Shown here: positions 1-64,000 of the stretch, piece by piece | Position numbering within the stretch: the stretch's first letter is position 1 | How the letters are laid out: the number at the start of each line of letters is the position of its first letter | Virus record (IMG/VR): IMGVR_UViG_3300035145_003920 | Span: 13,468 to 77,467 of that record | Source of the DNA: a virus | Length of the DNA: 64,000 nt | Strand: one strand, 5' to 3' | The notes under the pieces: generated by a model | The model's input: only the letters and a program-made list of their open reading frames with translations | The model's database searches: none | What the model was told of the DNA's origin: nothing | Position numbers and translations under genes: made by a program

Positions 1-23
1 CAATTGCGTGAAATAAATATGAA

Positions 24-1739
24 CTATCCGTCGCAAGATACACAATCTGCCATTCTTGAACCAAGATCACCCTTGATAACACTGTCAGTTCTTAGGTAAT
101 ATAATGTTTTTATCCCAAGCTTCCACGCCTCTAAATGCACTTGATTTATCCATTTTGGTGAATCATTAGGATCAAATGACAAATTCAAAGATTGAGTTTG
201 GTCAATATATTGCTGCCTTATTGCAGCTTGGCGCACCAATTCTAATTGATTTATCTCAGGAAACGTTAAAAATAATTCTTTTTCGTCAGGAGTTAATACA
301 TTATCTGGTAGATTCATTACTGATCCTCCATCAGCTAACATTTGATCCCACCATTTATCTTTATCTTCTCCTTTTTCAACTAAAATTGATTGTAATACTT
401 TATTTTTTCTAATAAAAGTACCTTTAGCACCATTAAAAGTATAGATATTAGCTGGTAAAGGTTCAATACCTGCTGAAATTCCTCCTGTAATTACTGAATT
501 AGAAACTGTAGGAGCAATTGCTAATAAGTGAGTATTTCTCATTCCTGTTCCTCTACACCATAATGGTTCTCCATATTCTACAGCTAAATCCCTAGATGCT
601 TTTTCTGCTTTAGATCTAATATCTGAAAATATATTATGAGTATGAGCAGTTGAAGCAATTGAATTAAATGGCAATTTCTTTTGTTGTAAAAATGTATGCC
701 AACCCATTACACCTAAACCTAAAGCTCTACCTTTAGAAGCATGTTTATGAGTTCTTTTTAATGAATCTCTACCACTAGATTTATCAATAAATTCTTGCAT
801 TACACCATCTAAAAACCATGTAGCTAATTCTACAGTATCAGTATCTTTCCACTCATCATATTTAGCTAAATTTAAGGATGATAAACAACAAATAAATGAA
901 TGTTCCTCATCTGTAAATAAAGTAATTTCAGAACAAATATTAGTCATTGTTACATCTAAATTATGTAATCTATAAGCAATAGGATTATCTTTATTAACAT
1001 TATCCTTATACATTACATAAGGTTCACCTGTTTCCATTCTTGACTTTAAAATAGTAGCCCAAGTATTCATTGCTTCAGGATCTCTTGTTTCTAACTTACG
1101 CATAAATACATCATCTACAACCACACATTGATGTAAATTTAAACACTGTCTATTAGGATCTCCTTTAGGTCTTCTAATTTGTAAAAATTCATCTATATCT
1201 GGGTGGTTAACATCTAAATTTACAGATGCTGCTCCTCTTCTTACATTACCTTGATTAGTAGCAATAATTGCAGAATCATATATTTTACACCAAGGAACAA
1301 CACCTTCAGATTTCCCATTACCTGTAATTTCTTTCCCACGTGGTCTAATGCGGGATACACTAATACCTACACCCCCACCGGATGCTGTTAGCTTCATTAG
1401 TTCTGCGTTAGTTAAACCGATTCCACGTATAGAATCGGGTGTATCAATACCAAAACATGAAATAGGTAAACCACGATCTGTTCCCATATTTGATAAAACA
1501 GGTGATGCTAAACCAACCCAACCATTCCAAAATAATCTAAAAAATTTATTTGATAGTTCAGGTTTTTTAAGTCTATTAGCTGCGGCGTTTGCAACTCTTC
1601 TATAAGCGGTTTTAACTGTTTCTCCAGGTAATAAGTATCCTTTAGATACTGTTGCTAAAGAAATTTCATCCATCCACTCAGGATATTGTTTTCCCGGTTC
1701 CCAATTTGTATAATCTACTTGTAATGCGTTATTTTCCAT
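24..1739 (-). CDS. nrdA: Ribonucleotide reductase class I alpha subunit (no ATP-cone)
   Basis: Motifs ISCF, GGGVG, TNICSEI (thiyl Cys), APTVSNS, KTLYY and C-terminal CVSCDG; adjacent to nrdB. Confidence 0.97.
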   Translation of the reverse strand: MENNALQVDYTNWEPGKQYPEWMDEISLATVSKGYLLPGETVKTAYRRVANAAANRLKKPELSNKFFRLFWNGWVGLASPVLSNMGTDRGLPISCFGIDTPDSIRGIGLTNAELMKLTASGGGVGISVSRIRPRGKEITGNGKSEGVVPWCKIYDSAIIATNQGNVRRGAASVNLDVNHPDIDEFLQIRRPKGDPNRQCLNLHQCVVVDDVFMRKLETRDPEAMNTWATILKSRMETGEPYVMYKDNVNKDNPIAYRLHNLDVTMTNICSEITLFTDEEHSFICCLSSLNLAKYDEWKDTDTVELATWFLDGVMQEFIDKSSGRDSLKRTHKHASKGRALGLGVMGWHTFLQQKKLPFNSIASTAHTHNIFSDIRSKAEKASRDLAVEYGEPLWCRGTGMRNTHLLAIAPTVSNSVITGGISAGIEPLPANIYTFNGAKGTFIRKNKVLQSILVEKGEDKDKWWDQMLADGGSVMNLPDNVLTPDEKELFLTFPEINQLELVRQAAIRQQYIDQTQSLNLSFDPNDSPKWINQVHLEAWKLGIKTLYYLRTDSVIKGDLGSRMADCVSCDG

Positions 1740-1742
1740 ATT

Positions 1743-2729
1743 TTAAAATAATGATGCTGCGTCCCAATTTTGAACACCTTTACTATAATTTGTTACTCTA
1801 TTTGCAAAGAAATCTGTATGTTGTTTTCCTGCTGATAATGAATCAAACCATTTCATTCTTTGTACTGCTTCAGTATCAATCCCATTTACAATAGGACCAT
1901 ATCCTAAATCTCCCATTTTTGTGTTTACTCTATGTTTGATAAATGATACTAAATCATATTTTGAACATCCTTCTAAATCACCCATTTCATAAACTTTATC
2001 AATAAAATCTAATTCTAATTTTAGGGATAAATGAGCAGCTTCCTCAATTTGTGCCCTTAATTCTGGTGTATCAAATTCAGGATGTTCTTTTAATAATGTT
2101 CTAAATAACCAGCAGCCAGCATTTGAATGTAATGATTCATCTCTAATACTCCATTCTACTATTTGTCCAACTCCTTTAAGTAAATTTCTAAGTTTAAAAG
2201 ATAATAAAACGGCAAATGATGAAAATAAATTTACACCTTCTGTAAAAGCTGAAAAGATAGCTAATGATTTAGCTCTTTCATGCCAGTCAGGAGTACCATC
2301 ATGACTATCTCTTACATTCATAAGAGTTTCAATCTTAGCCATTGTTGTTTCATCTTCTAAAAATTCACTAAAATCATCTAATCCTAATTCTTCATTTAAT
2401 AAAGAATAAGCTTCAGCATGTATCGTTTCAAAAGCACCAAAAGTAACTGCCATTTTAATTACTTCAGGTTTTCTAAACCAAGAAGTTACTAAAGTAGACC
2501 AGTAATCATTTACTACTGTTTCTGTTTGAGCAAAACCTTTAAGGATGGACCCAATTATATTTTTTTCGGTTTTATTTAAGTTTTGTTTCCAATCATTGAC
2601 ATCTGACATCATAGGCACTTCAGTGTGTAACCAATGTGCTTGTTGTTGTTTCATCCAATAATCGTGTGCTTCAGGATACTCGAATGGTTTATAAACGATA
2701 CGTTCCTGCAATAGAGATTTCTTTGCCAT
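1743..2729 (-). CDS. nrdB: Ribonucleotide reductase beta subunit
   Basis: ETIHAEAY, EGVNLFSSF, RDESLH, C-terminal DFFANRVTNY. Confidence 0.97.
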   Translation of the reverse strand: MAKKSLLQERIVYKPFEYPEAHDYWMKQQQAHWLHTEVPMMSDVNDWKQNLNKTEKNIIGSILKGFAQTETVVNDYWSTLVTSWFRKPEVIKMAVTFGAFETIHAEAYSLLNEELGLDDFSEFLEDETTMAKIETLMNVRDSHDGTPDWHERAKSLAIFSAFTEGVNLFSSFAVLLSFKLRNLLKGVGQIVEWSIRDESLHSNAGCWLFRTLLKEHPEFDTPELRAQIEEAAHLSLKLELDFIDKVYEMGDLEGCSKYDLVSFIKHRVNTKMGDLGYGPIVNGIDTEAVQRMKWFDSLSAGKQHTDFFANRVTNYSKGVQNWDAASLF

Positions 2730-2751
2730 GTTTTTAATTTAATGCGTTAAT

Positions 2752-4122
2752 TTATTTTTCTAATTCGAAAAACTTTTTTCTTAATAACTGTTTATCAAAA
2801 GTATCAACATCAGTATCAAACTTATTAGATTGAGATGGTGGAGCGAGTTGTTCATTGTCCTCGCTATCTTGGTAATCAAATACTTCGAAGTGACCTGTTG
2901 AAGTATCTGCATTTACAGAAAAAGTGAGACCATCCATCCCGTATCTATTTTTCATAATATGATATCTACCAGTATTATTTACTTTATCTTCTTTTTTACG
3001 AGAAAGAGACATCGCGAAATCAGAAATCATCATCTTATCATATGATCCTGCTGCTTTATCTCCTTCAATTATTTTATCTTGAGCTCCCGCTCTATTTACC
3101 TGCGAAACTGACCAAATAGGAATGTCTAGCTGCCTAGCAAGGCCTTTTGTGCTTGTATAAATATCATCAATTTCGTCCTTACGCTCACGATTTTTCTTTC
3201 TTGATGAAAGTAAATCAACGTAATCAATTATAACCATATCAGGTTTAATTCCCATTCCTGAGCATTTGTTAATATGAGATTCTATTGTTGAGATAGTCGC
3301 ACGTCCTGTTGGAAATTCTTTAATTATTAACTGTCCTGGCAATTGGGGAATTGTTTCTTCTACTTTATCTCTAAATGAATCTATTTTATTAACTGGTACT
3401 TTGGTAAAGAAAGCGTCATATCTTTTACCAACATAATCTTCTCCTAATTCAAGTGTATAATGAAGTACATTATATCCTAATCTAACAGCATAACCTCCTA
3501 AGGCAACAAGAGACCACGATTTACCACCTCCAGGATTACCAAAGATAAGACCAAAATCTCCGTTTCCAAGTCCACCTTGTAATAAACCATTAATACGTTC
3601 CCAAGGTGTTGGTATAGTTGTTCTTGAATTTTCTCTATACCTTTCTTCAATGTCTTTAATATACTCATGTCCTATATTTTTATCTTGGCCTGCTTTTAAA
3701 GCATTATCAATTAAAAAACGAATACCATCAAAATCACCTCCTTTAAGTAAATCAACAGAAGACATTAATGCCTTTTTTAATTGTTGATTTCTACAAAAGT
3801 TAGTAAATTCTTCTTGTACATATTCTAAATCCTCATCTGAAGTAACATATGCTTCTTTAAGTTGTTCTTTAATAGATATTTGTAATACTTCATTATCTAC
3901 TTTTTGTAATTCAACTTTTAATATATCTAATGAAGGAGTAGTATGATATTTGTCATAATAATTTAAAATTTCTTTAATAGCCCATTTTTGAGCTGGGTTT
4001 TCAAAATATTCTTCACTTATAATATCGTGAATGTTAGTTAAAAATTCTTTATGTGTTAATAAAGAAGATAAAACCTTTATTTGAAATTCGTGTCCGTATT
4101 GATTTATACTATTGAGTGTCAA
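2752..4122 (-). CDS. Replicative DnaB/T4 gp41-like helicase
   Basis: Walker A GNPGGGKS, TLELGE, IIDYVDL, SQVNR, KNRYG. Confidence 0.93.
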   Translation of the reverse strand: MTLNSINQYGHEFQIKVLSSLLTHKEFLTNIHDIISEEYFENPAQKWAIKEILNYYDKYHTTPSLDILKVELQKVDNEVLQISIKEQLKEAYVTSDEDLEYVQEEFTNFCRNQQLKKALMSSVDLLKGGDFDGIRFLIDNALKAGQDKNIGHEYIKDIEERYRENSRTTIPTPWERINGLLQGGLGNGDFGLIFGNPGGGKSWSLVALGGYAVRLGYNVLHYTLELGEDYVGKRYDAFFTKVPVNKIDSFRDKVEETIPQLPGQLIIKEFPTGRATISTIESHINKCSGMGIKPDMVIIDYVDLLSSRKKNRERKDEIDDIYTSTKGLARQLDIPIWSVSQVNRAGAQDKIIEGDKAAGSYDKMMISDFAMSLSRKKEDKVNNTGRYHIMKNRYGMDGLTFSVNADTSTGHFEVFDYQDSEDNEQLAPPSQSNKFDTDVDTFDKQLLRKKFFELEK

Positions 4123-5159
4123 TCTTTATAACCTTTAAATTGTGAAAATATATCTTTTAACCAAATATCTAAATTTCTAATCATTCCCCCTAATTGATCT
4201 TCATTATAAAATTGAATAAACATATCAGGATTAAATTCTGGGAATTCAGAACTGATTACATCATCCAAATATTCATCTTCTCTTTCATCAATCATAGGAG
4301 TTCCAAGATCCATAACTTTAAAACTTGTTTCAATTCTATCTTGATCTTGAATCACTCTAGAATATACAACATGGTCTTTGAATTTCCTAGTAGAAATTTC
4401 AAAAATGTCATCTAATGTTAAATCTCTTTCTTGTAATTCAGGGAATTTTTTAAATATACCTTTTGCACCTAATCCTTTAACTCCCGGAATATTATCTGAA
4501 TTATCTCCAAGTAATGTTTTATATAAGATAAAGTTTTGGGGAGATACACCAAATTTTTCTTTTACTGCTTGAGGTGTATAATATTCTTTTTCCATTGGTC
4601 TATATAAAATAATTTTATCAGTAACCAATTGAACAAAATCTTTATCAGATGATACAATAAAACATGTAGAATTATGTTTTTTAACTAATTTCTTTGCTAA
4701 TACAGCTATAATGTCATCAGCTTCTACTTTATCAATTATAGTAGTTTTAACAGGTAATAATTTTAAATATTGAATTACTCTAACTATTTGGTCTACTTTA
4801 GAATCATGTTCTTCTTCTAAATTATCAAATGCATCCCAATTAGTAACTCGTTGTAAATTCCTTCCTCCTTTGTATTCGGAGAGCAGGTTCTTCCGGTTGG
4901 CAGTCGAACCCGCTCCATCGAATACTACATAAACAGAGGTTGGTTGGGTTTGTCTAATCATGGCACCTAAAGAGCGAAAGAATCCACCTAACCCACCAAT
5001 GTGAACTCCATCAGGATTGACCATATTCATCATAGCAAAGTTCCTAAAAAATAGATTTAATCCATCTATTAATAATACTTTATCATGTTTTTTTAATATA
5101 GTTTCCTCCCCTTGTTCTTGGACTTCGTCCAACAACTTAAATAACTCTTTGTGCTTCAT
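4119..5159 (-). CDS. 5'-3' exonuclease / T4 RNase H-like flap endonuclease
   Basis: LLIDGLN, VFDG, EADDII, SSDKDF, GDNSDNIPGVKGLG. Confidence 0.95.
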   Translation of the reverse strand: MKHKELFKLLDEVQEQGEETILKKHDKVLLIDGLNLFFRNFAMMNMVNPDGVHIGGLGGFFRSLGAMIRQTQPTSVYVVFDGAGSTANRKNLLSEYKGGRNLQRVTNWDAFDNLEEEHDSKVDQIVRVIQYLKLLPVKTTIIDKVEADDIIAVLAKKLVKKHNSTCFIVSSDKDFVQLVTDKIILYRPMEKEYYTPQAVKEKFGVSPQNFILYKTLLGDNSDNIPGVKGLGAKGIFKKFPELQERDLTLDDIFEISTRKFKDHVVYSRVIQDQDRIETSFKVMDLGTPMIDEREDEYLDDVISSEFPEFNPDMFIQFYNEDQLGGMIRNLDIWLKDIFSQFKGYKD

Positions 5160-5162
5160 AAT

Positions 5163-6236
5163 TTATTCTGGTTCTTTTTCGAACTGAGAGATATCATTTA
5201 CTTCTTGATCCTCTTCTACTACTTGGAAATCCATCCCACCTAATACTTTAGCCCAATCTTTAGCATGATTAGTTTTGTATTTTTTAAGTTCATTTGGATC
5301 ATCATTAATAAAACCATGAGGTGTCATTACAATTCTACCTCTAGTAGTAACACCATTAATATGATTTTTATCAATTTGTAGATTAGTTCTTTTAGCAAAT
5401 TCAACTTGCTTACCATCTTTAATTGCTTTAATTTTAGATGTTCCAGCAGTCATAATATTACCAAATGTAACTACAAATGTTGAATCAAACCACATTGCAT
5501 AACCTCCTTTATTCATCAACTTAGGTTGACCCATTGGAGATTCTGGTTTTAATGTCCAAACTTTATTTACACATACTAATGTATTAGTAAATGGTGAAGA
5601 TTCCTTTCTCGATAATGTAATCTTTTGATTAACATTATTTCCAAATTGGGTTGACATAGCACCTGCATTCCACTCATTATTATTTTTATTTGATTTAAGT
5701 GACATTTCACAAGGTACAGAACCAATACTATCCCATAAGAATAATAAGTCATAAGGTAAATTACCTTTCTTTTGTTCGTCCATTAAATCTAAGATAAATG
5801 CTGCTACGTCTTCAATTGAATTAATAGTTTCTCTATCAACATAAATAAAATTACCTTCATAATCAATAATTTCACCATTGTCATCTCGAGTAATATTAAT
5901 ATCAAGACCCATCTGAATAGCATGCTCCCAATTCCACTTCATCTCAGTAATGATGAAGACTGGCAGTACCCCATTATTCTGAGCGGATACTGCAGCTTCA
6001 ATCATTGCTGTTGTCTTACCAGTGTCAGAATGACCTCTAAGTAAAACAATGTGACCCATAGGAATTCCAGGTACGGAAGTAACATCACTAAAGGCCTGTG
6101 AAAGGGGAATCCATTCTTGGTCTTTAAATTTGATATTCTTATCTAAACCTTTTTTATTTTTAAAGGCATTAAGATCAAATTTAGATTGTATCTCAGCAGA
6201 CACTGCTGCTGATAATGATTTGCTTTTTCTAGGCAT
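5163..6236 (-). CDS. RecA/UvsX-like recombinase
   Basis: P-loop GHSDTGKT, WDSIGS, KGG motif, position in replication module. Confidence 0.85.
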   Translation of the reverse strand: MPRKSKSLSAAVSAEIQSKFDLNAFKNKKGLDKNIKFKDQEWIPLSQAFSDVTSVPGIPMGHIVLLRGHSDTGKTTAMIEAAVSAQNNGVLPVFIITEMKWNWEHAIQMGLDINITRDDNGEIIDYEGNFIYVDRETINSIEDVAAFILDLMDEQKKGNLPYDLLFLWDSIGSVPCEMSLKSNKNNNEWNAGAMSTQFGNNVNQKITLSRKESSPFTNTLVCVNKVWTLKPESPMGQPKLMNKGGYAMWFDSTFVVTFGNIMTAGTSKIKAIKDGKQVEFAKRTNLQIDKNHINGVTTRGRIVMTPHGFINDDPNELKKYKTNHAKDWAKVLGGMDFQVVEEDQEVNDISQFEKEPE

Positions 6237-6238
6237 AA

Positions 6239-7075
6239 TTAAAATGGTAAATCGTCAACTTTTTCCTTTTTCTCATCAAACAAACTATCAAATTCATCTG
6301 TTTTTGATTGTTTTGCTTTAGAAGTATCTAAACTAAAATTCGAGGTCGGCTTATCATCAAATGATTCAGCTGGCTCTGAAACAATATCTCCTTCTTCAGC
6401 AGCATCATCAGGTGATAACCACTTTTCTAAAGCAGACTTCATTTCATCAAACGAATATCTCTTAAATAATTCTTCAGGATTTGGTTGAGTTTTTAACCAT
6501 TCTTGAACTTTACTAGAATCTTCACTAAGTGCAGATGTTTTAAGTCTAACTCTTACTGATGACTTATTGTAAGGAGTACCTGTTGACTCTGGTCCTACAG
6601 TTTCTACTGTTAAATCTCTACCACCAGATACATCTGTGTAATCTCCGATTTCTTCATCTACAGCAAGCGCTAATAGCTCTTCATAAACTTGCTTACCAAA
6701 TTGCCATAGTCTAACACCTTTATCTTCCTCACCTCTAACAATTACAGGAGCAAAGATTCTAGTTTTAGCATCAAGCTTTTTAGCTAGAATATAATTTTCC
6801 TTATTATACTCTTCTCTAAGTTTTTGAGCAAATAAATAAATAGGGTCTTTTTCACCGAAGTTAAGTGGTGAAATCATAACCTTATTTGTAATCCCATAAT
6901 AGAACTTTAGTTCCTTAAATGGGTTTGAAGAATTATACGCTGATGGTACAATCCTTACTTGTTGTTTACCCACAGTTGGTCTCCAGAAAATTGTTGTATA
7001 ATCTGTTTTTTGACCACTTGAGTTTGATTTTTGTTGGAGTCCGTCCAACTTCTGTTTAAGTAATGATAAATCCAT
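6239..7075 (-). CDS. Single-stranded DNA-binding protein (gp32-like)
   Basis: FWRP..VRIVP, VRLWQFGK, GRDL, acidic tail ending DDLPF. Confidence 0.85.
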   Translation of the reverse strand: MDLSLLKQKLDGLQQKSNSSGQKTDYTTIFWRPTVGKQQVRIVPSAYNSSNPFKELKFYYGITNKVMISPLNFGEKDPIYLFAQKLREEYNKENYILAKKLDAKTRIFAPVIVRGEEDKGVRLWQFGKQVYEELLALAVDEEIGDYTDVSGGRDLTVETVGPESTGTPYNKSSVRVRLKTSALSEDSSKVQEWLKTQPNPEELFKRYSFDEMKSALEKWLSPDDAAEEGDIVSEPAESFDDKPTSNFSLDTSKAKQSKTDEFDSLFDEKKEKVDDLPF

Positions 7076-7102
7076 AATTTATAACTATTTTTAAATGTAA
7101 CT

Positions 7103-7134
7103 CTAATATACGAACCAAAATTTGGGGAGCCAAA
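7103..7134 (-). promoter_or_regulatory. Bacteroidota-type -33/-7 promoter (SSB operon)
   Basis: TTTG-N20-TATATTAG. Confidence 0.75.
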
Positions 7135-7602
7135 CTATAGTTCAATAATCTTAAAAATCTTTGTATTTAATTGATTTAGCTCGTTATGTTGAGTAAGTAA
7201 GATACAATTTCTGTAGTGTTGCCAATCAATTCTGAATTTGGTATCAACGACGCCACCATTTAGCTTCTTAATTAACTCATTTAAAGCATTAATCGTATAC
7301 AAAGTATTTGATTCTTTTTTTCTATGCACCAATATAGTATTCTCAGGTATGGTACTCACGTTAGCTTGTTCAACATTGTAAGTCACAACATATTCTTCTT
7401 TACCAACAATCTCTAAAACAAAGAGTTTGTTGTAAATAATTTCATATTGTGATTTGATATCCTCTATAAGAGTGTCAAGACCTTCTAAATTTGTAAAGGT
7501 GCAAAATAATTTATTATTCAAGTCGCTTAAATTTTGTATGGTTGTTATAACGTCATATTCCGCGTTATACGTATTAAGCTCTCTATCCAAAGTTGTAATC
7601 AT
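7135..7602 (-). CDS. Hypothetical protein; true start may be the TTG before NNKLFCTF (~7521)
   Basis: Fills the gap between polymerase and SSB; a promoter-like ATACGTATAA lies inside the annotated 5' end. Confidence 0.7.
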   Translation of the reverse strand: MITTLDRELNTYNAEYDVITTIQNLSDLNNKLFCTFTNLEGLDTLIEDIKSQYEIIYNKLFVLEIVGKEEYVVTYNVEQANVSTIPENTILVHRKKESNTLYTINALNELIKKLNGGVVDTKFRIDWQHYRNCILLTQHNELNQLNTKIFKIIEL

Positions 7603-8851
7603 AACCTTCTATCTCTTTAATATTTAATTTATATTTTTTGAAAATATTTCTAATATCTTCTAAAAGTTTGGATTCATTTTCATCAAAATCGAATAAGAAT
7701 GAATCATATGTATACAACACTAATTTTGTTTTGTGTTGCTTTAATGTACAAAATATATCCCACAAAATCAACGTATTTAAAGACGTTTCCATATTTTGTA
7801 GTATATAATTAAACAGTTTTTGCGGCTTCATATTTTCCAATTCATCCTTCGTATATACAAAGTTTGAAATAGGACATTCTACAAACCCCTCACTATTAAA
7901 TTTTTTCCAGGCTTCATCTATAAATCCTTGAACTTTTTGAAAGAACTCAAGATGTCTATAATTTTCGAAAACTCCCCCATAAAGCTGTTTAAAAGTAAGC
8001 TCTTTCGATTTTTTGTAATCCACTTTATATAGGGCAGCAAAATGAGAGTGAATATCACTAGTGGGAAAGCTATAATTAACGAGGCGAGCAGCCAAACTAG
8101 GATGGTAAGCAGAGATATCAATTTCCACAAATTTAGTATTACGAGGAATAAAACTCTTTCTACATCCGTTTTCTTTATTAAGTGCGGCATAATTTACATT
8201 TTTAAATTTATTTGATGGTCTTGTTGTAGTTGTTTTTAAGTTGTACTGAGTGTAAACTCGTTCACCATCAATGGTATGGAAGTATCCTTCGAAGGTAGGA
8301 ACGTGTACTTGAAGTCCACTTCGCTCGATAGCGTTGAATACCACGGATACTCTACTGTTATAGAATTCATTATATTTTGTTTTTTCATTATTAATATTAT
8401 TTTTTAGATCTTCCCAAATCATCTCACACATTTCATAGTGTTTAACAATTGGGATAATTTTATTTAACTCCGGATTATCACTATGTTGTCTATAATATAA
8501 TTCATGAGTTGATGTTGTAGGTCGTATATACGTAGTAGGTGGTATATTGATGTCATAGAGCTCTTTTAGGCAAAAATAATGCAATATCTCCTTTTTATCT
8601 CTACAATATAACTTTTCATACTTACTTAGTATTTCGTTTATACACGTATTTGCTCCATTAAATGTCTCACTATGGTCAACACATAACATAAACCCCTTAC
8701 TTGCTAGTAATGGCCTAATATACACCAATGACACACTATTTTGTGCCGGGTGTATTTTATCGTTAAATGGGATTATTTCAATAAATGCTTCTTTATAACC
8801 ACTATTGTAAAAACCCTTTAACTGCTCTTCATTTTCTATAAGCCAGTACAT
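7583..8851 (-). CDS. Reduced, atypical family A DNA polymerase
   Basis: TTRPSN..N (motif 2), EIDISAYH (motif A), KELTFKQLYG (motif B), NYILQ, LYTYDSFLFD (motif C). Confidence 0.8.
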   Translation of the reverse strand: MYWLIENEEQLKGFYNSGYKEAFIEIIPFNDKIHPAQNSVSLVYIRPLLASKGFMLCVDHSETFNGANTCINEILSKYEKLYCRDKKEILHYFCLKELYDINIPPTTYIRPTTSTHELYYRQHSDNPELNKIIPIVKHYEMCEMIWEDLKNNINNEKTKYNEFYNSRVSVVFNAIERSGLQVHVPTFEGYFHTIDGERVYTQYNLKTTTTRPSNKFKNVNYAALNKENGCRKSFIPRNTKFVEIDISAYHPSLAARLVNYSFPTSDIHSHFAALYKVDYKKSKELTFKQLYGGVFENYRHLEFFQKVQGFIDEAWKKFNSEGFVECPISNFVYTKDELENMKPQKLFNYILQNMETSLNTLILWDIFCTLKQHKTKLVLYTYDSFLFDFDENESKLLEDIRNIFKKYKLNIKEIEGYDYNFG

Positions 8852-8864
8852 AAAACCTTTTTCG

Positions 8865-8896
8865 ACAATATAAAACCTCTATTTAGCCCCTCCAAT
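8865..8896 (-). promoter_or_regulatory. Bacteroidota-type promoter (polymerase)
   Basis: ATTG-N20-TATATTGT. Confidence 0.55.
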
Positions 8897-9539
8897 ATTT
8901 ATCAAACTTTCCTTTAAATGAGAGTTTGAATCCATAAAGTTTTTGTTTTTGTTCACTTAAAGCTACTATTGATTCATTACGGTTGTATACTTCTTCTTTA
9001 CTACCTTTTAAATTCCATCCAATTTTTATTGGAACATATAAATTATAATCAACAGAAGGATCTAAATCTAAAAATAAGCGATATTCTTCAAGTGATACTT
9101 CAATAAATTGGCTTTCATTTCCTTTTTTAATAAAATATCTTTCAAAAATACCTCTGTTATAATCTTCTTCTGTTGGATAGGGAATTGATTTAATTGGAGG
9201 TCTAGGTGCATCTCCTCTATCTTTTATTTTTCTAGAAGCATAATAATCAGCATCTTCAATATACATGTTTACTCCTCTAGGTTCATTATGAGCTACTCTT
9301 TTAAAAGAAGATTTGTTATTTTTAGGATTAACTGTTGGGTTTGATAATTCGGATTCTGATGGTTTAATAACTTCTAATGGTTCGCTATTTTTTTGATTTG
9401 GGTTAGTACCTGAATAGAAGCTTCCATCAGCTGTTTTATAATAAGCACCAATATATTCTTCAAATGGGGTTCTAATATATTTTAATTCACCTCCATTTGT
9501 ATAAAGATCTGTTACTATTTGATGTTGTGGGTAATACAT
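8883..9539 (-). CDS. Hypothetical protein (end of baseplate operon)
   Basis: 218-aa ORF abutting the hub gene. Confidence 0.75.
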   Translation of the reverse strand: MYYPQHQIVTDLYTNGGELKYIRTPFEEYIGAYYKTADGSFYSGTNPNQKNSEPLEVIKPSESELSNPTVNPKNNKSSFKRVAHNEPRGVNMYIEDADYYASRKIKDRGDAPRPPIKSIPYPTEEDYNRGIFERYFIKKGNESQFIEVSLEEYRLFLDLDPSVDYNLYVPIKIGWNLKGSKEEVYNRNESIVALSEQKQKLYGFKLSFKGKFDKYWRG

Positions 9540-12500
9540 TATATTAATTTTACTTTTCTACCATCATCACCTCTCATATTGGTAATTGCTCCATATTTTG
9601 CTGTTGCATTTTCTACTGCTACATTAATATTAAATTCTAATCCAAAGTGAACACTATCTACATAACCTGCAAAAGTTCCACCCCAAACTAAACCATTTTG
9701 AGTAGCAGCTTTATCAAAACCATGGTTAATCCAAGGCACGTTATTATCTTTCATTAATGATTTACCTGAAGGGGTATCAACATTCATATCAATACTTGCG
9801 TAATAATTATGTCTAGATTTACCAGGATCTGCATTTGAAGAATTTACTTTCTGTAGTTCTTTTGATTCTTCAATACTTCTTCCTACATCATTTATCCTTA
9901 AAGTATACCCCTTATAATTTTCTTCTAAATAAGTAAAGAATTTACGGAATGCCGGTTTAGCATCTGGATTTAGGGTTTCTATTACTTTAGAAGAATTTAC
10001 TGTTACATATATTGTACGATCAAGATGTAAATTAGCCTTTTTATTTCTAATCCATTGATCTCTTTTCATTTTCCTACTTCTACCTTGGGTACCTTTTGGA
10101 TTTTCAATTTTAGGATATATTCTAAAAGCTTCAGCATTAATTTCAGTATTGGATGGAACTTTGTATCCTAATAGTTCTCCTTTTCTAATTTTAATAACTA
10201 GTTCTTTTGTGTCATCAGGTTGTGGTCCTCTTTCATTTTCAGGAAGTAAACCTGTTTGGGTTTTCTGAATTTCACTATAAAGGTTTCCAACATTACCTTT
10301 TACTATTTTTTTAGTATTTGGAATTGAAAGAGTATCTAAATCTGTTTCCCAAGTATTATCTTGAATTTTATGATCAACTTTTTGTATTAAAAATTTTAAT
10401 GCTTTTGGATATTGATCAGGAAGAAAAGTATTATTGATATTTAATTTATTATAAATTTTTATACCAGAAATTCCTTCTAATGTTATATTAAAACCAACAG
10501 GAATAAATCCTATTTGAGAAGAAGGGCTTCTATTACTTTTATCTTCAGGATTATCAATATTTGGAGTATCATAAATCTCTTTAGTAATAGTATTTATATA
10601 AGTTCTAAATGCTGCTTTTCCTCTAGAAATAAAACTTGAATCATATTTAAAGTAATTAGCTTTATTAGGATTAACTTTATATTTTTTTTCTACTAAAACC
10701 CAACCTGCACTTTTTCTTTCACCATTTTCTCTTCTATTAGGTTTCCAAACCCAAGTTTGTACTTTAAGTTCAGTACCCCCACCAAAAGCATCCGCTAGGT
10801 AAACGGCATAATTATTATTTTGTTCAGCAGATAATTCAGATTGGGAAATTAAATCATCATTTGCTGCTAAATGTCTATCATTTTTTAAAGTTCGATTTAC
10901 AAATTCCTTAATAGACATATTTCCCCTAATTGATTCGTGATGTATGCTTCTATTATCTCTTCCATATTCTGATTTTTCAAAACTTTTAAATCTATTATCT
11001 GAAGATTTATCAGTTCCTGAAAATGCAACCCAAGAAGATTTTTGATTCCATATTTTAGCTAATGCATCTGCTCTTTTTTGTAATTCTTTTTCTTCTTTAT
11101 CTTCTTTAGTCATATTGTTTTGAGGATCTACAATTGCAGGGGAAAATCTATCCCTTAATCCTTCATTCCAATATGAAAAAGCAGTTCCATCTTCAACTTT
11201 AGTAGTACTTCCTCCAGCAGTAGTTCCTATACTAATCATAGATGCTAAATCTGGGGTGATTGAGGTTTTGAATGAAATATCTTTTACAAAATTTGATTCT
11301 TTTTTGCTTGAATTATAACCATATACTTCTAAATCTACTACCTCAACTTTTGGATCAGCTATATCTTCTAAATATCCCGATATTGGATTTTGATCAATAA
11401 AAGTAACAATTTTATCTTCTTTTATAACAGGTTCAATATGATTAACCCCTCCTAAAGCAGAATTTATACCATCACAAATTCTTTTAAAAAATTTAAATAC
11501 AGATAACTTTCCATCTGTAGTATTAGCAATTAATGATGAAGAAATAAAATCATAATTTAAATAAATATTCATTAACCTACCATAAAGCACACCACTTGGG
11601 GTAAAACTAACATAGGATTCTAAATCCTTTTCTAATGATTCTGGGGTTATAATTCCATTAATTCTAAATCTAGGATTATCTTCTCCTAAATCCCCAAATA
11701 CAGGTTTAAAAATACAAACTCTAGGATCTAAAGAAATTTGATTTGGAAAATATGAAACTTTATTAGCAAAAACATCATTCTCAATATCTAATTGAGGTGA
11801 AATAAAATCTCCAGTTTTAATACCTGGTATAAGATTATTTTGAACAAGTTCTAATAACTCTCCAAAACTCATATAATAAAAATATTTGTTATTGCTTTTT
11901 AATGTATTTCTATCTATGGATGTTGTTCTACCTGATTTTTTAGCCCCTATTGTTGCAGCAGCGTTATATGATGAAAAATATCTACTATCATTTTTAAATA
12001 AATCATCTAACCCAATTGTAGAAAAAAGATATCTACCTAATTTATTATCTTGAGCTGAATTTACTATTGGAGTGTCTATTAAGTTTTTAAAACCTATTAA
12101 TTGATTATCATCTATAGAAGAGGAAATATCTACTTGTATTTCATCTAAATCAACAGCAGATACAGGAATATTAGCTTGTATAGATTCTACTACATCTCCT
12201 ACAGTAATCAATTTTAAATCAATATCGTAACTGCCATCTGATCCAAAAGTCCAAGTAAAGTTAACTACTTTTCCAAAAAAGCCATCATAATTTCCATGAT
12301 ATTTTATCCTATATTCTTCTATAGTATTAATCATAGATAATTGAGTAGTATCATTAGTATTAAACCAAAGATCTTCTATAATAGTATTTTCTGTTGATTT
12401 GAAATTACCATCATTATCAATATACTTATCATTCCCCCATTCAAGCATCATGGTAAATCCTATCCTTAAATAAAGTAATTCTAAAAGAGCAAATTGATAT

Positions 12501-13057
12501 TTGTTATAAGCTTTAATTTGAACATTAGCTTCTCTAATAGATCCCCTATTTAATGATTTTACTGTTACTGAGGTAATCCCAGGCATAGGTTGTTGACCAA
12601 AATCAGTTCCACCTAAACCATATACTGAATTAAAATTCCAAATACTTTTAGTTTTATTATATCCTGATCTAGAGGTATACCCTAATCCTTTTCCTTTTTG
12701 AAAATTATCTTCACCATATATAGGATTACCCTCATCATCATAACTTTCATTAATTATCTCTCTATTTAAACGTGAGGTACCATTAAATAAAATAGTTTTT
12801 TCTGCTAATTCAGTGCCTCTAAATTGATTTACTAAAGTTGGATCCCCAATAACTCTTGCTAATCTTTCTAAACCACCATCTTCTTTAACAATCTCCATTC
12901 CTGAAGCTAACTTAACCCAGGCAGTTTGATTATTTAAATATTGGATTTGTTCTGGAGTTCTATCTTGACCATATCCAGAATATTGGTCTTTTTGTCTTTG
13001 ACCAATTTGTTTGAATACATATTCTTTAAATTCTTCTCCAACTATGTTTCCAGTCAT
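9539..13057 (-). CDS. Baseplate hub-like protein with C-terminal M15 Zn-peptidase (virion-associated lysin)
   Basis: Hub-like LEWG and YDGFFGKVVNFTW; C-terminal SRHNYYASID and WGG..DSVHF. Confidence 0.75.
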   Translation of the reverse strand: MTGNIVGEEFKEYVFKQIGQRQKDQYSGYGQDRTPEQIQYLNNQTAWVKLASGMEIVKEDGGLERLARVIGDPTLVNQFRGTELAEKTILFNGTSRLNREIINESYDDEGNPIYGEDNFQKGKGLGYTSRSGYNKTKSIWNFNSVYGLGGTDFGQQPMPGITSVTVKSLNRGSIREANVQIKAYNKYQFALLELLYLRIGFTMMLEWGNDKYIDNDGNFKSTENTIIEDLWFNTNDTTQLSMINTIEEYRIKYHGNYDGFFGKVVNFTWTFGSDGSYDIDLKLITVGDVVESIQANIPVSAVDLDEIQVDISSSIDDNQLIGFKNLIDTPIVNSAQDNKLGRYLFSTIGLDDLFKNDSRYFSSYNAAATIGAKKSGRTTSIDRNTLKSNNKYFYYMSFGELLELVQNNLIPGIKTGDFISPQLDIENDVFANKVSYFPNQISLDPRVCIFKPVFGDLGEDNPRFRINGIITPESLEKDLESYVSFTPSGVLYGRLMNIYLNYDFISSSLIANTTDGKLSVFKFFKRICDGINSALGGVNHIEPVIKEDKIVTFIDQNPISGYLEDIADPKVEVVDLEVYGYNSSKKESNFVKDISFKTSITPDLASMISIGTTAGGSTTKVEDGTAFSYWNEGLRDRFSPAIVDPQNNMTKEDKEEKELQKRADALAKIWNQKSSWVAFSGTDKSSDNRFKSFEKSEYGRDNRSIHHESIRGNMSIKEFVNRTLKNDRHLAANDDLISQSELSAEQNNNYAVYLADAFGGGTELKVQTWVWKPNRRENGERKSAGWVLVEKKYKVNPNKANYFKYDSSFISRGKAAFRTYINTITKEIYDTPNIDNPEDKSNRSPSSQIGFIPVGFNITLEGISGIKIYNKLNINNTFLPDQYPKALKFLIQKVDHKIQDNTWETDLDTLSIPNTKKIVKGNVGNLYSEIQKTQTGLLPENERGPQPDDTKELVIKIRKGELLGYKVPSNTEINAEAFRIYPKIENPKGTQGRSRKMKRDQWIRNKKANLHLDRTIYVTVNSSKVIETLNPDAKPAFRKFFTYLEENYKGYTLRINDVGRSIEESKELQKVNSSNADPGKSRHNYYASIDMNVDTPSGKSLMKDNNVPWINHGFDKAATQNGLVWGGTFAGYVDSVHFGLEFNINVAVENATAKYGAITNMRGDDGRKVKLI

Positions 13058-13059
13058 AA

Positions 13060-13362
13060 CTATCTTTCATTTAAGGCCTTGAATTGAGAAATTACTGAAC
13101 CTATATTTTGTGGTATCCTAATTTGTCTGCCTTCTGGAATATAATAAGAATTTTGGGGTAAATCACTATTTGCTGAAGAAATGATCCACCATAAAGAAGA
13201 ATCATTATAATATTCTTGGGCTAAGACATCAAATCTATCTCCTTGGGTAGTATAAACGTAAATATCTTCAAAAGATAAAGGTATTTCTGGATACTTAGTA
13301 GTACCGTAATATTTTTTACCTGTGAGGTCATTTAATATTTTTATGTCTTGATATCTTCTCAT
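13060..13362 (-). CDS. Baseplate wedge LysM / gp53-like protein
   Basis: GDRFDVLAQEYYNDSSLWWIISSAN..G.QIRIP. Confidence 0.85.
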   Translation of the reverse strand: MRRYQDIKILNDLTGKKYYGTTKYPEIPLSFEDIYVYTTQGDRFDVLAQEYYNDSSLWWIISSANSDLPQNSYYIPEGRQIRIPQNIGSVISQFKALNER

Positions 13363-15509
13363 TTATTAATATAATTTATATCATCATAATTATTATTAAA
13401 CCCATTATCTAAAGCTATATATCTTTCTTTACCAAATTTAGTTAGATCACCATTCTTTTTAAAGCTATTTCTTTGAACTTGAGGGGTAAATTCATGTATT
13501 GGAATAAAGTTAAATCCTGTTACTTTAATTATATGAGGCATTTCTTTTACCGTTTTATCAGATTTAATTTTATTATTTCCTGTTCCTACTGTACTTTCAG
13601 GATTTGTTGGTATACCTATTTCCCAAGGTGATTCTTCAGGAACACCATAAGATAAACTTGTAATAATTCCTGGTTGTTCATATAAGTAACCCCCAACAGT
13701 TAAAGTAGCTAAATTGCCTCTCATATATCCTATAGTTTTAGAATAATCAGGTGCTAATGTTGAAGCTAAATAATTTAACTTTTGGTACATTGGCATTAAT
13801 TCTTGTTTAGATTGGGCTGCTACTGTCCAACCTAACGAAATTTTTCTATCAAATCCATTATATCTGTAGAAATTTTCTCCTCTACCCATGAATTTATCTG
13901 AATTCCATTCTGCACTATAATCATCATTCATTGAATCTAAAAATGCTCTAAAATGAATAAATACTTTTTGTGAAGGATTATCATTTTGAATAATTCCAAT
14001 TCTAAATTTAACTAAATCATTTTTATCTTTATCTTGTCTAACTATTCCTGATTTATATAATCTAATAGCATTGACTTTATCTACAGGATCTAATTCTGTT
14101 ATAGATTTGTCTTTATCTCTTCCTATTTGTTGTTTACCTATTTGATAATTTCTTGTGTCATTCTTTTTACCTGGGTTTCCTAAACCAACTCTAGTTTCAA
14201 TATTACTATCAGGATAACTTAAGCTAATAGTGTTTTTTCTATAATCTTCTGTTATTGTAGGATTTTCTTTACTAGATTGTCTTGCAAGTATATCTTCACT
14301 TACATTATAAGAATTTGGAGCTATTAATTTTCCATCTGCTCCAAATGCACTTTTCATAACATCTGTTACTTGAGTAACAGGATTATTATTAAATTTTTGT
14401 AAATCAAGTTGGTTTTGAAAGGCACTTAAATTTGCACTTAAATCTTTATTTAAAAACTTACTAAATGGGTTTGGTTTTGGGGCAGAAGATGAATTATTAT
14501 TTAAAAATTCTAGATATTTAGTAGAAGCTCCTATTCTTTTAAATTGATCATTTGTAGTAAGACTTACATATTCTGCATCATTAGTAAATAAATTACGTCC
14601 TGTATATGTTGAAGGAGTATATCTGGTATTATATTTTCCACTATTAATTGTATCAACATTTAATTGATTTAAAAAGTTATTACCACTAAAATTATTAGAA
14701 CCAAATTGAATTGGTTTAGATATGTCAATATTAGTTGGAAAAGAAAAATCAGGGGTTTTAATATCCATACCTCCAGCCCAACTTACTCCTCCTTTTACAT
14801 AATTTAAATTTGGGTTATTTAAACCTGTTCTTTGTTTAGATAAAGGTATTCTTGTTTTTCCTATACCTAATATAGCACCAGGTCCTCCTTGATAATTAAA
14901 AAGTTCTGTTGCAGATGTTTTTTTATTTACCTTTTCAGTAGTAAATTGTTTTAATTTACTTTCATAATTAGGATTTGAAGTTATTTCAATATAAGTTGGT
15001 TGTCCTAATGGATCTGTAGCACCAAATAATTCAAATATACCTCCTCCATTTTTTCCAATACCTTTAAATGGATCAATTCCTTGTTTATTTAAATGCAGGC
15101 CTATAGAGTTACCAGCGCTCTGTAATAAAGTAGAGGTCGGTAAGTATATACCGTTATTTAACGCTTTACCTTTGCCATCTGTGGCAACGGACATACGAGA
15201 TAGTAAATTTTCTTTGGCTATGAATAATGGACCTCCAATTGATTTAAAATCAAAAAACATTTGAGCTAATCTAGAAACGTCCCTAACTGCTCTACCAGGC
15301 ATTAAAGTACCGCCTCTTAGTAGAACATCAGGCCCACCAGATCTATCAACCCCGCTTAAATCCCTATTTGCATCCGCTGAGAATGGTAAATTTGGATTAC
15401 CAGGTAAGTCTCTAGTAATATATGGTTGGTTACTAGATCCTCCCCCTACGCGATCTTTAGTATATCTGAGGCTTTTTAGATTTGTTTTAAAATCAATTAA
15501 TCCTCCCAT
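13359..15509 (-). CDS. Baseplate / tail-tube initiator-like protein
   Basis: C-terminal tube-like domain FRAFL..W..GRGENFYRYNGFDR; lies between tape measure and LysM genes. Confidence 0.65.
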   Translation of the reverse strand: MGGLIDFKTNLKSLRYTKDRVGGGSSNQPYITRDLPGNPNLPFSADANRDLSGVDRSGGPDVLLRGGTLMPGRAVRDVSRLAQMFFDFKSIGGPLFIAKENLLSRMSVATDGKGKALNNGIYLPTSTLLQSAGNSIGLHLNKQGIDPFKGIGKNGGGIFELFGATDPLGQPTYIEITSNPNYESKLKQFTTEKVNKKTSATELFNYQGGPGAILGIGKTRIPLSKQRTGLNNPNLNYVKGGVSWAGGMDIKTPDFSFPTNIDISKPIQFGSNNFSGNNFLNQLNVDTINSGKYNTRYTPSTYTGRNLFTNDAEYVSLTTNDQFKRIGASTKYLEFLNNNSSSAPKPNPFSKFLNKDLSANLSAFQNQLDLQKFNNNPVTQVTDVMKSAFGADGKLIAPNSYNVSEDILARQSSKENPTITEDYRKNTISLSYPDSNIETRVGLGNPGKKNDTRNYQIGKQQIGRDKDKSITELDPVDKVNAIRLYKSGIVRQDKDKNDLVKFRIGIIQNDNPSQKVFIHFRAFLDSMNDDYSAEWNSDKFMGRGENFYRYNGFDRKISLGWTVAAQSKQELMPMYQKLNYLASTLAPDYSKTIGYMRGNLATLTVGGYLYEQPGIITSLSYGVPEESPWEIGIPTNPESTVGTGNNKIKSDKTVKEMPHIIKVTGFNFIPIHEFTPQVQRNSFKKNGDLTKFGKERYIALDNGFNNNYDDINYINK

Positions 15510-15519
15510 TTAAAAAGAT

Positions 15520-15729
15520 TTATTCAGGTAAATTGTCCATATATTTAGGTGGAGTTTGTCCATCTAAATCTAATTCCGAAGGTACTGGTTTACCATTTAC
15601 AGTTGGAATACCATTAATAGAATACTCTTTATGCAATTTTGAACTTGCAAAATCAGGTACACTAGGAGTGGATCCATCTAAGTTTGTTAAATTTGAACCT
15701 TGGTTTAATAATTTATCTTTAAGTCCCAT
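15520..15729 (-). CDS. Small late hypothetical protein
   Basis: Late-motif promoter 12 nt upstream; internal LDG.TP duplication. Confidence 0.75.
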   Translation of the reverse strand: MGLKDKLLNQGSNLTNLDGSTPSVPDFASSKLHKEYSINGIPTVNGKPVPSELDLDGQTPPKYMDNLPE

Positions 15730-15755
15730 AATTTTATTTTATTATAAATATTGAA

Positions 15756-18194
15756 TTAAGAAATTTCGTATAAGTTCATAGGAGACATTTCTGGTTTTTT
15801 AGAATTTTGTCTAATTAATGTAGATAATAATCTATTTGTTTGTTCTCCTACTTTATTATCTTGTTGTGGTATATTAATTGATCCTGCTCCTGCTGAAATA
15901 ACATCATTACCTCTAAATAAATTTGTACCAGCAATTACTGTATCTCTATTATTTAATGATATAGCTCCTTCAGGGCCTAAAAGTACTCTACTTCCATACC
16001 CACCACTTGCTCCTTGAGGTTTAGATAATACATCATCACCTTTTTCAGATTTGCCTAATAAACTAGCAATTCCTGCTATTGCAGCTCCTGCTGCTATAAC
16101 ACCTAAGGCAGCTTTAAATGGGTTTGCAATAGCATAAGCTGCTGCCTGAGCCATAGCACTAGATTTTGATGATGCCGCTGTAAGTCTTAATAATCTATTT
16201 AATTTAGCAAACCCAGCTAAACCTTTTATTAATTGGGCTCCAAACATTACTGCCATTATACTATTAATAGCAAATGAACTTTCTAAAATTTTACCAATTA
16301 AATTAGCAAAATTACCTAGGGGTCCATCTACAAGATTAACTAAAGTATCCTGCATTTTTGCAATAGCATCATTAAATTTTTCTTGGGTAGATAATGCTTC
16401 TACTCTTTTAGCTACTTCTTCACCTTGTTCTGCTGCTATGGTTTCAAAGTTTTTACCTCTATATTGTTCTAAAAGAAGCATATCACTCATTTGATCAACA
16501 CTCATTCCTAAAGATTCAGCAAATGCTTCCTGTTGAATGCGGTTCATATTTGAAAAGTCACTAAAGTCACCCATTTGACTATTAATTTCTTCCATTAATG
16601 TAACTTGATCATTATTAAGAGCGGCTAATCTTGCCCTTTCTAAATTAATATCTCTACCAATTAATAATTCAGCTTGTAATTCACTTGTAATTGAACTTTC
16701 AAAATCTAATAATTTACCAGCAATTGAATTCACATCTTGTAAAGTCATTCCTAAAGCTTTAGCTTTTGCTACTGCTTCAGTTAATGCTTCTACTGAACCT
16801 TGATTTTGGACTAAGGCATAAGCACCTGCTTTACCTACTTCGTCCATTACTTGTTTTATATTTAACTGAACTCCATATTGGGAACTAACTGATTGTGCTA
16901 TTTCATAAGAAGCTAATTTTTGTTCATCAAAACTAGCACCTGTAGCTTCTGCAAATAATTGTAATTGGGCAGCGGATTCTACTGATGCTCCTAATCTTTG
17001 GGTAATTTCAGCAAATGTAACAGAATTTTCAAGATTTAATTTACCTTGTAATCCTAAAGCTTCATTAAATTGAGCTTGTGCTTCAGCTATTCTTTTAACA
17101 TTAACAAAGGTTTCTGCGGAAGCATTAGCCATGTCCCCCATTTCTTGTCTTACATCTAAAGCCTCTTCGTAACTTAAATTTAAATTTTTCTGTAGGTCAA
17201 CAACTTGTTTGTTTACACTTCCTGCTGCTTTAACTAACATTGTAAATATAGCAAGGGGATCGGTTAATCCTTTAGCCATATTAGCTAAAGAACTTGTTAT
17301 ACCTGTAAGTGCTATTTTAGTCCTATTAGCAAAAGTACCAGCTTTCTCTGCAGCATCGGCATTAAGTTCACCTATTTTTTTCTGAGCTTTTTCTTGTCTT
17401 TCTTTTAAGACAGCTATTCTTTCTTCTTTTTCTGTAACCTCCCTTTGGGTTAAGTTTCCTTTTTCTAGTTCTTGTTGTAAATCTCCAATTTCATCTGAAG
17501 TTGATCTAATGATTCTATTTGCAAGAGCATATTTATGTTTAAATTCGTCACTTTCTTTAACTCCTTTAATAATCTCTCTTGAGAGATCAGCCATTTCTTC
17601 TTTAACTTCTCCTAATTTAAAATAAGAAGAAAATTGTTTTAACCCAGGAAGATTAGTAATACTATCTAGAAGAGCTCCAGTAGCCCCTAAAGAATCTTCT
17701 ATAGCTTCAGCTTCTCTTACTGATTCTGCTAATTGTTGATTAAAAATAGATTCTAAATTTAAAATTCCAGTTAAATTAGATAATTGGGTTTTATCTAATT
17801 GTCCTTGTTCTTTTAATAATTTTAAATTGCTAAATTGAATCTTGGCTTTTTCTTGTTCTTTTTTAGCTTGTTTAACAGTAACATTGTAAACACCCTCAGT
17901 ACTATTATATAAATTTCGAGAGATATTAAATAAATCTCTAGTACCCTTTACAATTTGTTGTGTTGTGGATTTTCCTTTAGTTAATTCATTTACTATACCT
18001 GAAAAAGAATTATATGTACTTCTGGCTGATACATCTATATCATCTATATCATTTTGGATACTGCGAAGAATTCTTTCAGCTGTTTCTAGATTAGTAATAT
18101 TATCAGTATTGAATATATCAGTTCTTCCTCCTAAACTATTTAATCGTTTAAGAGCATCTTCAATCTGTTTTAGCTTTTTATCTAGATCAGCCAT
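15756..18194 (-). CDS. Tail tape measure protein
   Basis: 812 aa, helical, Ala/Leu-rich with a hydrophobic C-terminal segment; follows the tail chaperone. Confidence 0.85.
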   Translation of the reverse strand: MADLDKKLKQIEDALKRLNSLGGRTDIFNTDNITNLETAERILRSIQNDIDDIDVSARSTYNSFSGIVNELTKGKSTTQQIVKGTRDLFNISRNLYNSTEGVYNVTVKQAKKEQEKAKIQFSNLKLLKEQGQLDKTQLSNLTGILNLESIFNQQLAESVREAEAIEDSLGATGALLDSITNLPGLKQFSSYFKLGEVKEEMADLSREIIKGVKESDEFKHKYALANRIIRSTSDEIGDLQQELEKGNLTQREVTEKEERIAVLKERQEKAQKKIGELNADAAEKAGTFANRTKIALTGITSSLANMAKGLTDPLAIFTMLVKAAGSVNKQVVDLQKNLNLSYEEALDVRQEMGDMANASAETFVNVKRIAEAQAQFNEALGLQGKLNLENSVTFAEITQRLGASVESAAQLQLFAEATGASFDEQKLASYEIAQSVSSQYGVQLNIKQVMDEVGKAGAYALVQNQGSVEALTEAVAKAKALGMTLQDVNSIAGKLLDFESSITSELQAELLIGRDINLERARLAALNNDQVTLMEEINSQMGDFSDFSNMNRIQQEAFAESLGMSVDQMSDMLLLEQYRGKNFETIAAEQGEEVAKRVEALSTQEKFNDAIAKMQDTLVNLVDGPLGNFANLIGKILESSFAINSIMAVMFGAQLIKGLAGFAKLNRLLRLTAASSKSSAMAQAAAYAIANPFKAALGVIAAGAAIAGIASLLGKSEKGDDVLSKPQGASGGYGSRVLLGPEGAISLNNRDTVIAGTNLFRGNDVISAGAGSINIPQQDNKVGEQTNRLLSTLIRQNSKKPEMSPMNLYEIS

Positions 18195-18218
18195 AAAGGT
18201 TGTTTATTATAAATATTG

Positions 18219-18497
18219 TTATTTATAACTTGTTTTACCTTTTGCTCCCTTTAAGAAATCAGGAGCTTGTACTTTGCCATCTTTACCTATTACAGTAACT
18301 TGGTCTTTGGAATCTTGTGTTTTTTGATTTTCCTTAGCTTGTTTAGCATACCACTCTTCTATAAATTTAAAAGTAGCATTTCTAAGCCATACAGGCATAT
18401 TATAAACAGTTTGATAGTCATATCCACCTTTACCATGGAATACTATCTCATGTATTTGTCTAAATAAACCTTTTCTATAAGTTGGCGTCAGGCCAAA
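18219..18497 (-). CDS. Frameshift extension of tail assembly chaperone (gpT-like), not in ORF track
   Basis: Open frame FGLTPTYRKGLFRQIHEIVFHGKGGYDYQTVYNMPVWLR...TSYK* with no N-terminal ATG, entered at the U7 run 18495-18501. Confidence 0.75.
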   Translation of the reverse strand, partial: FGLTPTYRKGLFRQIHEIVFHGKGGYDYQTVYNMPVWLRNATFKFIEEWYAKQAKENQKTQDSKDQVTVIGKDGKVQAPDFLKGAKGKTSYK

Positions 18498-19209
18498 AAA
18501 AGCTGAGGTTAATTGGGATGATACGGTCTCTTCCGTCTGAGCTCCGAAAGGACAAATCCACGTCAGGCATGCACTCTTTGTACTTTTGCCTTAACGCGCG
18601 TGAATCCATAGCTAATAAATAATTATCTACAAATTCCCCAATGACCTTGGGAGTTCCGTCTCCTTCTACGGAAGTTATAATGGTTTTTAAACGAGTAGAA
18701 ATTTCTGGAGAGGCATCTGGAGTAATTTTCTTAATACCATCTAAATCTTTTTCAATTTTCTTTTCGTCTTTACCGGTTAATAATTTAAATTTTATTTTAT
18801 TACCTGAATTAGGTAATTCATAATCAAATTCGTTTGTATGTTTAGGTAAATTATCAAAATCAATCTTAACATTTTCTAACTTTGTTAAATCAATATTTTC
18901 TTCTTTACCTGCTATTTTAATAGGATAATTTTTACCATATCCTAAAATTCTTGCTGATATAAGTAATGCACTTTTATCTCCTGTTATCATATCATCTAGA
19001 TCAAACTTAGGGGAAATAATTAGGGAAGATAATAGTTTATCTAAAACAGTACCATCTTGAATATAATTTGCATTAGTAAGAATATCCTCTTCTTTAGCAG
19101 TCATGTATTTCATTTCTACTATACCACTTGATAGGGGATGTTCTTCAGGATAAAACCAACCTTTTGAAGGTAATTTAACTTCTTCAGTTGGGAATTTAAA
19201 GTCGGGCAT
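18475..19209 (-). CDS. Tail assembly chaperone / T4 gp26-like baseplate hub assembly protein
   Basis: LPSKG..Y, MTAKEEDIL, ARILGYG, C-terminal FFWP; lies between tube and tape measure. Confidence 0.8.
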   Translation of the reverse strand: MPDFKFPTEEVKLPSKGWFYPEEHPLSSGIVEMKYMTAKEEDILTNANYIQDGTVLDKLLSSLIISPKFDLDDMITGDKSALLISARILGYGKNYPIKIAGKEENIDLTKLENVKIDFDNLPKHTNEFDYELPNSGNKIKFKLLTGKDEKKIEKDLDGIKKITPDASPEISTRLKTIITSVEGDGTPKVIGEFVDNYLLAMDSRALRQKYKECMPDVDLSFRSSDGRDRIIPINLSFFWPDANL

Positions 19210-19256
19210 AATCTTTATTTTAATTAAAACGTTTTGTCAGTAATAAATATTAAGAT

Positions 19257-19282
19257 AAAAAAAAGCTTGACCGAAGCCAAGC
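19257..19282 (-). terminator. Intrinsic terminator after tail tube gene
   Basis: Minus strand GCTTGGC-TTCG-GTCAAGC followed by T8 (cUUCGg loop). Confidence 0.9.
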
Positions 19283-19312
19283 AATTTTTCAAAAGTATGA
19301 GGGTTGGGTTTT

Positions 19313-19801
19313 TTAGAAGTTTAATACACAATAATCTGGTTGTACAGTCATTGTGAGTTCTTGTGCGGCATTTTCTTGATCCCAGTTATAATCACCAAAG
19401 TTAGCTTCAGTAATTATAGCACCTTTAATAATCCATTCAGATACGATATCTCCTACAGGACCTAATACGTTTACAGTTAAGTCTTTTTTATAGAAATCAC
19501 TGTATCCATCTCTACCTGTTACTGATTCATGGTGTAATCTTACCCACTCCATTACAGCTTGAGCACCTGATGGTGTAATAGGATCAAATAATGTGAACTG
19601 GATTGTATTCCAAACTGTTTTTCCTTTAACATAACGTTGAACGTTAATATGATTTAAAGGCACAGTCCCTTGGGTTACAGATACGGCTCCGACACCCTTC
19701 ATAATGTACGAAGGAAATCCATCAATATAAAGAATAAATCTATTCTTTTGTTTTGGCTCAAATGCCGTATAAAAAATTTCGTTAGGATCTAATACTGCCA
19801 T
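19313..19801 (-). CDS. Tail tube protein (gp19-like)
   Basis: FEPKQKNRF, GKTVW, VMEWVR, YKKD, W.IKGA; follows sheath. Confidence 0.9.
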   Translation of the reverse strand: MAVLDPNEIFYTAFEPKQKNRFILYIDGFPSYIMKGVGAVSVTQGTVPLNHINVQRYVKGKTVWNTIQFTLFDPITPSGAQAVMEWVRLHHESVTGRDGYSDFYKKDLTVNVLGPVGDIVSEWIIKGAIITEANFGDYNWDQENAAQELTMTVQPDYCVLNF

Positions 19802-19818
19802 TTTATGTTTTTATTTTA

Positions 19819-19828
19819 TTATAAATAT
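19819..19828 (-). promoter_or_regulatory. Putative late promoter ATATTTATAA (representative copy; others start at 15742, 18207, 22126, 22418, 27201, 27228, 28076, 34603, 36537, 39342, 42530, 49343, 50407, 54395, 58170)
   Basis: Exact 10-mer, usually 11-17 nt upstream of the start codon of structural genes. Confidence 0.75.
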
Positions 19829-19843
19829 TCTACTTTTTAATTT

Positions 19844-22099
19844 TTATTCTGGAAATACTGCTCCTGTTGGTAATACATTGAAATCTAGCATAATAAATTC
19901 AGCTGTTCTAGTTGGTTGGATATAAATCTGACCTACTAATTGATTTCTATCAATTACATCTGGAGTATTGTTAGTATCATCCATTACTACTTTAAATGCG
20001 TACAATCCTTGTCTTTGTTGTACTGATTCTAAGTAAGGATTAACTTGACCTAAGAATATATTTCTTGTAGCAATTGTATTTTGTTCAAATACTAAGTTAT
20101 CAGCTACTTGAGAGATAAAGCTCTTAAGTTGAATTAATAATCTTCTTACATTTACTCTATCTAATGCACTAGCTCTTTTCTGTAGTGTTTTCTGACCAAA
20201 TACTACAACTCCAGTTCCTGGGAATGTAGCAATTGGGTTGATATTAGCTTCGTATAATGAATCTCTATTTGTTGTAGTTAATTTTCTTTCTGCTTTAGTT
20301 ACATTACCAAGAGCACCTCTTGTTAATCCAGCAGGAGCAAACCAAGCATCACTTGATCTATCAGTAAATGCATATACTCCTGGAATCATTGTTGAAGCAG
20401 GTACCCAAACAACTTGTCCAATATTTGGATCAACTGTTTGTAACCATGGCCAGTAAGTAGCAGCATATGAACTATCGAATGCAGCAGCATTACCAATCAT
20501 TGTACCAATGTTTGTTCCGTATCCATCTAAATCAATTACTGCGATACAATCTTGACGAGTTTCTGCAGTGCTAACTAATAAAGTAACTGCTGTACTGTGA
20601 TCTGAATTATTTAATCCAGGTGCAGTTAATAAATTAAATCTATAATCATCTTTATTTGATAATAATTGGATTGATGCTGTATAATCTAATTGATTTAAAC
20701 CTTGAACATCACTACCAATTGCATCATAGAATTTAGCATTTGCTCCAAATAATTTACCTTCACCTCCAGTAAATGAACCTGAAGAAATTAATGGTAAGCT
20801 TGCAGTAAATTCTGATTTAGCATCACCTGCATTATCAAAATAATCTGGTGTTTTATAATTTACAGCAGATACTCTTACATATTTACTTCTGTTAATATAT
20901 TCACCTTGAGAACGTACATATGAATCTGTACCATCTTCTACGATTGAGTAACTTGTGTTACCAATTACTTTTTCTACGTAATTTGGTGATTTTGGATCTA
21001 ATGATAAATTAGACCAAGTTTCTAATATTGATTTGTTTCTATGGCTATCATTTCCTCTTCTAACTAATAAGCTAAATGTACCTGAACCTGTGTTTCTTGA
21101 AGCAATTTCCCATCTTACATTATCTACTGAACCACTAGCTAAAGCTCCATTTGAGAATGAAGATCCTGAGTTGTTCATCATTTCACCTTCTGATAGAGTA
21201 GTTAATACGAAAGGAACTCCGTTAATAACATCTCCAGCTCCTAAAGCACTATATGATAAATCACTTGCACTTCCAATTTGTCCACCTGCTACACTTAATA
21301 CTTCTCCAACAGCATATCCACTTCCTCCTGAAACTACTGAAGTTGAAGTAACTTCTACAAATAAATCAGAAGATTGTAATGTAACTATTGAAGCTGTATT
21401 ACCACCAATTATATCTGAACCAATTGTTAATGTATCTCCTGCAGCATATCCACTACCTGTAGAAGTTGCTGTGATTGAAGTTACAGCACTTTCAGATACT
21501 ACTACATTTAATACAGCACCTGTTCCACTACCATTTGTACTTGGGGATAAAGAATAAGTATTATCAACAGCGTCTGATGAGTTTGATGAGATTGATGAAG
21601 TTAAAGCATCAAGTCCACCTAATAATTTACCATTACCATTACTAGTAACAATAGTTAATGAAGCACCTTCTCCACTTAATGAACCAGTTGGAGTAACTGT
21701 ATAAGAACTAGCTGCTCCTCCTTCTCCTCCGCTACCAACGGATAATGAAGCACCAGTATCAAGAACTCCACTTTCTGCTTCGTTGTACATTCTATCTGAA
21801 GATGCACCTTGGAATGAACCAGATACAACTCTAGTTACTAATAACGATTCCCCACCTTGAGAGAAATAATTGTTAGCTGAAATAGACGTTAAATATGTGT
21901 ATTCAGAAGATCCACTAGTAACTGCTCCACCGAAAACTGCTTGATATTCACTAAATGAAGTTACTAATGTAGGAATACCAACAGGACCTTTAGCAGCAGG
22001 TCCAACGATAGCAGCTCCTGCTTCTACGGGTTGACCTTGAATAAAAGATTGGTCGTTTTCGCGAGCCAATACACCAGGTGAGATTAATGTTTCTGCCAT
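19844..22099 (-). CDS. Contractile tail sheath (gp18-like) with G/S/T-rich insertion
   Basis: SPGV..END, WFAPAG..RG, INPIATF, GQKTL, RVNVRRL, QPTRTAEFI. Confidence 0.96.
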   Translation of the reverse strand: MAETLISPGVLARENDQSFIQGQPVEAGAAIVGPAAKGPVGIPTLVTSFSEYQAVFGGAVTSGSSEYTYLTSISANNYFSQGGESLLVTRVVSGSFQGASSDRMYNEAESGVLDTGASLSVGSGGEGGAASSYTVTPTGSLSGEGASLTIVTSNGNGKLLGGLDALTSSISSNSSDAVDNTYSLSPSTNGSGTGAVLNVVVSESAVTSITATSTGSGYAAGDTLTIGSDIIGGNTASIVTLQSSDLFVEVTSTSVVSGGSGYAVGEVLSVAGGQIGSASDLSYSALGAGDVINGVPFVLTTLSEGEMMNNSGSSFSNGALASGSVDNVRWEIASRNTGSGTFSLLVRRGNDSHRNKSILETWSNLSLDPKSPNYVEKVIGNTSYSIVEDGTDSYVRSQGEYINRSKYVRVSAVNYKTPDYFDNAGDAKSEFTASLPLISSGSFTGGEGKLFGANAKFYDAIGSDVQGLNQLDYTASIQLLSNKDDYRFNLLTAPGLNNSDHSTAVTLLVSTAETRQDCIAVIDLDGYGTNIGTMIGNAAAFDSSYAATYWPWLQTVDPNIGQVVWVPASTMIPGVYAFTDRSSDAWFAPAGLTRGALGNVTKAERKLTTTNRDSLYEANINPIATFPGTGVVVFGQKTLQKRASALDRVNVRRLLIQLKSFISQVADNLVFEQNTIATRNIFLGQVNPYLESVQQRQGLYAFKVVMDDTNNTPDVIDRNQLVGQIYIQPTRTAEFIMLDFNVLPTGAVFPE

Positions 22100-22154
22100 T
22101 TTATATGTTTAATTTATTTATTTATTTATAAATATTAAAAAATTCTTTAAAGAA

Positions 22155-22406
22155 CTAAGAGGTTTTTGAACTATCTAAATTTTCTGGTTCAATTGGGGTA
22201 ATTTCTCCAGTACTCAAGTTTATTTTACCATCTCCATACTTTTTAGTTAAATCACTACCCAATTCATTTTGCTGTTGCGCCAGCTCTCGATATTGATCAA
22301 CTAAACCAATTTTTTGTAATTCTAATTCTCCAATCGCAAATATAATTTCATTACTTATTTGTTGATTAGATTGTACTTTTTGCAACTCTTCTTTAGACAA
22401 CTTCAT
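22155..22406 (-). CDS. Small coiled-coil late protein
   Basis: Late motif 11 nt upstream; KYGDGKINLSTGEI. Confidence 0.75.
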   Translation of the reverse strand: MKLSKEELQKVQSNQQISNEIIFAIGELELQKIGLVDQYRELAQQQNELGSDLTKKYGDGKINLSTGEITPIEPENLDSSKTS

Positions 22407-22435
22407 ACTTTCTTTTGTTATAAATATATATAGGT

Positions 22436-23524
22436 TTATTTAAATTCCAATAGTTTAACTAGTGTTTTGAATACTTTTTGAGGTGTAATTACTTTATGGC
22501 AAATATGTTGTAAAGGTGTATTTTTATTTTCAGGACACCAATTCCAATCTCCTTTATCAAATTGATAATTTTTATTTACCCAACAATTATTACATACAGA
22601 ATAGTCTTCTACTTTAGTTAAACCTTGTGTAAATTCATACCCATAGGGTATAAAATTATTTATCATTAGTGTAGGTTTTCCTACAGCCCAATTAAACCAA
22701 GATAACCCTGAACCTAATCCTATAAAATATTCTGCATGGTATAGGTAGTTATAGGTATTTTCCCAATTTAATTTGGGTTTGTTTATGATATTTTTTTTAT
22801 TATGGTCTTCATAGGATATATCTACTACTTTATATCCTTTATCATTTAACATTCCTGCTAATTCTTCCCAGTAATTATAAGGCCATTCTTTTAATCCCGC
22901 AGTTGAATGTGGTCCTATACAAATGTATTTTTCTTTTAATGGTCTTTCTTTAGGTTTGAAATCAATACCATGGTTTATTTCTTTATAAGGCAAATTTAAT
23001 ATATCAGTAGCTGCCTGGATTAATGGGATAGTATTTGGTTTATTTGGGTGATAAGAACCTTCATCCCATGTATCATTAGTTATAAACCACCCTATTTCAA
23101 AACAAGCATAGTAATCTCCACCTTCCCCAGGTTCAACTAAATTAATATCTTTATATTTAGGTAAATTTTTAAACCATTCATTATGAAAAGTAGATAAAGA
23201 AACTTTACATTTATATTTTTTAGCAAATTCAATTGCTTGAGGAGCCCATGCTAATGTATCTCCTATTGATTTTGATGATAATGATATTCTAATATGTTTG
23301 CCTTTAGGATTAAATTTATGAACTATTTTATTATTAACTTTAATTACCCAAGGAGTATGCCATTTTTGACTACATTTACTCCACATATTATTTTGGATAT
23401 TAGTAGAGTATACAAGTTTATTAGTTTTAGAATCAATAAACTCAACAAAATAGTTTTGTTTAACATCCCCTATTACTTCTACTTTAGGAGCATAATCAAA
23501 AGAAATTTTTATTTTATTTTTCAT
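22436..23524 (-). CDS. Aah/TibC-like (autotransporter O-heptosyltransferase family) protein glycosyltransferase
   Basis: SKSIGDTLAW, FIGLGSGLSW, C-terminal CNNCW..WNWCP..C metal-finger cysteines. Confidence 0.75.
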   Translation of the reverse strand: MKNKIKISFDYAPKVEVIGDVKQNYFVEFIDSKTNKLVYSTNIQNNMWSKCSQKWHTPWVIKVNNKIVHKFNPKGKHIRISLSSKSIGDTLAWAPQAIEFAKKYKCKVSLSTFHNEWFKNLPKYKDINLVEPGEGGDYYACFEIGWFITNDTWDEGSYHPNKPNTIPLIQAATDILNLPYKEINHGIDFKPKERPLKEKYICIGPHSTAGLKEWPYNYWEELAGMLNDKGYKVVDISYEDHNKKNIINKPKLNWENTYNYLYHAEYFIGLGSGLSWFNWAVGKPTLMINNFIPYGYEFTQGLTKVEDYSVCNNCWVNKNYQFDKGDWNWCPENKNTPLQHICHKVITPQKVFKTLVKLLEFK

Positions 23525-24593
23525 TTAATAATGATTCATAAAATTTAATATGGTTATTAGCAAATTCACTAACTGAATTAGTAATATTTTTAGAATTATA
23601 TTTAATAGGTGAATGTATTGTTTCTATTAAATTATTTTTATCAGTAAATAAATTACCTGTTAATGGTGTAATAAAAGGAGTATATTCATCTCCATAATGA
23701 TCTAAGTTATAAGCCATTATCTTAATATTATTTGAAATAGCTTCTTTTAATACTATTGGATTACATTCCCAATTAGAAGTAAATAACATTAAATCTGACA
23801 TTTTAAAGAAAATATCTGTATCATTTCTTTCTCCCCAAATTAAAACATTAGGAGGAAATTCTTTCATTAATGGTTCCCAATATTTTTTAAAGTTAGGAGC
23901 TTGGTTACCTACAAAATGAAAAATATAAGTGTGTCCATATTTCTCATATAAGTTTTTTGCTATTTCTAAAGCATATCCTTGATTTTTTCCTGGGGTCCAT
24001 AATCCTATATTTACTATATGGTATTCACCTTTTAATAAATAACCTTTTTCAGTTAATATTTCATTCCTTGTTTTAGATGATTGTATAAGAGGATCAATTG
24101 GGAATGTAATTAAACTTTTTTTACCTTTTTGGTCTTTGAAAGTGTTTTCTATATGATGAGGTGTAACACAAGCATATCCATCAGGCTCATGTAATTTTCT
24201 TTCTGTAGGATTAAAATAAATATTATGACAAGTTTCTACTACTTTCCAAGGATGTTTTTTATCATATAATTCTTTTTGCAGCTTAGGATCAAATGAATTA
24301 CCTGGGTCAAATCCTTCTGGAATTTCTTCTATGTGGATAATATTAATATCTTTTTCATAACAAAGATTTATAATACCTTTTTGAGCATTTTTATTTCCTA
24401 AAAAGCTATAAAAATTTTCTCCTAATAATTTTTGAATTTGTTTTCTTTGAACAACATAATCATTGCTGTAGCACTTCCATTCAACTACATAAACTTCCCA
24501 ATCAGTATGTTGTTGTATTGCCTCAATACGTTTTAATAAAAACGCGGGCATTCCTCCTGTGCTTAAATGTGGTGCTATAAATAAAACTTTCAT
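23514..24593 (-). CDS. GT-B glycosyltransferase (GT4-like)
   Basis: APHLSTGGMP, NIGLWTPGKNQ, FTSNWECNPIVLKEA. Confidence 0.85.
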   Translation of the reverse strand: MKVLFIAPHLSTGGMPAFLLKRIEAIQQHTDWEVYVVEWKCYSNDYVVQRKQIQKLLGENFYSFLGNKNAQKGIINLCYEKDINIIHIEEIPEGFDPGNSFDPKLQKELYDKKHPWKVVETCHNIYFNPTERKLHEPDGYACVTPHHIENTFKDQKGKKSLITFPIDPLIQSSKTRNEILTEKGYLLKGEYHIVNIGLWTPGKNQGYALEIAKNLYEKYGHTYIFHFVGNQAPNFKKYWEPLMKEFPPNVLIWGERNDTDIFFKMSDLMLFTSNWECNPIVLKEAISNNIKIMAYNLDHYGDEYTPFITPLTGNLFTDKNNLIETIHSPIKYNSKNITNSVSEFANNHIKFYESLLNEK

Positions 24594-24626
24594 TGTATGA
24601 TAATATAAAAACCCTAATTTAAATTA

Positions 24627-25511
24627 TCACGGAACATCATTAATATTCCCTGTTGTTTCTGAGGTAATAGTAATTTTAGATTTTGAATTAAACTTTTTAA
24701 TTGCATTTAAATCTTTTTGTATTACATCAGGTACAATATAACCTCTTAAATTTATATTAAATGTACCTTTTACTAATCTATCTTTATCAGCTGTTATTTC
24801 TACTGCTGTTGTAAACTGATCAATACGAGTATTGAATTTAAATCTTTCAGGATCACCCCAATATGAATCAGAAGCATATTCTACTGCTTCAATTACTTTA
24901 TTTAATTGTTCCATATAATATGTCTGTATAATACAACTATAAGTTATATTAAGATAATCAGGAACAACTACAGCATTAAATTCTTTAGTAGCAATTCTAT
25001 TATTTAATAAATTAAAATTATTATAAGTATTTTTCTTATTAAATGCCTTTTGAAATCCTGCATATAAATTAGCATTAGGTGAGTTAGCATCTAATTTATT
25101 ATATAATGTTCTATCTTTTGCAATAGTATCTCTTTTAATTACAATAATAGGTAACATTACAGATCCACCTTTATCTCTATAAAATCCATCTCTTTGAAAT
25201 GATTTCCATCTTTCAGGATTACCGTAGATAATAGGAACTGATCTTCTTTCACCATTTTGATATACAAATGGTTTTATAACATTATTAAAATAATAAAATA
25301 CTGCTTCATCAATATCCTTGATACCAACTGAAAATTGTTTTGAGGTATCTTTCTTTTGACTAATTTTAGTTGATCTATTAAATTCAATTCCAGTTTGAGA
25401 TTTATTTGGATTTAAATCTTTATTAGGATTACCCCTTTTAGTATCAAAAGGCTTAACTAAGCTTTTGCTAATTTCTTCTTGTTTTTTAGGATATGGTTTA
25501 AAATTAGGCAT
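24627..25511 (-). CDS. Tail terminator / sheath stabilizer (gp15-like)
   Basis: VPIIYGNPERW, LPIIVIKR, PDYLNITY; follows neck genes. Confidence 0.65.
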   Translation of the reverse strand: MPNFKPYPKKQEEISKSLVKPFDTKRGNPNKDLNPNKSQTGIEFNRSTKISQKKDTSKQFSVGIKDIDEAVFYYFNNVIKPFVYQNGERRSVPIIYGNPERWKSFQRDGFYRDKGGSVMLPIIVIKRDTIAKDRTLYNKLDANSPNANLYAGFQKAFNKKNTYNNFNLLNNRIATKEFNAVVVPDYLNITYSCIIQTYYMEQLNKVIEAVEYASDSYWGDPERFKFNTRIDQFTTAVEITADKDRLVKGTFNINLRGYIVPDVIQKDLNAIKKFNSKSKITITSETTGNINDVP

Positions 25512-26041
25512 TAAAATCTTTCTTTATAAGGTGAAATAGCTACTTTATCAGCAGGTATTTTATATGTGTTACAAATAATAGATAAATTAACTCCAAAATC
25601 TTCTAATCCAGGATTAAGTGGATTAGGAGTACCATCAGAGTTATTATTAGGATATGATGGGTTTTTACCTACAAAATATTCGTTTGCAACTACTGAATCA
25701 ACACCATAATATGATTTTTGATATAATAAAATATCTCCTACTTCTGGTACTACATTAGCATCTACTAAATCATCTCTTAAAAATGCAAATGATATATTTT
25801 GAGCAAATCCTACCCCTTCATCTACATCAGGGTAAGTTGGATCTTGCCTGTTAATAAGACAATTAAATAAGAAAGGACCATCATAATATTTTTCACCTGA
25901 TGCTTCGCCATACAAATTAACTATAGTTTCCTCTAGTTTATATTTGTAAAAGGCAGCTTGCTGTGTGATAATATCATGTAATAGCTCCCTATTAAGTCCT
26001 CTTATTAAACTCACATCTCGTGAGCGACCAAACATTGCCAT
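25511..26041 (-). CDS. Neck / head-completion protein (gp14-like)
   Basis: NLYGEA, PEVGDIL; synteny. Confidence 0.7.
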   Translation of the reverse strand: MAMFGRSRDVSLIRGLNRELLHDIITQQAAFYKYKLEETIVNLYGEASGEKYYDGPFLFNCLINRQDPTYPDVDEGVGFAQNISFAFLRDDLVDANVVPEVGDILLYQKSYYGVDSVVANEYFVGKNPSYPNNNSDGTPNPLNPGLEDFGVNLSIICNTYKIPADKVAISPYKERF

Positions 26042-26042
26042 A

Positions 26043-27188
26043 CTATCCTATATAAATTGTATACGGAACTTGTTTTAATTCCGTTTGTTTAAATTCTGCT
26101 TCTTGTGCTCGTCTTTCTAATAATGATTTACGAGAAGTTTCATCAAAATATCCTCTTAATCTTTCTATTAATGATGCTTTTTCTGCAGTTCCAGCTGTAA
26201 TTAAATCAGATTGGTTTAATGTTACTTCAGCATTTGGAATTGGGATATTACTATATTTACCTCTTACATATCCTAGCATTTCTTTTGCTAATGCTAATGT
26301 GTATTCAAATATCCATTGTCTTCCTACACTATTAATTTGAGCATAAGTAGGATTAGAATAAGGAGTATTAGATACATTGGTAACATCACCTGGACTGTCA
26401 CTAACACTTCCAGATATTCTTTCTTCTCTTTCAATGTATTCAAACCAGTAATTTCTACTACCTGAAGATGGAACTGGGAATATTCTTAATTTATTGTTTT
26501 TTAATTCAAAGCTATATTGAGATCTACGAACTTGATCATTTAATTCAATTGCTTGAATTGCTTGTAAATCAAAATTTAAAGGCATCATCAAGAAGTTAAT
26601 AGCAGGACTCATACTACCAAATCCAAAACTATCAAACATATTTTGAGTACCAAATCCAGTTCCTACATAAGGATCATAATATCTTGTAATTGCTGGAGAT
26701 GCTTGGTAAAATACTCTTTTAACTTCTATACTACCAGATATACCTTGATCTAATGCCCATTGTGCTAAGTCATAATCTTGTTGACTTGCTGTCATTACAA
26801 ATGAACCAGTGTAATGAGGTACATTTCCTCCACTACCTGCTTCAGCACCATATTGTTCTGTTAATCTTACAATAGGTTCAAAGTTAGGAGTTATAATACT
26901 AGTATTTAAATTACTACCAGTTGATAATCCTTCTAAAGATAATTGATTATCTCTAATAATATGAGCATACAATTCATTTCCATAAGTAGTTACTGCTTCT
27001 TCAAATGCAGTAAAGAAAGAACCTGATTGTAACTCGACGTCTACTAATGGATAACCTAATCTTTGAGCACAGAATTTGGCAACTTTAACTGAATCCGATT
27101 GGAAATCAGTATCATCGTTATAGAAGCCAAAAGGGACTGCTGCTGAATCCCAACTAGGGTTACCATCATATATGGGAATATTAGCCAT
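26043..27188 (-). CDS. Neck protein (gp13-like)
   Basis: RLGYPLVDVEL, WIFEYTLALAKEMLG..RGKY, VTLN. Confidence 0.85.
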   Translation of the reverse strand: MANIPIYDGNPSWDSAAVPFGFYNDDTDFQSDSVKVAKFCAQRLGYPLVDVELQSGSFFTAFEEAVTTYGNELYAHIIRDNQLSLEGLSTGSNLNTSIITPNFEPIVRLTEQYGAEAGSGGNVPHYTGSFVMTASQQDYDLAQWALDQGISGSIEVKRVFYQASPAITRYYDPYVGTGFGTQNMFDSFGFGSMSPAINFLMMPLNFDLQAIQAIELNDQVRRSQYSFELKNNKLRIFPVPSSGSRNYWFEYIEREERISGSVSDSPGDVTNVSNTPYSNPTYAQINSVGRQWIFEYTLALAKEMLGYVRGKYSNIPIPNAEVTLNQSDLITAGTAEKASLIERLRGYFDETSRKSLLERRAQEAEFKQTELKQVPYTIYIG

Positions 27189-27214
27189 ATTTAAATTTTG
27201 TTATAAATATTAAA

Positions 27215-27952
27215 TTAATTTTTATTATTATAAATATAGGAACCTGAGGTAGTTATTGATATACCTTTATCAATAGCATCTTGGTAATACTGTAGTAAGT
27301 CTTCTACAATAGGATCTCTATGATTACTGTGTAAAGTAATAGCTTCTAAGTTTTTAATTTTTCTAGCCGCGGCATATAAAAATTTAAATCCAGATTCAGA
27401 TTTTTTCTTTAAATCTGTTTGATGTTGGTCTCCACAAATCATCATTTTACTTCTTAAACCAATACGAGATGTAATCATTTCCATTTGTTCATGAGTTACG
27501 TTTTGTGCTTCATCAACAATGATCATTGATTCTAGAAATGTTCTACCTCGCATAAATGATACAGGTACAATTTCTATTTTACCATCTTCTATTAGTTTTT
27601 CAATTTTAACCTTATCATATAAGGCAAAGAAGTTTTGATAAATAGGCTGAACCCATGGATCCATTTTTTCTCTTAAATCTCCAGGTAAAAATCCTATTTC
27701 TTCTTTTGATACTGTAGGACGTGTAATGATTATTTTATCATATTGTCTTCTTAAAAGACCATCTAATGCAACATTACATGCTAAAAGTGTTTTTCCACTT
27801 CCAGCCCCACCTGCTAATAAGGTGATTGTATTTTGGAGTATAACTGCTTTCGCTTCTTTTTGTTCTTCATTAAGTTGTAGTTTGAACTTAATTGGATTCT
27901 TTGGAATCCTCTTTGGACGATAAACTTCGTCTGTGTGCGGTTTTGACGCCAT
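27215..27952 (-). CDS. phoH: PhoH-like ATPase
   Basis: GGAGSGKT, IGFLPG, FMRGRTF, DEAQN, GDQHQTD. Confidence 0.95.
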   Translation of the reverse strand: MASKPHTDEVYRPKRIPKNPIKFKLQLNEEQKEAKAVILQNTITLLAGGAGSGKTLLACNVALDGLLRRQYDKIIITRPTVSKEEIGFLPGDLREKMDPWVQPIYQNFFALYDKVKIEKLIEDGKIEIVPVSFMRGRTFLESMIIVDEAQNVTHEQMEMITSRIGLRSKMMICGDQHQTDLKKKSESGFKFLYAAARKIKNLEAITLHSNHRDPIVEDLLQYYQDAIDKGISITTSGSYIYNNKN

Positions 27953-28062
27953 AGACTTATTAAATTAGGGGTTATACAAATGATTAAAGCAAACAGTGAT
28001 AATACGTTAAGATACGGGTAAATTCCAATATAAGTAGATAATGAGATAAGTATAGTACCCAT
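27814..28062 (-). CDS. Possible 82-aa membrane protein overlapping the phoH 5' end
   Basis: ATG 13 nt below a late motif; hydrophobic N-terminal half, basic tail. Confidence 0.3.
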   Translation of the reverse strand: MGTILISLSTYIGIYPYLNVLSLFALIICITPNLISLWRQNRTQTKFIVQRGFQRIQLSSNYNLMKNKKKRKQLYSKIQSPY

Positions 28063-28094
28063 AAAACGTTGTTGGTTATAAATATCCAAAGGAT

Positions 28095-28120
28095 AAAAAA
28101 ACCCGGTCAAAGACCGGGTT
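28095..28120 (-). terminator. Intrinsic terminator after major capsid gene
   Basis: AACCCGGTC-TTT-GACCGGGTT running into a T tract. Confidence 0.9.
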
Positions 28121-28148
28121 AATTTATTAAGAAATGTTTAAATATCTA

Positions 28149-29753
28149 TTAGATAGTATCTAAACCTTCTACTTGGATTAATCCGTAGAATTCTGGTCTT
28201 ACCATTTTCTTAGCGTATCTAGTTAACAATCCTTTTCTTGGAGTGAAAGTATCTGGATCGTATACTAGAGGAGTCATGATTAATGGAATATAAGGAGCAA
28301 ATACAGCACCACTTTCTAAGAATTGAGATCCTCTAAATCCTAATAGGATTTGATTTTCCTTCATGTAAGGGTTTTTGTATACCTTAATTTTTCCACCACC
28401 CATTGCTCCGATCTTTTGTACACCGAATGCATAAGATGATTTTTCTACATCGCCATCTACGTCAGCACCGAATCCTGGAATAGCTTCGATAATTGTAGAT
28501 ACTTTTGGAGATAATACCATAAAGTTAGCACCACCTCTTAAAGTTTTCTGGTGAATTGCGTTACTTAATTTTTGAACTTTAGTTCCTAAAGTTTGGAACC
28601 ACTGTCCTTGAGTATTATAGAATCCTAAATCAGTAGCAAAGTTATTTGCAGAAGACAAATACTTGTTATTGATAGCAGACCATACTTCAGTACCACCAGA
28701 AGCGTTTTCAATTAACATATCTAAGATTTCTAAGTCAATTTCTAATGAAATGTACTCACTTAAGATTGAAGTTAATTCAGCTTCAGCGTCTAAAGCGTGG
28801 TAAGCGTTAAGATCTTGAGCGAACTCAGGAGTCCAAACAGCTTTTAGCTTTCTTGTTTTAGCTACGATAGCAGATGATTTCATCTGTACGTTGATTTCAG
28901 GGATTGAAATTGAAGCAGAGTTAGAAGCGTTTAACGCGTTGTTTCCGTCTTCAAAATCACCTCTTAAGTTATCAAGTGGTTGTAACTGATAAGTTACATC
29001 TACGTCTCCACCGTCAGTAATGTTACCACCATCAACGATGAATACAATATCTCCATCTACATGCTTAGTGAAAGCAGGAATTGATACTACGCTTGAACCT
29101 GATACTAATGAGAATCCTCTTACACCATCTAAGTCAGCGTTAGGTAATGAAGCAGTTTCTACTGAGAATTTCAAGTATGAACCTGAAACTTCGTAGTCTG
29201 AATCATAGTTCATATCTGACCAGTCAGCTGATTGTGAAGTGTGTGTTACAGCTACTGAACCAGTGTTATTGATTGAGTAACCGAATCTTCCCGCTCCGTA
29301 AAGACCACCTGAAGTGTCATTTGAAGCGAATCCTGATACGTCACCGTACATTGACGAACCTTGAGAGAATGGATCCTTATCTGTTCCGTATTGGAAATCT
29401 AGATAGAATACAAGACCTGAAGGTAAGTTCATAGGTTGTACTGAAACGAATTCTTGAGCAGCAATTTGACCAAATACTTTTCTTACTAGTGGAAGAGCTA
29501 CTCCAGCCCATTGCTCACCAGCGTTACCTGATCCAAATACTGACCCACCAATAGAGCTACCTCCACCTGTTTGTGAAGACTCTACTACAAGTTGTTTAGC
29601 TTGGTTTTCAAGGATAATTCCCATGTTATTTTTGGAAGTACCACCTAAACCTTCTAATAAACCTGTTTTTTCCCACTTTTCAGCCAATCTAGCAGCGTCG
29701 CTTTGTACTGAGTGATATGGGTTTGCACTTTCTAATAAAGTTTGTAAACTCAT
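28149..29753 (-). CDS. Major capsid protein (T4 gp23-like)
   Basis: KWEKTGLLEG, SVQPM..PSGLVF, KTRKLKAVWTPE.AQDL.A.H, APYIPL, TRYA. Confidence 0.97.
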   Translation of the reverse strand: MSLQTLLESANPYHSVQSDAARLAEKWEKTGLLEGLGGTSKNNMGIILENQAKQLVVESSQTGGGSSIGGSVFGSGNAGEQWAGVALPLVRKVFGQIAAQEFVSVQPMNLPSGLVFYLDFQYGTDKDPFSQGSSMYGDVSGFASNDTSGGLYGAGRFGYSINNTGSVAVTHTSQSADWSDMNYDSDYEVSGSYLKFSVETASLPNADLDGVRGFSLVSGSSVVSIPAFTKHVDGDIVFIVDGGNITDGGDVDVTYQLQPLDNLRGDFEDGNNALNASNSASISIPEINVQMKSSAIVAKTRKLKAVWTPEFAQDLNAYHALDAEAELTSILSEYISLEIDLEILDMLIENASGGTEVWSAINNKYLSSANNFATDLGFYNTQGQWFQTLGTKVQKLSNAIHQKTLRGGANFMVLSPKVSTIIEAIPGFGADVDGDVEKSSYAFGVQKIGAMGGGKIKVYKNPYMKENQILLGFRGSQFLESGAVFAPYIPLIMTPLVYDPDTFTPRKGLLTRYAKKMVRPEFYGLIQVEGLDTI

Positions 29754-29781
29754 GATTTAAAAGTTTTAAATAGGGTTAAAA

Positions 29782-31011
29782 TTAATTATTTTTAATTATA
29801 CCAGCTAATTGTTGCATTCTTCTAAATGCATCATTTTCAACAATCGGCTGTTTAGCAACTGGAGCAATTCCTGTTGCTTTTGAAGCGCTACCTTTTACTT
29901 CATTAATTGATGGCTTAGCTTTTTTAGCTGTAATTCCTTCATTTAATGTTTCAAAAATAACTTTAGCTTCTTTTACTGTAGACGCTTTGTCAAATGCTTT
30001 AAGCACTTTAACTTTTTTGTCTTCAGTTAAATTCTTAGACTTAAAGATTTTGTTAGTATAAAGTAGTTTAGCGTTTAATAAGTTAACTTCGTTAAGTTCC
30101 TTTCTAAGTTCCTCAACTTCAGCTAAAGCAGTTTCAAGCTCATTGCTTTCTTCTACTTTTTCTTCATTAACTTCTTCTTCGTTAATTTCTTCTTCCTTTA
30201 CTTCCTTTTTCTCTTTGTCTTCGTCTTTTTTCTCCATCATAGGAGCTGCATCATCTTCAAGGTCGATATCCATTTCCATTTCTGACTCTTCGCCATCCAT
30301 TTCCATTTCTTCTCCCGCTTCTAATTCACCAGCTTCTACCATGTCCTTAATTACATCCTCAATAAAGCCTTTTAAATCATCTTCAGACATATCTTCTAAA
30401 TCAATTTCTTCATCTTCCATTTCACCTTCACCTTCTTCGTCTTCGCCTTCTTCTTCGTTGGCGTCGTCGTCTTCAGCTTCAGTTACTTCTTCCGATTCCT
30501 CAATTTCTTCAGATTCTTCGATTTCTTCTGATTCAGTTACTTCTTCTGATTCTTTAACTTCTTCTTCTTTAACCTCTTCTACTTCGGAAACTTCTTCCTT
30601 AGCTTCTTCGATTTCTTCAGATTCAGTTACTTCTTCATTTTCCGTTACTTCTTCAGTTTCTTCGATTTTATCTTCGTTGATTTCTTCGTCTTCATTAAGT
30701 TCTGCAAGTAATTCATCTAAGTTGACTTCTTCATCAACTTCTTCAGATTCATTTACTTCTTCATTTTCATCTACGTTTTCTACTTCTTCAGAAACTTCTT
30801 CTTTTTTAACATCGTCTTCTTCGTACTTTTTACCGTACTCTTCAACTTTGTCATCTTCTTTGTCCATTTCTTCTAGTTTAGCAGCTAACATATCTTTTAA
30901 ATGAGGTGTAAATGCTTCTTCTAAAGCAGCTTTAGCGTTTGCTATGGCAGTTTCTTTAACCGCTTTAGCATCAGCAATTGCTTCTTTAAGCAAATCTCTG
31001 TTGTTAGACAT
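29782..31011 (-). CDS. Prohead core / scaffolding protein
   Basis: Very acidic EEVTESEEIEE repeats, coiled coil, C-terminal RRMQQLAGII; between protease and capsid genes. Confidence 0.85.
   Translation of the reverse strand: MSNNRDLLKEAIADAKAVKETAIANAKAALEEAFTPHLKDMLAAKLEEMDKEDDKVEEYGKKYEEDDVKKEEVSEEVENVDENEEVNESEEVDEEVNLDELLAELNEDEEINEDKIEETEEVTENEEVTESEEIEEAKEEVSEVEEVKEEEVKESEEVTESEEIEESEEIEESEEVTEAEDDDANEEEGEDEEGEGEMEDEEIDLEDMSEDDLKGFIEDVIKDMVEAGELEAGEEMEMDGEESEMEMDIDLEDDAAPMMEKKDEDKEKKEVKEEEINEEEVNEEKVEESNELETALAEVEELRKELNEVNLLNAKLLYTNKIFKSKNLTEDKKVKVLKAFDKASTVKEAKVIFETLNEGITAKKAKPSINEVKGSASKATGIAPVAKQPIVENDAFRRMQQLAGIIKNN
30470..30790 (-). repeat. Imperfect ~18-nt (EE[VI][TEN]E[SN]) coding tandem repeats in scaffold
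   Basis: Repeated ttcttcgatttcttc / gattcagttacttc units. Confidence 0.7.
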
Positions 31012-31036
31012 AATCGCAAAATTTAAATTTGTGAAA

Positions 31037-31109
31037 TACGGTTATTAGGAACCGTAATAGGAAAGTTTTACATTTGTTGACACCATATAAGAGATGGTGT
31101 ATTACGGTT
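31037..31109 (-). promoter_or_regulatory. Structured 5' leader of scaffold/capsid operon with mutually exclusive helices
   Basis: 31050-31059 is complementary to 31100-31109, and 31050-31056 also to 31037-31043; inner hairpin 31080-31100. Confidence 0.55.
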
Positions 31110-31134
31110 ATACGTATATGGGGATTCTATAAAA

Positions 31135-31740
31135 TTAACAAACAGGACAAAATCCTTTAGAACAAAGAATTTCTCTTACAATGTTGTTAACATTAGTATA
31201 ATCATAGGTAATAGTTTCTTTTCCTTCATTTAATGTTTTCATAAATGAACCTGGATTAGAAGGTGTAGAGACAAAATCCCAACATAATAATTCGAAGTCA
31301 TCTTGTACTTCCATTACATTACCATTTTGTTCTAATGAACCCATACCACGAGATGAAACACCTACAGTTACACCTGCTTTAATTATTTCTTTTAAAATAT
31401 TGCCTGATGGGGTAGGTAAAATTTCTATTTTACCCATTACGTTATCTCCATCCCACCAATATTCTGAAATTATATGTGATACGTTTTGTAAATTTATAAC
31501 TGATGATTCTGGGTGGTCTAATTCTCCAATAGCACGTCTTTCTTTAATAATTTGGGAATACTTATCCATTTCACGTTCCCATAAATCTCTGGCATAGTAT
31601 CTACCATTACCATTTTTTACTTCAGCAGTTGCTAAAATACCCTCAACAAGCAAATTCCCATTCTCTTTATTAACATTTTCAGTTAATTGAATAGGATTTA
31701 CCTTAAAGGTATGCGTTTCTATTAGTAATTTCTTACTCAT
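31135..31740 (-). CDS. Prohead core protease (T4 gp21-like)
   Basis: NGNGRYY, GELDHP, GVSSRGMGS, WDFVSTPS. Confidence 0.95.
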   Translation of the reverse strand: MSKKLLIETHTFKVNPIQLTENVNKENGNLLVEGILATAEVKNGNGRYYARDLWEREMDKYSQIIKERRAIGELDHPESSVINLQNVSHIISEYWWDGDNVMGKIEILPTPSGNILKEIIKAGVTVGVSSRGMGSLEQNGNVMEVQDDFELLCWDFVSTPSNPGSFMKTLNEGKETITYDYTNVNNIVREILCSKGFCPVC

Positions 31741-32620
31741 TTTCTAATTGTACTTCTTCAGTTTCTACTGAATCAACGATTTCGTCTACGATTTCTTCTC
31801 TTTGATATTTTTTACCACACATTTTTTCATACATTTTTTCCATCTTGCCTTTTTTCTTTTCTAAAAGCTTAATTTCCTTTTGCATGGCTTTCATTTTTTT
31901 CTTATCTATTAATTCAGATAAGTTATCATCTTCAGAAATCATATTAATGCGTTGCATTTTAGTTTCAATAACTTCGTCTAATTTATTTAACTTAGCTTCT
32001 AAAGCTACAATTTGAGCTTGTTTATCGATTTCAGCTAAATCATTATCTAAAGATTCTTTTTTAGCTTTTTTAGCTTTTTTAGGTTTGTCTTCTTTTTTTT
32101 CTTCTTCTTCTTCTTTTACAACTTCTGTTGTACCACCCATTAAAGATTCTTTAACTACTTCTTTTAATTTATCTGAGTAGCCACTTTCTTTATGTTTACC
32201 GGAAACTTCTTCAGATTTCATAGTTTCAGCTCCTAAACCTTCAATACCGAACATAGCATTGTTCATATAGTATTGGCCATCTTTAGCTAAATTTTTAGAT
32301 ACCATTTCTCTAATTTCATCTAAAGTTTTATCTGGGTTTTGTTTTGCTTCAAAATAAATACCGTTTAATACTTCTTGACCAATTTGGTTATCTAAATTTT
32401 TAACATCTGAATAGTCAAAGTTGCTTTCTGCTACTTCTTCTACTTCTTTAGAAGGTTTTTTCTCTACAGCTTTAGCTTCTTCAGCTAAATACTCAGCAAA
32501 TTTATTTTCAAAATCTGCCTTTGCTGTAGGTTCAAGGTTATTAATAGGTTTTAAATCAATGTAATTTTCATTGATTAATCCTTTTTTTACTGATTCAAAT
32601 AATTGTTCTGAGTTTTTCAT
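31733..32620 (-). CDS. Head-associated / internal protein
   Basis: Head module; INE, LAE, VKE sites; NLAKDGQYY. Confidence 0.65.
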   Translation of the reverse strand: MKNSEQLFESVKKGLINENYIDLKPINNLEPTAKADFENKFAEYLAEEAKAVEKKPSKEVEEVAESNFDYSDVKNLDNQIGQEVLNGIYFEAKQNPDKTLDEIREMVSKNLAKDGQYYMNNAMFGIEGLGAETMKSEEVSGKHKESGYSDKLKEVVKESLMGGTTEVVKEEEEEKKEDKPKKAKKAKKESLDNDLAEIDKQAQIVALEAKLNKLDEVIETKMQRINMISEDDNLSELIDKKKMKAMQKEIKLLEKKKGKMEKMYEKMCGKKYQREEIVDEIVDSVETEEVQLENE

Positions 32621-32862
32621 TCTCCTGGTTTTAATAATGTTTCAATGTCGTCTATATAAGCGTTAATTAAATCTGTTCCTTTAACTACAGCATAACTTTT
32701 TGGGTTTTCTCTATAGTATTTTATTGTTTCAATTTTAGCTTGACGTATTTCTTTTTTAATATTTTCTAAACGAGACTCTATAGTATCAAATGCCATGATT
32801 CTTTCTTCATGGAATTTTTTTACTTGGTCCTCTTCTTGTTCAATCAATTTATACTTATACAT
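32617..32862 (-). CDS. Small head-module protein
   Basis: N-terminal YKYKLIE matches the upstream gene's YKYKLKE. Confidence 0.7.
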   Translation of the reverse strand: MYKYKLIEQEEDQVKKFHEERIMAFDTIESRLENIKKEIRQAKIETIKYYRENPKSYAVVKGTDLINAYIDDIETLLKPGE

Positions 32863-32863
32863 A

Positions 32864-33736
32864 TTAAAAATTCTTTACTTCTAAACCACTACCTTTTTGA
32901 ACATAATTACCATTTTTGTCCTTAGGTACTAATTTGTATTTGAATTTTGTAACATAATAATTATCTTTTACTCCATCTGGGCCTGCTTTAGGGCCTGGTC
33001 CTAATGTTGCCCCAACATTTTCTTTTAATCCTCCTGGAGTTTTTAATTTTTTTCCTGATTTAGCATCTGTATCATATCCACAAGTACCTTCAGGTAATTT
33101 TTTTTGCTTTTTAGGTAATTTAAAAGCATATTTAGTTAAATAAGAACCTGCTCCAGCTGATGTAGACATTTCTTCTATTTCTGATTCTTTTACTGGTTTT
33201 ACTCTATCACTAGGGAATCTTTTAACTGTACTACCATCAAATCTAACAAATGTTTTATCTCCTTCTACTTTTTCAACTGAACCTGTACCATACATTTTTC
33301 CATCTTTATCATAAACATGTACTAAATCAAGATGGTCATTAATTCCCTCAGCCATCCTCATTTGTATTCTATCATAAATTTCTGGGTGTTCTTTTCTAAT
33401 ATGGGTTCTAACTTGGTTTCTTATTTGACGGATTTGATCATAAAAATCTCTAAATTTAGGATCATCCTTAGATTTTGAAGCAGTTCTTTTAGCTATGTCT
33501 ACTAGATCATCTAATTCTTCAAACATTTTATCATACCCAGGTAATTGTTCTATTCTCCAACTAACTGCACCTGTGGTATCATCAATTTTATAAATGGTAG
33601 ATTTAGATGTCCCATCTGGACTATAAGATACTTGGCCAACTTTAAAAGGTTCCCCTTCTTTACGTTCAAGTTCCTTTGCCGCTGCTTCAGGAGAAGCAGT
33701 TTTAGACATTTCTTTAAGTTTATACTTGTACTGCAT
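32864..33736 (-). CDS. Modular putative internal head protein
   Basis: Segments separated by LKE, MAE, VKE, IEE, LPE, LKE; SH3/KOW-like middle module. Confidence 0.65.
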   Translation of the reverse strand: MQYKYKLKEMSKTASPEAAAKELERKEGEPFKVGQVSYSPDGTSKSTIYKIDDTTGAVSWRIEQLPGYDKMFEELDDLVDIAKRTASKSKDDPKFRDFYDQIRQIRNQVRTHIRKEHPEIYDRIQMRMAEGINDHLDLVHVYDKDGKMYGTGSVEKVEGDKTFVRFDGSTVKRFPSDRVKPVKESEIEEMSTSAGAGSYLTKYAFKLPKKQKKLPEGTCGYDTDAKSGKKLKTPGGLKENVGATLGPGPKAGPDGVKDNYYVTKFKYKLVPKDKNGNYVQKGSGLEVKNF

Positions 33737-34586
33737 TTGCTACTTTAATTTCTTTTACTAGTTCAAAATATTGTAACAAATCAACTAAATTGTCATTAGA
33801 AACTTTAGCTGTTTTATTTAATTCAACTAAATATTTAGCTACTTCCTGAATTTTAATTTGTGTAGCTTTATCTTTAACATTTTTATTTACTTCAGTTAGT
33901 GTTGATTTTAATTCTACTATTTTAGAATTATAAAAATCTCTTAATCCTGGAGTTGAGTCTACTGAATTAATAAACTCTTTAAGTACTTGTTTTTGTTCTT
34001 TAGATAAATTTTCATATTTAGAATTAAATTTTTCTAAAAGAACTTTATAAGTAAGTATTCTTAAATCTTTATCATATGTTTGAAATTCTTTAAGAACATC
34101 CTCTTTAACTACTTCTTCTTTAACTTCTTGTTTAGTCAAGTGTTCTAATAAAGTAATTTTATTTTCAATTAATTGATTTGAATCACTAGCTTCATCAGCA
34201 TTATATCCTTCGATTAAGGTGTATAAAGCAGCTAATTCTTTATAATTTTTAATTTTAGAACCAAAGAAAACATCTAGGTTATAATGTTTTTTGATTTCAT
34301 TAATTAAATTATATTTTTGTTTTCTTAAAGAAGCTCTATTAAATTTTTGAGACGATTCTAATATAGTAGAAATTACAATATTAGCTCTTCCTTCATTTAA
34401 AACCTTTGATTTTAAAATTGATTCGTATAACTTATACTCACGACCTAAGGAAGTTTTTACGAAGTATTCTTTTAATATACTTATTGCTGGAGAGTCCCCT
34501 CCTTTTAAAGTATCGGCAGTAATCTGACGCACTAAAAGCTCAAAAAGGATACCTGTATTCTTGTACTTGGAGTGTTTTATTTTCAT
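33720..34586 (-). CDS. Hypothetical protein downstream of portal
   Basis: MKIKHSKYKNTGILFELL; late motif upstream. Confidence 0.75.
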   Translation of the reverse strand: MKIKHSKYKNTGILFELLVRQITADTLKGGDSPAISILKEYFVKTSLGREYKLYESILKSKVLNEGRANIVISTILESSQKFNRASLRKQKYNLINEIKKHYNLDVFFGSKIKNYKELAALYTLIEGYNADEASDSNQLIENKITLLEHLTKQEVKEEVVKEDVLKEFQTYDKDLRILTYKVLLEKFNSKYENLSKEQKQVLKEFINSVDSTPGLRDFYNSKIVELKSTLTEVNKNVKDKATQIKIQEVAKYLVELNKTAKVSNDNLVDLLQYFELVKEIKVANAVQV

Positions 34587-34622
34587 TAAAAAATATATTT
34601 ATTTATAAATATTAGAAAAGAT

Positions 34623-36521
34623 TTATTCCTTTAATTGTTTTTCATCAAGGAGTGATGTATCATCTTCATTTTGCTCAAAAACTAACTGTTTTTTATTCAT
34701 TTTCTTAAACATATCTTTGTTCTTTAAAAATGTAGTTTGAGCAGTTTCCAATGCTAATCCGCTTTTATTTGTATCTGTTCTACTATCTCTTGAATCATTT
34801 TTATCAGTATCTTTCATACGTTTAACACCTAAACGATCTTTTCCAAAGTTACTATCTTGTTTATTAATATTTGAAATAGAATCTTTAGGTCTTCCTAAAT
34901 CAGCGTCTTCATTATATCCTGGGGGTACATTACCTGGGTCTGAATACATTCTACCCTTACCATATAATGAAGCTAAATCATGAGGAGTACCATATGATTT
35001 ACCTGTTGCAACAGGATCATTTCCTTCTGCTTCAATTTGTGTTAATCTAAATGTTCGTTTAGCATCTTCTCTCATTAAATCTCTCATTTCATCATACTGA
35101 TCTTCTGATAAATGATAAATGTTATCATAAATCCAATCAGTAGGCATGATTTTTTGTTCTTTTAATGTTTGAGCTAATTCTGTTTTAGATTTTAATAATT
35201 CAATTTTTTCTTGTTCAAATATAATTGATGGTGTTTGCATTGAAATTTCAAAATTAGTCAATGCTTCATCTCTATACCCTTGAGCATATAAGTGAACTAA
35301 TGCAATTTTATTAAGCTCGGAAACCATAATACGTTGTAAACGTTCAATAGTACGAGCAAATCTAATATCTTCAGCGGCTAATGTAGCTTTACCTTCTGTA
35401 GTTTCATCATATCCTAAAAATGCTTTAGGAATTTTAAGTGCTGCAAATAATTTATCTCTTAGATATTCAACATCTTGAATACCATCATAATCTAATCCTT
35501 TAGTAGTTTCGATTTTTGTTGTAGTATCATTTCCACGAACGGGGATGTAGAAATCCTCCATCATGTTTTGCATGTTATATTTCATGTTATACTCACCTGT
35601 TTTTTGGTCTAAATAAGGAGTACGTTTCATGTTTGAAATAGTTTTTTGCATAAATGCATCTATTTCATTTGGAGGAATTGATCCAACATTCATATAAAAA
35701 ATACGTTTTTCAGGAGCACGAGCAATTCTATGAATTAACATTGCATCTTCCATTAACGTATATTGTTTAAATAATTTTCTAGCTGGTTCAATATATGAAC
35801 GACCATAAGGAAGATAATTAGTATCCCCAATTAATCTAAAGTGAGCCATTTCATAATTGTCAAAGAAAATACCATTTTCAGTTTGTGATCTATTGTTAGT
35901 AGAATACATTCCCGAACTTGGATTTACTAATCCATTAGGATCATATCTAAATCTTACATCAGATGGGTTTTCAGCGTTAAATCCTTCTTCTCTACTAATA
36001 TGGTAAGCAGTATAAGGTATTACATTATAAACACCAAATTTTTCTGCTACTTCTAGTTTTAAGAAAAAATCGCCAAATTTAGACATTTGTCTAACCCATG
36101 CCCATAAGTTAAATTCAATATTTAATACATCATAAAATAAGTTATAAAGTATTTTTTGAATTGCTTCATTATTAGAACGAATAGATAATATTTCACCCAT
36201 ATCATTCTTTAATGTTGATTCATCAGCTATAATATCTAAAGCAGAGGCAATAATTGCATCTTGATCCATTACATCATATTCTGAATATAATTGGGGTCTT
36301 AAATATTGGTAATTAAAATTAAATTGAGCCCCATATAATGATGATGGGTTTGTAGAATATAAACGATTATATCTGTCAATTAATGAATTAGTTTGTAATT
36401 GTCCATTGGTTTGAATAGCACTACTATCTATTACTTTAATTTGGTCTCCACCAACGTTTCTAATAATTACGTCAGTTGAAAATAATCTTCTTAATCTACT
36501 AAATAAGCCTGTATCTGCCAT
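34623..36521 (-). CDS. Portal protein (gp20-like)
   Basis: SALDIIADE, LMEDAMLIHRIARAPEKRIF, EDFYIP.RG, ALKIPKAFL, EDIRFAR. Confidence 0.96.
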   Translation of the reverse strand: MADTGLFSRLRRLFSTDVIIRNVGGDQIKVIDSSAIQTNGQLQTNSLIDRYNRLYSTNPSSLYGAQFNFNYQYLRPQLYSEYDVMDQDAIIASALDIIADESTLKNDMGEILSIRSNNEAIQKILYNLFYDVLNIEFNLWAWVRQMSKFGDFFLKLEVAEKFGVYNVIPYTAYHISREEGFNAENPSDVRFRYDPNGLVNPSSGMYSTNNRSQTENGIFFDNYEMAHFRLIGDTNYLPYGRSYIEPARKLFKQYTLMEDAMLIHRIARAPEKRIFYMNVGSIPPNEIDAFMQKTISNMKRTPYLDQKTGEYNMKYNMQNMMEDFYIPVRGNDTTTKIETTKGLDYDGIQDVEYLRDKLFAALKIPKAFLGYDETTEGKATLAAEDIRFARTIERLQRIMVSELNKIALVHLYAQGYRDEALTNFEISMQTPSIIFEQEKIELLKSKTELAQTLKEQKIMPTDWIYDNIYHLSEDQYDEMRDLMREDAKRTFRLTQIEAEGNDPVATGKSYGTPHDLASLYGKGRMYSDPGNVPPGYNEDADLGRPKDSISNINKQDSNFGKDRLGVKRMKDTDKNDSRDSRTDTNKSGLALETAQTTFLKNKDMFKKMNKKQLVFEQNEDDTSLLDEKQLKE

Positions 36522-36548
36522 AGTATATAGTTATTGTTATAAATATTA

Positions 36549-38120
36549 CTATAAAAGCCAAGTAATATCTTCTTTATTTCCGTTTTGTGTATCAATATGA
36601 TAGGGATTATCATTTCCACTAGAGAAATAACCACCTTGATACGCTGTTCTATTTACTTTTATATTATTTAAAGCATTTCTTGTAGCATCTAAACCACGTT
36701 GTCTTAACTTTAAAGCTGTATCCCTAATATACATTGCAATACCAAAAGACATAACTAAATCATCGTTATATCCTGATTGTGCTTCTGCTCTTCCATTACG
36801 CCAAATAAATACTTTCATTTCCTCTATCAATCTTTTGGATTGAATTGTTACTCCTTTATCACTAATGTATTCTTGAAATTTACCTACTACCATAGGTCTA
36901 GTCCTAGAAGACATTGTAAAACCAGCTACCATTTTGGAGTGGTCTTGATACTTATCAAAATACGAATCAGCATTTGGGGAGTCACTCCTTTGTGAATAGT
37001 AGAGATTAGGATATTGTCTGTCAATAGCAACTTGTATAGTTGCCCAACCAATATTAGCATTTTCTATTACTAACATTGCTTCATTATATTCAGTAGCTAA
37101 GCCAACTAATAAATGCCCATAATCTTTAGTACCAATTTGACCTTTATATTCCGCTACTTGTACATTATTAGCAACATCAATTACATGGCATGCTGAATAG
37201 TCTTTTCCGTCTCCTCTTGAAACATCCGCTACTACAATATAATCTCTAGTATAATCAGGTGATTCCCAAACCCATAAATTTTGATCAGCTCCTCGTTTTT
37301 CTAATGGTTCTTTAATATAAGATTTTTCATAATATTCAATATATTCAGGATAAAATACTATATCACCAGAAGTACTAAAATCACAATCACATTCCTGAGC
37401 TGCCATTCTAGGATCACCCAATAATTCATCTTGCCTATCCCTCCATGCTTGGTCTCGTTCTGGGTGAACATACCAAGGTAATTTAATAGGTAAAAATTCA
37501 TTTTCTGCTGCTTCTGCTCTTGCCCATGTTTGATGAAACCAATTACCAGTACCATAAGGAGTAGATAATGCAATACACCCCCCACCAGTTGCTAATGTTT
37601 GTTGGGCTGAGGCCCAAATCTCTCCAATATTATCAATAAAAGCTGCCTCATCAATTAATAGTAAAGATACTGCTTCTGATCTACCTGCATCTGAACTTGC
37701 TGAAGTGGCTTTAATTTGGGATCCATTTCTTAATCTTAAAGTTAATTTGTTATTTTCGTCTGCATCTACTTTTAACCATGAAGGTAAATTTTCATACATA
37801 AATTTTACCTTTGTAACCATGTTTTTTGCTGTTTCTTGTTTTGTAGCAATACAAAGAATGTTTTTATCCTTAGCAAATAACATTAACCATAAAGAATAAC
37901 CAGCAGTTAAAGTAGAAATACCTAACTGTCTAGATTTTAAGATAATCGAATAGGGATTATCTCTCATTAATGTTAATACTTTTTCTTGGAATGGATAAAG
38001 ATTAAATTGAATACGTCCTCTTTGTGGGTGTTGGATATAACAATATTTACGCATAAAGTGAACTGGGTCTTTAGCGCATCTAAGATATTCCTGACGTATT
38101 ACTTTTTTTATTTCGGACAT
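36549..38120 (-). CDS. Terminase large subunit (gp17-like)
   Basis: LKSRQLGIST, LLIDEAAF, STPYG, ADVSRGDGKDYS, GYNDDLVM. Confidence 0.97.
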   Translation of the reverse strand: MSEIKKVIRQEYLRCAKDPVHFMRKYCYIQHPQRGRIQFNLYPFQEKVLTLMRDNPYSIILKSRQLGISTLTAGYSLWLMLFAKDKNILCIATKQETAKNMVTKVKFMYENLPSWLKVDADENNKLTLRLRNGSQIKATSASSDAGRSEAVSLLLIDEAAFIDNIGEIWASAQQTLATGGGCIALSTPYGTGNWFHQTWARAEAAENEFLPIKLPWYVHPERDQAWRDRQDELLGDPRMAAQECDCDFSTSGDIVFYPEYIEYYEKSYIKEPLEKRGADQNLWVWESPDYTRDYIVVADVSRGDGKDYSACHVIDVANNVQVAEYKGQIGTKDYGHLLVGLATEYNEAMLVIENANIGWATIQVAIDRQYPNLYYSQRSDSPNADSYFDKYQDHSKMVAGFTMSSRTRPMVVGKFQEYISDKGVTIQSKRLIEEMKVFIWRNGRAEAQSGYNDDLVMSFGIAMYIRDTALKLRQRGLDATRNALNNIKVNRTAYQGGYFSSGNDNPYHIDTQNGNKEDITWLL

Positions 38121-38561
38121 TTACTTTACTAATAATACTGCAGCTACCACACCTACTATACCTGCACCCATAGTTAATTTATTTTTTAATTTTTGCTTTT
38201 TTAAATCAGCTTCTAATCTTGCAGTTAATTCTTTAGATAAAGCTACTTGATTAGCTTGTTGATTAATAATACCTTCATAGTTATTAATCTGCCGTCTTAA
38301 ATTTGTAACTAAATCAGTTTGTGATAATAATTTATTATTAGTTTCAGTCAAAACCAGTTGCATTGTTTCCATTTCAGACCCTAGCCCATCAAATTGGATA
38401 AGATCTTTAATTACCAATTTTGCAACAGGTTTAGTTAATTGAATCTTGGTGCTGTCCTTCGAGGATGTGTCTGTAGCGTTCTGCGAAAAAACGTTCAAGC
38501 TCATCATCACCAAAGAAATCAACAGCATCAACTTTTTGCTTTGTTTCATTTTTGATAACAT
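38121..38561 (-). CDS. Signal-peptide coiled-coil protein with C-terminal hydrophobic anchor (spanin-like partner)
   Basis: SPI-like LLISLVMMSLNVFS-Q; C-terminal GAGIVGVVAAVLLVK; overlaps the upstream gene. Confidence 0.5.
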   Translation of the reverse strand: MLSKMKQSKKLMLLISLVMMSLNVFSQNATDTSSKDSTKIQLTKPVAKLVIKDLIQFDGLGSEMETMQLVLTETNNKLLSQTDLVTNLRRQINNYEGIINQQANQVALSKELTARLEADLKKQKLKNKLTMGAGIVGVVAAVLLVK

Positions 38562-38805
38562 TTATTCTTACGTTAAGTTTATTAATTTTAGCATCATATT
38601 CGGCTATTTTAACTTCTAGTAGCTTAGATTCATTTACTAATTCATCATTTTCACTGTGGAGAGAATCTACTTTTGCCTCTAATGCTTCTATTTTAGCATT
38701 ATATTCATTTACATAGTCTTCTCTTTCACCAAAGAAATGATAGACTAAAATGCATGCTCCTATTATAACGAATAATGGATAATTTTTCTTTAACCATTTA
38801 AACAT
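38431..38805 (-). CDS. N-terminal TM plus coiled-coil protein (i-spanin-like)
   Basis: LFVIIGACILVYHFF followed by heptad repeats. Confidence 0.5.
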   Translation of the reverse strand: MFKWLKKNYPLFVIIGACILVYHFFGEREDYVNEYNAKIEALEAKVDSLHSENDELVNESKLLEVKIAEYDAKINKLNVRINVIKNETKQKVDAVDFFGDDELERFFAERYRHILEGQHQDSIN

Positions 38806-38811
38806 AACTTA

Positions 38812-39327
38812 TTATTTAACTTGTTTTAACTTCTCATATTTAGCTTTAGCATCTAAATATTCTGCACTCTGAGATATTTTTTTCATCATCTGTAGTGCCG
38901 CTTTTTTAGCTGAATCTCCTTCAGCATCTTTATACATTTCAAGATGTTTTTTTAAATCTTTTTGTAACCTTTTATAATTATTTATTATTTGATCTTGTTT
39001 AGAAGCCTTTTTTTCTATTTCAGCATCTCCAGCAGGTGCATCCTCATCTTCTTCTGTAACTTTAATTATATCATCTTTATCTGCCTGTTTTTTTACTTGG
39101 GGTAATTTTTCAAAAGGGGTTTCAATTGTAGCTTCTTCCATTGATGATTTTAAAACATCTAAAGCATTTTTTAAATCACGAATAGCTTCATCCTGTCCTA
39201 CATTTCTGTATTTCATGAATCTGCTTACAGCTTGTTTAGCCATTCTTACTTCTTCAGATGAAGGACTTTCATTTAAAGTGCTTAAAATTTCTTCTTTAAT
39301 AAAAGTAGTTAATTCTGATTTTTTCAT
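38812..39327 (-). CDS. Putative internal head protein
   Basis: MKKSELTTFIKEEILSTLNE leader; late motif upstream. Confidence 0.65.
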   Translation of the reverse strand: MKKSELTTFIKEEILSTLNESPSSEEVRMAKQAVSRFMKYRNVGQDEAIRDLKNALDVLKSSMEEATIETPFEKLPQVKKQADKDDIIKVTEEDEDAPAGDAEIEKKASKQDQIINNYKRLQKDLKKHLEMYKDAEGDSAKKAALQMMKKISQSAEYLDAKAKYEKLKQVK

Positions 39328-39352
39328 TATAATAGGTTTTATTATAAATATG

Positions 39353-39883
39353 TTAGAGGCCAGTAATATTCAATATTTGTTGAATACGTTCATCTGTAGA
39401 TCCAGATATTTGATTAATATTATTACATAAATGGCTATATCTTTTAATTAAAGTAGTAATAGTAAAATCAATTATATCTCTATAATGTTCATCAGTTTCT
39501 CTTACACCATTATCTTCAATAGCAAGCCCATGAGGAGAAATATAAAAAATGTGATCATATTCTCTAATAAATTCTTTTGCATAATTTTCAAATGATTCTT
39601 TATCACTATGATGAATTGATTTAGCATTTAAAGTAAAAGCAATAACATCAAATACTGTTCTATCTGTAATAATATCAGGTTGAATTAACTCAGCACAACG
39701 TTCTGCTAAAAATACAGTTTGACCTTTCAATGTAGAATCAGTATTAAGTGGAATACCTTGCTCCATTAAAAACTTAGAACGCTCTGTTCTAAACATATAA
39801 TCCTTAAATTGCTCTGTTTCTTTTAAAGCATTAACTAATGTAGTTTTACCTACACTCATTGTACCACACAAACCTATTTTCAT
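39353..39883 (-). CDS. P-loop kinase, NadR/AAA_28-like
   Basis: GTMSVGKTT, ITDRT..D, EDNGVR. Confidence 0.8.
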   Translation of the reverse strand: MKIGLCGTMSVGKTTLVNALKETEQFKDYMFRTERSKFLMEQGIPLNTDSTLKGQTVFLAERCAELIQPDIITDRTVFDVIAFTLNAKSIHHSDKESFENYAKEFIREYDHIFYISPHGLAIEDNGVRETDEHYRDIIDFTITTLIKRYSHLCNNINQISGSTDERIQQILNITGL

Positions 39884-39884
39884 A

Positions 39885-40307
39885 TTATTTTTTTAATAAC
39901 CAACTACTAGATTGGATTTTATCACCCATTCCATCTACCAATTTAATACCTAATTTATTACAAGTCACGCTTTCTGGAATACTTTCATTAGTTTGATCTC
40001 CACCATTTGCAAATGTTAAATCCCAATAATCACCATACTGATCATATAAGTGTTTTAAAGTTTCATTTTGGGTAGAATCTTTATCTATAGAAAGTAAAGC
40101 TAAACCTACACCTTTAATTGATTGAACTATTTTTAATCTTTCATTTTCAGGCATAAATTCTTTAGATCCTTTTAATTCTCTTTGTAAATCAGAATTAACT
40201 ATAACAATTAAAAAGTCACCCTCATTAGAAGCATTTTCAAATAATTCTAAATGACCAACATGAATTGGATTAAAATAACCAGATACTATAACCGCTTTTC
40301 TTTTCAT
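39885..40307 (-). CDS. HIGH-motif cytidylyl/adenylyltransferase
   Basis: SGYFNPIHVGH, FANGGD, KIQSSS. Confidence 0.88.
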   Translation of the reverse strand: MKRKAVIVSGYFNPIHVGHLELFENASNEGDFLIVIVNSDLQRELKGSKEFMPENERLKIVQSIKGVGLALLSIDKDSTQNETLKHLYDQYGDYWDLTFANGGDQTNESIPESVTCNKLGIKLVDGMGDKIQSSSWLLKK

Positions 40308-40573
40308 TAATTTCTGTAGTCAGATAACTTATTTTTCATTGATTGGTTTTTATAAAAAGGAACACCTTCTCTTTGTCTTCTTAATTCACTCCAATCTTCT
40401 TTTGTTTTTTGAATTCCATAAAGATAATATTCAGCTTTTCTTTCATTTCCTTCTGGAATTAAAGCTGGACCTTCCCAATTATGTAATTTTCCATCCCATA
40501 CATAAGCAACAGTTCCATCTGCTTTTTTTAATCTTCTTGATTGTGGGAATTTTTGACCTGATTCTATACTCAT
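40307..40573 (-). CDS. Hypothetical protein with LHNWEGPA..EYYLYG repeat unit
   Basis: 88-aa ORF directly below a host-type promoter. Confidence 0.7.
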   Translation of the reverse strand: MSIESGQKFPQSRRLKKADGTVAYVWDGKLHNWEGPALIPEGNERKAEYYLYGIQKTKEDWSELRRQREGVPFYKNQSMKNKLSDYRN

Positions 40574-41904
40574 ACTTTTTCTAATTTAGTTTGGTTAAAT
40601 ATACGACTTTTTTTACTGTTCTCCAAAATTTTCTCGGCAACAAGTGTACCTTGGGATCCTGATACTGTAATACCTCTAGCACTTAAAGCATCACCTACAA
40701 AATGAACATTTGGAAATTTAGTTAAAGATAAATTATCATAATTAACTAATGGTTCAGGTGAAAGATACTTTACTTCAGGAACATAAATACCCCAATCATC
40801 TTTAAGTGTAGGGAATACTTTTTTCATATCCTCAATAAAATCATAAACATAACCAAAATATGGTTGCATTGCTTTAGATATTTCATGTAGTGTATCTACT
40901 TTAACTGCTGATACATCTATACCTTCAGATGTTGTAGATGGTTCTCTACTTGGACTATAATATAAACCAGTACCATTTTTCTGTAGTTTATTTACTACTT
41001 CTCTAGACCAATCAAATGGTTTTTCAATACCTCTAACTTCCATTAGAATACCAAAATTAGTCATATCATTTCGGAACGACTCATCTTTTTTAGCGTGTCC
41101 ATTATAACTGTGGTCGCCATAAGTTTCCTCAACTGCAACGTAGGCAGCATTGTTATTAGTACAGAAACTCCTGAGCGATACTCCTTTATCTTCATATTTT
41201 CTATATAATTTAAAATCATAAGAAACATCAATTAATTTTTGGAAATGTTTTTGGGGTGCTTCAAATCTAACCCCAATTTGGACTGGTTTGGGTTCAGTAG
41301 GCAAATCATATTTTTCAGCTAATTGCTTCCCAAAATCAATACCTGATTTACCTACACCAAAAATAAGTGTATCATAAAGCATTGTATAATTATCTGTATA
41401 AACTTCTTGTTTATCAAAATCAATATCTATTACTTTTTCTTCCCATCTAAAATTAACACCATTATCAACTAAAAAGTCATACCAATTTTTACCTATTTCA
41501 TGTAAATAATCTGTACCAACGTGCCATACTGGGAATAAACGTAATCCAAAATATGGTTTAATAAAATCGGGCTCAGCTACAGGGTTAGAGCATTGCACTT
41601 CTTCTGGTTTAGGGTGGAATCGTTTGAAATTTTCAATCACCTGATCCATCAACTCCATTGCTTTTTCATCACCCGTATACTTAGAAAGATGACCACCAAT
41701 AGCAGTGTGGTAGGTTAGTTTACCATCGCTCCAGCCCCCTGCACCGAGGAATCCCGTCATTACTTCTTCATAAGGTCTTCTATATGGGTCTTTACCCATA
41801 TCAATGATAGTAATTTTACCATCAAAGTTATTATCTATTAATTTAGTAGCGGCATTTACACCTGCTACTCCTGCTCCTACAATTACTACGTTTTTACTCG
41901 CCAT
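40570..41904 (-). CDS. FAD/NAD(P)-dependent oxidoreductase
   Basis: VGAGVAG, GAGGWSDGKL, IGVRFE, RSFC, PEVKY, FVGD. Confidence 0.9.
   Translation of the reverse strand: MASKNVVIVGAGVAGVNAATKLIDNNFDGKITIIDMGKDPYRRPYEEVMTGFLGAGGWSDGKLTYHTAIGGHLSKYTGDEKAMELMDQVIENFKRFHPKPEEVQCSNPVAEPDFIKPYFGLRLFPVWHVGTDYLHEIGKNWYDFLVDNGVNFRWEEKVIDIDFDKQEVYTDNYTMLYDTLIFGVGKSGIDFGKQLAEKYDLPTEPKPVQIGVRFEAPQKHFQKLIDVSYDFKLYRKYEDKGVSLRSFCTNNNAAYVAVEETYGDHSYNGHAKKDESFRNDMTNFGILMEVRGIEKPFDWSREVVNKLQKNGTGLYYSPSREPSTTSEGIDVSAVKVDTLHEISKAMQPYFGYVYDFIEDMKKVFPTLKDDWGIYVPEVKYLSPEPLVNYDNLSLTKFPNVHFVGDALSARGITVSGSQGTLVAEKILENSKKSRIFNQTKLEKV
40596..40627 (-). promoter_or_regulatory. Bacteroidota-type promoter
   Basis: TTTG-N20-TATATTTA. 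Confidence 0.75.
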
Positions 41905-42049
41905 AAAATCTATTTAGTGTATTATACATTCCTGCTACTCCAAAACTAGCACCATGTTTTTTGTTTTGTTCTAAAAAAAACATCATTAATCTTTGAAATG
42001 AATTACCTTCACTTTTTCTTACTAAGTAGAATTCTTTATCTATATTCAT
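41894..42049 (-). CDS. Unannotated 51-aa protein MNIDKEFYLVRK...RFYGE
   Basis: First ATG below the host-type promoter at 42072-42103; its stop overlaps the start of the oxidoreductase. Confidence 0.6.
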   Translation of the reverse strand: MNIDKEFYLVRKSEGNSFQRLMMFFLEQNKKHGASFGVAGMYNTLNRFYGE

Positions 42050-42071
42050 CTATACTTTTATTTTTAACACA

Positions 42072-42103
42072 TTAATATACGAAACTAAAATGTGGCCTCC
42101 AAA
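42072..42103 (-). promoter_or_regulatory. Bacteroidota-type promoter
   Basis: TTTG-N20-TATATTAA. Confidence 0.75.
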
Positions 42104-42114
42104 CGGAGGCCACA
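42087..42114 (-). terminator. Terminator-like hairpin overlapping the -33 box of the next promoter
   Basis: Perfect 10-bp stem TGTGGCCTCC/GGAGGCCACA followed by TTTT. Confidence 0.75.
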
Positions 42115-42135
42115 GATCTCTTTATTCTTTTCTTT

Positions 42136-42167
42136 CTCTTTCGAGCGGATAGGCTATGAATCTATCC
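42136..42167 (-). ncRNA. Candidate small structured RNA element
   Basis: GGAUAG-AUUCAUAGC-CUAUCC hairpin followed by CUC-GAAA-GAG. Confidence 0.3.
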
Positions 42168-42181
42168 TATAAATTTTTATT

Positions 42182-42394
42182 TTAACTTTCCATCCACTTA
42201 ACGATAATGCCTTCTCTAAACATATCCCAGTTATCTTTGGAAATCATTTCTTTATCTAATAATCTATTAGCTGCTAATTTACTTTGAGCTACTATTTCTG
42301 ATTCTGTTAATCCAATAAATAGATCAGAATAATATTCAAAAAATGCTTTACCATTCCCATGAGCATCTAATATTGGGCTAATTTCAAACGCCAT
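42182..42394 (-). CDS. Hypothetical protein
   Basis: 70-aa ORF with A-rich leader. Confidence 0.65.
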   Translation of the reverse strand: MAFEISPILDAHGNGKAFFEYYSDLFIGLTESEIVAQSKLAANRLLDKEMISKDNWDMFREGIIVKWMES

Positions 42395-42406
42395 AATTAA
42401 ATATTT

Positions 42407-42472
42407 TTAGCAATTACAGCATGTACAATCACATGATGTTCCGCAATTACATACTTTACAATTACATTTCAT
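42407..42472 (-). CDS. 21-aa metallothionein-like peptide MKCNCKVCNCGTSCDCTCCNC
   Basis: 9 Cys in CxC/CC motifs; overlaps the cupin stop and fills the gap to the next gene. Confidence 0.7.
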   Translation of the reverse strand: MKCNCKVCNCGTSCDCTCCNC

Positions 42473-42728
42473 TTATTCTAATTTTTAGATCAGTTGTACC
42501 TTTTAATACACGGTGAATTTCACCTTTAGTTATAAATATTGTTTCACCTTCTTTCATTGCTCGAGGTAACATATTATCTCGTTGGATACACCATCCTTCG
42601 CCTTCAAGAATTTCTATTGTTCTATCTTCATCATCTTGATGCCAAACCAATTCCATTGGATCAACATCTTTAGAAAATGTTCTTATATTACCCTTATCAA
42701 GATAAGGATTTATTTTGTTTTCCCCCAT
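42462..42728 (-). CDS. Small cupin-domain protein
   Basis: WHQDDEDR..ILEGEGW..IHRV. Confidence 0.8.
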   Translation of the reverse strand: MGENKINPYLDKGNIRTFSKDVDPMELVWHQDDEDRTIEILEGEGWCIQRDNMLPRAMKEGETIFITKGEIHRVLKGTTDLKIRINEM

Positions 42729-43126
42729 GATTTACCTTTTCCTTTATCCTTACATTTTGAAGGTGTAGGTCTACAAGATGGGTATTTTGCTCTTTTTTCT
42801 CCTTTTTTTCTACCGCAGGCTTTATATTTCATTTTACCTGTTTTAGAATCTTTTCTACCTGTATTACAATCAACCCAACCACCTTCTTTACCTGAAGGAC
42901 CAGAACGTTTAAACCATTTGTGTAAAGATTCTTTTTCTTTTTCACTTAAAGTTTGAACGTGTTCTTTTACTCCTTTCCAAATGTCTCCTTTACGACATCT
43001 GACTACAGCTCCTGATTTATAAGCTGATGGTTTTTTAAATTTGCGGTCAGCAATACGAAGACATCTATCTCGTTTTTTCTTTTTTTCATTTAAAACGTTA
43101 TGTATTGCTTCTCTAACTCTTTCCAT
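42710..43126 (-). CDS. Highly basic Cys-containing putative internal protein
   Basis: VLNE then K/R-rich; PSAYKSG, KWF, GGWVDC, YPSCRP. Confidence 0.7.
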   Translation of the reverse strand: MERVREAIHNVLNEKKKKRDRCLRIADRKFKKPSAYKSGAVVRCRKGDIWKGVKEHVQTLSEKEKESLHKWFKRSGPSGKEGGWVDCNTGRKDSKTGKMKYKACGRKKGEKRAKYPSCRPTPSKCKDKGKGKSWGKTK

Positions 43127-43728
43127 TACCAGAAGGTATTCATATTTGCTCCTAAACCTAATGCACTAGCATATCTTGGTAGTCTACAAGACCAGTAAGA
43201 TGGTTTAGTTCTATCATTTTTTTCTTTACATCTATGTCTTTTAGCAAAAGCATTTCTTGCTTTAGAATTTCGAATTTTTGCTCTTAATCCGCCTGAACCA
43301 AATGATACTTTTTTAATTCTTTTAGTTTTAGGATCCCTTACATAAACATAATATGCTTTAGAACCACCTCTTTTAGGTTTACCTAGTGGTGGATCTTTTT
43401 TCTTTTTCTTAGCTTTTTTCTTTTCATCTAACATAGGTAAATCTAAAGGTACACTTTCACCTTCATATACTCCAAATTCACCTAAATGGGTTTTAATTAA
43501 ACCTTCATCTTCTTCACACAAATTAATTACATTTCTAGAATATAATTTTCTAGCTTCTTTAATTAAGGATAAATGTTTGTCTGAACCAATACGATATACT
43601 GTTTCAAATAAAGGAAGTTCATTATCTATATGATATTGTAGACCTTCAGATAATAAAGATTTTACTTTACTTTCTGTTAACAAAGGTCCCGTTATTTTAT
43701 TTTCACAATTACAGCTCATTATCCCCAA
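43126..43728 (-). CDS. Putative internal protein with basic C-terminal domain
   Basis: LLTE, LLSE, MLDE then KKVSFG..FAKRHRC..YWSC. Confidence 0.7.
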   Translation of the reverse strand: MGIMSCNCENKITGPLLTESKVKSLLSEGLQYHIDNELPLFETVYRIGSDKHLSLIKEARKLYSRNVINLCEEDEGLIKTHLGEFGVYEGESVPLDLPMLDEKKKAKKKKKDPPLGKPKRGGSKAYYVYVRDPKTKRIKKVSFGSGGLRAKIRNSKARNAFAKRHRCKEKNDRTKPSYWSCRLPRYASALGLGANMNTFW

Positions 43729-44786
43729 ATTTTATCAAAGTCTATTACAATTGCACTTTGTTTAACTACAAAGTCATTTAATAATTCATCACTTTCTAAT
43801 TTACTAAAGTCTATTTGGAAGAATTTCATATTACCATCTGATTTAACATTTACTAAGTGATTTCCATCCCCAGGTTTTCTAGTTAATTTTGGTTCTAATA
43901 ATTTAATAGCCATTGACATTGCCATACCTCTAGGATCTTCATCATCACCTATTGATAATTGTCTATAAACTCTATCAGCATTATCTTTAATGCTTTTAAA
44001 TAAAGGATAATTATTAACTAATTCAGTACTATTATCAATTATGCTTTTAAATTCTTTTACTTTAGCCATTGCTTCTATAAGCTCACTTCCTTTAAAATTA
44101 GTTGGATTAACTGTATTAGAAACTTCTTCCCCATCTCCAAATACAGTAGCTAAAGCATTAAATCCAAAAATAACAGCAAGTAAAGATAAATTTTCTTTAT
44201 CATCTCCAAATCTACCTAAACCATGTTTTCCTTTATGAGATTTCCAAGATTTAACCTCTACTCCTTGATCATCAAAAAATAAATCTGGATCATCACCATC
44301 TCTACCTTCTTTTACATTTGCACTATCTGAAAAATGGTATAACCAGTATAAGGCAATTTCTCCATTTCCTACTCCTAATGAACCAGCACTTCCAATAGGT
44401 TCACCTACTTTAGGTGGTTTAACAGGATATAATTTATCAAACATTTCCTGGTCTTCTGAAGCTACACTAACTGAGAATGTATTTTGTTGGTAAGGATATT
44501 TTTTCTTAGGTCTGGGGATTGGTTTACCTTCCCAATCACTTCCATATAAGGCATTTCTTATAGTATCATTATAAACTTGAGACCCACCTTGAGGATCATC
44601 TTTTTTTTCTTGTTTAATATCTAAAACTTCTTTATCATCAGCTATTTCAACATCTTCTTCAGCTTCAGTTAGATAACTATTGATAATATTTTCAAGAAGA
44701 GTTCTATCTTCTTTATTATCCATATCAGGATATCCTTTTGGGAATTTCCAACTATGTTCTTTTAATATTTTATCAAATACATCCAT
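43719..44786 (-). CDS. PD-(D/E)xK restriction-like nuclease with N-terminal leader
   Basis: GNGEIAL..PDL..VEVKS; leader ends YLTE. Confidence 0.55.
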   Translation of the reverse strand: MDVFDKILKEHSWKFPKGYPDMDNKEDRTLLENIINSYLTEAEEDVEIADDKEVLDIKQEKKDDPQGGSQVYNDTIRNALYGSDWEGKPIPRPKKKYPYQQNTFSVSVASEDQEMFDKLYPVKPPKVGEPIGSAGSLGVGNGEIALYWLYHFSDSANVKEGRDGDDPDLFFDDQGVEVKSWKSHKGKHGLGRFGDDKENLSLLAVIFGFNALATVFGDGEEVSNTVNPTNFKGSELIEAMAKVKEFKSIIDNSTELVNNYPLFKSIKDNADRVYRQLSIGDDEDPRGMAMSMAIKLLEPKLTRKPGDGNHLVNVKSDGNMKFFQIDFSKLESDELLNDFVVKQSAIVIDFDKIWG

Positions 44787-45454
44787 TATTTATACTTATT
44801 GTAAAATGCAATAACAGCTTGTGAAAATTGAGATGATTCAACAAAATCAGGATTAACTTGTTTGATATTATCTACCATAGCATCTAAAAGTTGACCCATT
44901 TTATCTCTAGTATTAATCATTTTAAAATTAGATTTTTGATCATCTAAATCTTTATCTATAATTCTAACAGAACTAGCTACTTCACCTTCTCCTCCTTGTT
45001 GTTCTTGTTCTATAATACCTGCTAATTGTTGAAATCTTGTTTTCATATTAATATTTTCTTGTATTCCTGTAACAGTTCTATTGTTGTGTTTATCTTTTAA
45101 AAAATCTACTAACCTTTGATTCATATTAAAATCATCTTCTAATTCTTTATCATCAGGTTCATTTTCAAATGTAGCAGCTAAATCTTTTAAAAAAGTATTT
45201 TCTACACTATCATCTACTATTGCTTCTACATCATCATCAATATCTAATTTATCTAACCAAGTTTGACTTTTTTTTTCATCTGGTTTTCTAAAAGCAACTT
45301 GCAATACATCATATACACTTTTAGCTACTCCCATTCCCGGGATGTTACCTATAATGGCATTAACTACAGCATCATTAATTTCACCACCCTTTTTTGCTCC
45401 TTTAATGTACTGGATGGTTTTTTTTAAATCTCCATATGTTTTAATATCTGCCAT
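44786..45454 (-). CDS. Putative internal head protein
   Basis: Internal RFQQLAGII matches the scaffold C-terminus. Confidence 0.65.
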   Translation of the reverse strand: MADIKTYGDLKKTIQYIKGAKKGGEINDAVVNAIIGNIPGMGVAKSVYDVLQVAFRKPDEKKSQTWLDKLDIDDDVEAIVDDSVENTFLKDLAATFENEPDDKELEDDFNMNQRLVDFLKDKHNNRTVTGIQENINMKTRFQQLAGIIEQEQQGGEGEVASSVRIIDKDLDDQKSNFKMINTRDKMGQLLDAMVDNIKQVNPDFVESSQFSQAVIAFYNKYK

Positions 45455-45459
45455 TTATT

Positions 45460-45900
45460 TTAAGCTTCTGCTGGTACTTCTTCATCATCTGTATCTGGTT
45501 CTACCATTTCATTTTCACCTTCAACTGATGCTCCACTTGCAGGACCATAGGTTAATATACGAGAAATAGCTTTGGCAGCCATTTCTTCTTCATCTAAATT
45601 TAATAAATAATATTTTTTACCTGATACTTGAGCAATCCAACTTCTAGGATCAAATATAAGAACAAAATTTTGCCCATTTAATAAATTAATTCTAAAAGTT
45701 GAAGGACGAGGAGCTACCCAATCTACTGATTCAAGAAATTTGTCAAAATCAACAGTAAGTAAATCTATGATAACTGCTTTAAGTTCAGGGAATTTAACTA
45801 ATTCATCATATGCTACAGCAGCATCATCTCCTTTAATTTTATCTTTGTATACTTGTTTAGCAAGTAATTTTATTTTCTCTTTTAATTCCGAAGCTGTCAT
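45460..45900 (-). CDS. Putative internal head protein
   Basis: [11 protein letters not shown] leader. Confidence 0.65.
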   Translation of the reverse strand: MTASELKEKIKLLAKQVYKDKIKGDDAAVAYDELVKFPELKAVIIDLLTVDFDKFLESVDWVAPRPSTFRINLLNGQNFVLIFDPRSWIAQVSGKKYYLLNLDEEEMAAKAISRILTYGPASGASVEGENEMVEPDTDDEEVPAEA

Positions 45901-48644
45901 TATTTGTCATTTTGTTTAGATAAATAAGCTGCTACAGCCATTTTACGTCTTTTTTCTTGAGATTTACCTTTAAATTGAGGTGCATCTGAATCTTTAAAGT
46001 CTTCAATATGTTTTTCTACTGATGATCTTTTGGTAAGTTTTTCTTTCATTACCTCTTTAACGTGTTTTTGGATAAGGTGTTTTAAAGGTAACTCAAATTT
46101 TGTATCAGCATCTACTTCAATTTTTTCTTCATCTATAGTACCTGATGTTGGTCCTCTTTTAGCATAAAAAGATTGTTGAGCATCTGCTTCTCTACTTAAA
46201 CCACCCATTACATGATCAACTGCGTCTTTTAATCCTTTAGCTGAAATAGGAGTGGGTGAATAATTACCATCTACCATATAAGCATCCATTCCTGCTCTAG
46301 CTAATCTGCTTGTTTCTTTCATCCCTGCTTTAATAGCCTCTTTTTGATCAATTTGGTAACCACCCATTTGTCTAATTGAGAATTTATTGGTATCATCATC
46401 ATAATCAAATATTACATATTGATCCTTACCAGATGGTTCTCTTTTAACTATATAACTATTATCGCTGTGAAAATGATTGTCTAAAATATATTCTTCTTTA
46501 AAGTAAATAAGTAATTCCTTACCATCCATTGCCTCGTTTAAAGAACTTTTAACAACTTTAATTAAATTAGGATAGCGTTTAGCAAAATCTAATGCTTGAC
46601 TATAATCTCCGTCAAATACTACATTATTAAGCTCTGTACCTTTTGTATAAGATGTTTGATCAGCTCCTGCTTTAAGTTCAGCATCAGTATACCATTCATT
46701 TTTGTCATCAGATAATTCTCCTGATTCAACATTGAAATACACTACTGGTGGTAAAAGTTCTACTGAATATTGTTGTTGGGAAGTTGTGTCGCCTTTTTCG
46801 TTTTTCATAATAATTTTGGCAACATCTTCTATAGATTGAGCATTATCTAAAATATCGAAAACATAGCTTCCTCCACCACTTTCATTATCATAAGTAGTAT
46901 AACGGCTAATTTTGTCTTTGATTGCATCAGCATCTCTACCAGAGGCAGATGACCATTGTTTCCAAAGAGGCACTATTGCTTTAATCTTATCTTTAATTGA
47001 AAGTTCACCTTCGGGGTAGCGAGGAGTATTAGCTTCGTCTAAGTAATCTTTCTCAGCTCTTCTTCGTTGCATGTAGTCTGTAGGAGTAGTATCATCATCA
47101 AATTTTAGATTAGAAATTGCATCAGCATAATCTACCATTTTTCCACTATCAACAAACTCAACTTTCCATTCTGTTTCAGGTCCATGCATATGAACTACTA
47201 CAGCTCTACCAGCGTAAGTAGCAGGTTTCATTTCTGTAGGATCCATTTCTTCATTTACTCCAGAGGCAACATCTTTTATTTTATCAACATGGCCTTTTAA
47301 ATAATGTACTTTATCAGCATCAATACCTAAATCTCTAGATAAATTAATAATTACAGATCGTAATCCTTCTGCTGCTTTAATATGTTTATCATCTGCTTTT
47401 TTAGAATTAAGAACATCTTTTTCTAATTTGAATAATTGATCATGTCTATAAGTCCATTCACCTAATTCTTCAGCTGTTTTACCACTATCTAATAATTCTT
47501 TTCTTAAAGCTTCAGCACCTGGGCAAATATCAAAATGTTTAGGTTCAGTATGAGCACTATAATTTACTTCATTTAGCATAGCATCAATTTTATCTACCTT
47601 TTCTTCGCCATCTAAATAATGCTTAGCTTTAACTATATAATCTCTTGCTTTGATAATTTTACCTTGCCACCAATGTGGAAAATCTACTTCTCCTTGGTCA
47701 TCATAATTATCCATCATTTTATATAGTTCAGCTGCGTATTTAGCTATTCTATATAAATCTTTTTTAAGCATACGAGGTTCATTATCTTGATGTCCTACAT
47801 CTAGATCTTCTTGCATGTAATCTTCATCTTCATCTTCATCATATGAATCATAGAAATCATCTTCTTCATCATAATCATCTTCTTCTTCATCTTCATATTC
47901 AGAATCAAAATCAAACATTTCTCTTCCTAATTCATCATATTGATCTTCAGGAATACCTTCAATATAACTAAGTACTAATTCAGCAACTTCATCAAGCATT
48001 TTTTCATATACTTCATCTCTGTATTCACCTACTACTGCATCAAATAATGCTTCTAATTTTCTTTGTTCTTCTCTATTTATTTGAGATGAATTAACTAAAA
48101 ATGAATGAGCAGGTCCTGCGGTTTCAGTTCCATATCCTTCCCAAAATCTATCACCATCATTGTACCATCTATAAACTAATCTATTCATAGCTCTAAGCAT
48201 TTCACCTTCAACAGATTTAGAAGGTCCACTACTTGGAACTAATTTATCCCACAATGCTTCATTTCTTGATTTTAAGGGCTCCTGTAGGAATTCTTTAATG
48301 AGATTTTCGGTTTTAATATCTTGTTTAATTTTAACAGGGTGCATTTTACCACTGCCTTTTGGGAATTCAAATTCTTTTTTACCTGCATCTCTAGCAGCGT
48401 CAGCAGCTAAGACAAAAGGAGATGCCTCTTTAACAGTAAGAGCATCTTTAATCATTGATTTAAGATTTTCTAAGTTCATTTTTTCAACTTTTTTCTTGGC
48501 CTGTTTAGTGGCAATTCCATACATAACCTTTTCAGCATCCCCACCGTATTTTTTAACTAGAGCTTGTTTGTTCTTTAACAAACCTTTTAGAGCGATTTTT
48601 CTTTGCTCTAGTTCGTTTTCGGTGAGTTTGCGCTCGTTTAACAT
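45900..48644 (-). CDS. Multi-module polyprotein-like internal protein
   Basis: About 10 small modules joined at VKE, LQE, MQE, LNE, VNE, LDE, IDE, MKE. Confidence 0.65.
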
Positions 48645-48645
48645 C

Positions 48646-49326
48646 TTATCTTTCTACTACGTGTGATCTTGTAAAGAAAGTAATTGAGTTACCGATTTGG
48701 TCGGCTAATTTTTCATCTCCAATAGCTACAGCTTTATCATAAGCTACTTTTAAGCTATTCTGAATGTCTTGTTCATCTGAGGATAAACCTGCAGGAGCAG
48801 AAGGAGCAGGGGCTTCAACATCAGCTTCAACTTCATCTTCTACTTCTACCTCAGCATCATCTGGTTCAATCTCATCAGCTGCATCATCGATTTCATCTTC
48901 ATCTTCATTAAGTAATGAAATAATATCTTCTTTAATTTTAGCTTTAAGTTCAGACACTTTCATTTTAGATGAAGGAACTTCTTCTTGAATTTCTTCTTCA
49001 GTTACTTCTTCAGTAACTTTTTCTTCATTTAATGTTTCAAAAAATCCTTCAATTCTATCCATTAGGGCATTTGCTTTTACCACATCAGTTTCTCCTCCTC
49101 CTGCACCTAGTCCCAATTTTTCGTACATTGCTACTAGCATATCCCCAATATAATCTAATTCTTCATCAGAAAAGACTTCTGTTGGATGTGGACGGTTTTC
49201 ATTTATTTTATCTTCAGCTAAATTTTCATCAACTTCCTGAGATTCAGTGATTAATTTATTCTCTTCAACTTCTTTTTGAAGTAAAGGATTATTCTTTAAA
49301 TATTCTTGATAATTAAAATCGCTCAT
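48646..49326 (-). CDS. Acidic putative internal head protein
   Basis: MSDFNY leader; [21 protein letters not shown]; late motif upstream. Confidence 0.65.
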
Positions 49327-49351
49327 TATAGTATATTTTTATTTATAAATA

Positions 49352-49987
49352 TTAGTTCCTTCTGTTAATGTTACCTCTTCCTGAACTAGATGTGGAATTA
49401 TTACTAGTAGGAGGTGGGGTAAAATTACTACCTTTTGAGATATTAGGTCTACTAATTGAAGGACGTGTATTTATATTATTATTATTTGGTTGTCTTAAGT
49501 AAATTCTATTATTATTATTACCTCTAGGAGGGTTTATGTTTATATTGTTATTTACATTATTATTAGAATTATTATTATTTCTTACTCCATTAGGGGTTAC
49601 AATAATATTATTACTTCCTCTTCTACCATTAACATAAACTCTAGGTTTTTGAGGTTTAATAGGTAATTCTAAACTGTAATTATATACTGGTGGTTTATAG
49701 TAAAAATCTCTATAATACCATGAATTTGGTCTATATAAACTATTCCATCCATACCCATAATAAGGATAATTCCAATATCCCCAATTTAAATTAGAATTAA
49801 ATCTATAATTATCAAATACAGTATTATAATTATATTTTTGGAATTGTTTAATAGGAACAGCTAAAGTATCACCTGTTGCAGTAATAGTTAATACTTTAGT
49901 AATTTTAACTTTAGGAGTAGTGCTAACCTGGTAAACACCACAACTTGTTAGACTTAATGCTAACAGTAATGTTATTATATATCTCAT
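49352..49987 (-). CDS. Lipoprotein with Y/W-rich middle and N/R/P/S-rich disordered tail
   Basis: Signal and lipobox MRYIITLLLALSLTS-C. Confidence 0.75.
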   Translation of the reverse strand: MRYIITLLLALSLTSCGVYQVSTTPKVKITKVLTITATGDTLAVPIKQFQKYNYNTVFDNYRFNSNLNWGYWNYPYYGYGWNSLYRPNSWYYRDFYYKPPVYNYSLELPIKPQKPRVYVNGRRGSNNIIVTPNGVRNNNNSNNNVNNNININPPRGNNNNRIYLRQPNNNNINTRPSISRPNISKGSNFTPPPTSNNSTSSSGRGNINRRN

Positions 49988-49991
49988 ATTT

Positions 49992-50393
49992 TTAGTCTCC
50001 TGGAAAGTAACCTGGAGATTTTCTCCAACTATCTAGAGCAGCTCCTTTGGCTTTAATATAAGAATCTTTATCATCTCTAAATTTATCATCTAGAATTTGA
50101 ATTCTTTCCCAGGGTGATGCTGCTTCAACATCAATTTTAATAGTTACATTTCCATATTTATCTTTAATACCTTCTTTCCAATTTTCAAGGTCATTTCCAC
50201 TTTGAACACTTCTATAGGAATCATCTGGGTTAGGAAAATTTAAGCCAAACATAGGAATTTTACCAAACATAGACTTTACTACATTAAAAGTTAATTGGTC
50301 TAGTTTCATAGTTGCTTGTTTTGGACCCATTCTTCCGTCTACTTCATCTAAGTAACGTTTTTTGTTCCAATTGTGTACATCAAAATTGCTCAT
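49992..50393 (-). CDS. Putative internal protein
   Basis: MSNFDVHNWNKKRYLDE leader; late motif upstream. Confidence 0.65.
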   Translation of the reverse strand: MSNFDVHNWNKKRYLDEVDGRMGPKQATMKLDQLTFNVVKSMFGKIPMFGLNFPNPDDSYRSVQSGNDLENWKEGIKDKYGNVTIKIDVEAASPWERIQILDDKFRDDKDSYIKAKGAALDSWRKSPGYFPGD

Positions 50394-50423
50394 AATAATA
50401 TGTTTATTATAAATATATAATTT

Positions 50424-50996
50424 TTACTGTTTAAGTGATTCTAAATATTCTACAACTTCTTTAGTAGATTTTTTAATTTCTTCTTTATTATGTTTTCCTC
50501 TCCACTTTTCAACATCTCCGTCTTCTGAAATAAAGGATTGAGTAGATTCATTTGATTTTTCTTTTGCCCAAGCTTTAAAATCTTTTATTTTATTATCAAT
50601 TTCATTATTTTTAATGCTACGCTCATACTCTTCCCATTTTCCAGTTTTTCTAAGCTCATGTTCAAAATCAATAACACAATTAAAACACATTTTATGTATA
50701 GTGTAAAATGGCTTATCATTACGATTTTTCATTACTTTTTTACATTTAGGACAAAGTAAAGGCATTACATGGGCCTTTTTAGCTTTGTCTAACTTAGTAA
50801 TGTTTTGTTTTATGCCATCTTTAATAGTCCAAGTACGACCATCAGCTTCCCAAATATCTCCTTCTTTATGGAATTCTTCTGCTTTAGTAAATCCAACACT
50901 AGAACGTGTTTTTTCACCATATTTACCTTTTACAAGATTTCTAATTCGTTCTACATCACGTTGTTGGAAATCTTTTTTTAAAATGTTGTCTTTCAT
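50424..50996 (-). CDS. Zn-ribbon protein
   Basis: CPKC...CFNC. Confidence 0.75.
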   Translation of the reverse strand: MKDNILKKDFQQRDVERIRNLVKGKYGEKTRSSVGFTKAEEFHKEGDIWEADGRTWTIKDGIKQNITKLDKAKKAHVMPLLCPKCKKVMKNRNDKPFYTIHKMCFNCVIDFEHELRKTGKWEEYERSIKNNEIDNKIKDFKAWAKEKSNESTQSFISEDGDVEKWRGKHNKEEIKKSTKEVVEYLESLKQ

Positions 50997-53584
50997 AAAC
51001 CTAATTTAGCCAAATCATTTAATACCTGACTTATATTTTTATACACTATACCTGTACCTCCAGCTGCATTCCATCTTCCAATAGTATCTTCTCTATCATC
51101 AATTAAAATATCAGTTTTAGATAATTGAGATTTAATTTCATGTTTTTCCTTTGCCTTTTTAAAATTAATACGGGGTTTTGATGGGAATATATCTCCTGTA
51201 TGATTCCTTACCCAAAGTATTTTACCTAAATAAGATTGTTTTTTAACTGAAGGTGAGGTTAGTAATTCATAATTATAATCTTTAACAGCATTTACTAAAT
51301 CAGCTGCCCCTGGCATGGGTTCAATTCCAACCCAAAAACTAACTTTATGTTCTTCATCTATAAAATCCCAGAATTTATTTTTACCATATTTAGATTCAAA
51401 TTCACTAGGGCCTATACCTGATAGATCTTTAAATCGTTTATCAAAATCAGCTAATACTCCATCCATATCAAGATAAACTTTATATTCACTTTCTTCTTCT
51501 CTTAAACGACCTAATTCATGAGCATAAGCCATAAGTCCAAATGGATCCTTATTTTTCTTTTTCCCTTCAGTTAAAATAGTACTAAAAAAGTTATGTTTAA
51601 TTTTTTCTAAATCTTTATATAACCTATTTATAGGGGGAAGACTTTCATCTATTTTTATTTCTTCATTTAATTTATTCCCAGTAATAGAATCAGTCCAACT
51701 TCTAAACATTATATTACCTGTTTCATATGCCTCTCTTTCTAACTGTTCTAAATGGTCGTCTTGATTAACATCTGTAGTATTAATAGTTTCTAATCTATCT
51801 TCCATATTTTGATGAACATGAACTAATTCATGGGCATAAGATCGTAAAATATCTTTAGGATGCCTACCATAAGTGAAAAGAACTATTATATTAGTTTGAG
51901 GAGCATAATAAGCTGTTTTACCAAAAATATCTTCTCCATTTTCAATATCATCATGTACCATTTGAATTTGAGGAAGAGGTTCTAATTTCATTCCTTTATC
52001 TATCATATGTTGAGTAAGAGAAGCTATATAAGGGCTGTAATTAAATTTTCTAAAATCTGGATATTTACTAAATATTTTTTCATATATTAAATCCAATTCT
52101 TCAGATGAAGATATTTCAATTACTTGGTTTTGGGTAAGTACAACAGCATCAATATATTTTTTATCTAATTCTTTATAACTTACGTATCTATGATGACCAT
52201 CTAATATTTGATATTGATTATTATGTTCCCTAACTATAATTGGGGGAATAGATTCTTTATTAGATATAGAAGATTTTAGTGATTTAATTTTATCATCATC
52301 AAATTTTGTTGTTTTATGTAAATTGATATTATTTACTAAAATAGGAGTTGGAGAAGTTGATTCAATTAAATCCTGATTAAATTTAAATGTTGTATCTATC
52401 TTATCTCCATGTAAAACTATTAATGGGAAATCTTCATTTATATTAGTTGGTACTTTTAATGGTTGAGTAGCAAAATATTTTTTAAGATTAACTTTACCTT
52501 TTGAATCTTTTAAAGGTATAGTTTTAGGAAGGGTATTTTCATCCCATTTTGTTCCTGGGACTGCTAAAAGTATTTGATCTTCAGATAATATTTTTGTATT
52601 TATTTTTGGAAGATTTCCAATAACAAATGCTCCTAATCTATGGTTACCATCTATAACTGAGTATTTACCATTTAAAATAGGATGAGGAACTACTACTATA
52701 GGATCAAAACTTTTCCAGCCATCTCCAGAAGCATTTTTTATCATTTTTTCTACATATTCCTTTTTAGTAGTTGTAAAATATTTATAATCTTTATAAGGTT
52801 CATTTCCTATACAGTCAGTTACATTTAAAATTTTTTCTGTACCTATAATATCTTCGTCTACATCCACACCTTGAAAATCAGGGTAAACTACTACTTTATC
52901 TTTAAATGGGTCTTTAGTACTAAAATCTAAAACTAAATTAGTTTCAGTAAAATATTTAAGTTCGGATTTTATTTGGTCTATTTTATTCATTTGTGAAAAA
53001 CTTTTATTTTCAGCTACTTTACCAGATACTAATTCATATACTTCATATTTTTCATCATTAGATAAAACATCAGGAGCAAATTTTTTAAATTTTTCAAATG
53101 ATACTTGAGCCGCGTTTCTAGCAGCAGTACCCGATACTCCTCCTGCTGTAATAATAGTACGTAATTCTAAATTTGGGTAATTTGAAATTGACTTGGTTCT
53201 TGAAGTAATATCTTTAAAATCTTCTTCATTACCTTCTCTAGCACCTATAACCCATAATACTTCTCTTGTGGGGTGATCCTTAGAGAAATTATAAACAGCT
53301 TGAATTGGGGGTTTAGAAGTAGGTACTATTTTAACTTTAAGTGGAAGATAATCATTATAAATTTCCCAAATTAAAACTGATTCTGCTTGGGTAATACCAT
53401 TTCTTTCTTTGTTACCTACAAAAATAATAAATTCATCTATTTCCGGGTTTTCCTTAAGGGCTTCTTTAACTACTTCAAAGTGACCAGAAGTAGGAGGTTT
53501 AAACCCTCCAGCATACACTGCTGTGGTTTGTTTGTTTTCTTCTTCAGGTAATAACCCTTTTATTAATTCATTTACTAAACTCAT
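50993..53584 (-). CDS. Multi-enzyme protein: nucleotidyltransferase-like + 2x ParB/Srx-like + HExxH metallopeptidase + HAD 5'(3')-nucleotidase
   Basis: AGGFKPPTSGH; VIDGNHR and ILDGHHR; AHELVH..EREAY; YLDMDGVLADF..ILIDD..W..AGG. Confidence 0.8.
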   Translation of the reverse strand: MSLVNELIKGLLPEEENKQTTAVYAGGFKPPTSGHFEVVKEALKENPEIDEFIIFVGNKERNGITQAESVLIWEIYNDYLPLKVKIVPTSKPPIQAVYNFSKDHPTREVLWVIGAREGNEEDFKDITSRTKSISNYPNLELRTIITAGGVSGTAARNAAQVSFEKFKKFAPDVLSNDEKYEVYELVSGKVAENKSFSQMNKIDQIKSELKYFTETNLVLDFSTKDPFKDKVVVYPDFQGVDVDEDIIGTEKILNVTDCIGNEPYKDYKYFTTTKKEYVEKMIKNASGDGWKSFDPIVVVPHPILNGKYSVIDGNHRLGAFVIGNLPKINTKILSEDQILLAVPGTKWDENTLPKTIPLKDSKGKVNLKKYFATQPLKVPTNINEDFPLIVLHGDKIDTTFKFNQDLIESTSPTPILVNNINLHKTTKFDDDKIKSLKSSISNKESIPPIIVREHNNQYQILDGHHRYVSYKELDKKYIDAVVLTQNQVIEISSSEELDLIYEKIFSKYPDFRKFNYSPYIASLTQHMIDKGMKLEPLPQIQMVHDDIENGEDIFGKTAYYAPQTNIIVLFTYGRHPKDILRSYAHELVHVHQNMEDRLETINTTDVNQDDHLEQLEREAYETGNIMFRSWTDSITGNKLNEEIKIDESLPPINRLYKDLEKIKHNFFSTILTEGKKKNKDPFGLMAYAHELGRLREEESEYKVYLDMDGVLADFDKRFKDLSGIGPSEFESKYGKNKFWDFIDEEHKVSFWVGIEPMPGAADLVNAVKDYNYELLTSPSVKKQSYLGKILWVRNHTGDIFPSKPRINFKKAKEKHEIKSQLSKTDILIDDREDTIGRWNAAGGTGIVYKNISQVLNDLAKLGL

Positions 53585-54381
53585 TAAGATAAAAATTGTT
53601 TAATTTTAGATTGTGCTTCTTCTTTAGATACAGAACCATCTATAATTTCTTTAGCTCCATCATCACTTAATAAAGCTTGTATTTGGGTATTTGTTTCAGC
53701 TTTTTGTTTATCACTTCTAGCTTGTTGAGATGCCGATTTAGGTTTAGTTCCTGTGGGTTTGAATGGGTCTAAATATTTTTTAATTACATCCTCCACATCT
53801 TTTAACTTTTCATCTTCTAATGTATTAGCTACAGAAATAAAATTATTACCAAACATTTCTTTATATGGTGCCCAATTTTTAGTTACTGATAACCAAGTAC
53901 GCATTACAATAGCAGGTGCTAAACTTCTATCTTCACCATTTGATTTTTCAAATCTATCTTGGTTTTGTTTAAGTGATCTTTCTAAATCAGTATAAACATA
54001 AAGCATTAATATTTCATATCCTGCTTCTTCTAATTGATCTTTTAAAGTTACTGTTTGTTTAACTGAAGCAGCGGTACCATCTAAAACAAATGATTCTTTA
54101 CCAGTAATTATATTTTGCAATTCACCTTTAAATTCTTTATTAGCTGCAGCCATTGCCTTAGCTTGTTCACTTCTTTCTTCAGGTGTGGCATTTTTTAAAT
54201 CTAAACTAACATTAGCTTGTTTAAGTTTATCAATAAAAATATTATCAATATTCATTATTTTTAAATTACCTAAGTCTAAACCACTTAAAACATACCCTTT
54301 GCCAGCCCCAGGTGCCCCTGCTAATATAATAGCTTTAGGGTTTTGAACATTTTCCTTAAGTAAGTCGTAAAGTTTAATCAT
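53584..54381 (-). CDS. P-loop kinase (zeta-toxin/AAA_33-like)
   Basis: LAGAPGAGK, FVLDGT, N..R..R; leader MIKLYDLLKE. Confidence 0.75.
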   Translation of the reverse strand: MIKLYDLLKENVQNPKAIILAGAPGAGKGYVLSGLDLGNLKIMNIDNIFIDKLKQANVSLDLKNATPEERSEQAKAMAAANKEFKGELQNIITGKESFVLDGTAASVKQTVTLKDQLEEAGYEILMLYVYTDLERSLKQNQDRFEKSNGEDRSLAPAIVMRTWLSVTKNWAPYKEMFGNNFISVANTLEDEKLKDVEDVIKKYLDPFKPTGTKPKSASQQARSDKQKAETNTQIQALLSDDGAKEIIDGSVSKEEAQSKIKQFLS

Positions 54382-54403
54382 AAAAATAAGTTTATTATAA
54401 ATA

Positions 54404-54670
54404 TTAACACATTTCTATCTTATTAATTGGGATTTTATATGTTGATCTAATTGAAAATAAATTATAATCATATAATGTAATATATTGTTTAGTAACTTTA
54501 TCAACATTCATTGATCTACCCATAAAACTATTAGCTTCATGAATTGAAAAACTGGGCCCATAATTTTCTGAAACTGAGTGTAAATAGAATTCATAATCTT
54601 TACCATTATAGGTAAAAATAAATTTATCTCCTTCTTTTTTTAATTCTTTGATTTTTTTACTTATTGACAT
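54404..54670 (-). CDS. Small hypothetical early protein
   Basis: Directly below host-type promoter 54697-54728. Confidence 0.7.
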   Translation of the reverse strand: MSISKKIKELKKEGDKFIFTYNGKDYEFYLHSVSENYGPSFSIHEANSFMGRSMNVDKVTKQYITLYDYNLFSIRSTYKIPINKIEMC

Positions 54671-54696
54671 AACCTTTATTATTATTATTTACTTTG

Positions 54697-54728
54697 TAAA
54701 TATACGAAGATTATTTCAGGTAACCAAA
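54697..54728 (-). promoter_or_regulatory. Bacteroidota-type promoter
   Basis: TTTG-N20-TATATTTA. Confidence 0.8.
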
Positions 54729-54731
54729 TTT

Positions 54732-55499
54732 TTACACGGTTCTCTTAACAGTAGTTTGAAAAGAAGTAGTAGCTGGTTTATGTTTTGGGTTTTCTAAATC
54801 AAATAATTTTTTAACTGATCCAAATATTTCTAAGTTTTCTTCTTGGGTTCTAGGTGATTCATATATTTCCCAATTTTTACCTTTTAATCTAGCACCAGAT
54901 TTATCAACTCCTCTAGATTTAGATTTTAACCATAATACACCTATTCTATCTACTTTTTTACCAAAACATTCTTCATAACACTTAGCATAAACAGCACCTT
55001 GTAAATCATATGTAGTTTGTAAGTGATTTGATGTTTTAAAATCAATAACCCATAATTCACCATCAATTTCACAAATACAATCTACGGTACCTGCTACTTT
55101 TAATCCATCTGAGAATAGGTGAGTTTCTGTTTCAACTAATGTTGGTTTATATGTTTCCCAAAAATCAACAAATCTTAAAAACATTTTCCATATTTCAGGA
55201 TTCATTTTAGGATTACCATACTCATTTAAGAAGTTCATTTCTTTACCTTCAAAGTATTCCTCTATTAATTCATGTACTGCTGTACCTTCTTCAGATGCTT
55301 TTTTAACAATCCAATCTGCACTATATCCTACTTTTTTAAGCCAATCTTGAAAATGTTTACCCTTAGGATAAGAATTTAAAACATAAGTTACAGAGGGATA
55401 ATATTCTCCATTACGTCTATAATAACGTGAATCAGGTAGTGTAATTTGTTTGTGATCATCTGAGATCTCTAATATTCTATCATATGATTTTTTGATCAT
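54732..55499 (-). CDS. PD-(D/E)xK (Cas4/RecB-like) exonuclease
   Basis: YPSVT, GTAVH, AGTVDC, IDFKTS, Q..Y. Confidence 0.88.
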   Translation of the reverse strand: MIKKSYDRILEISDDHKQITLPDSRYYRRNGEYYPSVTYVLNSYPKGKHFQDWLKKVGYSADWIVKKASEEGTAVHELIEEYFEGKEMNFLNEYGNPKMNPEIWKMFLRFVDFWETYKPTLVETETHLFSDGLKVAGTVDCICEIDGELWVIDFKTSNHLQTTYDLQGAVYAKCYEECFGKKVDRIGVLWLKSKSRGVDKSGARLKGKNWEIYESPRTQEENLEIFGSVKKLFDLENPKHKPATTSFQTTVKRTV

Positions 55500-56425
55500 A
55501 AAGCTAGTTTTCTTTCCATTAAATTATAGTAGGTTAATGGAACTGTGTTTTGAATTAATTTAGTGAAATTCTTGAAACCCATTTCACTTGGATCCTTATC
55601 TTGTAAATCAACAAGATAGACTTCTTTACCTTCTGCCATTAAATTTTCACAGAAACGTAAAGCTTGTTTCATAGCATCCCTATCTAATGCTATATAAATT
55701 TTATCTACTACAGAAGTAACTATTTTTTTCATTAAGCTACTTTGAATATTTTTTCCTAATAATGGTATTGCATTTCGTTTAATAGCAATAGCATCAAATA
55801 ATCCTTCACATATTACAATTGGTATATTCCAATTAATTAAATGTTCATTTGGAATTATATCTCTACTTGCTGAAGGATTTCTATATTTGATATAAGGTTC
55901 TTTTTCAAATGAACGAGCTGTAAAATAATTTAATCTACCATCTTTATCATAAGTTGGAATAATAATCATATTAGCATATAAACCATTTTTACAATAACCT
56001 ATATTATATTTAATTACATCGTATTTACTTATATTTCTCCTTTTTAAGTAGGCGAGTGCGTGTTTAGCAGAAATATCGCTTAAATTACCAGTAGATAGGC
56101 TTATATATTCATTAGGTAATACTACACTGTTAACAACTTGTGTTTCTTTTATTGATTTAGAAGTTTTAACTAATGATTTTAATTCAGTATACTTCCCTGC
56201 TTCTACTTTAAGTTGTTTAAATAAGTTATATATAGTAGTTCCTCTAACATCACAAGCCCAACAATGCCAAGGATTTTTTCCTTCTCTATTTTCTGTTAAA
56301 TTAACCTCTAATTTAGGTTTATGGTGGTTACAAAAAGGACAATGGTATGCATAATTATTTCTAGCAGTGGGTTTGCCAGAACCTAATACAGAATTAACTA
56401 ATGTAACTAATAATTGATTTACCAT
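55496..56425 (-). CDS. DNA primase (Zn-finger + TOPRIM)
   Basis: CPFC..H..CWAC; CEGLFDA; ALDRDA; KDPSE. Confidence 0.9.
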   Translation of the reverse strand: MVNQLLVTLVNSVLGSGKPTARNNYAYHCPFCNHHKPKLEVNLTENREGKNPWHCWACDVRGTTIYNLFKQLKVEAGKYTELKSLVKTSKSIKETQVVNSVVLPNEYISLSTGNLSDISAKHALAYLKRRNISKYDVIKYNIGYCKNGLYANMIIIPTYDKDGRLNYFTARSFEKEPYIKYRNPSASRDIIPNEHLINWNIPIVICEGLFDAIAIKRNAIPLLGKNIQSSLMKKIVTSVVDKIYIALDRDAMKQALRFCENLMAEGKEVYLVDLQDKDPSEMGFKNFTKLIQNTVPLTYYNLMERKLAL

Positions 56426-56443
56426 AAATGGTAATATATAAAA

Positions 56444-56926
56444 CTATTTATGCTCCTCCACAAAATCTTCAAATTCAATATTCGATAAATCTCTTGTATA
56501 AAATTTACCTAAAATATTATCATTGAAAAATTCATCTGGTTTTTCTAATACCTGATATATCATTTGGTATTTCACTTCAAAATAAGTTAATGATTTTTTA
56601 TCAGGACACATTTTTAAAATGGTACGTTGGAATTCATCTTTTTTACCTTCAAGTAATAATTGTTTAATCTCTTTTTGAGACCCATAATAATTAAGCCAAT
56701 CAGATTCTTTAACTACTAATTTATAAGCAGGACGACGTCCTACTACTCCTGATAGTTTTTCTAATTCTCGTTTTCCAATTTTTTGTTTTTTATTATGGAA
56801 CAATACTTTTTTTCCAATGTAGGCTTTACCTGAAGGGGCATGGGTAACTATGTAAACAAAACCAAATGTATTTTCTGGAAATTGAGTGATGTCTCCTATT
56901 TTATGTGTCTTATAGGTCCAACTCAT
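56444..56926 (-). CDS. GIY-YIG-like nuclease
   Basis: GFVY..YIGKK, YYGS, E..N. Confidence 0.7.
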   Translation of the reverse strand: MSWTYKTHKIGDITQFPENTFGFVYIVTHAPSGKAYIGKKVLFHNKKQKIGKRELEKLSGVVGRRPAYKLVVKESDWLNYYGSQKEIKQLLLEGKKDEFQRTILKMCPDKKSLTYFEVKYQMIYQVLEKPDEFFNDNILGKFYTRDLSNIEFEDFVEEHK

Positions 56927-56948
56927 ATATAAAATTTAATAATAAATA

Positions 56949-57821
56949 TTAATTTCCTAGCGCCTCAATAATTTTGCTAGAATCAAATATTTCATTTATA
57001 TTGTTATAAGGCAAAGTGTGTATGTCTTGATACAAATTAAAAGGTTGGTATACTGCTTGGTCTAATTTAGGTTCTTTGGTAAAAGAATTAGCTAAAATAT
57101 TAGTATGGGATTGATAACCAAATATTTTAGGATTAGTAGTTACCCAACACACTACAGAAGGTAATTTTAAAGATGCAGCTAAATGTTGAGCAAAAGAATC
57201 TATTAATAATCTTTTTTTAGATAACATTAACATTATAGCTATACTTCTATACCCATCTAAAGCTGATAAGGTATTTTCATATTGGGGTTGATCTTTTCTT
57301 CTTATTTGAATTATAGTATAATCATTTTTATAATGATTAATAATATCAACCATAGTTGAAGATGGAATATCTCTAGTCCAAGAATATTGATAGCCTTGAC
57401 CCTCAGGTCCTCCATGAGGATGAACTACAAATATTGGTTTTTCAGGTTGGTAATAAGGAGTAAAATAATCTATTTCCGCTTGTGTTAAATAAAATTCTGG
57501 AGATTCTCCTTTATATTGTACCCCACATAATCTACACCAAGTTTCTAATAACGATTCTTGTTCAGTTAAAAAATTATTATGACTATAGGGTTCGAAAGCA
57601 AATACCTTAGCATCTTGATTTTTAATATATCTTTCATAAAGACCATTTACTTGATTAGATAAATAAGTTTTATCTACTTTTGGATTATTTAAAAATACAT
57701 CGGGAAAAGCTGTTACTACTATAATTTTAGCAGTTTTATATCTTTTTTTTATTGCTGAGATTACAGCTGTGGAGGCAATGCTTTTTCCAAGCCCCCCATC
57801 TACTTGAAATATTATGTTCAT
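56949..57821 (-). CDS. GT9 / heptosyltransferase-like glycosyltransferase
   Basis: GGLGK, PDVFLNNP.V, IDSFAQHLAASL..PSVV.W..FGY. Confidence 0.75.
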   Translation of the reverse strand: MNIIFQVDGGLGKSIASTAVISAIKKRYKTAKIIVVTAFPDVFLNNPKVDKTYLSNQVNGLYERYIKNQDAKVFAFEPYSHNNFLTEQESLLETWCRLCGVQYKGESPEFYLTQAEIDYFTPYYQPEKPIFVVHPHGGPEGQGYQYSWTRDIPSSTMVDIINHYKNDYTIIQIRRKDQPQYENTLSALDGYRSIAIMLMLSKKRLLIDSFAQHLAASLKLPSVVCWVTTNPKIFGYQSHTNILANSFTKEPKLDQAVYQPFNLYQDIHTLPYNNINEIFDSSKIIEALGN

Positions 57822-57839
57822 AACTATTTTTTAATTAAA

Positions 57840-58157
57840 TTACCAAGGTAATCCCGCTTCGTGAGTAGGAGCTGAGTAATTTGATTCCATTTCGGCTAAT
57901 GATGATGATGTTTCAACTTCCCAAGCAGTTTCATCAATATTATCATTAACCCAACCTAAAACGATTTCTTCAGTAAGATCAGCAAAAGCTACAAATCCCG
58001 GATCACTAACTGAACCTGTAATTTCAATTTCTCCTAATTTTCTAGTTTCAAATTTAGGATCAGTACCAACTGATGAGTATAGTCCAAATTCTACTTTGTT
58101 AACTACTCCGTTACTAATAGTTCTACCTAGGTTTGAAATTTTCCAAATATGTTCCAT
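57840..58157 (-). CDS. Small late protein (possible tail-fibre assembly type)
   Basis: FVAFADLTEEIVLGWV..GLPW; late motif upstream. Confidence 0.6.
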   Translation of the reverse strand: MEHIWKISNLGRTISNGVVNKVEFGLYSSVGTDPKFETRKLGEIEITGSVSDPGFVAFADLTEEIVLGWVNDNIDETAWEVETSSSLAEMESNYSAPTHEAGLPW

Positions 58158-58188
58158 TATTTAATTTTATTATAAATATATAATTTTT

Positions 58189-58761
58189 TTATTTAATTAA
58201 CACTAACCAACTTTCATCTTCATATTCTTTATGGACACTTCCAAATTTTTCATTTACTGCCTTCATAACCCCGGGCCATTCTTTTTGATAATCATGTCCT
58301 CCTATAAGGTATTTAGTTTTTGGAAAATATAATTCTAAATCTTTTTTTACATCTTCATAGTCATGAGAAGCATCTATATAAATAAAATCAAAGTACCCAT
58401 CTTTAAATTTATCAACAATATTATAACTATAATCTTTATGCAAAGTTATATTATCAAATTGTCTTGTATTTAATATAAATTCTTTTTTTACTTCATCCCA
58501 ATCTTCTTTAAAAATTCCTTTTGCTTCCTCTTTTCCTTTATAAGGATCTATACAATGTATTTCCTTAAAAATCCCAGAAGCTGCAAACATAAATGTAGAT
58601 TCTCCTTTATAAGATCCTATTTCTAACATTTTAGGGTTTTTTATATCTTTTAAAAGTAAAAATAAATCAAATAACATTTTTAATAAACCAAAAAAATATC
58701 GGTTTAAGTTAGGATTGGCATTCCATTCAGGTTTTGGATTAAATCGATGGGAATATTTCAT
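58189..58761 (-). CDS. Class I SAM methyltransferase (Methyltransf_24-like)
   Basis: LEIGSYKGES, CIDPY, FIYIDASHDY, GGHDY. Confidence 0.9.
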   Translation of the reverse strand: MKYSHRFNPKPEWNANPNLNRYFFGLLKMLFDLFLLLKDIKNPKMLEIGSYKGESTFMFAASGIFKEIHCIDPYKGKEEAKGIFKEDWDEVKKEFILNTRQFDNITLHKDYSYNIVDKFKDGYFDFIYIDASHDYEDVKKDLELYFPKTKYLIGGHDYQKEWPGVMKAVNEKFGSVHKEYEDESWLVLIK

Positions 58762-59404
58762 TATAAAAACCTTTAAAATTAGGATAAGGGTAAGTAGGAT
58801 TATTATGGTAATTTCCTATTGGGTGTGTTGAATAAACACAAGCATATAACCCTCTAACACTTTGTGATGTATTTTTTCTAGAACCATGTAATGTATTTCC
58901 TTCAATAGCTACAATATCACCTGCTTTAGCTATAATTTCTTCCCATTTATCTGTTTTTTTATTTAAACAAATTAAAGGACCTGTTTTAGAAGGCATATCA
59001 TTTAAAATCCAAGATATATTTACAGTTTTAAAATCTCCCCTTTCTGCTGCTTTAGGATCGGGACCATACTGATTATCATAATGTGGTTCAAATTTAAATT
59101 TTGTTCCTGGGAGTTTTACAACTACTTGATCATTAAAAAGATAGGGTTTATCAGTTTCTAATAATGTTGAAGATAAATCATACATTATTTTAGAAGTATA
59201 TGATTTAAATAATTTAGAATCTAATTTACTAGCCATTTCAAAACCTTCCCAAAATTTGCCTGTACCCCAATCCCTGGGTTTGCCAGTAGAATTCATATAT
59301 TTATATTTCATTTTAATAGCCAAATCCCTAGTGTATTCTAGTAATTTACTATCTATTACATTTTCTAAGTGTATAAAACCTTGTTCTTTAAATTTTTGCA
59401 ACAT
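58739..59404 (-). CDS. PhyH-like 2OG-Fe(II) dioxygenase
   Basis: F.EQGF, HYD, AGD, LHGS..N.S..R. Confidence 0.85.
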   Translation of the reverse strand: MLQKFKEQGFIHLENVIDSKLLEYTRDLAIKMKYKYMNSTGKPRDWGTGKFWEGFEMASKLDSKLFKSYTSKIMYDLSSTLLETDKPYLFNDQVVVKLPGTKFKFEPHYDNQYGPDPKAAERGDFKTVNISWILNDMPSKTGPLICLNKKTDKWEEIIAKAGDIVAIEGNTLHGSRKNTSQSVRGLYACVYSTHPIGNYHNNPTYPYPNFKGFYNEIFPSI

Positions 59405-59406
59405 AA

Positions 59407-60756
59407 TTATATTTCTATAATCCAGCTATCATCTTTAAATGTTTTAATGTCTTTACCGTTAAATACATCATTAATTATTTCTTTTCCTATACTATAATTA
59501 GAACCACCTATTAATTTAGTATTAGTAGAATATAACATTAAATTTGATTTTAAATTAGCTAGATCACGATTTCTTAAATTGTAATACACAAATGATAAAT
59601 TTTGATTTTTTATATTATCTTTTATTATTCCTATTTTATTTTTAAAAAAATAAGTATTATTATTAAAAGCTGAAGAGATATCTTTCCAAGTTAGATTATT
59701 ATTTATATTAAATATATCTTCTCCTTGTAATTTTTGTATACAGTAAATATATGAGAAAATATTACTACATCCAAAGAAAAAAGTATTTTCTCCTGTATGA
59801 GGGTTTATTTCTAACATTTTATGTTTTTCTTCCTCATTTAATTTTGTTGTAACAAAACTTAATAAATCACTTATACCAAAAAAATTATTATTAAATTTAG
59901 AACCCCCTGGGTTAAATTTTTGAATTCCAAATTTAGGTAAATCAAATACTAATTCAACATATCTATCTAATAAATCTTTAGGGTGTTTTAAATATTTAAC
60001 TAATTCATGATTGTATACTTTTCCTTCTTCATCAAAAGATATAGCTACGTCTCCATCACTTTTTCTATAGTCATTATAATAAGTATCGGAATCGGCATTT
60101 TGGGATTCTACTAAATCATTTACTTGTTGTATTAAACTGTTTCTTAAAGTAAAAACTTTATGGGTTTTTACATATTGTTCTAAATAAACATCAGCGGCAT
60201 ATTTAATAGGAAGATAATTATCTGAAAGGGTTTTTATCATGTCTTTAGTAGCTACATAAGCATGGGCACCTTCGTAATTATTATTAAATTTAGGAACTGT
60301 TAAATACTTACCTATATTCATTCCAAAAATTTGGGATTTCTTTTTACCCAAATGTAGTAAATCCCAATCATAAGATTGAATTTCATTTAATATATCTTGG
60401 TATTCATCAGTATATTGATTTTCTTCAACACATTTATTATATAGGAATACATCATCTTCTAAAAATAAAGCATTTTCAACTTCATCTTGTAATGCTTGAT
60501 CCCAAGCTTTTTTATGTGATAAAGCACAGGCAAAAACCCCCATTGTGACCATTCCATGAGGATCAAAAAATGATTTATTTAATTCTCTATTATATATTAA
60601 ATCTTGAATTTTTAATTGTTTACCATCTATTGCTTCAATAAATGTAAAATCTAAATAAGGATATTTTTTTTCTAAAGCAGTCCTTCTATCTAATCTACGT
60701 TTTAAATTAATAACATAAATTTTGTCAAATCCTAATGTAGAATGTTTATTATTCAT
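59407..60756 (-). CDS. GT25 glycosyltransferase fused to a degenerate methyltransferase domain
   Basis: YVINLKRRLDR, EAIDG, CALSH, LFLEDD, AHAY; C-terminus resembles the downstream methyltransferase. Confidence 0.85.
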   Translation of the reverse strand: MNNKHSTLGFDKIYVINLKRRLDRRTALEKKYPYLDFTFIEAIDGKQLKIQDLIYNRELNKSFFDPHGMVTMGVFACALSHKKAWDQALQDEVENALFLEDDVFLYNKCVEENQYTDEYQDILNEIQSYDWDLLHLGKKKSQIFGMNIGKYLTVPKFNNNYEGAHAYVATKDMIKTLSDNYLPIKYAADVYLEQYVKTHKVFTLRNSLIQQVNDLVESQNADSDTYYNDYRKSDGDVAISFDEEGKVYNHELVKYLKHPKDLLDRYVELVFDLPKFGIQKFNPGGSKFNNNFFGISDLLSFVTTKLNEEEKHKMLEINPHTGENTFFFGCSNIFSYIYCIQKLQGEDIFNINNNLTWKDISSAFNNNTYFFKNKIGIIKDNIKNQNLSFVYYNLRNRDLANLKSNLMLYSTNTKLIGGSNYSIGKEIINDVFNGKDIKTFKDDSWIIEI

Positions 60757-61790
60757 TATAAATGATTTGTTATAAATTCTTTATATAAATTTTTACAATT
60801 AGAATTATTTATCCAAGATATATCTTCTACGGTTTTAAATAATATACTTCTTAATTCTGAAACTGAGATGTTATTTATTTGGTTAAATATATTATTAAAA
60901 GATTCAATATTAGCATATTCTATAGAAAAGGGATAATCACTAAGATATTCAGATGATGAAGTATTTTTACTAATTATGGGAACAACACCATTAATTAAAC
61001 TTAAATACATAAAATAACTAAAAGAATTATATAAAGAACAATCATAATATATGTAGTTATTTAAATAAAATTTATTATAATCTTTTAATTTACCATAGAA
61101 ATTTATATTTGGATATTTTTCAGTTAAATAATTAACTATGTTTTCGTTTTTTACTGGGTTTTTTCCATGGGAACCATATAAAGAAAAATTAAAATTATTT
61201 AAATATTTTGAATAAAATTCTAGATGAAAAATTCCTTTAGAATATGAAGGAGTTCCATTATAACCTATATTATTAGTTTTTATAATATTTTGTTCATTTA
61301 ATTTTACAAATTCTTTTTTACCTAATGAAGGAGGTATTACACAAGATACAACTTTATTTGAAATATATTTTTCATTAAATAAATGTTTATCTTTTTCATT
61401 ATAAAATATGAACCCATCTGATAGGGAATATAATTCATTCCATTCATTAGTTTTTAAAGTAGAATAGACATAGTCTTTTTCAATTGAGAAATTTTTTACA
61501 AATTCAGTATTTAAGTCTTTTTCAACTTCAGGAATTGTATCTACAATAAAAATTTTAGGAATTGTTAATTCAGAAAGGAAATTTACTATATATTGATAGC
61601 TTGTAATTTCGGAATTTAGTAATACTAAAGCATGAGTATAATATTGATTTAAAGAATATACTTGATTTTCATTTTTAAATTCAATAACATCCTCGGGGAG
61701 TAATTCTAAAGTATCAATTAATTGGTTTAAAATTAAAGTTTCTTCAATATACCCTTTATTAACATAATTGGTAATTAAACATAACTTCAT
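60756..61790 (-). CDS. Divergent GT-B (GT4-like) glycosyltransferase
   Basis: IGYNG..SKG, INFYG, S.Y.SF...SLINGVVPIIS. Confidence 0.6.
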   Translation of the reverse strand: MKLCLITNYVNKGYIEETLILNQLIDTLELLPEDVIEFKNENQVYSLNQYYTHALVLLNSEITSYQYIVNFLSELTIPKIFIVDTIPEVEKDLNTEFVKNFSIEKDYVYSTLKTNEWNELYSLSDGFIFYNEKDKHLFNEKYISNKVVSCVIPPSLGKKEFVKLNEQNIIKTNNIGYNGTPSYSKGIFHLEFYSKYLNNFNFSLYGSHGKNPVKNENIVNYLTEKYPNINFYGKLKDYNKFYLNNYIYYDCSLYNSFSYFMYLSLINGVVPIISKNTSSSEYLSDYPFSIEYANIESFNNIFNQINNISVSELRSILFKTVEDISWINNSNCKNLYKEFITNHL

Positions 61791-62714
61791 TTAGATCATG
61801 TTTTTCTTTTTTAACTCTTCTTTTAATTTTTGATCAATAAACCAATGTTTATAATAATCTCTTTTTTCACAAATATATGCAAAATAATCATCTACTTTAT
61901 CTTTCCAATTTTTATCAATGTAAGGATTAATTACACCTGATTTTGGATTAGAAAAAGTTTTATTTATCCATTCTTTTCCATGATGTTGATGAGCAAAAGC
62001 TTGTGTGTTTAAAGCATAAAAGGATGATTGGGCAATATCATTATAAACATCTACTGCTTCAACCGGTTTACCTAATGCAATAGCATTAATTACTGATTCA
62101 CTCCAGTGAGTTGAATACACTTTTTTAGCTTTATTTAAAAAATGATATAAATCAATATCTCTAGGAAGTACAGCATCTGCTCCTAATAAATCTTTTAATT
62201 CCCCAACAACAGCATGAGTTGTAATAGGATGAGGTTTAAAATAAAGATTATCACTATATTTCTTTTTTAGATATCTTAATTTATTTAAACAAGTATTACC
62301 TTTTAATTTATTAGATCCTGGGAGTACTACTATATTTTCTACATCTCTGTATTGTTCAAAATCTTGTTCTCTACTTTGGTATTTATTAGCTGTTTTTTCT
62401 TCTACTCTTTTAGCCATATGAGAAGCGAAGTCAATAATAGGATAATCAGTTTGATCATACCATGCATCTGTAATAGATTCTAATCTTAATTTTAAGTTTA
62501 GGGGTTGTAAATAAAAATTTCCAGCATGTTCTGTATAACCCATTGTTTTAAAATAGGGCATTTCTTCTGCTAATACATCATAACTATGTTCGATATCTAA
62601 TTCTTTACATTTACGAATTACATACCCTTCAACATCTTCTAAATCTCTAAGATTTGTGTTTTTCTTTAATGAACCAATTCTTTCTTCAAGAACCTTTTTA
62701 TTGAACATTTCCAT
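61791..62714 (-). CDS. KpsS/KpsC-like capsular polysaccharide synthesis domain protein
   Basis: KYQ, YFKPHP, S.S.I.A.ALGKPV. Confidence 0.55.
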   Translation of the reverse strand: MEMFNKKVLEERIGSLKKNTNLRDLEDVEGYVIRKCKELDIEHSYDVLAEEMPYFKTMGYTEHAGNFYLQPLNLKLRLESITDAWYDQTDYPIIDFASHMAKRVEEKTANKYQSREQDFEQYRDVENIVVLPGSNKLKGNTCLNKLRYLKKKYSDNLYFKPHPITTHAVVGELKDLLGADAVLPRDIDLYHFLNKAKKVYSTHWSESVINAIALGKPVEAVDVYNDIAQSSFYALNTQAFAHQHHGKEWINKTFSNPKSGVINPYIDKNWKDKVDDYFAYICEKRDYYKHWFIDQKLKEELKKKNMI

Positions 62715-62739
62715 ATATAAAATAACTTTTTAGTATTAA

Positions 62740-62771
62740 CCAATATAATAATAACCTTTTAAAAAACCAAA
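62740..62771 (-). promoter_or_regulatory. Bacteroidota-type promoter heading the glycan cassette
   Basis: TTTG-N20-TATATTGG. Confidence 0.6.
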
Positions 62772-63998
62772 TTACTTTCCTCTATTTTTATATCTATTCC
62801 ATTCTCCTCTACTCCATTTACTTTTACTATTATTTTTAACATATTGTACTTTTCCTACTTTAGATTTAGAAGTATTTTTAACATGTCTATCAACTATAGT
62901 AGAATACCATCCTCTTGCTACTGAGGTATTTGTTGTTTTATCAGTAGACCTTCCTGTACCCGTATATGTTTGAGTAGAGAAAGTTGTTGTGGTACTACGA
63001 GTTGTAGTCCAAGTAGTAGTCCATGTTGTTACTGTTGATGCACTAGTAGTCCATGATGTTGTAGTTGATTTACTTGTATTAAATGTTGTAGTTGTTGATC
63101 TACTAGTAGACCAAGTTGTATTAAACGTTGTAGTTGTATTAGCACTTGTTGAAAAAGTTGTTGTTGTACTTTGACTAGTAGTCCAACTAGTTGTAGTAGA
63201 TCTAGTAGTATTAAAGGTAGTTGTTGTACTACGAGTTGTTGACCAAGTTGTATTAAACGTTGTGGTTGTACTAGAACTAGTACTAAATGTTGTTGTTGTA
63301 TTCTGACTTGTACTAAATGTAGTTGTTGTACTACGAGTTGTATTAAATGTAGTAGTAGTAGTTTTACTAGTACTCCAAGATGTATTGAATGTAGTGGTTG
63401 TACTTTGACTAGTACTAAATGTTGTTGTAGTACTTTGGCTTGTATTAAATGTAGTAGTTGTACTACGAGTAGTATTCCAACTTGTAGAAGTTGTTCTAGT
63501 AGTATTCCAACTTGTAGTTGTTGATTTACTAGTACTAACACTTGTACTAAAAGTAGTGGTTGTAGATTTACTAGTACTAAATGTTGTTAATGTAGTTCTA
63601 GTAGTGTTCCAAGAAGTGGAAGTAGTTTTAGTAGTATTCCAACTTGTAGTGAATGTAGTTGTTGTTGATTTACTTGTTGCAAAAGTGGTTGTTCTACTAG
63701 TATTCCAAGATGTAGTAAAAGTTGTTGTTGTGCTTTTACTAGTATTATAAGTTGTTGTCCTACTTGTATTCCAGCTTGTAGTTGTTGATCTGCTAGTGCT
63801 TACACTTGTATTAAATGTTGTAGTAGTACTCTGACTTGTGTTAAAATATGTTGTTCTACTCGTATTAAAAGTGGTGGTTGTTGATCTACTAGTACTTTGA
63901 CTTGTAGCAAATGTTGTAGTAGTACTCTGACTAGTATTAAAGTATGTTGTTCTACTAGTATTAAATGTTGTAGTAGTTGATTTACTAGTACTTTGGCT
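62772..63998 (-). CDS. Partial (start lies beyond the window) Thr/Ser-rich repeat protein with basic/Trp C-terminus
   Basis: Open frame of more than 400 codons built from (R/K/Q)STTTTF(N/S)TS-type units, ending WSRGEWNRYKNRGK*. Confidence 0.88.
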   Translation of the reverse strand, partial: SQSTSKSTTTTFNTSRTTYFNTSQSTTTTFATSQSTSRSTTTTFNTSRTTYFNTSQSTTTTFNTSVSTSRSTTTSWNTSRTTTYNTSKSTTTTFTTSWNTSRTTTFATSKSTTTTFTTSWNTTKTTSTSWNTTRTTLTTFSTSKSTTTTFSTSVSTSKSTTTSWNTTRTTSTSWNTTRSTTTTFNTSQSTTTTFSTSQSTTTTFNTSWSTSKTTTTTFNTTRSTTTTFSTSQNTTTTFSTSSSTTTTFNTTWSTTRSTTTTFNTTRSTTTSWTTSQSTTTTFSTSANTTTTFNTTWSTSRSTTTTFNTSKSTTTSWTTSASTVTTWTTTWTTTRSTTTTFSTQTYTGTGRSTDKTTNTSVARGWYSTIVDRHVKNTSKSKVGKVQYVKNNSKSKWSRGEWNRYKNRGK

Positions 63999-64000
63999 TG
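62990..64000 (-). repeat. Degenerate coding tandem repeat (~30-nt units plus 12- and 24-nt variants)
   Basis: Recurrent gtattaaatgttgtagtagt and actagta; synonymous codon variation. Confidence 0.85.

Follow-up and report, generated by a model that had tools for sequence, protein, structure and literature searches.

We analyzed a 64,000-nucleotide stretch of viral DNA (the window) from a 77-kb, 48%-complete contig, in which a minus-strand ORF of 422 aa (7583..8851) encodes a divPolA1-family DNA polymerase, as assigned from the ORF, homology, and fold. Directly upstream of the polymerase gene lies a conserved ORF of 218 aa (8883..9539, minus strand), which is found upstream in most loci and also occurs in Mel-JY01, the jumbo phage, and immuto (gp032); it matches no family in Pfam, PHROGs, or NCBIfam, and the ESM Atlas places it in unnamed viral clusters. 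On the other side, a downstream ORF (7135..7602, minus strand) overlaps the stop of the polymerase gene by 20 nt, in agreement with the preliminary description of the locus, and its product, p155 (155 aa), is a candidate accessory subunit. Further along the minus strand are genes for a gp32-like single-strand DNA-binding protein (SSB; 6239..7075; Pfam gp32, E 2.3e-9; PHROG 1192), a RecA/UvsX-like recombinase (5163..6236; Pfam RecA; PHROG 97, UvsX-like, and PHROG 8337), a Pol I-type 5'-3' exonuclease (flap endonuclease, FEN; 4119..5159; Pfam 5_3_exonuc_N, E 2.9e-36), and a DnaB-like replicative helicase (2752..4122; Pfam DnaB_C, E 7e-17). The downstream SSB, RecA, flap endonuclease, DnaB, and ribonucleotide reductase genes are ordered as in Flavobacterium phage immuto, the closest cultured relative, and conservation of the cassette reaches beyond Flavobacterium-type phages to a Microcystis phage and to one of 484 kb.

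The polymerase had been described as lying inside a T4-type replisome, and this holds for the gp32-like SSB, the UvsX/RecA-like protein, the DnaB-like helicase, and the T4-like gp23 and gp20 that are also present, but not for the primase, which is of the DnaG type and is encoded elsewhere in the window (55496..56425, minus strand; Pfam DNAG_N, Zn_ribbon_DnaG, and Toprim). No T4-type PolB (gp43) is found in the contig (48% complete). Neither a sliding clamp (gp45 in T4) nor its loader (gp44/62) was noticed here, and immuto has none annotated. QueC is present in the contig studied here, in immuto, and in the related genomes G001, G003, and G004, and is absent from Mel-JY01 and from the 484-kb phage LR756508.

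Family Membership and Fold of the Polymerase

The immuto protein gp001 aligns to the 422-aa ORF with 37.9% identity over 98% coverage (tblastn, E 2e-82), and by this homology to a named member the polymerase belongs to the divPolA1 family. The family comprises ~4500 clusters at 90% identity and 1074 at 50%, abounds in phage metagenomes from marine and fresh waters, and has full-length members that, among the matches listed, all measure 400-470 aa; we found no biochemistry of any member in the literature. All conservation counts given below refer to 132 family representatives at 50% identity or less.

The AF2 model of the polymerase (pLDDT 96.1) superposes from residue 1 onward on residues 300 onward of the Bst Pol I large fragment (Z 27; 389-395 of 422 residues aligned, 93%), Foldseek returns apPOL, Klenow, and Taq at E 1e-16, and the top fold matches (the best 50 per search) are all DNA polymerases. 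The family profile matches Klenow with E 2e-10, and, on the evidence of the Z score and the motif alignment, a Klenow-type fold with motifs A, B, and C is present in the protein. The Pfam family PF00476 scores 21.2 bits, below its curated cut-off of 34.3, and searches of PHROGs, NCBIfam, and the ESM Atlas with the polymerase give no match.

A Thumb Stub and an Exonuclease-Like Domain without Exo I

The preliminary description had put the thumb gap of the 422-aa protein at ~15 residues, and we count 16 between IERSGLQV (residues 175-182) and VYTQYN (199-204). When Klenow is aligned to the family profile, its chain leaps from residue 235 to 324, and since this leap costs the profile only 3 positions, ~88 thumb residues are absent. 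The stub that replaces them (aa 183-198; 8258..8305, minus strand) is 4-24 residues long across the 132 representatives, and the AF2 model has one short helix (184-190) at the site; the helical-hairpin thumb of canonical family A polymerases is not present.

The N-terminal part of the protein (~aa 1-160; 8372..8851, minus strand) is an exonuclease-like domain that superposes on Bst and lacks Exo I. The earlier reading that clear exonuclease motifs are missing is borne out: no exonuclease family matches the polymerase in a Pfam search, and at the place of Exo I (D-x-E) in the first beta-strand (21-28) no acidic residue is conserved among the 132 representatives, with E25 occurring in 35 of them and residue 27 being I27. 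The domain has a conserved set of its own, consisting of H34, H60, E/D62, D100, N130, H138, and E140. Judged at the Exo I strand, the exonuclease domain has been kept and its catalytic carboxylates have been replaced, as in divPolA1.

Active-Site Motifs and a Histidine at the Gate Position

Profile alignment with Klenow locates motif A at D245-ISAY-H250 (8102..8119), motif B at K283-x3-F287-x3-Y291-G (7976..8005), and motif C at Y382-D383-S384 (7700..7708), all on the minus strand. The equivalent Klenow residues are D705 and E710 for D245 and H250, K758, F762, and Y766 for K283, F287, and Y291, and H881, D882, and E883 for the motif-C triplet; in addition, R211 aligns with R668. The alignment confirms two substitutions that had been read from the sequence, a His at the position of the gate Glu E710 and YDS in place of HDE, and restores neither the thumb nor the gate Glu.

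The gate position is His in 130 of the 132 representatives, and likewise in immuto, Mel-JY01, the jumbo phage, and G001. R211, D245, K283, and D383 are invariant, Y291 is kept in 129 representatives and F287 in 121, and Q352 is nearly invariant, whereas the third residue of motif C alternates between Ser (97/132) and Ala (35/132), giving YD[S/A]. Because the gate His recurs almost throughout, D245, K283, and D383 never vary, and the stub stays within its narrow length range, this anatomy is not a product of chance, and the invariance of the catalytic residues in representatives this diverse speaks for an enzyme that is active and under selection.

Other positions depart from Klenow. An invariant Glu355 (7787..7789, minus strand) lies in the helix matched to helix Q by the alignment, at a position where Klenow has A852. 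Among the dNTP contacts, 85 of the 132 representatives have Tyr at the R754 position, and at the H734 position 85 have His and 46 have Tyr. Since several canonical dNTP contacts are changed, activity or substrate could differ from those of Klenow.

Linkage and Fold of p155

Of 80 loci, 77 have the p155 gene downstream of the polymerase; where its ORF can be delimited, it follows directly (stop overlap or a distance of 44 nt or less) in 74 of 75, a single locus having a wide gap of 681 nt. The overlap with the polymerase stop is 20-35 nt in most loci, and insertions between p155 and the SSB gene occur in at least 7. Identity across loci is higher for p155 (59-88%) than for the polymerase (44-81%), which makes p155 the more conserved of the two. 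Its immuto counterpart, gp002, is 56% identical, p155 is also found in Mel-JY01 and the jumbo phage, and the two proteins occur in the same 6 phage records.

The fold of p155 is alpha/beta with a core of roughly 130 residues and has no confident relative. Foldseek against the PDB finds nothing at E 0.001 or better, the best match in a wide VIA fold search is a generic ferredoxin-like one (Z 6.2, residues 30-92), and the match to the SV40 T-antigen origin-binding domain (Z 5.1-5.6 over ~100 residues) is within the range of noise. A BFVD search retrieves an unannotated homologue only, PHROGs, NCBIfam, and the ESM Atlas give no match, and the fold searches reveal no recognizable DNA-binding or polymerase-accessory fold. 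Complex prediction for divPolA1 and p155, both supplied as alignments, gives ipSAE values of 0.01 and 0.00, which weigh neither way on binding. Six longer ORFs contain p155, for example joined to the C-terminal half of the polymerase (P0393) or to gp32 (P0391), but these fused forms are weak evidence at best because all are singletons among >8000 homologues and some are clearly chimeric.

The preliminary description had raised the idea of a split enzyme completed by the overlapping ORF. It is strongly supported on the genomic side, by the strict linkage, the co-occurrence, and the higher conservation of p155, but finds no support in structure, and p155 itself resembles neither a thumb nor an exonuclease. 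On the genomic pattern, p155 is probably the polymerase's accessory.

A Second, Regular Polymerase in Related Phages

The second polymerase that the preliminary description advised looking for is found in the relatives. Besides the compact polymerase, immuto encodes a full-length PolA of 777 aa (gp199), with a Glu gate and a DTE tripeptide where Exo I is expected, and a PolB is encoded 19-46 kb downstream of the compact polymerase in G001 (95% complete), G003, G004, Mel-JY01, and LR756508; no DnaE/PolC is found in five relatives. All complete or near-complete relatives examined carry a regular polymerase. The 77-kb, 48%-complete contig shows no second polymerase, and since only 21 kb of it lies downstream of the compact polymerase, compared with the 19-46 kb of the relatives, the corresponding position lies beyond the contig end; from synteny, the half of the genome that is missing is expected to encode a regular PolA or PolB. 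Because the relatives also hold a full PolA or PolB, the compact polymerase is an extra enzyme and not a replacement for a T4-type PolB.

Discussion

The reading that we favor, and hold with some reserve, is that the protein is an active, non-proofreading divPolA1 of low processivity, the second polymerase of its phage, working with p155 in the conserved cassette. It is a compacted Klenow-type family A polymerase in which the two-aspartate catalytic centre and the dNTP-binding helix are complete and the thumb hairpin and proofreading site have been lost, and it would act as a non-proofreading, DNA-dependent DNA polymerase with, when alone, a weak grip on duplex DNA. Inside a cassette made up of the 218-aa ORF, divPolA1, p155, the gp32-like SSB, RecA/UvsX, the flap endonuclease, and DnaB, it would synthesize short tracts, for example when recombination intermediates are extended or, with the flap endonuclease as partner, when gaps are filled and Okazaki fragments matured. 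As the accessory that holds the DNA, p155, which is translationally coupled to it, would be the most likely candidate.

Fairly unlikely, but the best placed of the alternatives, is that these phages are in truth replicated by divPolA1, acting with p155 and the neighboring helicase, SSB, and primase, and that the regular PolA, PolB, or PolC serves repair or another task. The authors who defined divPolA1 suggest a role in replication proper from its replication-gene context, and they report that the regular polymerase of these phages swaps among families A, B, and C in a mixed context, amid chaperonin (GroEL/ES) and nucleotide-metabolism genes (PMC11348598). Also in favor of such a replicative role, divPolA1 heads the conserved replication cassette and is kept, together with p155, in all lineages examined. 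It would, however, have to copy genomes of 155-484 kb with neither thumb nor proofreading nor clamp (none being annotated in immuto), and a full-size polymerase is also kept in each complete or near-complete genome examined, that of immuto (gp199) with DTE.

We regard as unlikely, too, a stronger form of the partnership in which divPolA1 and p155 would be an obligate two-subunit polymerase, the p155 core replacing the thumb in trans and gripping the DNA, and in which a rewired active site (His gate, Glu355 for the lost motif-C Glu, Tyr for R754) would confer a substrate preference unlike that of any characterized PolA.

That the rewired active site, with its His gate, its YD[S/A], and presumed weaker contacts to the triphosphate, alters substrate choice toward ribonucleotides or modified nucleotides, for example in making or extending primers, is quite improbable. 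The nearly universal His for the gate Glu, the loss of the motif-C Glu, and the Tyr that mostly occupies the R754 position would fit such a change, as would the Ser after the motif-C Asp, which T7 RNA polymerase likewise has, and the 7-deazaguanine DNA made by many carriers. Altered sugar selectivity, as put forward in the preliminary description, is nevertheless unsupported because the gate-opening PolA mutants described in one review carry Gly at the gate position (PMC9738464), whereas His has roughly the bulk of Glu; His250 most likely continues to keep ribonucleotides out by its size. The DNA polymerase identity of every top fold match (best 50 per search) also speaks against a changed substrate, and we reject a primase role, which is unnecessary because a DnaG-type primase is encoded both here and in immuto. 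Altered base selectivity was also proposed earlier. A link to base modification is unlikely, since QueC is missing from Mel-JY01 and LR756508, both of them distant carriers of the family, and for this reason we reject 7-deazaguanine DNA as a general explanation; moreover, 7-deazaguanine enters DNA after replication, via DpdA (PMC10516641).

That the protein is a catalytically dead relic, retained to serve the recombination cassette as a scaffold or for DNA binding, is hardly credible: thumb, exonuclease, motif-C Glu, and R754 equivalent are lost and the Pfam score is under the curated cut-off, but invariant or near-invariant metal-binding aspartates, motif-B Lys and Tyr, R211, and Q352 over ~1000 clusters would be unexpected in a dead protein.

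To our knowledge, there is no more stripped-down natural Klenow-type polymerase than the divPolA1 family. A PolA of ~420 aa with no thumb, no exonuclease, and a gate residue other than Glu would reveal what a polymerase truly owes to its thumb and its gate Glu, and an enzyme of this type may be useful as a small polymerase. The family also offers, in its strictly linked 155-aa gene, a concrete candidate for a polymerase accessory protein of a new type.

Comparison with Known Polymerases

The overall fold, including the N-terminal exonuclease-like domain, is that of the Klenow, Bst, and Taq large fragments, and the motif-A Asp, the motif-B K-x3-F-x3-Y-G, the helix-Q Asn/Gln, and the motif-C Asp are common to the protein and Klenow. 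Unlike Klenow, it is missing ~88 thumb residues, has His for the gate Glu, YDS for HDE, and mostly Tyr for R754, lacks Exo I, leaves the 5' nuclease to a separate gene, and is ~160 residues shorter. It differs from T7-type single-subunit RNA polymerases in its His gate (not a small residue), its size of 422 aa, its exonuclease-like N terminus (not a large promoter-binding domain), and its top fold matches, which are all DNA polymerases among the best 50 per search, and the likeness to them is limited to the Ser after the motif-C Asp (HDS).

Among divergent family A polymerases, divPolA2 of barbaviruses (PMC11348598) is also a second PolA without a normal thumb or proofreading that accompanies a regular polymerase. 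Its N-terminal globular domain, however, is unrelated, its gene context varies, and its fold matches are to RNA polymerases, whereas the protein here has a fixed context and finds only DNA polymerases among the best 50 fold matches per search. The "broken-thumb" APEX and CHEAP polymerases (Czernecki et al. 2023, NAR, PMC10201439), with which we compare it by description, are likewise auxiliary PolAs with altered thumbs beside a canonical polymerase, and APEX shares the inactive exonuclease; they are bacterial and keep a thumb with disrupted helices, whereas here the protein is from a phage and the hairpin is deleted.

divPolA1 itself was defined from sequence as a PolA whose thumb is truncated and whose exonuclease is dead, and which adjoins replication genes in large marine phages also carrying a regular PolA, PolB, or PolC (Yutin et al. 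2024, Virol J 21:200, PMC11348598); that paper lists 14 phages and names immuto as a carrier. The protein here agrees with it in full-length homology, size, truncated thumb, inactivated exonuclease domain, and downstream replication genes, and no family-defining feature differs. The anatomy is real, and its kind is already published in outline. The carriers now extend from those 14 phages to ~1000 clusters, the Microcystis phage, and the 484-kb phage. The text of the divPolA1 paper does not mention the gate His, YD[S/A], Glu355, a small coupled gene, RecA, SSB, or processivity; the new elements here are the gate His, the motif-C YD[S/A], the invariant Glu355, and the linked p155 gene.

Identity and genomic setting

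The 422-aa ORF at 7583..8851 (-) is almost certainly a member of divPolA1, a family named by Yutin et al. (Virol J 2024; 21:200; PMC11348598). Its closest cultured relative is Flavobacterium phage vB_FspM_immuto, in which gp001 is 38% identical over the full length and the gene order agrees. The IMG/VR phage contig, part of which forms the window, is 77.5 kb long and 48% complete by CheckV; the window has a G+C content of ~30% and bears nearly all genes on the minus strand. The 155-aa ORF p155 (7135..7602 (-)) starts 20 nt ahead of the polymerase stop, and downstream of the pair lie genes for a gp32-like SSB, a RecA/UvsX-like recombinase, a Pol I-type 5'-3' exonuclease (FEN), a DnaB-like helicase, and ribonucleotide reductase, with T4-like structural genes (gp23, gp20 portal, sheath, large terminase) elsewhere in the window. 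We also observed an 863-aa protein (50993-53584 (-)) with a ParB N-terminal domain and a weak, below-cut-off NT5C 5'-nucleotidase match, followed at 53584-54381 (-) by a Zeta-toxin-like kinase (E 9e-17).

Fold and active site of the polymerase

The Pfam DNA_pol_A match of the polymerase is weak (21 bits vs. a curated cut-off of 34.3). Its AlphaFold2 model (mean pLDDT 96.1, pTM 0.93) aligns with Bst Pol I large fragment across residues 1-422 (Z 27; 389-395 of 422 residues at 3.2-3.5 Å), and Foldseek matches it to apPOL, Klenow, and Taq at E ~1e-16. A database-wide HMMER search yielded 1074 homologue clusters at 50% identity, the full-length homologues among the members listed having 400-470 aa, and from these clusters we drew an alignment of 132 sequences. 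Against Klenow, the family profile scores E 2e-10 but moves on just three positions across Klenow chain residues 236-323 (~Pol I 559-646, the thumb), which stay unmatched, and the thumb stub measures 4-24 residues across the 132 representatives. The Microcystis phage Mel-JY01 divPolA1 (locus L096, 5644-6870) has a still shorter stub, the VYTQ-equivalent strand being absent too.

Profile alignment to Klenow equates D245 with D705, H250 with the steric-gate residue E710, K283 with K758, F287 with F762, Y291 with Y766, and Q352 with Q849, and, in motif C, Y382 with H881, D383 with D882, and S384 with E883. R211, D245, K283, E355, and D383 are invariant in all 132 representatives, E355 being a new invariant Glu one turn past the helix-Q Gln. 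At position 250, 130 carry His and 2 carry Gln, with His also in immuto, Mel-JY01, the 484-kb phage LR756508, and the IMG/VR relative G001; at position 384, the site of the Klenow motif-C Glu, 97 have Ser and 35 have Ala. The Klenow R754 position is occupied by Tyr in 85/132, and the H734 position by His or Tyr. Across the representatives, the beta-strand that opens the N-terminal domain, and on which Exo I is expected, shows no conserved acidic residue. The preliminary description had noted a thumb-less mini PolA with His at the gate, YDS for HDE in motif C, and no clear exonuclease motifs; every element of that observation holds, because the model, the Klenow alignment, and the conservation agree, and these features are a trait of the family, not an accident of the present sequence. 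The exonuclease-like domain (aa 1-160; 8372-8851 (-)) has a near-invariant polar set (H34, H60, E/D62, D100, N130, H138, E140) that may form a site for a metal or another ligand.

A conserved cassette with p155

Of 80 IMG/VR loci, 77 have p155 downstream of the polymerase. Two of the remainder stop with the polymerase gene itself, and one (L071) has no p155 match in the ~750 nt past it. Where the p155 ORF could be delimited (75 loci), most show a 14-35 nt overlap of its start with the polymerase stop and the others a distance of at most 44 nt, locus L055 (681-nt gap) being the sole exception; by contrast, inserted sequence separates p155 from the SSB gene in at least seven loci. Of the two proteins p155 is the better conserved, with 59-88% identity vs. 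44-81% for the polymerase across the loci surveyed (56% vs. 38% to immuto). p155 can also be recognized beside the divPolA1 of Mel-JY01 (hhalign E 2e-28) and of LR756508 (E 1.5e-34), polymerases that are just 30-35% identical, and matches exactly the same six phage records as the polymerase out of 50,697 searched. Directly upstream, a 218-aa ORF (8883-9539 (-)) is conserved in place in Mel-JY01 (E 2e-8), LR756508 (E 1e-7), and immuto (gp032, E 3e-5) and may belong to the cassette. Drawn from neighbors conserved in distant phages, the cassette therefore comprises this ORF, divPolA1, p155, gp32-like SSB, RecA, FEN, and, in most, DnaB. In two rare single-copy metagenome ORFs, p155 is joined to gp32-like SSB (P0391) or follows the polymerase C-terminal half (P0393); these fusions may be genuine or may have arisen in assembly.

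The p155 AF2 model (pLDDT 76.7) has a disordered N terminus of 27 residues, missing from distant homologues, and a core of two beta-alpha-beta-beta halves (pLDDT 82-91). A homologue of 37% identity has a separately built model in BFVD, which superposes at 1.3 Å. Solved structures gave no convincing match (best Z 6.2, generic ferredoxin-like), and polyomavirus T antigen origin-binding domains recur within the noise range (Z 5-5.6). The protein resembles neither a thumb-like helical hairpin nor an exonuclease. The earlier proposal of a split enzyme completed by the overlapping ORF is well supported by the strict linkage, the co-occurrence, and the higher conservation, but the p155 fold lends it no support; we regard a physical partnership of p155 with divPolA1 as evenly balanced. 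The most conserved stretch of p155, NTILVHRKKESNTLYTINALN, is basic and, we infer, would suit nucleic-acid binding.

A regular polymerase in related phages

A second polymerase, for which a gene elsewhere had been envisaged, was not found in the 77.5-kb, 48%-complete contig, and full-size enzymes occur in its relatives. Immuto gp199 (locus L006, 12899-15232) is a 777-aa PolA (192 bits) with a Glu gate (DYTSLE), HDQ in place of HDE in motif C, and a DTE tripeptide near the N terminus, at the expected Exo I place; the residue matching Klenow F762 is Leu (KAYSLGIAYG). PolB is present in the IMG/VR relatives G001 (155 kb, 95% complete), G003, and G004, in the complete phage Mel-JY01, and in LR756508. 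The PolB of G001 (L090/L092, 93355-95419; 596 + 301 aa) and that of G003 (L091/L093, 83541-85245; 575 + 324 aa) each occupy two separate open frames, which suggests either a frameshift or a gene that is split or interrupted by another element.

All these phages encode the regular polymerase downstream of divPolA1, at a distance of 19-46 kb; in immuto, QueC falls midway between the two. Because our contig extends just ~21 kb downstream, ending right after a QueC gene (contig 573-1247, before the window start; E 1e-38) placed ~20 kb from divPolA1 as in immuto, truncation best explains the missing enzyme. This phage, too, probably makes 7-deazaguanine DNA.

Proposed role and alternatives

Since the metal ligands, the motif-B Lys and Tyr, R211, and Q352 are invariant or nearly so across ~1000 clusters, divPolA1 is likely an active DNA polymerase. 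The Klenow thumb grips duplex product, and removing even its tip sharply cuts DNA affinity and processivity; by this analogy, divPolA1 alone should be distributive. With Exo I lost, it would synthesize without proofreading. Its fixed neighbors and the separate full-size polymerase suggest that it would make short tracts amid SSB, RecA/UvsX, FEN, and helicase, either extending strand-invasion intermediates during recombination-dependent replication or performing Pol I-like gap filling and primer removal jointly with the separate flap endonuclease, with p155 as the best candidate for DNA grip in trans. We hold this short-tract, recombination-linked role tentatively, a little below an even chance.

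The authors of PMC11348598 lean toward divPolA1 as the real replicase, the swappable regular polymerase being auxiliary, which we consider unlikely. A tie to modified bases is attractive, as every G in immuto DNA is replaced by fdPreQ1 (PMC10516641) and QueC occurs in our contig and several relatives; however, Mel-JY01 and LR756508 have the cassette without QueC, and DpdA inserts 7-deazaguanines after replication (PMC10516641), making such a tie unlikely. Altered sugar selectivity through the His gate, also proposed, is unsupported and very improbable, since in PolA the gate mutants able to take up 2'-substituted nucleotides have Gly (PMC9738464), whereas His is about as bulky as Glu. A primase role is unnecessary, given the DnaG-type primase gene in the window.

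Comparison with published divPolA1

The divPolA1 proteins described by Yutin et al. come from immuto plus 13 relatives of 155-190 kb. They keep the palm catalytic residues but have a truncated thumb and an exonuclease domain inactivated by replacement of all three aspartates; a conserved replication-gene set follows downstream, and each genome also encodes a regular PolA, PolB, or PolC at another place, beside GroEL/ES genes (PMC11348598). Their text has no mention of the steric gate, histidine, motif A, RecA, SSB, processivity, or a small partner gene. The present gene adds a rather divergent member to a kind already published in 2024; the conserved upstream 218-aa ORF appears to be new relative to that account, as do, judging from the sequences, the family-wide His gate, the rewired contacts with E355, and, above all, the linkage to a strictly co-inherited p155 gene.

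Follow-up and report, generated by a model that had tools for sequence, protein, structure and literature searches.

Exchangeable N-terminal leaders ending at [LIVM]xE sites in a clade of marine T4-related phages, and their probable role in prohead targeting

A small set of short N-terminal leaders, standing outside the folded domain, is common to unrelated proteins of a clade of T4-related phages; these leaders are exchangeable modules under selection at the level of the peptide, and they are confined to this clade. They are probably T4-style prohead-targeting propeptides that would be cut by the prohead protease; the packaging principle itself is already known from T4. The initial annotation of this DNA had described modular leaders ending at an xxE site. 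Modularity and site both stand, and to them are now added leader swapping on one and the same mature protein, the invariant [LI]xE junction, restriction to the clade, the putative late-promoter context and the presence of an adjacent S77 protease gene.

The phage, its head module and the prohead protease

The window, a stretch of 64,000 nucleotides, belongs to a far-T4-like myovirus of a marine and abundant clade; IMG/VR contains more than 597 relatives of the terminase, and two cargo bodies that were searched gave 2,700-2,900 homologs each. The genome has a GC content of about 30% and its proteins are rich in Lys, Glu, Leu and Ile. Head-type genes in the window are gp23, a gp22-like gene, the S77 protease gene, gp20 and gp17 (coordinates of the features are collected in Table 1). 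The nearest cultured relative is Flavobacterium phage immuto, whose host is Flavobacterium sp. LMO8 and which encodes GroEL/GroES; megablast of the head module against GenBank phages gave no match, relatives being found at the protein level only. The literature search returned no paper on the relative Mel-JY01, mentions of immuto only in papers on other topics, and no virion proteome of immuto or of any other relative. PHROGs and Pfam searches left most of the leader proteins without a functional assignment.

Table 1. Features of the head module and of the leader-bearing genes in the window (nucleotide positions; slashes mark predicted cut sites)
Feature	Position	Strand	Basis
Major capsid protein, gp23 family	28149..29753	-	Pfam Gp23, E 2e-71
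Probable delta-propeptide of capsid protein, residues 1-58, ending VVE58/S	29580-29753	-	Alignment to mature T4 gp23*
Acidic scaffold, gp22-like, with DLLKE leader-like start	29782..31011	-	Position and immuto ortholog
Scaffold C-terminal motif RMQQLAGII	29794-29826	-	Conserved in >10 scaffolds
Prohead protease, Peptidase S77 (T4 gp21 family)	31135..31740	-	Pfam and PDB 5JBL
Three genes in prohead-core position (295 aa, 81 aa, 290 aa)	31733..33736	-	Synteny with T4 genes 67/68
Conserved 288-aa protein adjoining portal gene, with its own putative late-type promoter (34599-34612)	33720..34586	-	
171-aa protein, class A leader residues 1-20 (39268-39327), sites IKE12 and LNE20	38812..39327	-	
Putative late-type promoter of 171-aa class A gene	39338-39351		
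Basic DUF5872 protein, mature pI 10.3, 14-aa leader ending LNE14 (43085-43126)	42710..43126	-	
200-aa basic protein, pI 10, Cys-rich CxCxxxC followed by LLTE19/SKVK (43672-43728)	43126..43728	-	
222-aa protein, internal copy of scaffold C-terminal motif (FQQLAGII, then EQE), aa 139-151 (45002-45040)	44786..45454	-	
914-aa protein followed by 146-aa protein	45460..48644	-	Fused in immuto
226-aa acidic protein, class B leader (49270-49326), internal class A copy aa 122-141 (48904-48963)	48646..49326	-	
Putative late-type promoter of 226-aa gene	49339-49352		
133-aa protein, B' leader MSNFDVHxW...YLDE17 (50343-50393)	49992..50393	-	
Putative late-type promoter of 133-aa gene	50403-50416		
863-aa fusion: nucleotidyltransferase, ParB_N domains, HExxH region, NT5C nucleotidase	50993..53584	-	Pfam and PHROGs
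Zeta-toxin-like P-loop kinase, 10-aa class D leader ending LKE10 (54352-54381)	53584..54381	-	
Putative late-type promoter of kinase gene	54391-54404		

The protease matches Pfam PF03420 with an E-value of 7e-30 and 104 bits (cut-off 27), which places it in the S77 family, and it aligns with the structure of T4 gp21 (5JBL, E 8e-16), DHP and SSRG being among the aligned stretches. Two sites of the protease, LLIE8 at the N-terminus and a further one, LTE, are kept in 21/22 orthologs. The capsid protein had been supposed to be cut at its start, MSLQTLLE; the LLE8 site was dropped, since alignment to mature T4 gp23* puts the cut at VVE58/S, where [LIV]xE is invariant in 16 orthologous capsid proteins, and what the protein most likely carries is not an 8-aa leader but a delta-propeptide of 58 aa. 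The scaffold, described at the outset as full of VxE/IxE, indeed contains 41 [LIVM]xE tripeptides against 25.9 +/- 3.8 in composition-preserving shuffles. The strongest excess in the contig is that of the 288-aa protein (19 sites, 7.6 expected, z 5.6), whose gene is preceded by the promoter motif in 47/48 relatives; scaffold, 288-aa protein, protease and two basic proteins head the contig in excess over shuffles.

The assignment of the core genes is based on synteny, genes 67/68 of T4 being located between portal and protease. The 81-aa and 290-aa core proteins begin with YKYKLxE, their [LIV]xE being kept in about 27 and about 28 orthologs, respectively, and the larger one contains a conserved block, MSTSxGAGxYLTKYAF (nt 33122-33169); in the 295-aa protein (31733) the Glu is lost in several orthologs. 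The YKYKL start had been taken as a tag on unrelated proteins; all 34 of its 34 members fall in one body cluster, and it is therefore a trait of a paralog family. Some N-terminal [LIVM]xE sites, as read from the sequences, are not universal across the relatives: Mel-JY01 has ILT, LLKN and LID where capsid protein, scaffold and protease of the window have LLE, LLKE and LIE.

Leader classes, their exchange and the junction

Genes lying beside the head genes and behind putative late promoters carry leaders of the classes MKKSELKxFIKE, MDNFDLRKYLAE and MIKLYDLLKE. All leaders have Glu at P1 and a hydrophobic residue at each of P7, P4 and P3, as the T4 capsid targeting sequence (CTS) does; MKTYQEFIAE is reportedly the T4 leader string, and the leaders of the window match its pattern. 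No alignable similarity to the leader or CTS of the T4 internal proteins was found, the pattern at positions 4, 7, 8 and 10 being all that is common; the claim is therefore that the leaders work like those of T4, and not that the peptides are of common descent.

The excess of the motif over chance, on which the initial annotation depended, is borne out. An N-terminal [LIVM]xE with the Glu at residues 5-22 is found in 18/29 proteins of the region and in 11/52 elsewhere on the contig (Fisher p = 3e-4); the internal background for an 18-residue span is 27-37%, and against same-length internal segments, with a rate of 37%, the N-termini of the region give a binomial p = 0.005. A stricter T4-CTS-like pattern, picked post hoc on data already seen, is matched by 5/29 vs 1/52 proteins for the window and by 9/31 vs 8/179 for immuto, with an internal background of 1.7-1.9%. 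Any amphipathic helix in a proteome rich in Lys, Glu, Leu and Ile tends toward a leader-like pattern.

The similarity between bodies ends at the leader, and the leader families link otherwise unrelated proteins with E-values down to 1e-15. Among 41 unique class A leaders P7 is Leu in 41/41, P3 is Ile in 41/41 and P1 is Glu in 39/41, positions that are partly fixed by the selecting regular expression; a class A position outside the site has Glu 27 times and Asp 9 times. Conversely, none of the leaders read has Asp at P1, the count comprising 120 + 12 leaders of the kinase and 64/66 DUF5872 junctions; in T4, Asp at the P1 position prevents processing (PMC9026906). Leader copies with the same amino acids use different, synonymous codons at 20-40% of positions; this synonymous drift between identical copies indicates selection on the peptide, and the codon comparison gives no support to the idea that leader identity stems from recent gene conversion.

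Exchange of leaders is extensive. Among the loci collected first, class B was found on 41 proteins with 28 bodies and class D on 22 proteins with 6 bodies; a search of IMG/VR with the exact DNA pattern of class B (MDNFDL) gave 83 complete ORFs with 33 unrelated bodies, and all the stretches holding the pattern (69/69) bear genes of this clade. The B' class stands on 6 unrelated bodies. One ortholog of the kinase has a B' leader in place of D, one further protein exchanges class A for class B, and a small core protein exchanges a class E leader for an A-like one; moreover, tandem class B genes differ among phages with TerL 80-97% identical. Ahead of the DUF5872 body stand 66 different sequences, 10-117 aa long, and in 64/66 of them an [LIV]xE lies directly before the mature start, with Leu (49), Ile (14) or Val (1) at P3 and a freely variable P2; the other two have Leu-Glu-Glu a few residues farther upstream. 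An N-terminal domain common to the 914-aa protein and to the long DUF5872 variants (MLNERKL) gives a BLAST E of 0.07-0.1 and is for this reason a lead only.

Class A-like helices are also found inside proteins and at C-terminal ends, and are therefore not strictly N-terminal signals. All the leader strings originally quoted are present in their ORFs; two of the five assigned to one group are not N-terminal in the longest ORFs, lying at aa 122-141 of the 226-aa ORF (48646-49326) and at aa 56-73 of the 914-aa ORF (45900-48644), each after a Met kept in orthologs. Another string of the group, TASELKEKIK (45460), is the first helix of a domain that in immuto is internal to an 841-aa protein.

Leader-bearing genes and their putative late-type transcription units

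In the kinase the Pfam Zeta_toxin match (61.6 bits, cut-off 22.3) begins at residue 11, beyond the leader; the Walker A loop GAPGAGKG is invariant and the fold is matched best by zeta, PezT, AvrRxo1 and adenylate kinases, features that identify ORF 53584-54381 as a zeta-toxin-like P-loop kinase. AlphaFold gives residues 1-12 a pLDDT below 50, the leader being unstructured. Its E10 is invariant in 12/12 and 120/120 homologs, and the conserved positions of the leader are 4, 7, 8 and 10; in the mutagenesis of the T4 IPIII leader, positions 4 and 7 affected targeting and positions 8 and 10 processing (PMC9026906). In the 863-aa fusion a helical extension of about 16-20 aa (nt 53537-53584) lies ahead of the first strand; the N-termini of its orthologs vary, and a helix with [LI]x(x)E is retained. 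These are the only two recognisable enzymes with leaders in the window, relatives having in addition a standalone nucleotidase with a leader, and three neighbouring enzymes (39353, 39885, 40570) have none; the many enzymes originally proposed as cargo were thus an overstatement, the number being two or three.

The Pfam match of the DUF5872 protein begins at residue 17, also beyond the leader; the single paper found to mention this domain concerns an algal virus. The LLTE/[GS]KV of the 200-aa protein is kept in relatives and is identical to the N-terminal site of the immuto protease. Two leader proteins are strongly basic, as T4 internal proteins are. The 914-aa protein opens with a conserved domain of 55 aa, behind which lies a class A-like helix, here internal, that runs to VKE73/A (nt 48426-48479); the 146-aa protein has ELKE8 at its start. 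The MDVFDKILKE start of 43719 was discarded as a leader, because the Glu is absent in most orthologs. The 171-aa class A protein, whose place upstream of TerL had suggested a small terminase, was rejected as such, since the length and middle region of its orthologs vary greatly at TerL identities of 80-97%.

The RMQ-LAGII motif of the scaffold is also N-terminal in four small proteins of relatives, and in the copies outside the scaffold an [IL]xE site comes after it. To judge from its C-terminal position in the scaffold, the motif may bind the capsid protein.

A motif containing TATAAATA is present in 17 copies, with 4.4 expected, and precedes the sheath, tube, tape-measure and neck genes as well as the leader genes 38812, 48646, 49992 and 53584; the copy upstream of the portal gene has two mismatches. 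The ATATTTATAA motif is a putative late promoter, and by this reading the leader genes sit in late-type transcription units beside head genes. In relatives, the motif is found 5' of class A genes in 39/39 cases; class B and D genes are mostly without a promoter of their own (34% and 26% have one). Sheath, tube and tape measure have the same promoter motif and no such leader. The leader-bearing ORFs of immuto include those starting at 102294, 102880, 103366, 103806, 111184, 111675, 113188, 117631, 118632 and 123355; some leader genes of this phage lie at a distance from the head module (at 1.8, 24-25, 60 and 81 kb).

Prohead targeting and other readings of the leaders

If the leaders act as targeting propeptides, each would form an amphipathic helix, with hydrophobic P7, P4 and P3 and Glu at P1, that may dock a late-made protein on the scaffold core or on the capsid interior during prohead assembly; the S77 (gp21-like) protease would then cut after [Leu/Ile/Val]-x-Glu, the same enzyme degrading the scaffold and removing the 58-aa piece of the capsid protein. 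The mature cargo would be retained in the head with the DNA and would probably enter the host at infection. Besides the zeta-like kinase and the nucleotide-enzyme fusion, this cargo would comprise small basic proteins and a large number of small variable ones. A point against this reading is that the 863-aa and 914-aa proteins would have to be packed into the head and ejected, which is nonetheless plausible. More tentatively, the clade may use several functionally equivalent leader classes, together with mimicry of the scaffold C-terminus, to load a fast-evolving arsenal that is injected with the DNA as a pre-formed counter-defence, consisting of dozens of small variable proteins and of ready-made nucleotide- or NAD-directed enzymes (the zeta/AvrRxo1-like kinase and the nucleotidyltransferase-ParB-zincin-nucleotidase fusion).

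Should the targeting reading be right, the clade-specific leader and [LI]xE would predict the packaged, and probably injected, proteome of very common marine phages, making dozens of ORFan genes candidates for host takeover in the first minutes or for counter-defence, and the packaging principle of T4 would be ancient and diversified; the cultured relative immuto makes this prediction directly testable. As for the protein delivery envisaged at first, both the principle and its use are already established for T4 (PMC9026906, PMC10229621), whose own leader serves this purpose, and little biotechnological gain is therefore to be expected.

The closest known system is the CTS of T4 (IPI/IPII/IPIII, gp21), which shares with the system described here a 10-20 aa N-terminal leader with hydrophobic positions 4, 7, 8 and Glu 10, an [L/I]-x-E cleavage motif, an S77 protease gene between the portal and scaffold genes, small basic cargo, putative here, and the use of one conserved leader on highly diverse cargo (PMC3012670; PMC9026906). 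Here at least 3-4 leader classes, in 10-aa and 12-aa registers, are interchangeable in one phage; in addition, upstream domains reach a length of 50-117 aa in some relatives, leader copies are also located inside proteins and at C-termini, the putative cargo includes large multi-domain enzymes, and the system is predicted from sequence. The polymorphic internal-protein loci of T-even phages are similar in having hypervariable small genes beside conserved ones, with the leader kept while the body changes between close relatives; they differ in host range (the relative here infects Flavobacterium), in that the present locus is upstream of the terminase gene, and in that no anti-restriction function is proposed here. 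In the giant phages phiKZ, 201phi2-1 and SPN3US a related prohead protease cleaves many of the head proteins behind a Glu, paralogs have identical N-terminal 15-mers, and enzymes such as a virion RNA polymerase are packaged and ejected (PMC5694885); their sites, however, are A/S-x-E and most of their propeptides exceed 100 aa, so that the [L/I/V]-x-E and the 10-20 aa of the present leaders are nearer to T4. The recurrence of the scaffold RMQ-LAGII in four small proteins and in the 44786 protein resembles in turn the C-terminal coat-binding helices of scaffolds and the cargo-loading peptides of encapsulins. For these, a short terminal peptide suffices to bring a protein into a shell of the HK97 fold.

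Among the other readings, the one that survives best, although it is unlikely, is that the leaders are uncleaved docking helices for another late partner (for example a chaperonin, an assembly site at the membrane or a protein with which they oligomerise), the proteins acting in the infected cell and not in the virion. Such a role would suit the internal and C-terminal helices, the resemblance of several leader proteins to metabolic or host-takeover enzymes, the GroEL/GroES of immuto and the distance of some immuto leader genes from the head module; it leaves unexplained why every junction is an [LI]xE in which P2 is free and the Glu never gives way to Asp, why upstream sequences of 10 to 117 aa converge on one junction, and why the same tripeptide is enriched in scaffold and core proteins.

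Cleavage is also compatible with propeptides that keep the cargo inactive until the protease removes them, in the manner of a zymogen or an antitoxin, capsid targeting not being their main role; indeed, the fold class of the kinase, zeta-toxin/AvrRxo1, includes toxic kinases. This reading is improbable, since inhibition of the kinase is hardly to be expected from an unstructured 10-aa peptide that lies outside the domain, the same leaders are found on dozens of tiny non-enzymatic proteins and, according to the T4 literature, S77 proteases act inside the prohead.

Still less probable is a similarity at the DNA or RNA level, where a mobile cassette of late promoter and initiation region, or a recent duplication or gene conversion, would drag along the first codons of a functionless peptide. 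Mobile regulatory cassettes that shuffle genes are reportedly known in T4-type phages, class A genes lie directly behind the promoter motif, and an A-rich MKK start is typical of strong initiation regions; nevertheless, amino-acid-identical copies diverge in codons, class B and D genes mostly lack a promoter of their own, tail genes behind the same promoter are leaderless, and the conservation spans 12-20 codons, ending exactly at the Glu.

Finally, a compositional artefact of Lys/Glu/Leu/Ile-rich proteins, which often begin with amphipathic helices containing [LIVM]xE, agrees with the high internal background and with the non-conserved 43719 and 31733 cases, but is hardly credible against the enrichment over that background and over the rest of the contig, the E-values of the leader families, the 33 bodies behind one exact leader and the DUF5872 junctions.

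Head module and relatives of the phage

The window belongs to a 77.5-kb contig of about 30% GC, where almost every gene lies on the minus strand. No match was found among GenBank phages at the DNA level; by protein, the closest phages are Flavobacterium phage vB_FspM_immuto (capsid protein 56% identical), Microcystis phage Mel-JY01, two uncultured huge phages and Rhodothermus phage RM378. At least 597 relatives of the terminase occur in IMG/VR, from which 80 loci (79-97% identical) were kept; the phage is a member of a common marine lineage. The gaps of its head module are occupied by the scaffold and four small or medium genes. Two overlapping membrane-protein genes lie between the terminase and class A genes. 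One encodes an N-terminal TM helix and a coiled coil; the product of the other, kept in 63 relatives, starts with a signal-peptide-like segment and continues with a coiled coil up to a TM helix at the C-terminus. By sequence, this layout resembles a spanin pair.

Features of the window and their positions
Positions	Feature	Remarks
28149-29753	gp23-family capsid protein	Pfam, T4-type head module
29782-31011	acidic scaffold	
31135-31740	S77 prohead protease	Pfam, T4-type head module
33122-33169	MSTSxGAGxYLTKYAF block	within 290-aa protein
34623-36521	gp20 portal	Pfam, T4-type head module
36549-38120	T4-type large terminase	Pfam, T4-type head module
38121-38805	two membrane-protein genes	between terminase gene and class A gene
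39353-41904	three leaderless enzymes	AAA_28 (NadR-type kinase-like), cytidylyltransferase-like, FAD/NAD-binding oxidoreductase
42710-43126	basic DUF5872 protein	
43672-43728	Cys-rich CxCGCxxC ahead of an [L]xE site	N-terminus of 200-aa basic protein
45460-48644	914-aa and 146-aa protein genes	start of 146-aa gene overlaps stop of 914-aa gene
49352-49987	211-aa predicted lipoprotein	
50993-53584	863-aa protein	includes NT5C nucleotidase
53584-54381	kinase	

The MSLQTLLE start of the capsid protein had been listed along with the xxE leaders; the T4-equivalent cut, placed by alignment to mature T4 gp23*, falls instead at VVE58|S, leaving LLE8 as at most an extra cut. The [LIV]xE at residue 58 is invariant in 16 capsid proteins, immuto and Mel-JY01 included, and is followed by a variable Gly/Ser-rich linker; residues 1-58 form one conserved block, comparable to the delta piece of T4. 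In Mel-JY01 the LLE8 equivalent and the matching N-terminal sites of scaffold and protease have no Glu. The scaffold ends in a motif, RMQ-LAGII, that is kept in more than 10 phages and recurs N-terminally in four small proteins, with [IL]xE next in all four, as well as internally in the window's 222-aa protein; by analogy with other scaffolds, it may be a capsid-binding peptide.

Leader classes and their exchange between proteins

Leaders, the short N-terminal peptides ending in [LI]xE, were compared by short-query BLAST of each N-terminus against the window and immuto proteomes, and classes were obtained by clustering after addition of IMG/VR loci. Similarities between proteins end after 10-30 residues, and classes A, B and D share hydrophobic residues at P7, P4 and P3 and Glu at P1, counted back from the presumed cut.

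Leader classes and the unrelated bodies behind them
Class	Sequence	Conserved residues	Proteins	Bodies
A	MKKSELKxFIKE, often second LxE near residue 20	L6, F/Y9, I10, E12	43	4
B	MDNFDLRKYLAE, plus B' variant	F4, L6, Y9, L10, E12	41	28
D	MIKLYDLLKE	L4, L/I7, L8, E10	22	6
YKYKLxE group	YKYKLxE		34	1

All the strings quoted in the initial annotation are present in their ORFs, although two of its leaders are internal (aa 122-141 of a 226-aa ORF, aa 56-73 of the 914-aa ORF), both preceded by a Met kept in orthologs; YKYKL, described there as a leader on unrelated ORFs, marks a paralog family with a single body. A search of IMG/VR for the exact class B coding pattern gave 88 copies spread over 69 stretches, all of which carry homologs of window or immuto genes. 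The 83 complete ORFs (56-396 aa) represent 33 unrelated bodies, and in 77 of these ORFs a second [LIVMFY]xE is present at residues 13-24. The enzymes at 39353, 39885 and 40570, in the same region, have their first strand right at the start, without a leader; together with the 863-aa nucleotidyltransferase fusion, the trio may constitute a set for nucleotide or NAD salvage.

The same mature protein can bear different leaders. The leader of DUF5872 is 14 aa long in the window, A-like in immuto, of class B in locus L076 and of class D in L101. The best 120 of 2,939 database homologs of this protein show 66 distinct upstream sequences, 10-117 aa in length; 64 of these sequences place [LIV]xE immediately ahead of the Lys run opening the mature protein (P3 = L 49, I 14, V 1; P2 free; P1' mainly Lys), and the remaining two have Leu-Glu-Glu a few residues farther upstream. 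Some long-leader variants carry a class A-like helix at the C-terminus, and a CGCSAC stretch just upstream of the junction (P0046, P0059, P0083, P0086) is similar to the Cys-rich segment of the 200-aa protein.

In an alignment of the window's kinase with 11 IMG/VR orthologs, 11 of the 12 sequences carry class D, as do all of the 120 best database homologs, with Glu10 invariant, position 9 free and residues 11-14 hypervariable; the L090 ortholog joins a B' leader to the same kinase domain by an LAE link. AlphaFold gives pLDDT below 50 to residues 1-12, the confident domain starting at residue 16, and fold comparison matches the protein to zeta, PezT, AvrRxo1 and adenylate kinases. A protein marked by a conserved VGSDDV block is likewise found with class A in several phages and with class B in L067. 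For the small core protein that contains the GAGxYLTKYAF block, the leader is YKYKL in L062 and A-like in immuto; in the window this protein is contained in a 290-aa protein.

The conserved block comes after an acidic junction in the small protein, which occupies the prohead-core position (L062:10040-10327, immuto gp072), and stands alone in some phages; a 178-aa ORF of Mel-JY01 (L102:15494-16030) reads GYETPYAF. The NT5C nucleotidase, fused into the window's 863-aa protein (immuto counterparts gp088+gp087), is a separate gene in immuto, L092 and L099, where an N-terminal extension of the nucleotidase, closing with [LI]xE, precedes the DMDGV motif. The 146-aa protein, a separate gene in the marine clade, corresponds to the C-terminal domain of the 841-aa immuto gp079 (L001:7111-9636), the gene split or fusion being placed exactly at a class A-like helix.

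Comparison with T4 and reading of the leaders

The first 10 residues of T4 IPIII suffice for packaging; within them, positions 4 and 7 are important for targeting and positions 8 and 10 for processing, which is blocked by Asp at 10, and gp21, the protease, itself bears LIE-9 (PMC9026906). In giant phages the motif is A/S-x-E and propeptides are mostly long (PMC5694885). The window agrees with the T4 scheme in each feature that sequence can show, the leaders by residue pattern rather than by alignable similarity. Its protease starts LLIE-8, and mature DUF5872 and the 200-aa protein have a pI of about 10, as T4 internal proteins do. Unlike T4, its clade has several interchangeable leader classes, internal and C-terminal leader copies, large enzymes among the tagged proteins and, in some relatives, long upstream domains.

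Comparison between relatives establishes well, and with little doubt, that the leaders are modular and end at an [LI]xE junction, in line with the initial proposal. Its best explanation, which we consider fairly probable, is a propeptide that would direct the protein into the capsid and then be removed by the protease; the capsid-targeting principle is already known from T4. In the main rival explanation the helix would stay uncleaved and dock to another partner; at swapped-leader junctions Asp is never seen in place of Glu, and a non-site class A position shows E 27 and D 9.

Compositional chance is disfavoured as the source of the pattern: N-terminal [LIVM]xE, with E at residues 5-22, is found in 18/29 region proteins versus 11/52 on the rest of the contig (Fisher p = 3e-4) and 37% in internal segments (binomial p = 0.005). 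A stricter pattern, devised after the data had been seen (hydrophobic P7 and P4, [LIVMF] at P3, Glu at positions 8-14), gives 5/29 versus 1/52 N-termini in the window and 9/31 versus 8/179 across the complete genome of immuto, against an internal background of 1.7-1.9%. The scaffold, noted initially as full of VxE/IxE, has 41 [LIVM]xE versus 25.9 +/- 3.8 in shuffles; along with the portal-adjoining 288-aa protein, the protease and two basic proteins, it shows the largest excess on the contig. A DNA-level cassette is also disfavoured, since 20-40% of codons differ between leader copies of the same amino-acid sequence and selection therefore acts on the peptide.

Late-type promoter motif

A putative late-type promoter motif, ATATTTATAAWWAA, contains TATAAATA, the T4 late-promoter core. 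The window has 17 copies (4.4 expected) between 15738 and 58179, 16 on the coding strand. They precede the sheath, tube, tape-measure, neck, 288-aa and several accessory genes, 15-25 nt upstream of the start codon; the leader genes 38812, 48646, 49992 and 53584 also lie directly downstream of it, and a further copy with two mismatches precedes the portal gene. In relatives it precedes 39/39 class A, 49/52 portal and 47/48 288-aa genes versus 17% of other genes. Other genes behind the motif have no such leader, which is therefore not a general trait of late messages. One putative late transcription unit combines the B' leader gene with that of the predicted lipoprotein, which has a signal peptide ending in Cys, a central part rich in Tyr, Trp and Asn, and a long Asn-rich tail.

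What the first reader, a model, noticed from the sequence alone, without database searches (positions are those of the whole stretch)
56949..64000. Mucin-like repeat protein with an adjacent glycan-building cassette: candidate phage virion glycocalyx
Seen: an ORF missed by the track (62772 to beyond 64000) is mostly Thr/Ser and carries many N-T-S / N-T-T triplets. Directly downstream are a KpsS-like protein, a GT4-like enzyme, a GT25, a PhyH dioxygenase, a SAM methyltransferase and, after one small gene, a GT9-like enzyme. Known: these families build and decorate oligosaccharides, Ser/Thr-rich repeats are typical O-glycan acceptors, and N-X-S/T is the acceptor of HMW1C-type cytoplasmic N-glycosyltransferases. 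Inference: the phage glycosylates its own fibre protein with a methylated/hydroxylated glycan, for shielding, adhesion or host recognition.
Basis: partly seen in the sequence, partly recalled or inferred. Interest (0 to 1): 0.85.

Follow-up and report, generated by a model that had tools for sequence, protein, structure and literature searches.

The report
Paired threonine-rich phage fibres with Kdo-type transferase
A marine phage carries one half of a pair of length-matched, threonine-rich fibre proteins, always followed by an unannotated enzyme shaped like bacterial Kdo sugar transferases. The phage therefore probably sugar-coats its own fibres, and the same gene pair in culturable Vibrio and Caulobacter phages makes this testable at the bench.

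Summary
ORF 62772-63998(-) is real, is cut by the contig end, and is 44% Thr and 20% Ser.

The protein is not mucin-like. It has no proline and a strict 10-residue aromatic period.

In relatives it is "TS-B", the partner of an upstream "TS-A". TS-A ends in a self-cleaving Hint or S74 domain. Mature TS-A and TS-B lengths match (r=0.998, 242-1042 aa).

In 35 of 35 dereplicated lineages a T/S-repeat ORF directly precedes p307 (61791-62714). So does a smaller T/S-rich protein, with at most one small gene between, in KVP40, Caulobacter Cr30 and Percyvirus. p307 is a GT-B enzyme closest to the beta-Kdo transferases KpsC/WbbB, with an invariant KxHP motif. Several relatives encode KdsA and KdsB, which are very rare in phages.

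The GT4-like/GT25/PhyH/methyltransferase cassette is a variable insert, not the conserved core. N-glycosylation is unsupported.

Best reading (~0.5): a heteromeric fibre glycosylated by p307 with a CMP-activated acid sugar. First readers noted this module on other DNA without follow-up. Other transferase families beside Thr tracts were followed up. No sugar has been measured.

The parts
62772..64000 (-). TS-B: the C-terminal 408 residues of a Thr/Ser/aromatic/basic decapeptide-repeat protein with a basic non-repeat tail. The N-terminus lies beyond the contig end.
   Evidence: The C-terminal tail is homologous to TS-B of L048, L002 and L052. The closest complete orthologue, in L048, is 591 aa.
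61791..62714 (-). p307: a GT-B-like enzyme closest in predicted fold to the beta-Kdo transferases KpsC/WbbB/KrkA. It has an invariant KxHP motif and is the conserved partner of the T/S-repeat genes.
   Evidence: AF2 model with pLDDT 82. Foldseek E 1.7e-5 and VIA Z 9.7 to 6mgb. KpsC chains are the only PDB sequence hits of the family profile. Synteny.
60756..61790 (-). p344: a GT4-like glycosyltransferase candidate, part of the variable cassette.
   Evidence: No Pfam hit. Atlas feature neighbours are GT4/Glycos_transf_1 clusters at 0.98. Present only in a subset of close relatives.
59407..60756 (-). GT25 glycosyltransferase (residues 11-191) with an uncharacterised C-terminal half; variable cassette.
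   Evidence: Pfam PF01755, E 1.2e-20; phrog_2835; distribution.
58739..59404 (-). PhyH-type 2OG/Fe(II) dioxygenase; variable cassette.
   Evidence: Pfam PF05721, E 3.9e-13. An H-x-D at residue 108 and later His residues are present. Not detected in any fetched relative.
58189..58761 (-). Class I SAM methyltransferase (Methyltransf_24); variable cassette.
   Evidence: Pfam PF13578, E 2.1e-15. Only 28-33% identical counterparts in L048, L049 and L071.
57840..58157 (-). DUF7936 small protein. In the close clade it is kept between p307 (or the cassette) and the GT9-like gene.
   Evidence: Pfam PF25590, E 2.5e-15; synteny.
56949..57821 (-). p290: a GT9-like (heptosyltransferase-like) protein, kept in the close clade with or without the cassette.
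   Evidence: NCBIfam RfaQ, E 0.01, N-terminal part only. An Atlas neighbour cluster has PF01075 in 45% of members. Synteny.
56444..56926 (-). SegE-like GIY-YIG homing endonuclease. It marks the downstream boundary of the island; the primase gene follows.
   Evidence: Pfam PF19835, E 1.6e-26. The same boundary is seen in L001-L003, L048 and others.

Best explanation
The T/S-rich ORF is TS-B, one of two co-evolving repeat proteins. TS-A should lie just beyond the contig end. Together they form a heteromeric, beta-rich fibre of phage-specific length.

TS-A is made with a C-terminal self-cleaving module, a Hint domain or in some lineages a Peptidase_S74 chaperone. Once that module is removed, TS-A is as long as TS-B.

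The next gene, p307, is a phage-specific GT-B enzyme related in fold and nucleotide-binding motifs to the CMP-Kdo-dependent beta-Kdo transferases KpsC/WbbB. It most likely transfers Kdo, or a similar CMP-activated acid sugar, onto Ser/Thr of the TS proteins in the cytoplasm. The donor comes from the host, or from phage KdsA/KdsB where these are present.

In this phage the variable cassette (GT4-like, GT25, PhyH dioxygenase, methyltransferase), together with the GT9-like gene that the close clade keeps, would extend and decorate that glycan in a strain-specific way.

Shown: the gene content, the synteny, the length matching, the fold similarity and the Kdo-gene co-occurrence. Inferred: that the fibre sits on the virion, that p307 acts on it, and that the sugar is Kdo.
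For: 1. Synteny. With p307 dereplicated at 90% identity there are 38 lineages, 35 of them with at least 600 bp upstream. All 35 have a T/S-repeat ORF ending within 250 bp of p307 (34 by script, and L039 after correcting its coordinate). In 1.48 Mb of fetched DNA, the only other T/S-rich ORFs are four antisense shadows.

2. Distant p307 homologues follow small T/S/aromatic/Arg-rich proteins, directly or after one small gene, in four other phage types. These are KVP40.0254 then .0256, Percyvirus BL199 gp042 then gp043 after the tail fibre gp041, Cr30 before its neck genes, and L043-45.

3. Fibre identity.
- The genes directly upstream carry a Peptidase_S74 domain or collagen repeats.
- TS-A ends in a Hint domain with Cys1, T-x-x-H and a terminal HN. 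Its profile matches 6y75 at E 8.7e-8 and inteins at 2e-5.
- In L014 TS-A ends instead in Peptidase_S74, at 27.8 bits.

4. Pairing. Pre-Hint TS-A length against TS-B length gives r=0.998 with a median difference of 14.5 aa over 242-1042 aa (34 distinct pairs). In S74 types, subtracting about 152-155 aa gives the TS-B length. In the main unfused type, with a methyltransferase-like gene between TS-A and TS-B, the lengths differ by 1-7 aa in six of eight pairs. Within a genome, A-B identity is no higher than the compositional background, so recent duplication does not explain the match.

5. The enzyme.
- The model has pLDDT 82. Its top matches are KpsC, WbbB and KrkA: Foldseek E 1.7e-5, VIA Z 9.7 over 223 aa.
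- K160, H162 and P163 are invariant over 67 diverse members.
- The only PDB sequence hits of the family profile are four KpsC chains. They align KpHP with KVHP, S-E with S-Q, and LGK with LGK.

6. The donor.
- All three near-complete relatives (88-100% complete) carry both KdsA and a KdsB-like gene. The one scored against NCBIfam reached 312 bits on the KdsA equivalog NF003543.
- L002's contig, a close relative, carries KdsA. Two more fragments carry a KdsB-like gene.
- Homologues occur in only 5 (KdsB) and about 4 (true KdsA) of 50,697 deposited phage records.
Against: - No glycan, virion location or enzyme activity has been measured for any member.
- p307 fails the Pfam Capsule_synth model even at E 10. 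Its sequence hits to KpsC are individually not significant (E 0.07-0.2).
- I could not place the Asp nucleophile of KpsC/WbbB. The loop that may correspond, judged only from my unverified recollection of the KpsC sequence, reads LPGSN and has no invariant Asp.
- To my knowledge protein-linked Kdo has no precedent.
- The cultured carriers KVP40, Cr30 and Percyvirus lack kdsA/kdsB. Stenotrophomonas phage DLP_6 has a p307 homologue without an obvious T/S-rich neighbour.
- In this phage the island adjoins replication genes, and hypervariable islands rich in glycosyltransferases are common in marine myoviruses, where they are usually read as host-surface modification (PMC7029224).
- The AF2 model of TS-B is of low confidence (pLDDT 51).
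Confidence: 0.5

Rival explanations
1. p307 and the cassette remodel the host envelope (LPS core, O-chain or capsule) during infection, for example to block superinfection. The TS proteins are unmodified fibres, and the genes are neighbours only because both belong to a hypervariable host-recognition island.
For: - KpsC, KpsS and WbbB act on lipid or glycan acceptors, not on proteins (PDB titles).
- GT25 and GT9 are classic LPS-core families.
- The published reading of glycosyltransferase-rich islands among tail-fibre genes in pelagimyophages is host O-chain modification (PMC7029224).
- kdsA/kdsB in a cyanophage were likewise read as cell-wall modification (PMC12801897).
Against: An island effect does not explain why p307 specifically follows a T/S-repeat ORF in 35 of 35 lineages and in four unrelated phage types. 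These include a 44-kb T7-like phage with no other glycosyltransferase nearby. The rest of the cassette, by contrast, comes and goes.
Confidence: 0.25
2. p307 is a nucleotide-binding but non-glycosylating assembly factor or chaperone for the TS-A/TS-B fibre. The fibre's Thr/Ser faces act as such, for example by binding polysaccharide or water. The cassette genes are unrelated auxiliary genes.
For: - Phage fibre genes are often followed by dedicated assembly chaperones.
- No Asp nucleophile could be assigned in p307.
- The TS proteins are strongly basic and hydroxyl-rich (38 K+R against 3 D+E), so they could bind anionic glycans without any modification.
Against: KxHP, S-E and LGK, the elements that align with the KpsC nucleotide-sugar site, are invariant or nearly so across a family at 20-45% identity. 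Rare CMP-Kdo synthesis genes co-occur with the module.
Confidence: 0.12
3. The transferases, methyltransferase and dioxygenase hypermodify phage DNA, in keeping with their position next to the primase and SegE genes.
For: The island adjoins replication genes. Phage glycosyltransferases that decorate DNA are well known (as cited in PMC12619734). The methyltransferase's best PHROG is labelled DNA methyltransferase.
Against: - No thymidylate-synthase-like hydroxymethylase was found in the available 77 kb.
- In other phage types the module sits among fibre, neck or packaging genes rather than replication genes.
- GT25, GT9 and KpsC-like enzymes are not known DNA transferases (my own knowledge).
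Confidence: 0.05
4. One reading: a disordered mucin-like coat protein that is both O-glycosylated and N-glycosylated at N-x-S/T by an HMW1C-type cytoplasmic enzyme.
For: High Ser/Thr content and 24 N-x-S/T triplets.
Against: - The protein has no Pro, a strict 10-residue aromatic period and an all-beta prediction.
- Asn is fixed after the aromatic residue as part of the repeat.
- No GT41 match was found in the available half genome.
Confidence: 0.03

Closest known systems
Beta-Kdo glycosyltransferases KpsC/KpsS (CAZy GT107) and WbbB (GT99), and KrkA
   Same: They are the best structural matches to p307 over most of its length. The KxHP, Ser and LGK nucleotide-sugar-site motifs are shared. Relatives of this phage encode the CMP-Kdo pathway.
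   Different: There is no significant sequence-family membership (PF05159 not matched). The Asp nucleophile is not identified. p307 is phage-only: I found no relative in 185,579 bacterial and archaeal species genomes. The presumed acceptor is a protein rather than a lipid or glycan.
Virion glycosylation of mycobacteriophages (Freeman et al. 2023, Cell Host Microbe 31:1216, as cited in PMC12619734)
   Same: Phage-encoded glycosyltransferases lie next to structural genes, and virion proteins are proposed as acceptors.
   Different: There the glycans sit on short C-terminal tracts of capsid and tail-tube subunits, were shown by MS, and the enzymes belong to other families. Here the acceptors would be dedicated repeat proteins that are almost wholly Ser/Thr, and nothing has been measured.
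Serine-rich repeat adhesins with GtfA/GtfB, and AIDA-I/TibA autotransporters heptosylated by the GT9-like Aah/TibC enzymes (own knowledge)
   Same: A long Ser/Thr repeat or beta-helix repeat protein is encoded beside dedicated cytoplasmic O-glycosyltransferases. A GT9-like gene (p290) is kept beside the module in the close clade.
   Different: Those are secreted bacterial adhesins with signal peptides and export machinery. The TS proteins have no signal peptide, come as a length-matched pair, and are encoded by phages.
Phage tail fibres and spikes with a C-terminal Peptidase_S74 intramolecular chaperone, and Hint/Hedgehog-type autoprocessing domains
   Same: TS-A of relatives ends in S74 (L014) or in a Hint domain with Cys1, T-x-x-H and a terminal HN. 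After removal of that domain, TS-A length equals TS-B length.
   Different: As far as I could find, the shaft is a new Thr/Ser/aromatic repeat with no Pfam family, paired with a second chain. A search found only four papers that mention a Hint domain and phage tail fibres together, and I did not read them.
Glycosyltransferase-rich host-recognition island of pelagimyophages and cyanomyophages (PMC7029224)
   Same: It is a hypervariable island that mixes fibre genes with glycosyltransferases, oxygenases and methyltransferases.
   Different: This phage is closest to Flavobacterium phage vB_FspM_immuto (TerL 61%), not to pelagiphages. That paper reads the enzymes as host O-chain modifiers. My term search of it found no mention of threonine, and I saw no mention of the T/S pair or p307.

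Membership tests
Beta-Kdo transferases KpsC/KpsS/WbbB (Pfam PF05159 Capsule_synth; GT107/GT99) | Significant match to the family's sequence model | tested here: not met
   No Pfam hit for p307 at E up to 10. PF05159 finds nothing in the genome at E up to 10. The close-relative profile A1 gave no PDB sequence hit.
Beta-Kdo transferases KpsC/KpsS/WbbB | Two-domain GT-B-like fold closest to solved members | tested here: met
   Foldseek top hits are KrkA, KpsC and WbbB (E 1.7e-5 to 5e-4). VIA top four are 6mgb Z 9.7, 6mgd 8.0, 5fa0 7.7 and 9yfx 7.5. Model pLDDT 82.
Beta-Kdo transferases KpsC/KpsS/WbbB | HP motif and following Ser / LGK segment of the CMP-sugar site | tested here: met
   K160, H162 and P163 are invariant, and E206 and K216 nearly so, in 67 members. 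The profile aligns KpHP, S-E and LGK with KVHP, S-Q and LGK of KpsC.
Beta-Kdo transferases KpsC/KpsS/WbbB | Catalytic Asp nucleophile (D160 in KpsC, D232 in WbbB, D193 in KrkA, per PDB entry titles) | tested here: inconclusive
   No residue-level structural alignment was available. The conserved loop LPGSN (131-135), which may correspond, has no invariant Asp. That correspondence rests only on my unverified recollection of the KpsC sequence.
Beta-Kdo transferases KpsC/KpsS/WbbB | CMP-Kdo as donor | not testable with these tools
   Indirect only: KdsA and KdsB-like genes occur in relatives that carry the module and are very rare in other phages.
Phage virion glycosylation (mycobacteriophage type) | Glycan detected on a virion protein, dependent on a phage glycosyltransferase | not testable with these tools
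   Only gene adjacency is shown.
Mucin-type Pro/Thr/Ser domain | Pro-rich, irregular, disordered Ser/Thr tract | tested here: not met
   0 Pro in 408 aa. Aromatic residue every 10 residues (autocorrelation 0.52, about 10 sd above shuffles). All-beta AF2 prediction of low confidence.
HMW1C-type cytoplasmic N-glycosylation (GT41) | GT41 enzyme encoded, and sequons beyond what composition predicts | tested here: inconclusive
   No PF13844 match, but only 48% of the genome is available. There are 24 sequons against 17.2 +/- 2.4 expected, and the excess is explained by the fixed [FWY]-N-T-[ST] repeat position.
Hint / intein superfamily (TS-A of relatives, not in the window) | Cys1, T-x-x-H block, C-terminal HN, and profile match to solved Hint domains | tested here: met
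   Alignment A3 shows an invariant Cys and His and the NG-L-THN terminus. PDB profile hits: 6y75 at 8.7e-8, Pho RadA intein at 2.3e-5, MJ0781 at 1e-4. Pfam hits are only sub-threshold.
Tail-fibre intramolecular chaperone (Peptidase_S74) | S74 domain at the C-terminus of the fibre protein | tested here: met
   L014 TS-A C-terminus: 27.8 bits against a cut-off of 22. The fibre gene upstream in L002 also has it, at 46 bits. It was not seen in the window itself.
GT25, PhyH and Methyltransf_24 (cassette genes) | Pfam match above the curated cut-off | tested here: met
   74.6, 50.6 and 57.9 bits respectively.
GT4 (p344) and GT9 (p290) | Pfam match above the curated cut-off | tested here: inconclusive
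   No Pfam hit. Atlas feature neighbours are GT4 clusters at 0.98 for p344, and a cluster with PF01075 in 45% of members for p290. RfaQ gives E 0.01 over the N-terminus of p290.

The most novel reading that the evidence does not exclude
TS-A and TS-B are a previously undescribed class of phage appendage. The appendage is a two-chain, length-matched Thr/Ser-repeat fibre. One chain is matured by Hint or S74 self-cleavage. The Hint thioester might even ligate that chain covalently to another molecule. The fibre is then O-glycosylated with Kdo by a phage-only KpsC-like transferase. This would be the first protein-linked Kdo, and a widespread marine-phage glycoprotein system with tractable counterparts in KVP40 and Caulobacter phages.
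Probability: 0.3. Interest if true: 0.9.

Novelty: new variant of a known kind. Interest (0 to 1): 0.75.

Why it matters
Virion glycosylation has been shown by experiment only in mycobacteriophages.

Here a three-gene module (TS-A, TS-B and a KpsC-like transferase) recurs in more than 130 marine metagenome contigs and at least five phage lineages. It has no Pfam family and, as far as I could search, no literature.

The near-perfect length matching of the two chains points to a new fibre architecture whose length evolves freely. The link to CMP-Kdo genes suggests a sugar chemistry not known on proteins.

Small versions of the pair sit in KVP40, Cr30 and Caulobacter Percyviruses. Knock-outs, co-expression in E. 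coli and intact-mass MS could therefore settle the question quickly.

It would also change how glycosyltransferase-rich islands in marine phages are read: as self-decoration rather than host modification.

Tried and rejected
- Recovering the N-terminus by circular wrap: there is no terminal repeat, and the frame hits a stop 8 bases into the wrap.
- Megablast of the region against deposited phages: no match.
- Pelagimyophage origin: rejected. TerL is closest to Flavobacterium phage vB_FspM_immuto at 61%.
- AF2 of TS-B from a single sequence: pLDDT 51, an all-beta meander. I used it only as a weak hint and ran no fold search on it.
- Complex prediction of full-length TS-A plus TS-B from L035: no verdict, score 0.00.
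- The search for related loci gave little. The broad alignment A2 had no usable conserved stretch. Distant representatives P0020, P0049 and P0097 gave nothing, and P0118 gave three loci.
- The bacterial and archaeal genome scan found no relative.
- The promoter and terminator scan gave fewer promoter-like sites than shuffles, so it is uninformative.
- Pfam Capsule_synth, GT41, CTP_transf_3, DAHP_synth_1, Thymidylat_synt and CsgG: no match in the available 77 kb, which is 48% complete.
- Recent duplication or gene conversion as the cause of A/B length matching: rejected. Within-genome A-B identity (54-67%) equals the between-genome compositional background.
- Literature: no paper names KVP40.0254 or KVP40.0256.

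Full report
**What is there**

The window is the last 64 kb of a linear 77,467-bp viral contig, estimated 48% complete. All genes read on the minus strand.

PHROG matches identify a myovirus with sheath, T4-type capsid, portal and terminase. The terminase is closest to Flavobacterium phage vB_FspM_immuto at 61% identity. Together with about 30% G+C, this points to a marine Bacteroidota host rather than SAR11.

ORF 62772-63998(-) is open for 408 codons and is cut by the contig end. There is no terminal repeat and no circular continuation.

- It is 44% Thr and 20% Ser, with no Pro. It holds 38 Lys+Arg against 3 Asp+Glu.
- It is built from an imperfect decapeptide, [NS]-T-[ST]-x-[ST]-T-T-T-T-[FW], with 4-residue inserts that give a 44-residue super-repeat.
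- Aromatic lag-10 autocorrelation is 0.52, about ten standard deviations above shuffles.
- Against the orthologue in L001, the third codon position varies most and 76 codons differ synonymously, so the frame is coding.
- The many N-T-S/T triplets are only modestly above the compositional expectation (24 against 17.2 +/- 2.4). The excess arises because Asn is fixed after the aromatic residue of each repeat.

**The downstream genes**

- Pfam confirms GT25, PhyH, Methyltransf_24 and DUF7936.
- For the GT4-like p344, the language-model Atlas places it among GT4 clusters.
- For the GT9-like p290, the Atlas places it near a cluster partly annotated GT9, and there is a weak RfaQ hit.
- For the KpsS-like p307, I built an alignment of 18 orthologues and an AF2 model with pLDDT 82.
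- Foldseek and an independent aligner both rank the beta-Kdo transferases first: KpsC, WbbB and KrkA, with E 1.7e-5 and Z 9.7 over 223 residues.
- A profile of 67 diverse family members finds only four PDB sequences at E up to 10, and all four are KpsC.
- That profile aligns the family's invariant KxHP and its S-E and LGK segments with KVHP, S-Q and LGK of KpsC.

However, p307 is not a sequence-level member of Capsule_synth, and I could not place the Asp nucleophile.

**What is conserved and what is not**

p307 retrieved 39 viral contigs and 133 metagenome matches, 80 of which were fetched. It retrieved none from 185,579 bacterial and archaeal species genomes. A full HMMER scan found 334 representative clusters.

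With p307 dereplicated at 90% identity there are 38 lineages, 35 of them with at least 600 bp upstream. Every one of the 35 has a T/S-repeat ORF ending within 250 bp of p307, and usually two such ORFs in tandem. In 1.48 Mb of fetched DNA the only other T/S-rich ORFs are four antisense shadows.

The GT4-like/GT25/methyltransferase block behaves differently. It is present in the window, L047-L050, L062, L069 and L071. It is absent from equally close relatives such as L002, L003 and L051-L061, which run p307, DUF7936, GT9-like, SegE. The PhyH gene was seen only in the window. In other relatives the space after p307 holds a Trp halogenase, 2OG oxygenases, extra fibre-like genes, a HAD phosphatase or an ATP-grasp enzyme.

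The conserved core is therefore T/S protein(s) plus p307. The cassette is a variable insert.

**Distant carriers**

Among 50,697 deposited phages, the p307 family occurs only in KVP40-like Vibrio phages, Caulobacter phage Cr30, Caulobacter Percyvirus-like podophages and Stenotrophomonas phage DLP_6.

- In KVP40 the homologue (.0256) is preceded by a 197-aa protein (.0254) with 49% Thr+Ser and T-S-R-S-T/aromatic repeats. A 72-aa protein whose sequence looks coiled-coil lies between them.
- In BL199 the order is tail fibre gp041, then gp042 (217 aa, 39% Thr+Ser, 15% aromatic), then gp043.
- In Cr30 a 117-aa Thr/Tyr-rich protein precedes the homologue, and neck genes follow.
- A further uncultured lineage (L043-45) shows the same pairing.
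- DLP_6 is the one case without an obvious T/S-rich neighbour.

**The T/S proteins are a pair of fibre proteins**

The window's protein has the basic tail typical of the second gene, TS-B. The first gene, TS-A, should lie beyond the contig end.

Directly upstream of TS-A, relatives carry fibre genes: a Peptidase_S74-bearing protein in L002 and a collagen-repeat protein in L007.

TS-A itself ends in a roughly 165-aa domain with an invariant Cys at its start, a T-x-D-H-x-H block and a terminal N-G-I-L-T-H-N motif. Its profile matches solved Hint and intein structures, with 6y75 at 8.7e-8 and the Pho RadA intein at 2e-5. In another lineage (L014) TS-A ends instead in a Peptidase_S74 intramolecular chaperone. 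Both are self-cleaving C-terminal modules, and S74 is known from tail fibres and spikes.

The lengths match strikingly.

- In 34 distinct Hint-type pairs, the length of TS-A before the Hint Cys tracks TS-B with r=0.998. The median difference is 14.5 residues over a range of 242-1042.
- In S74-type pairs the A-minus-B difference is 152-163 residues, about the size of the domain.
- In the main unfused type, with a methyltransferase-like gene between the two, A and B differ by 1-7 residues in six of eight pairs, for example 576/577, 750/753 and 1203/1210.

A and B also share their repeat periods within a genome. Yet they are no more alike than compositionally similar proteins from different genomes. 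This argues for in-register pairing rather than recent duplication.

AF2 on TS-B alone gives a low-confidence all-beta meander.

**The sugar**

None of the searched sugar-activation or related families was found in the available half of this genome.

- All three near-complete relatives with the module (G005, G007, G009) encode a KdsA and a KdsB-like gene. The G005 copies sit in one small cluster: its KdsA reaches 312 bits on the NCBIfam equivalog, and its KdsB-like cytidylyltransferase scores E 1.7e-33.
- L002's contig, a close relative of this phage, encodes KdsA.
- Two further fragments encode a KdsB-like gene.
- Homologues of these genes occur in only 5 and about 4 of 50,697 deposited phage records.
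- A 2025 paper calls them a first for cyanophages (PMC12801897).

This independently fits a Kdo-type transferase, although the cultured carriers lack these genes and would need host CMP-Kdo.

**Interpretation**

The best-supported model has three parts. A heteromeric Thr/Ser-repeat fibre is matured by C-terminal self-cleavage. It is glycosylated on Ser/Thr by p307 with a CMP-activated acid sugar, probably Kdo. A strain-variable set of tailoring enzymes then acts on it.

The fibre identity and the A/B pairing are well supported. The enzyme class is moderately supported. The enzyme-substrate link rests on synteny alone. I give the whole model about 0.5.

The main rival is host-envelope remodelling, the usual reading of such islands (PMC7029224). 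It explains the enzyme families but not the exclusive p307 and T/S-ORF adjacency across unrelated phages.

The literal mucin and N-glycan model is not supported.

**Relation to earlier notes of this scan**

First readers flagged the same module on other genomes: paired Thr-rich proteins, a Hint domain and a KPHP transferase. None of these was followed up. Follow-ups on other DNA described different transferase families beside Thr tracts. I treated these notes as leads. The length matching, Hint assignment, fold assignment and Kdo-gene link were all tested here.

Noticed in passing
window 22436-24593 (-): A GT9 (Pfam E 1e-8) and a GT4/Glycos_transf_1 (E 4e-9) gene overlap between the neck and sheath genes. 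That makes two more glycosyltransferases inside the morphogenesis module of the same phage.
   Followed up: partly
L009 7170-8216; L013 5232-6311; L020 35-1075: In the roughly 45-70 kb phage type, a 347-360-aa protein lies between TS-A and TS-B. It has a weak SAM-methyltransferase N-half and a Hint-like C-half. There TS-A ends in G-G-C-[MF]-R-[GN]-C-[IM], which looks like the first Hint block. This may be a naturally split Hint domain.
   Followed up: partly
L128 9724-12940 (G005:C1:59723-62939): A complete 69.5-kb phage carrying the module has a cluster of a JmjC-type oxygenase, a cupin, a KdsB-like cytidylyltransferase, a methyltransferase and KdsA, next to ribonucleotide reductase genes.
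   Followed up: partly
L001 1934-10532: In a close relative (p307 86% identical), the island after p307 holds two fibre-like proteins of 859 and 826 aa, a tryptophan halogenase (Pfam E 1e-67) and a 2OG oxygenase. This is notable because the T/S proteins are Trp-rich.
   Followed up: no
L032 10136-11550; L007 10922-12324: In the roughly 150-kb relatives, p307 is followed, at once in L007 and after one small ORF in L032, by a small HAD-type phosphatase and an ATP-grasp enzyme. The ATP-grasp gives only sub-threshold Pfam hits to sugar-transfer-associated and TTL-like ATP-grasp families.
   Followed up: no
L007 125-3091; L002 4026-4379; L032 2109-2585; L009 4743-5411: The gene just upstream of TS-A always ends in the same short C-terminal segment (...S-Y-x-x-x-A-x-D-K-[IV]-L-V-x-Y-[IV]-G-N-F). 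This holds whether the protein is a 989-aa collagen-repeat fibre or a 118-223-aa protein.
   Followed up: no
L041 7757-7975 (KVP40.0255); L040 6472-6672 (Cr30); L046 1664-1837 (DLP_6): A 57-72-aa protein lies close to the p307 homologue in three T4-like phages. I judged it coiled-coil by eye. It sits directly before the homologue in KVP40 and DLP_6, and two genes upstream in Cr30.
   Followed up: no
window 64000 (contig end): The assembly breaks inside the T/S repeat. Many related contigs also begin or end in these genes, so short-read assemblies probably under-recover this module systematically.
   Followed up: no
window 59407-60756 (-), residues ~200-449: The C-terminal 250 residues of the GT25 protein have no significant family. 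The only hit is a sub-threshold match to a SAM_CEP-1_C model.
   Followed up: no
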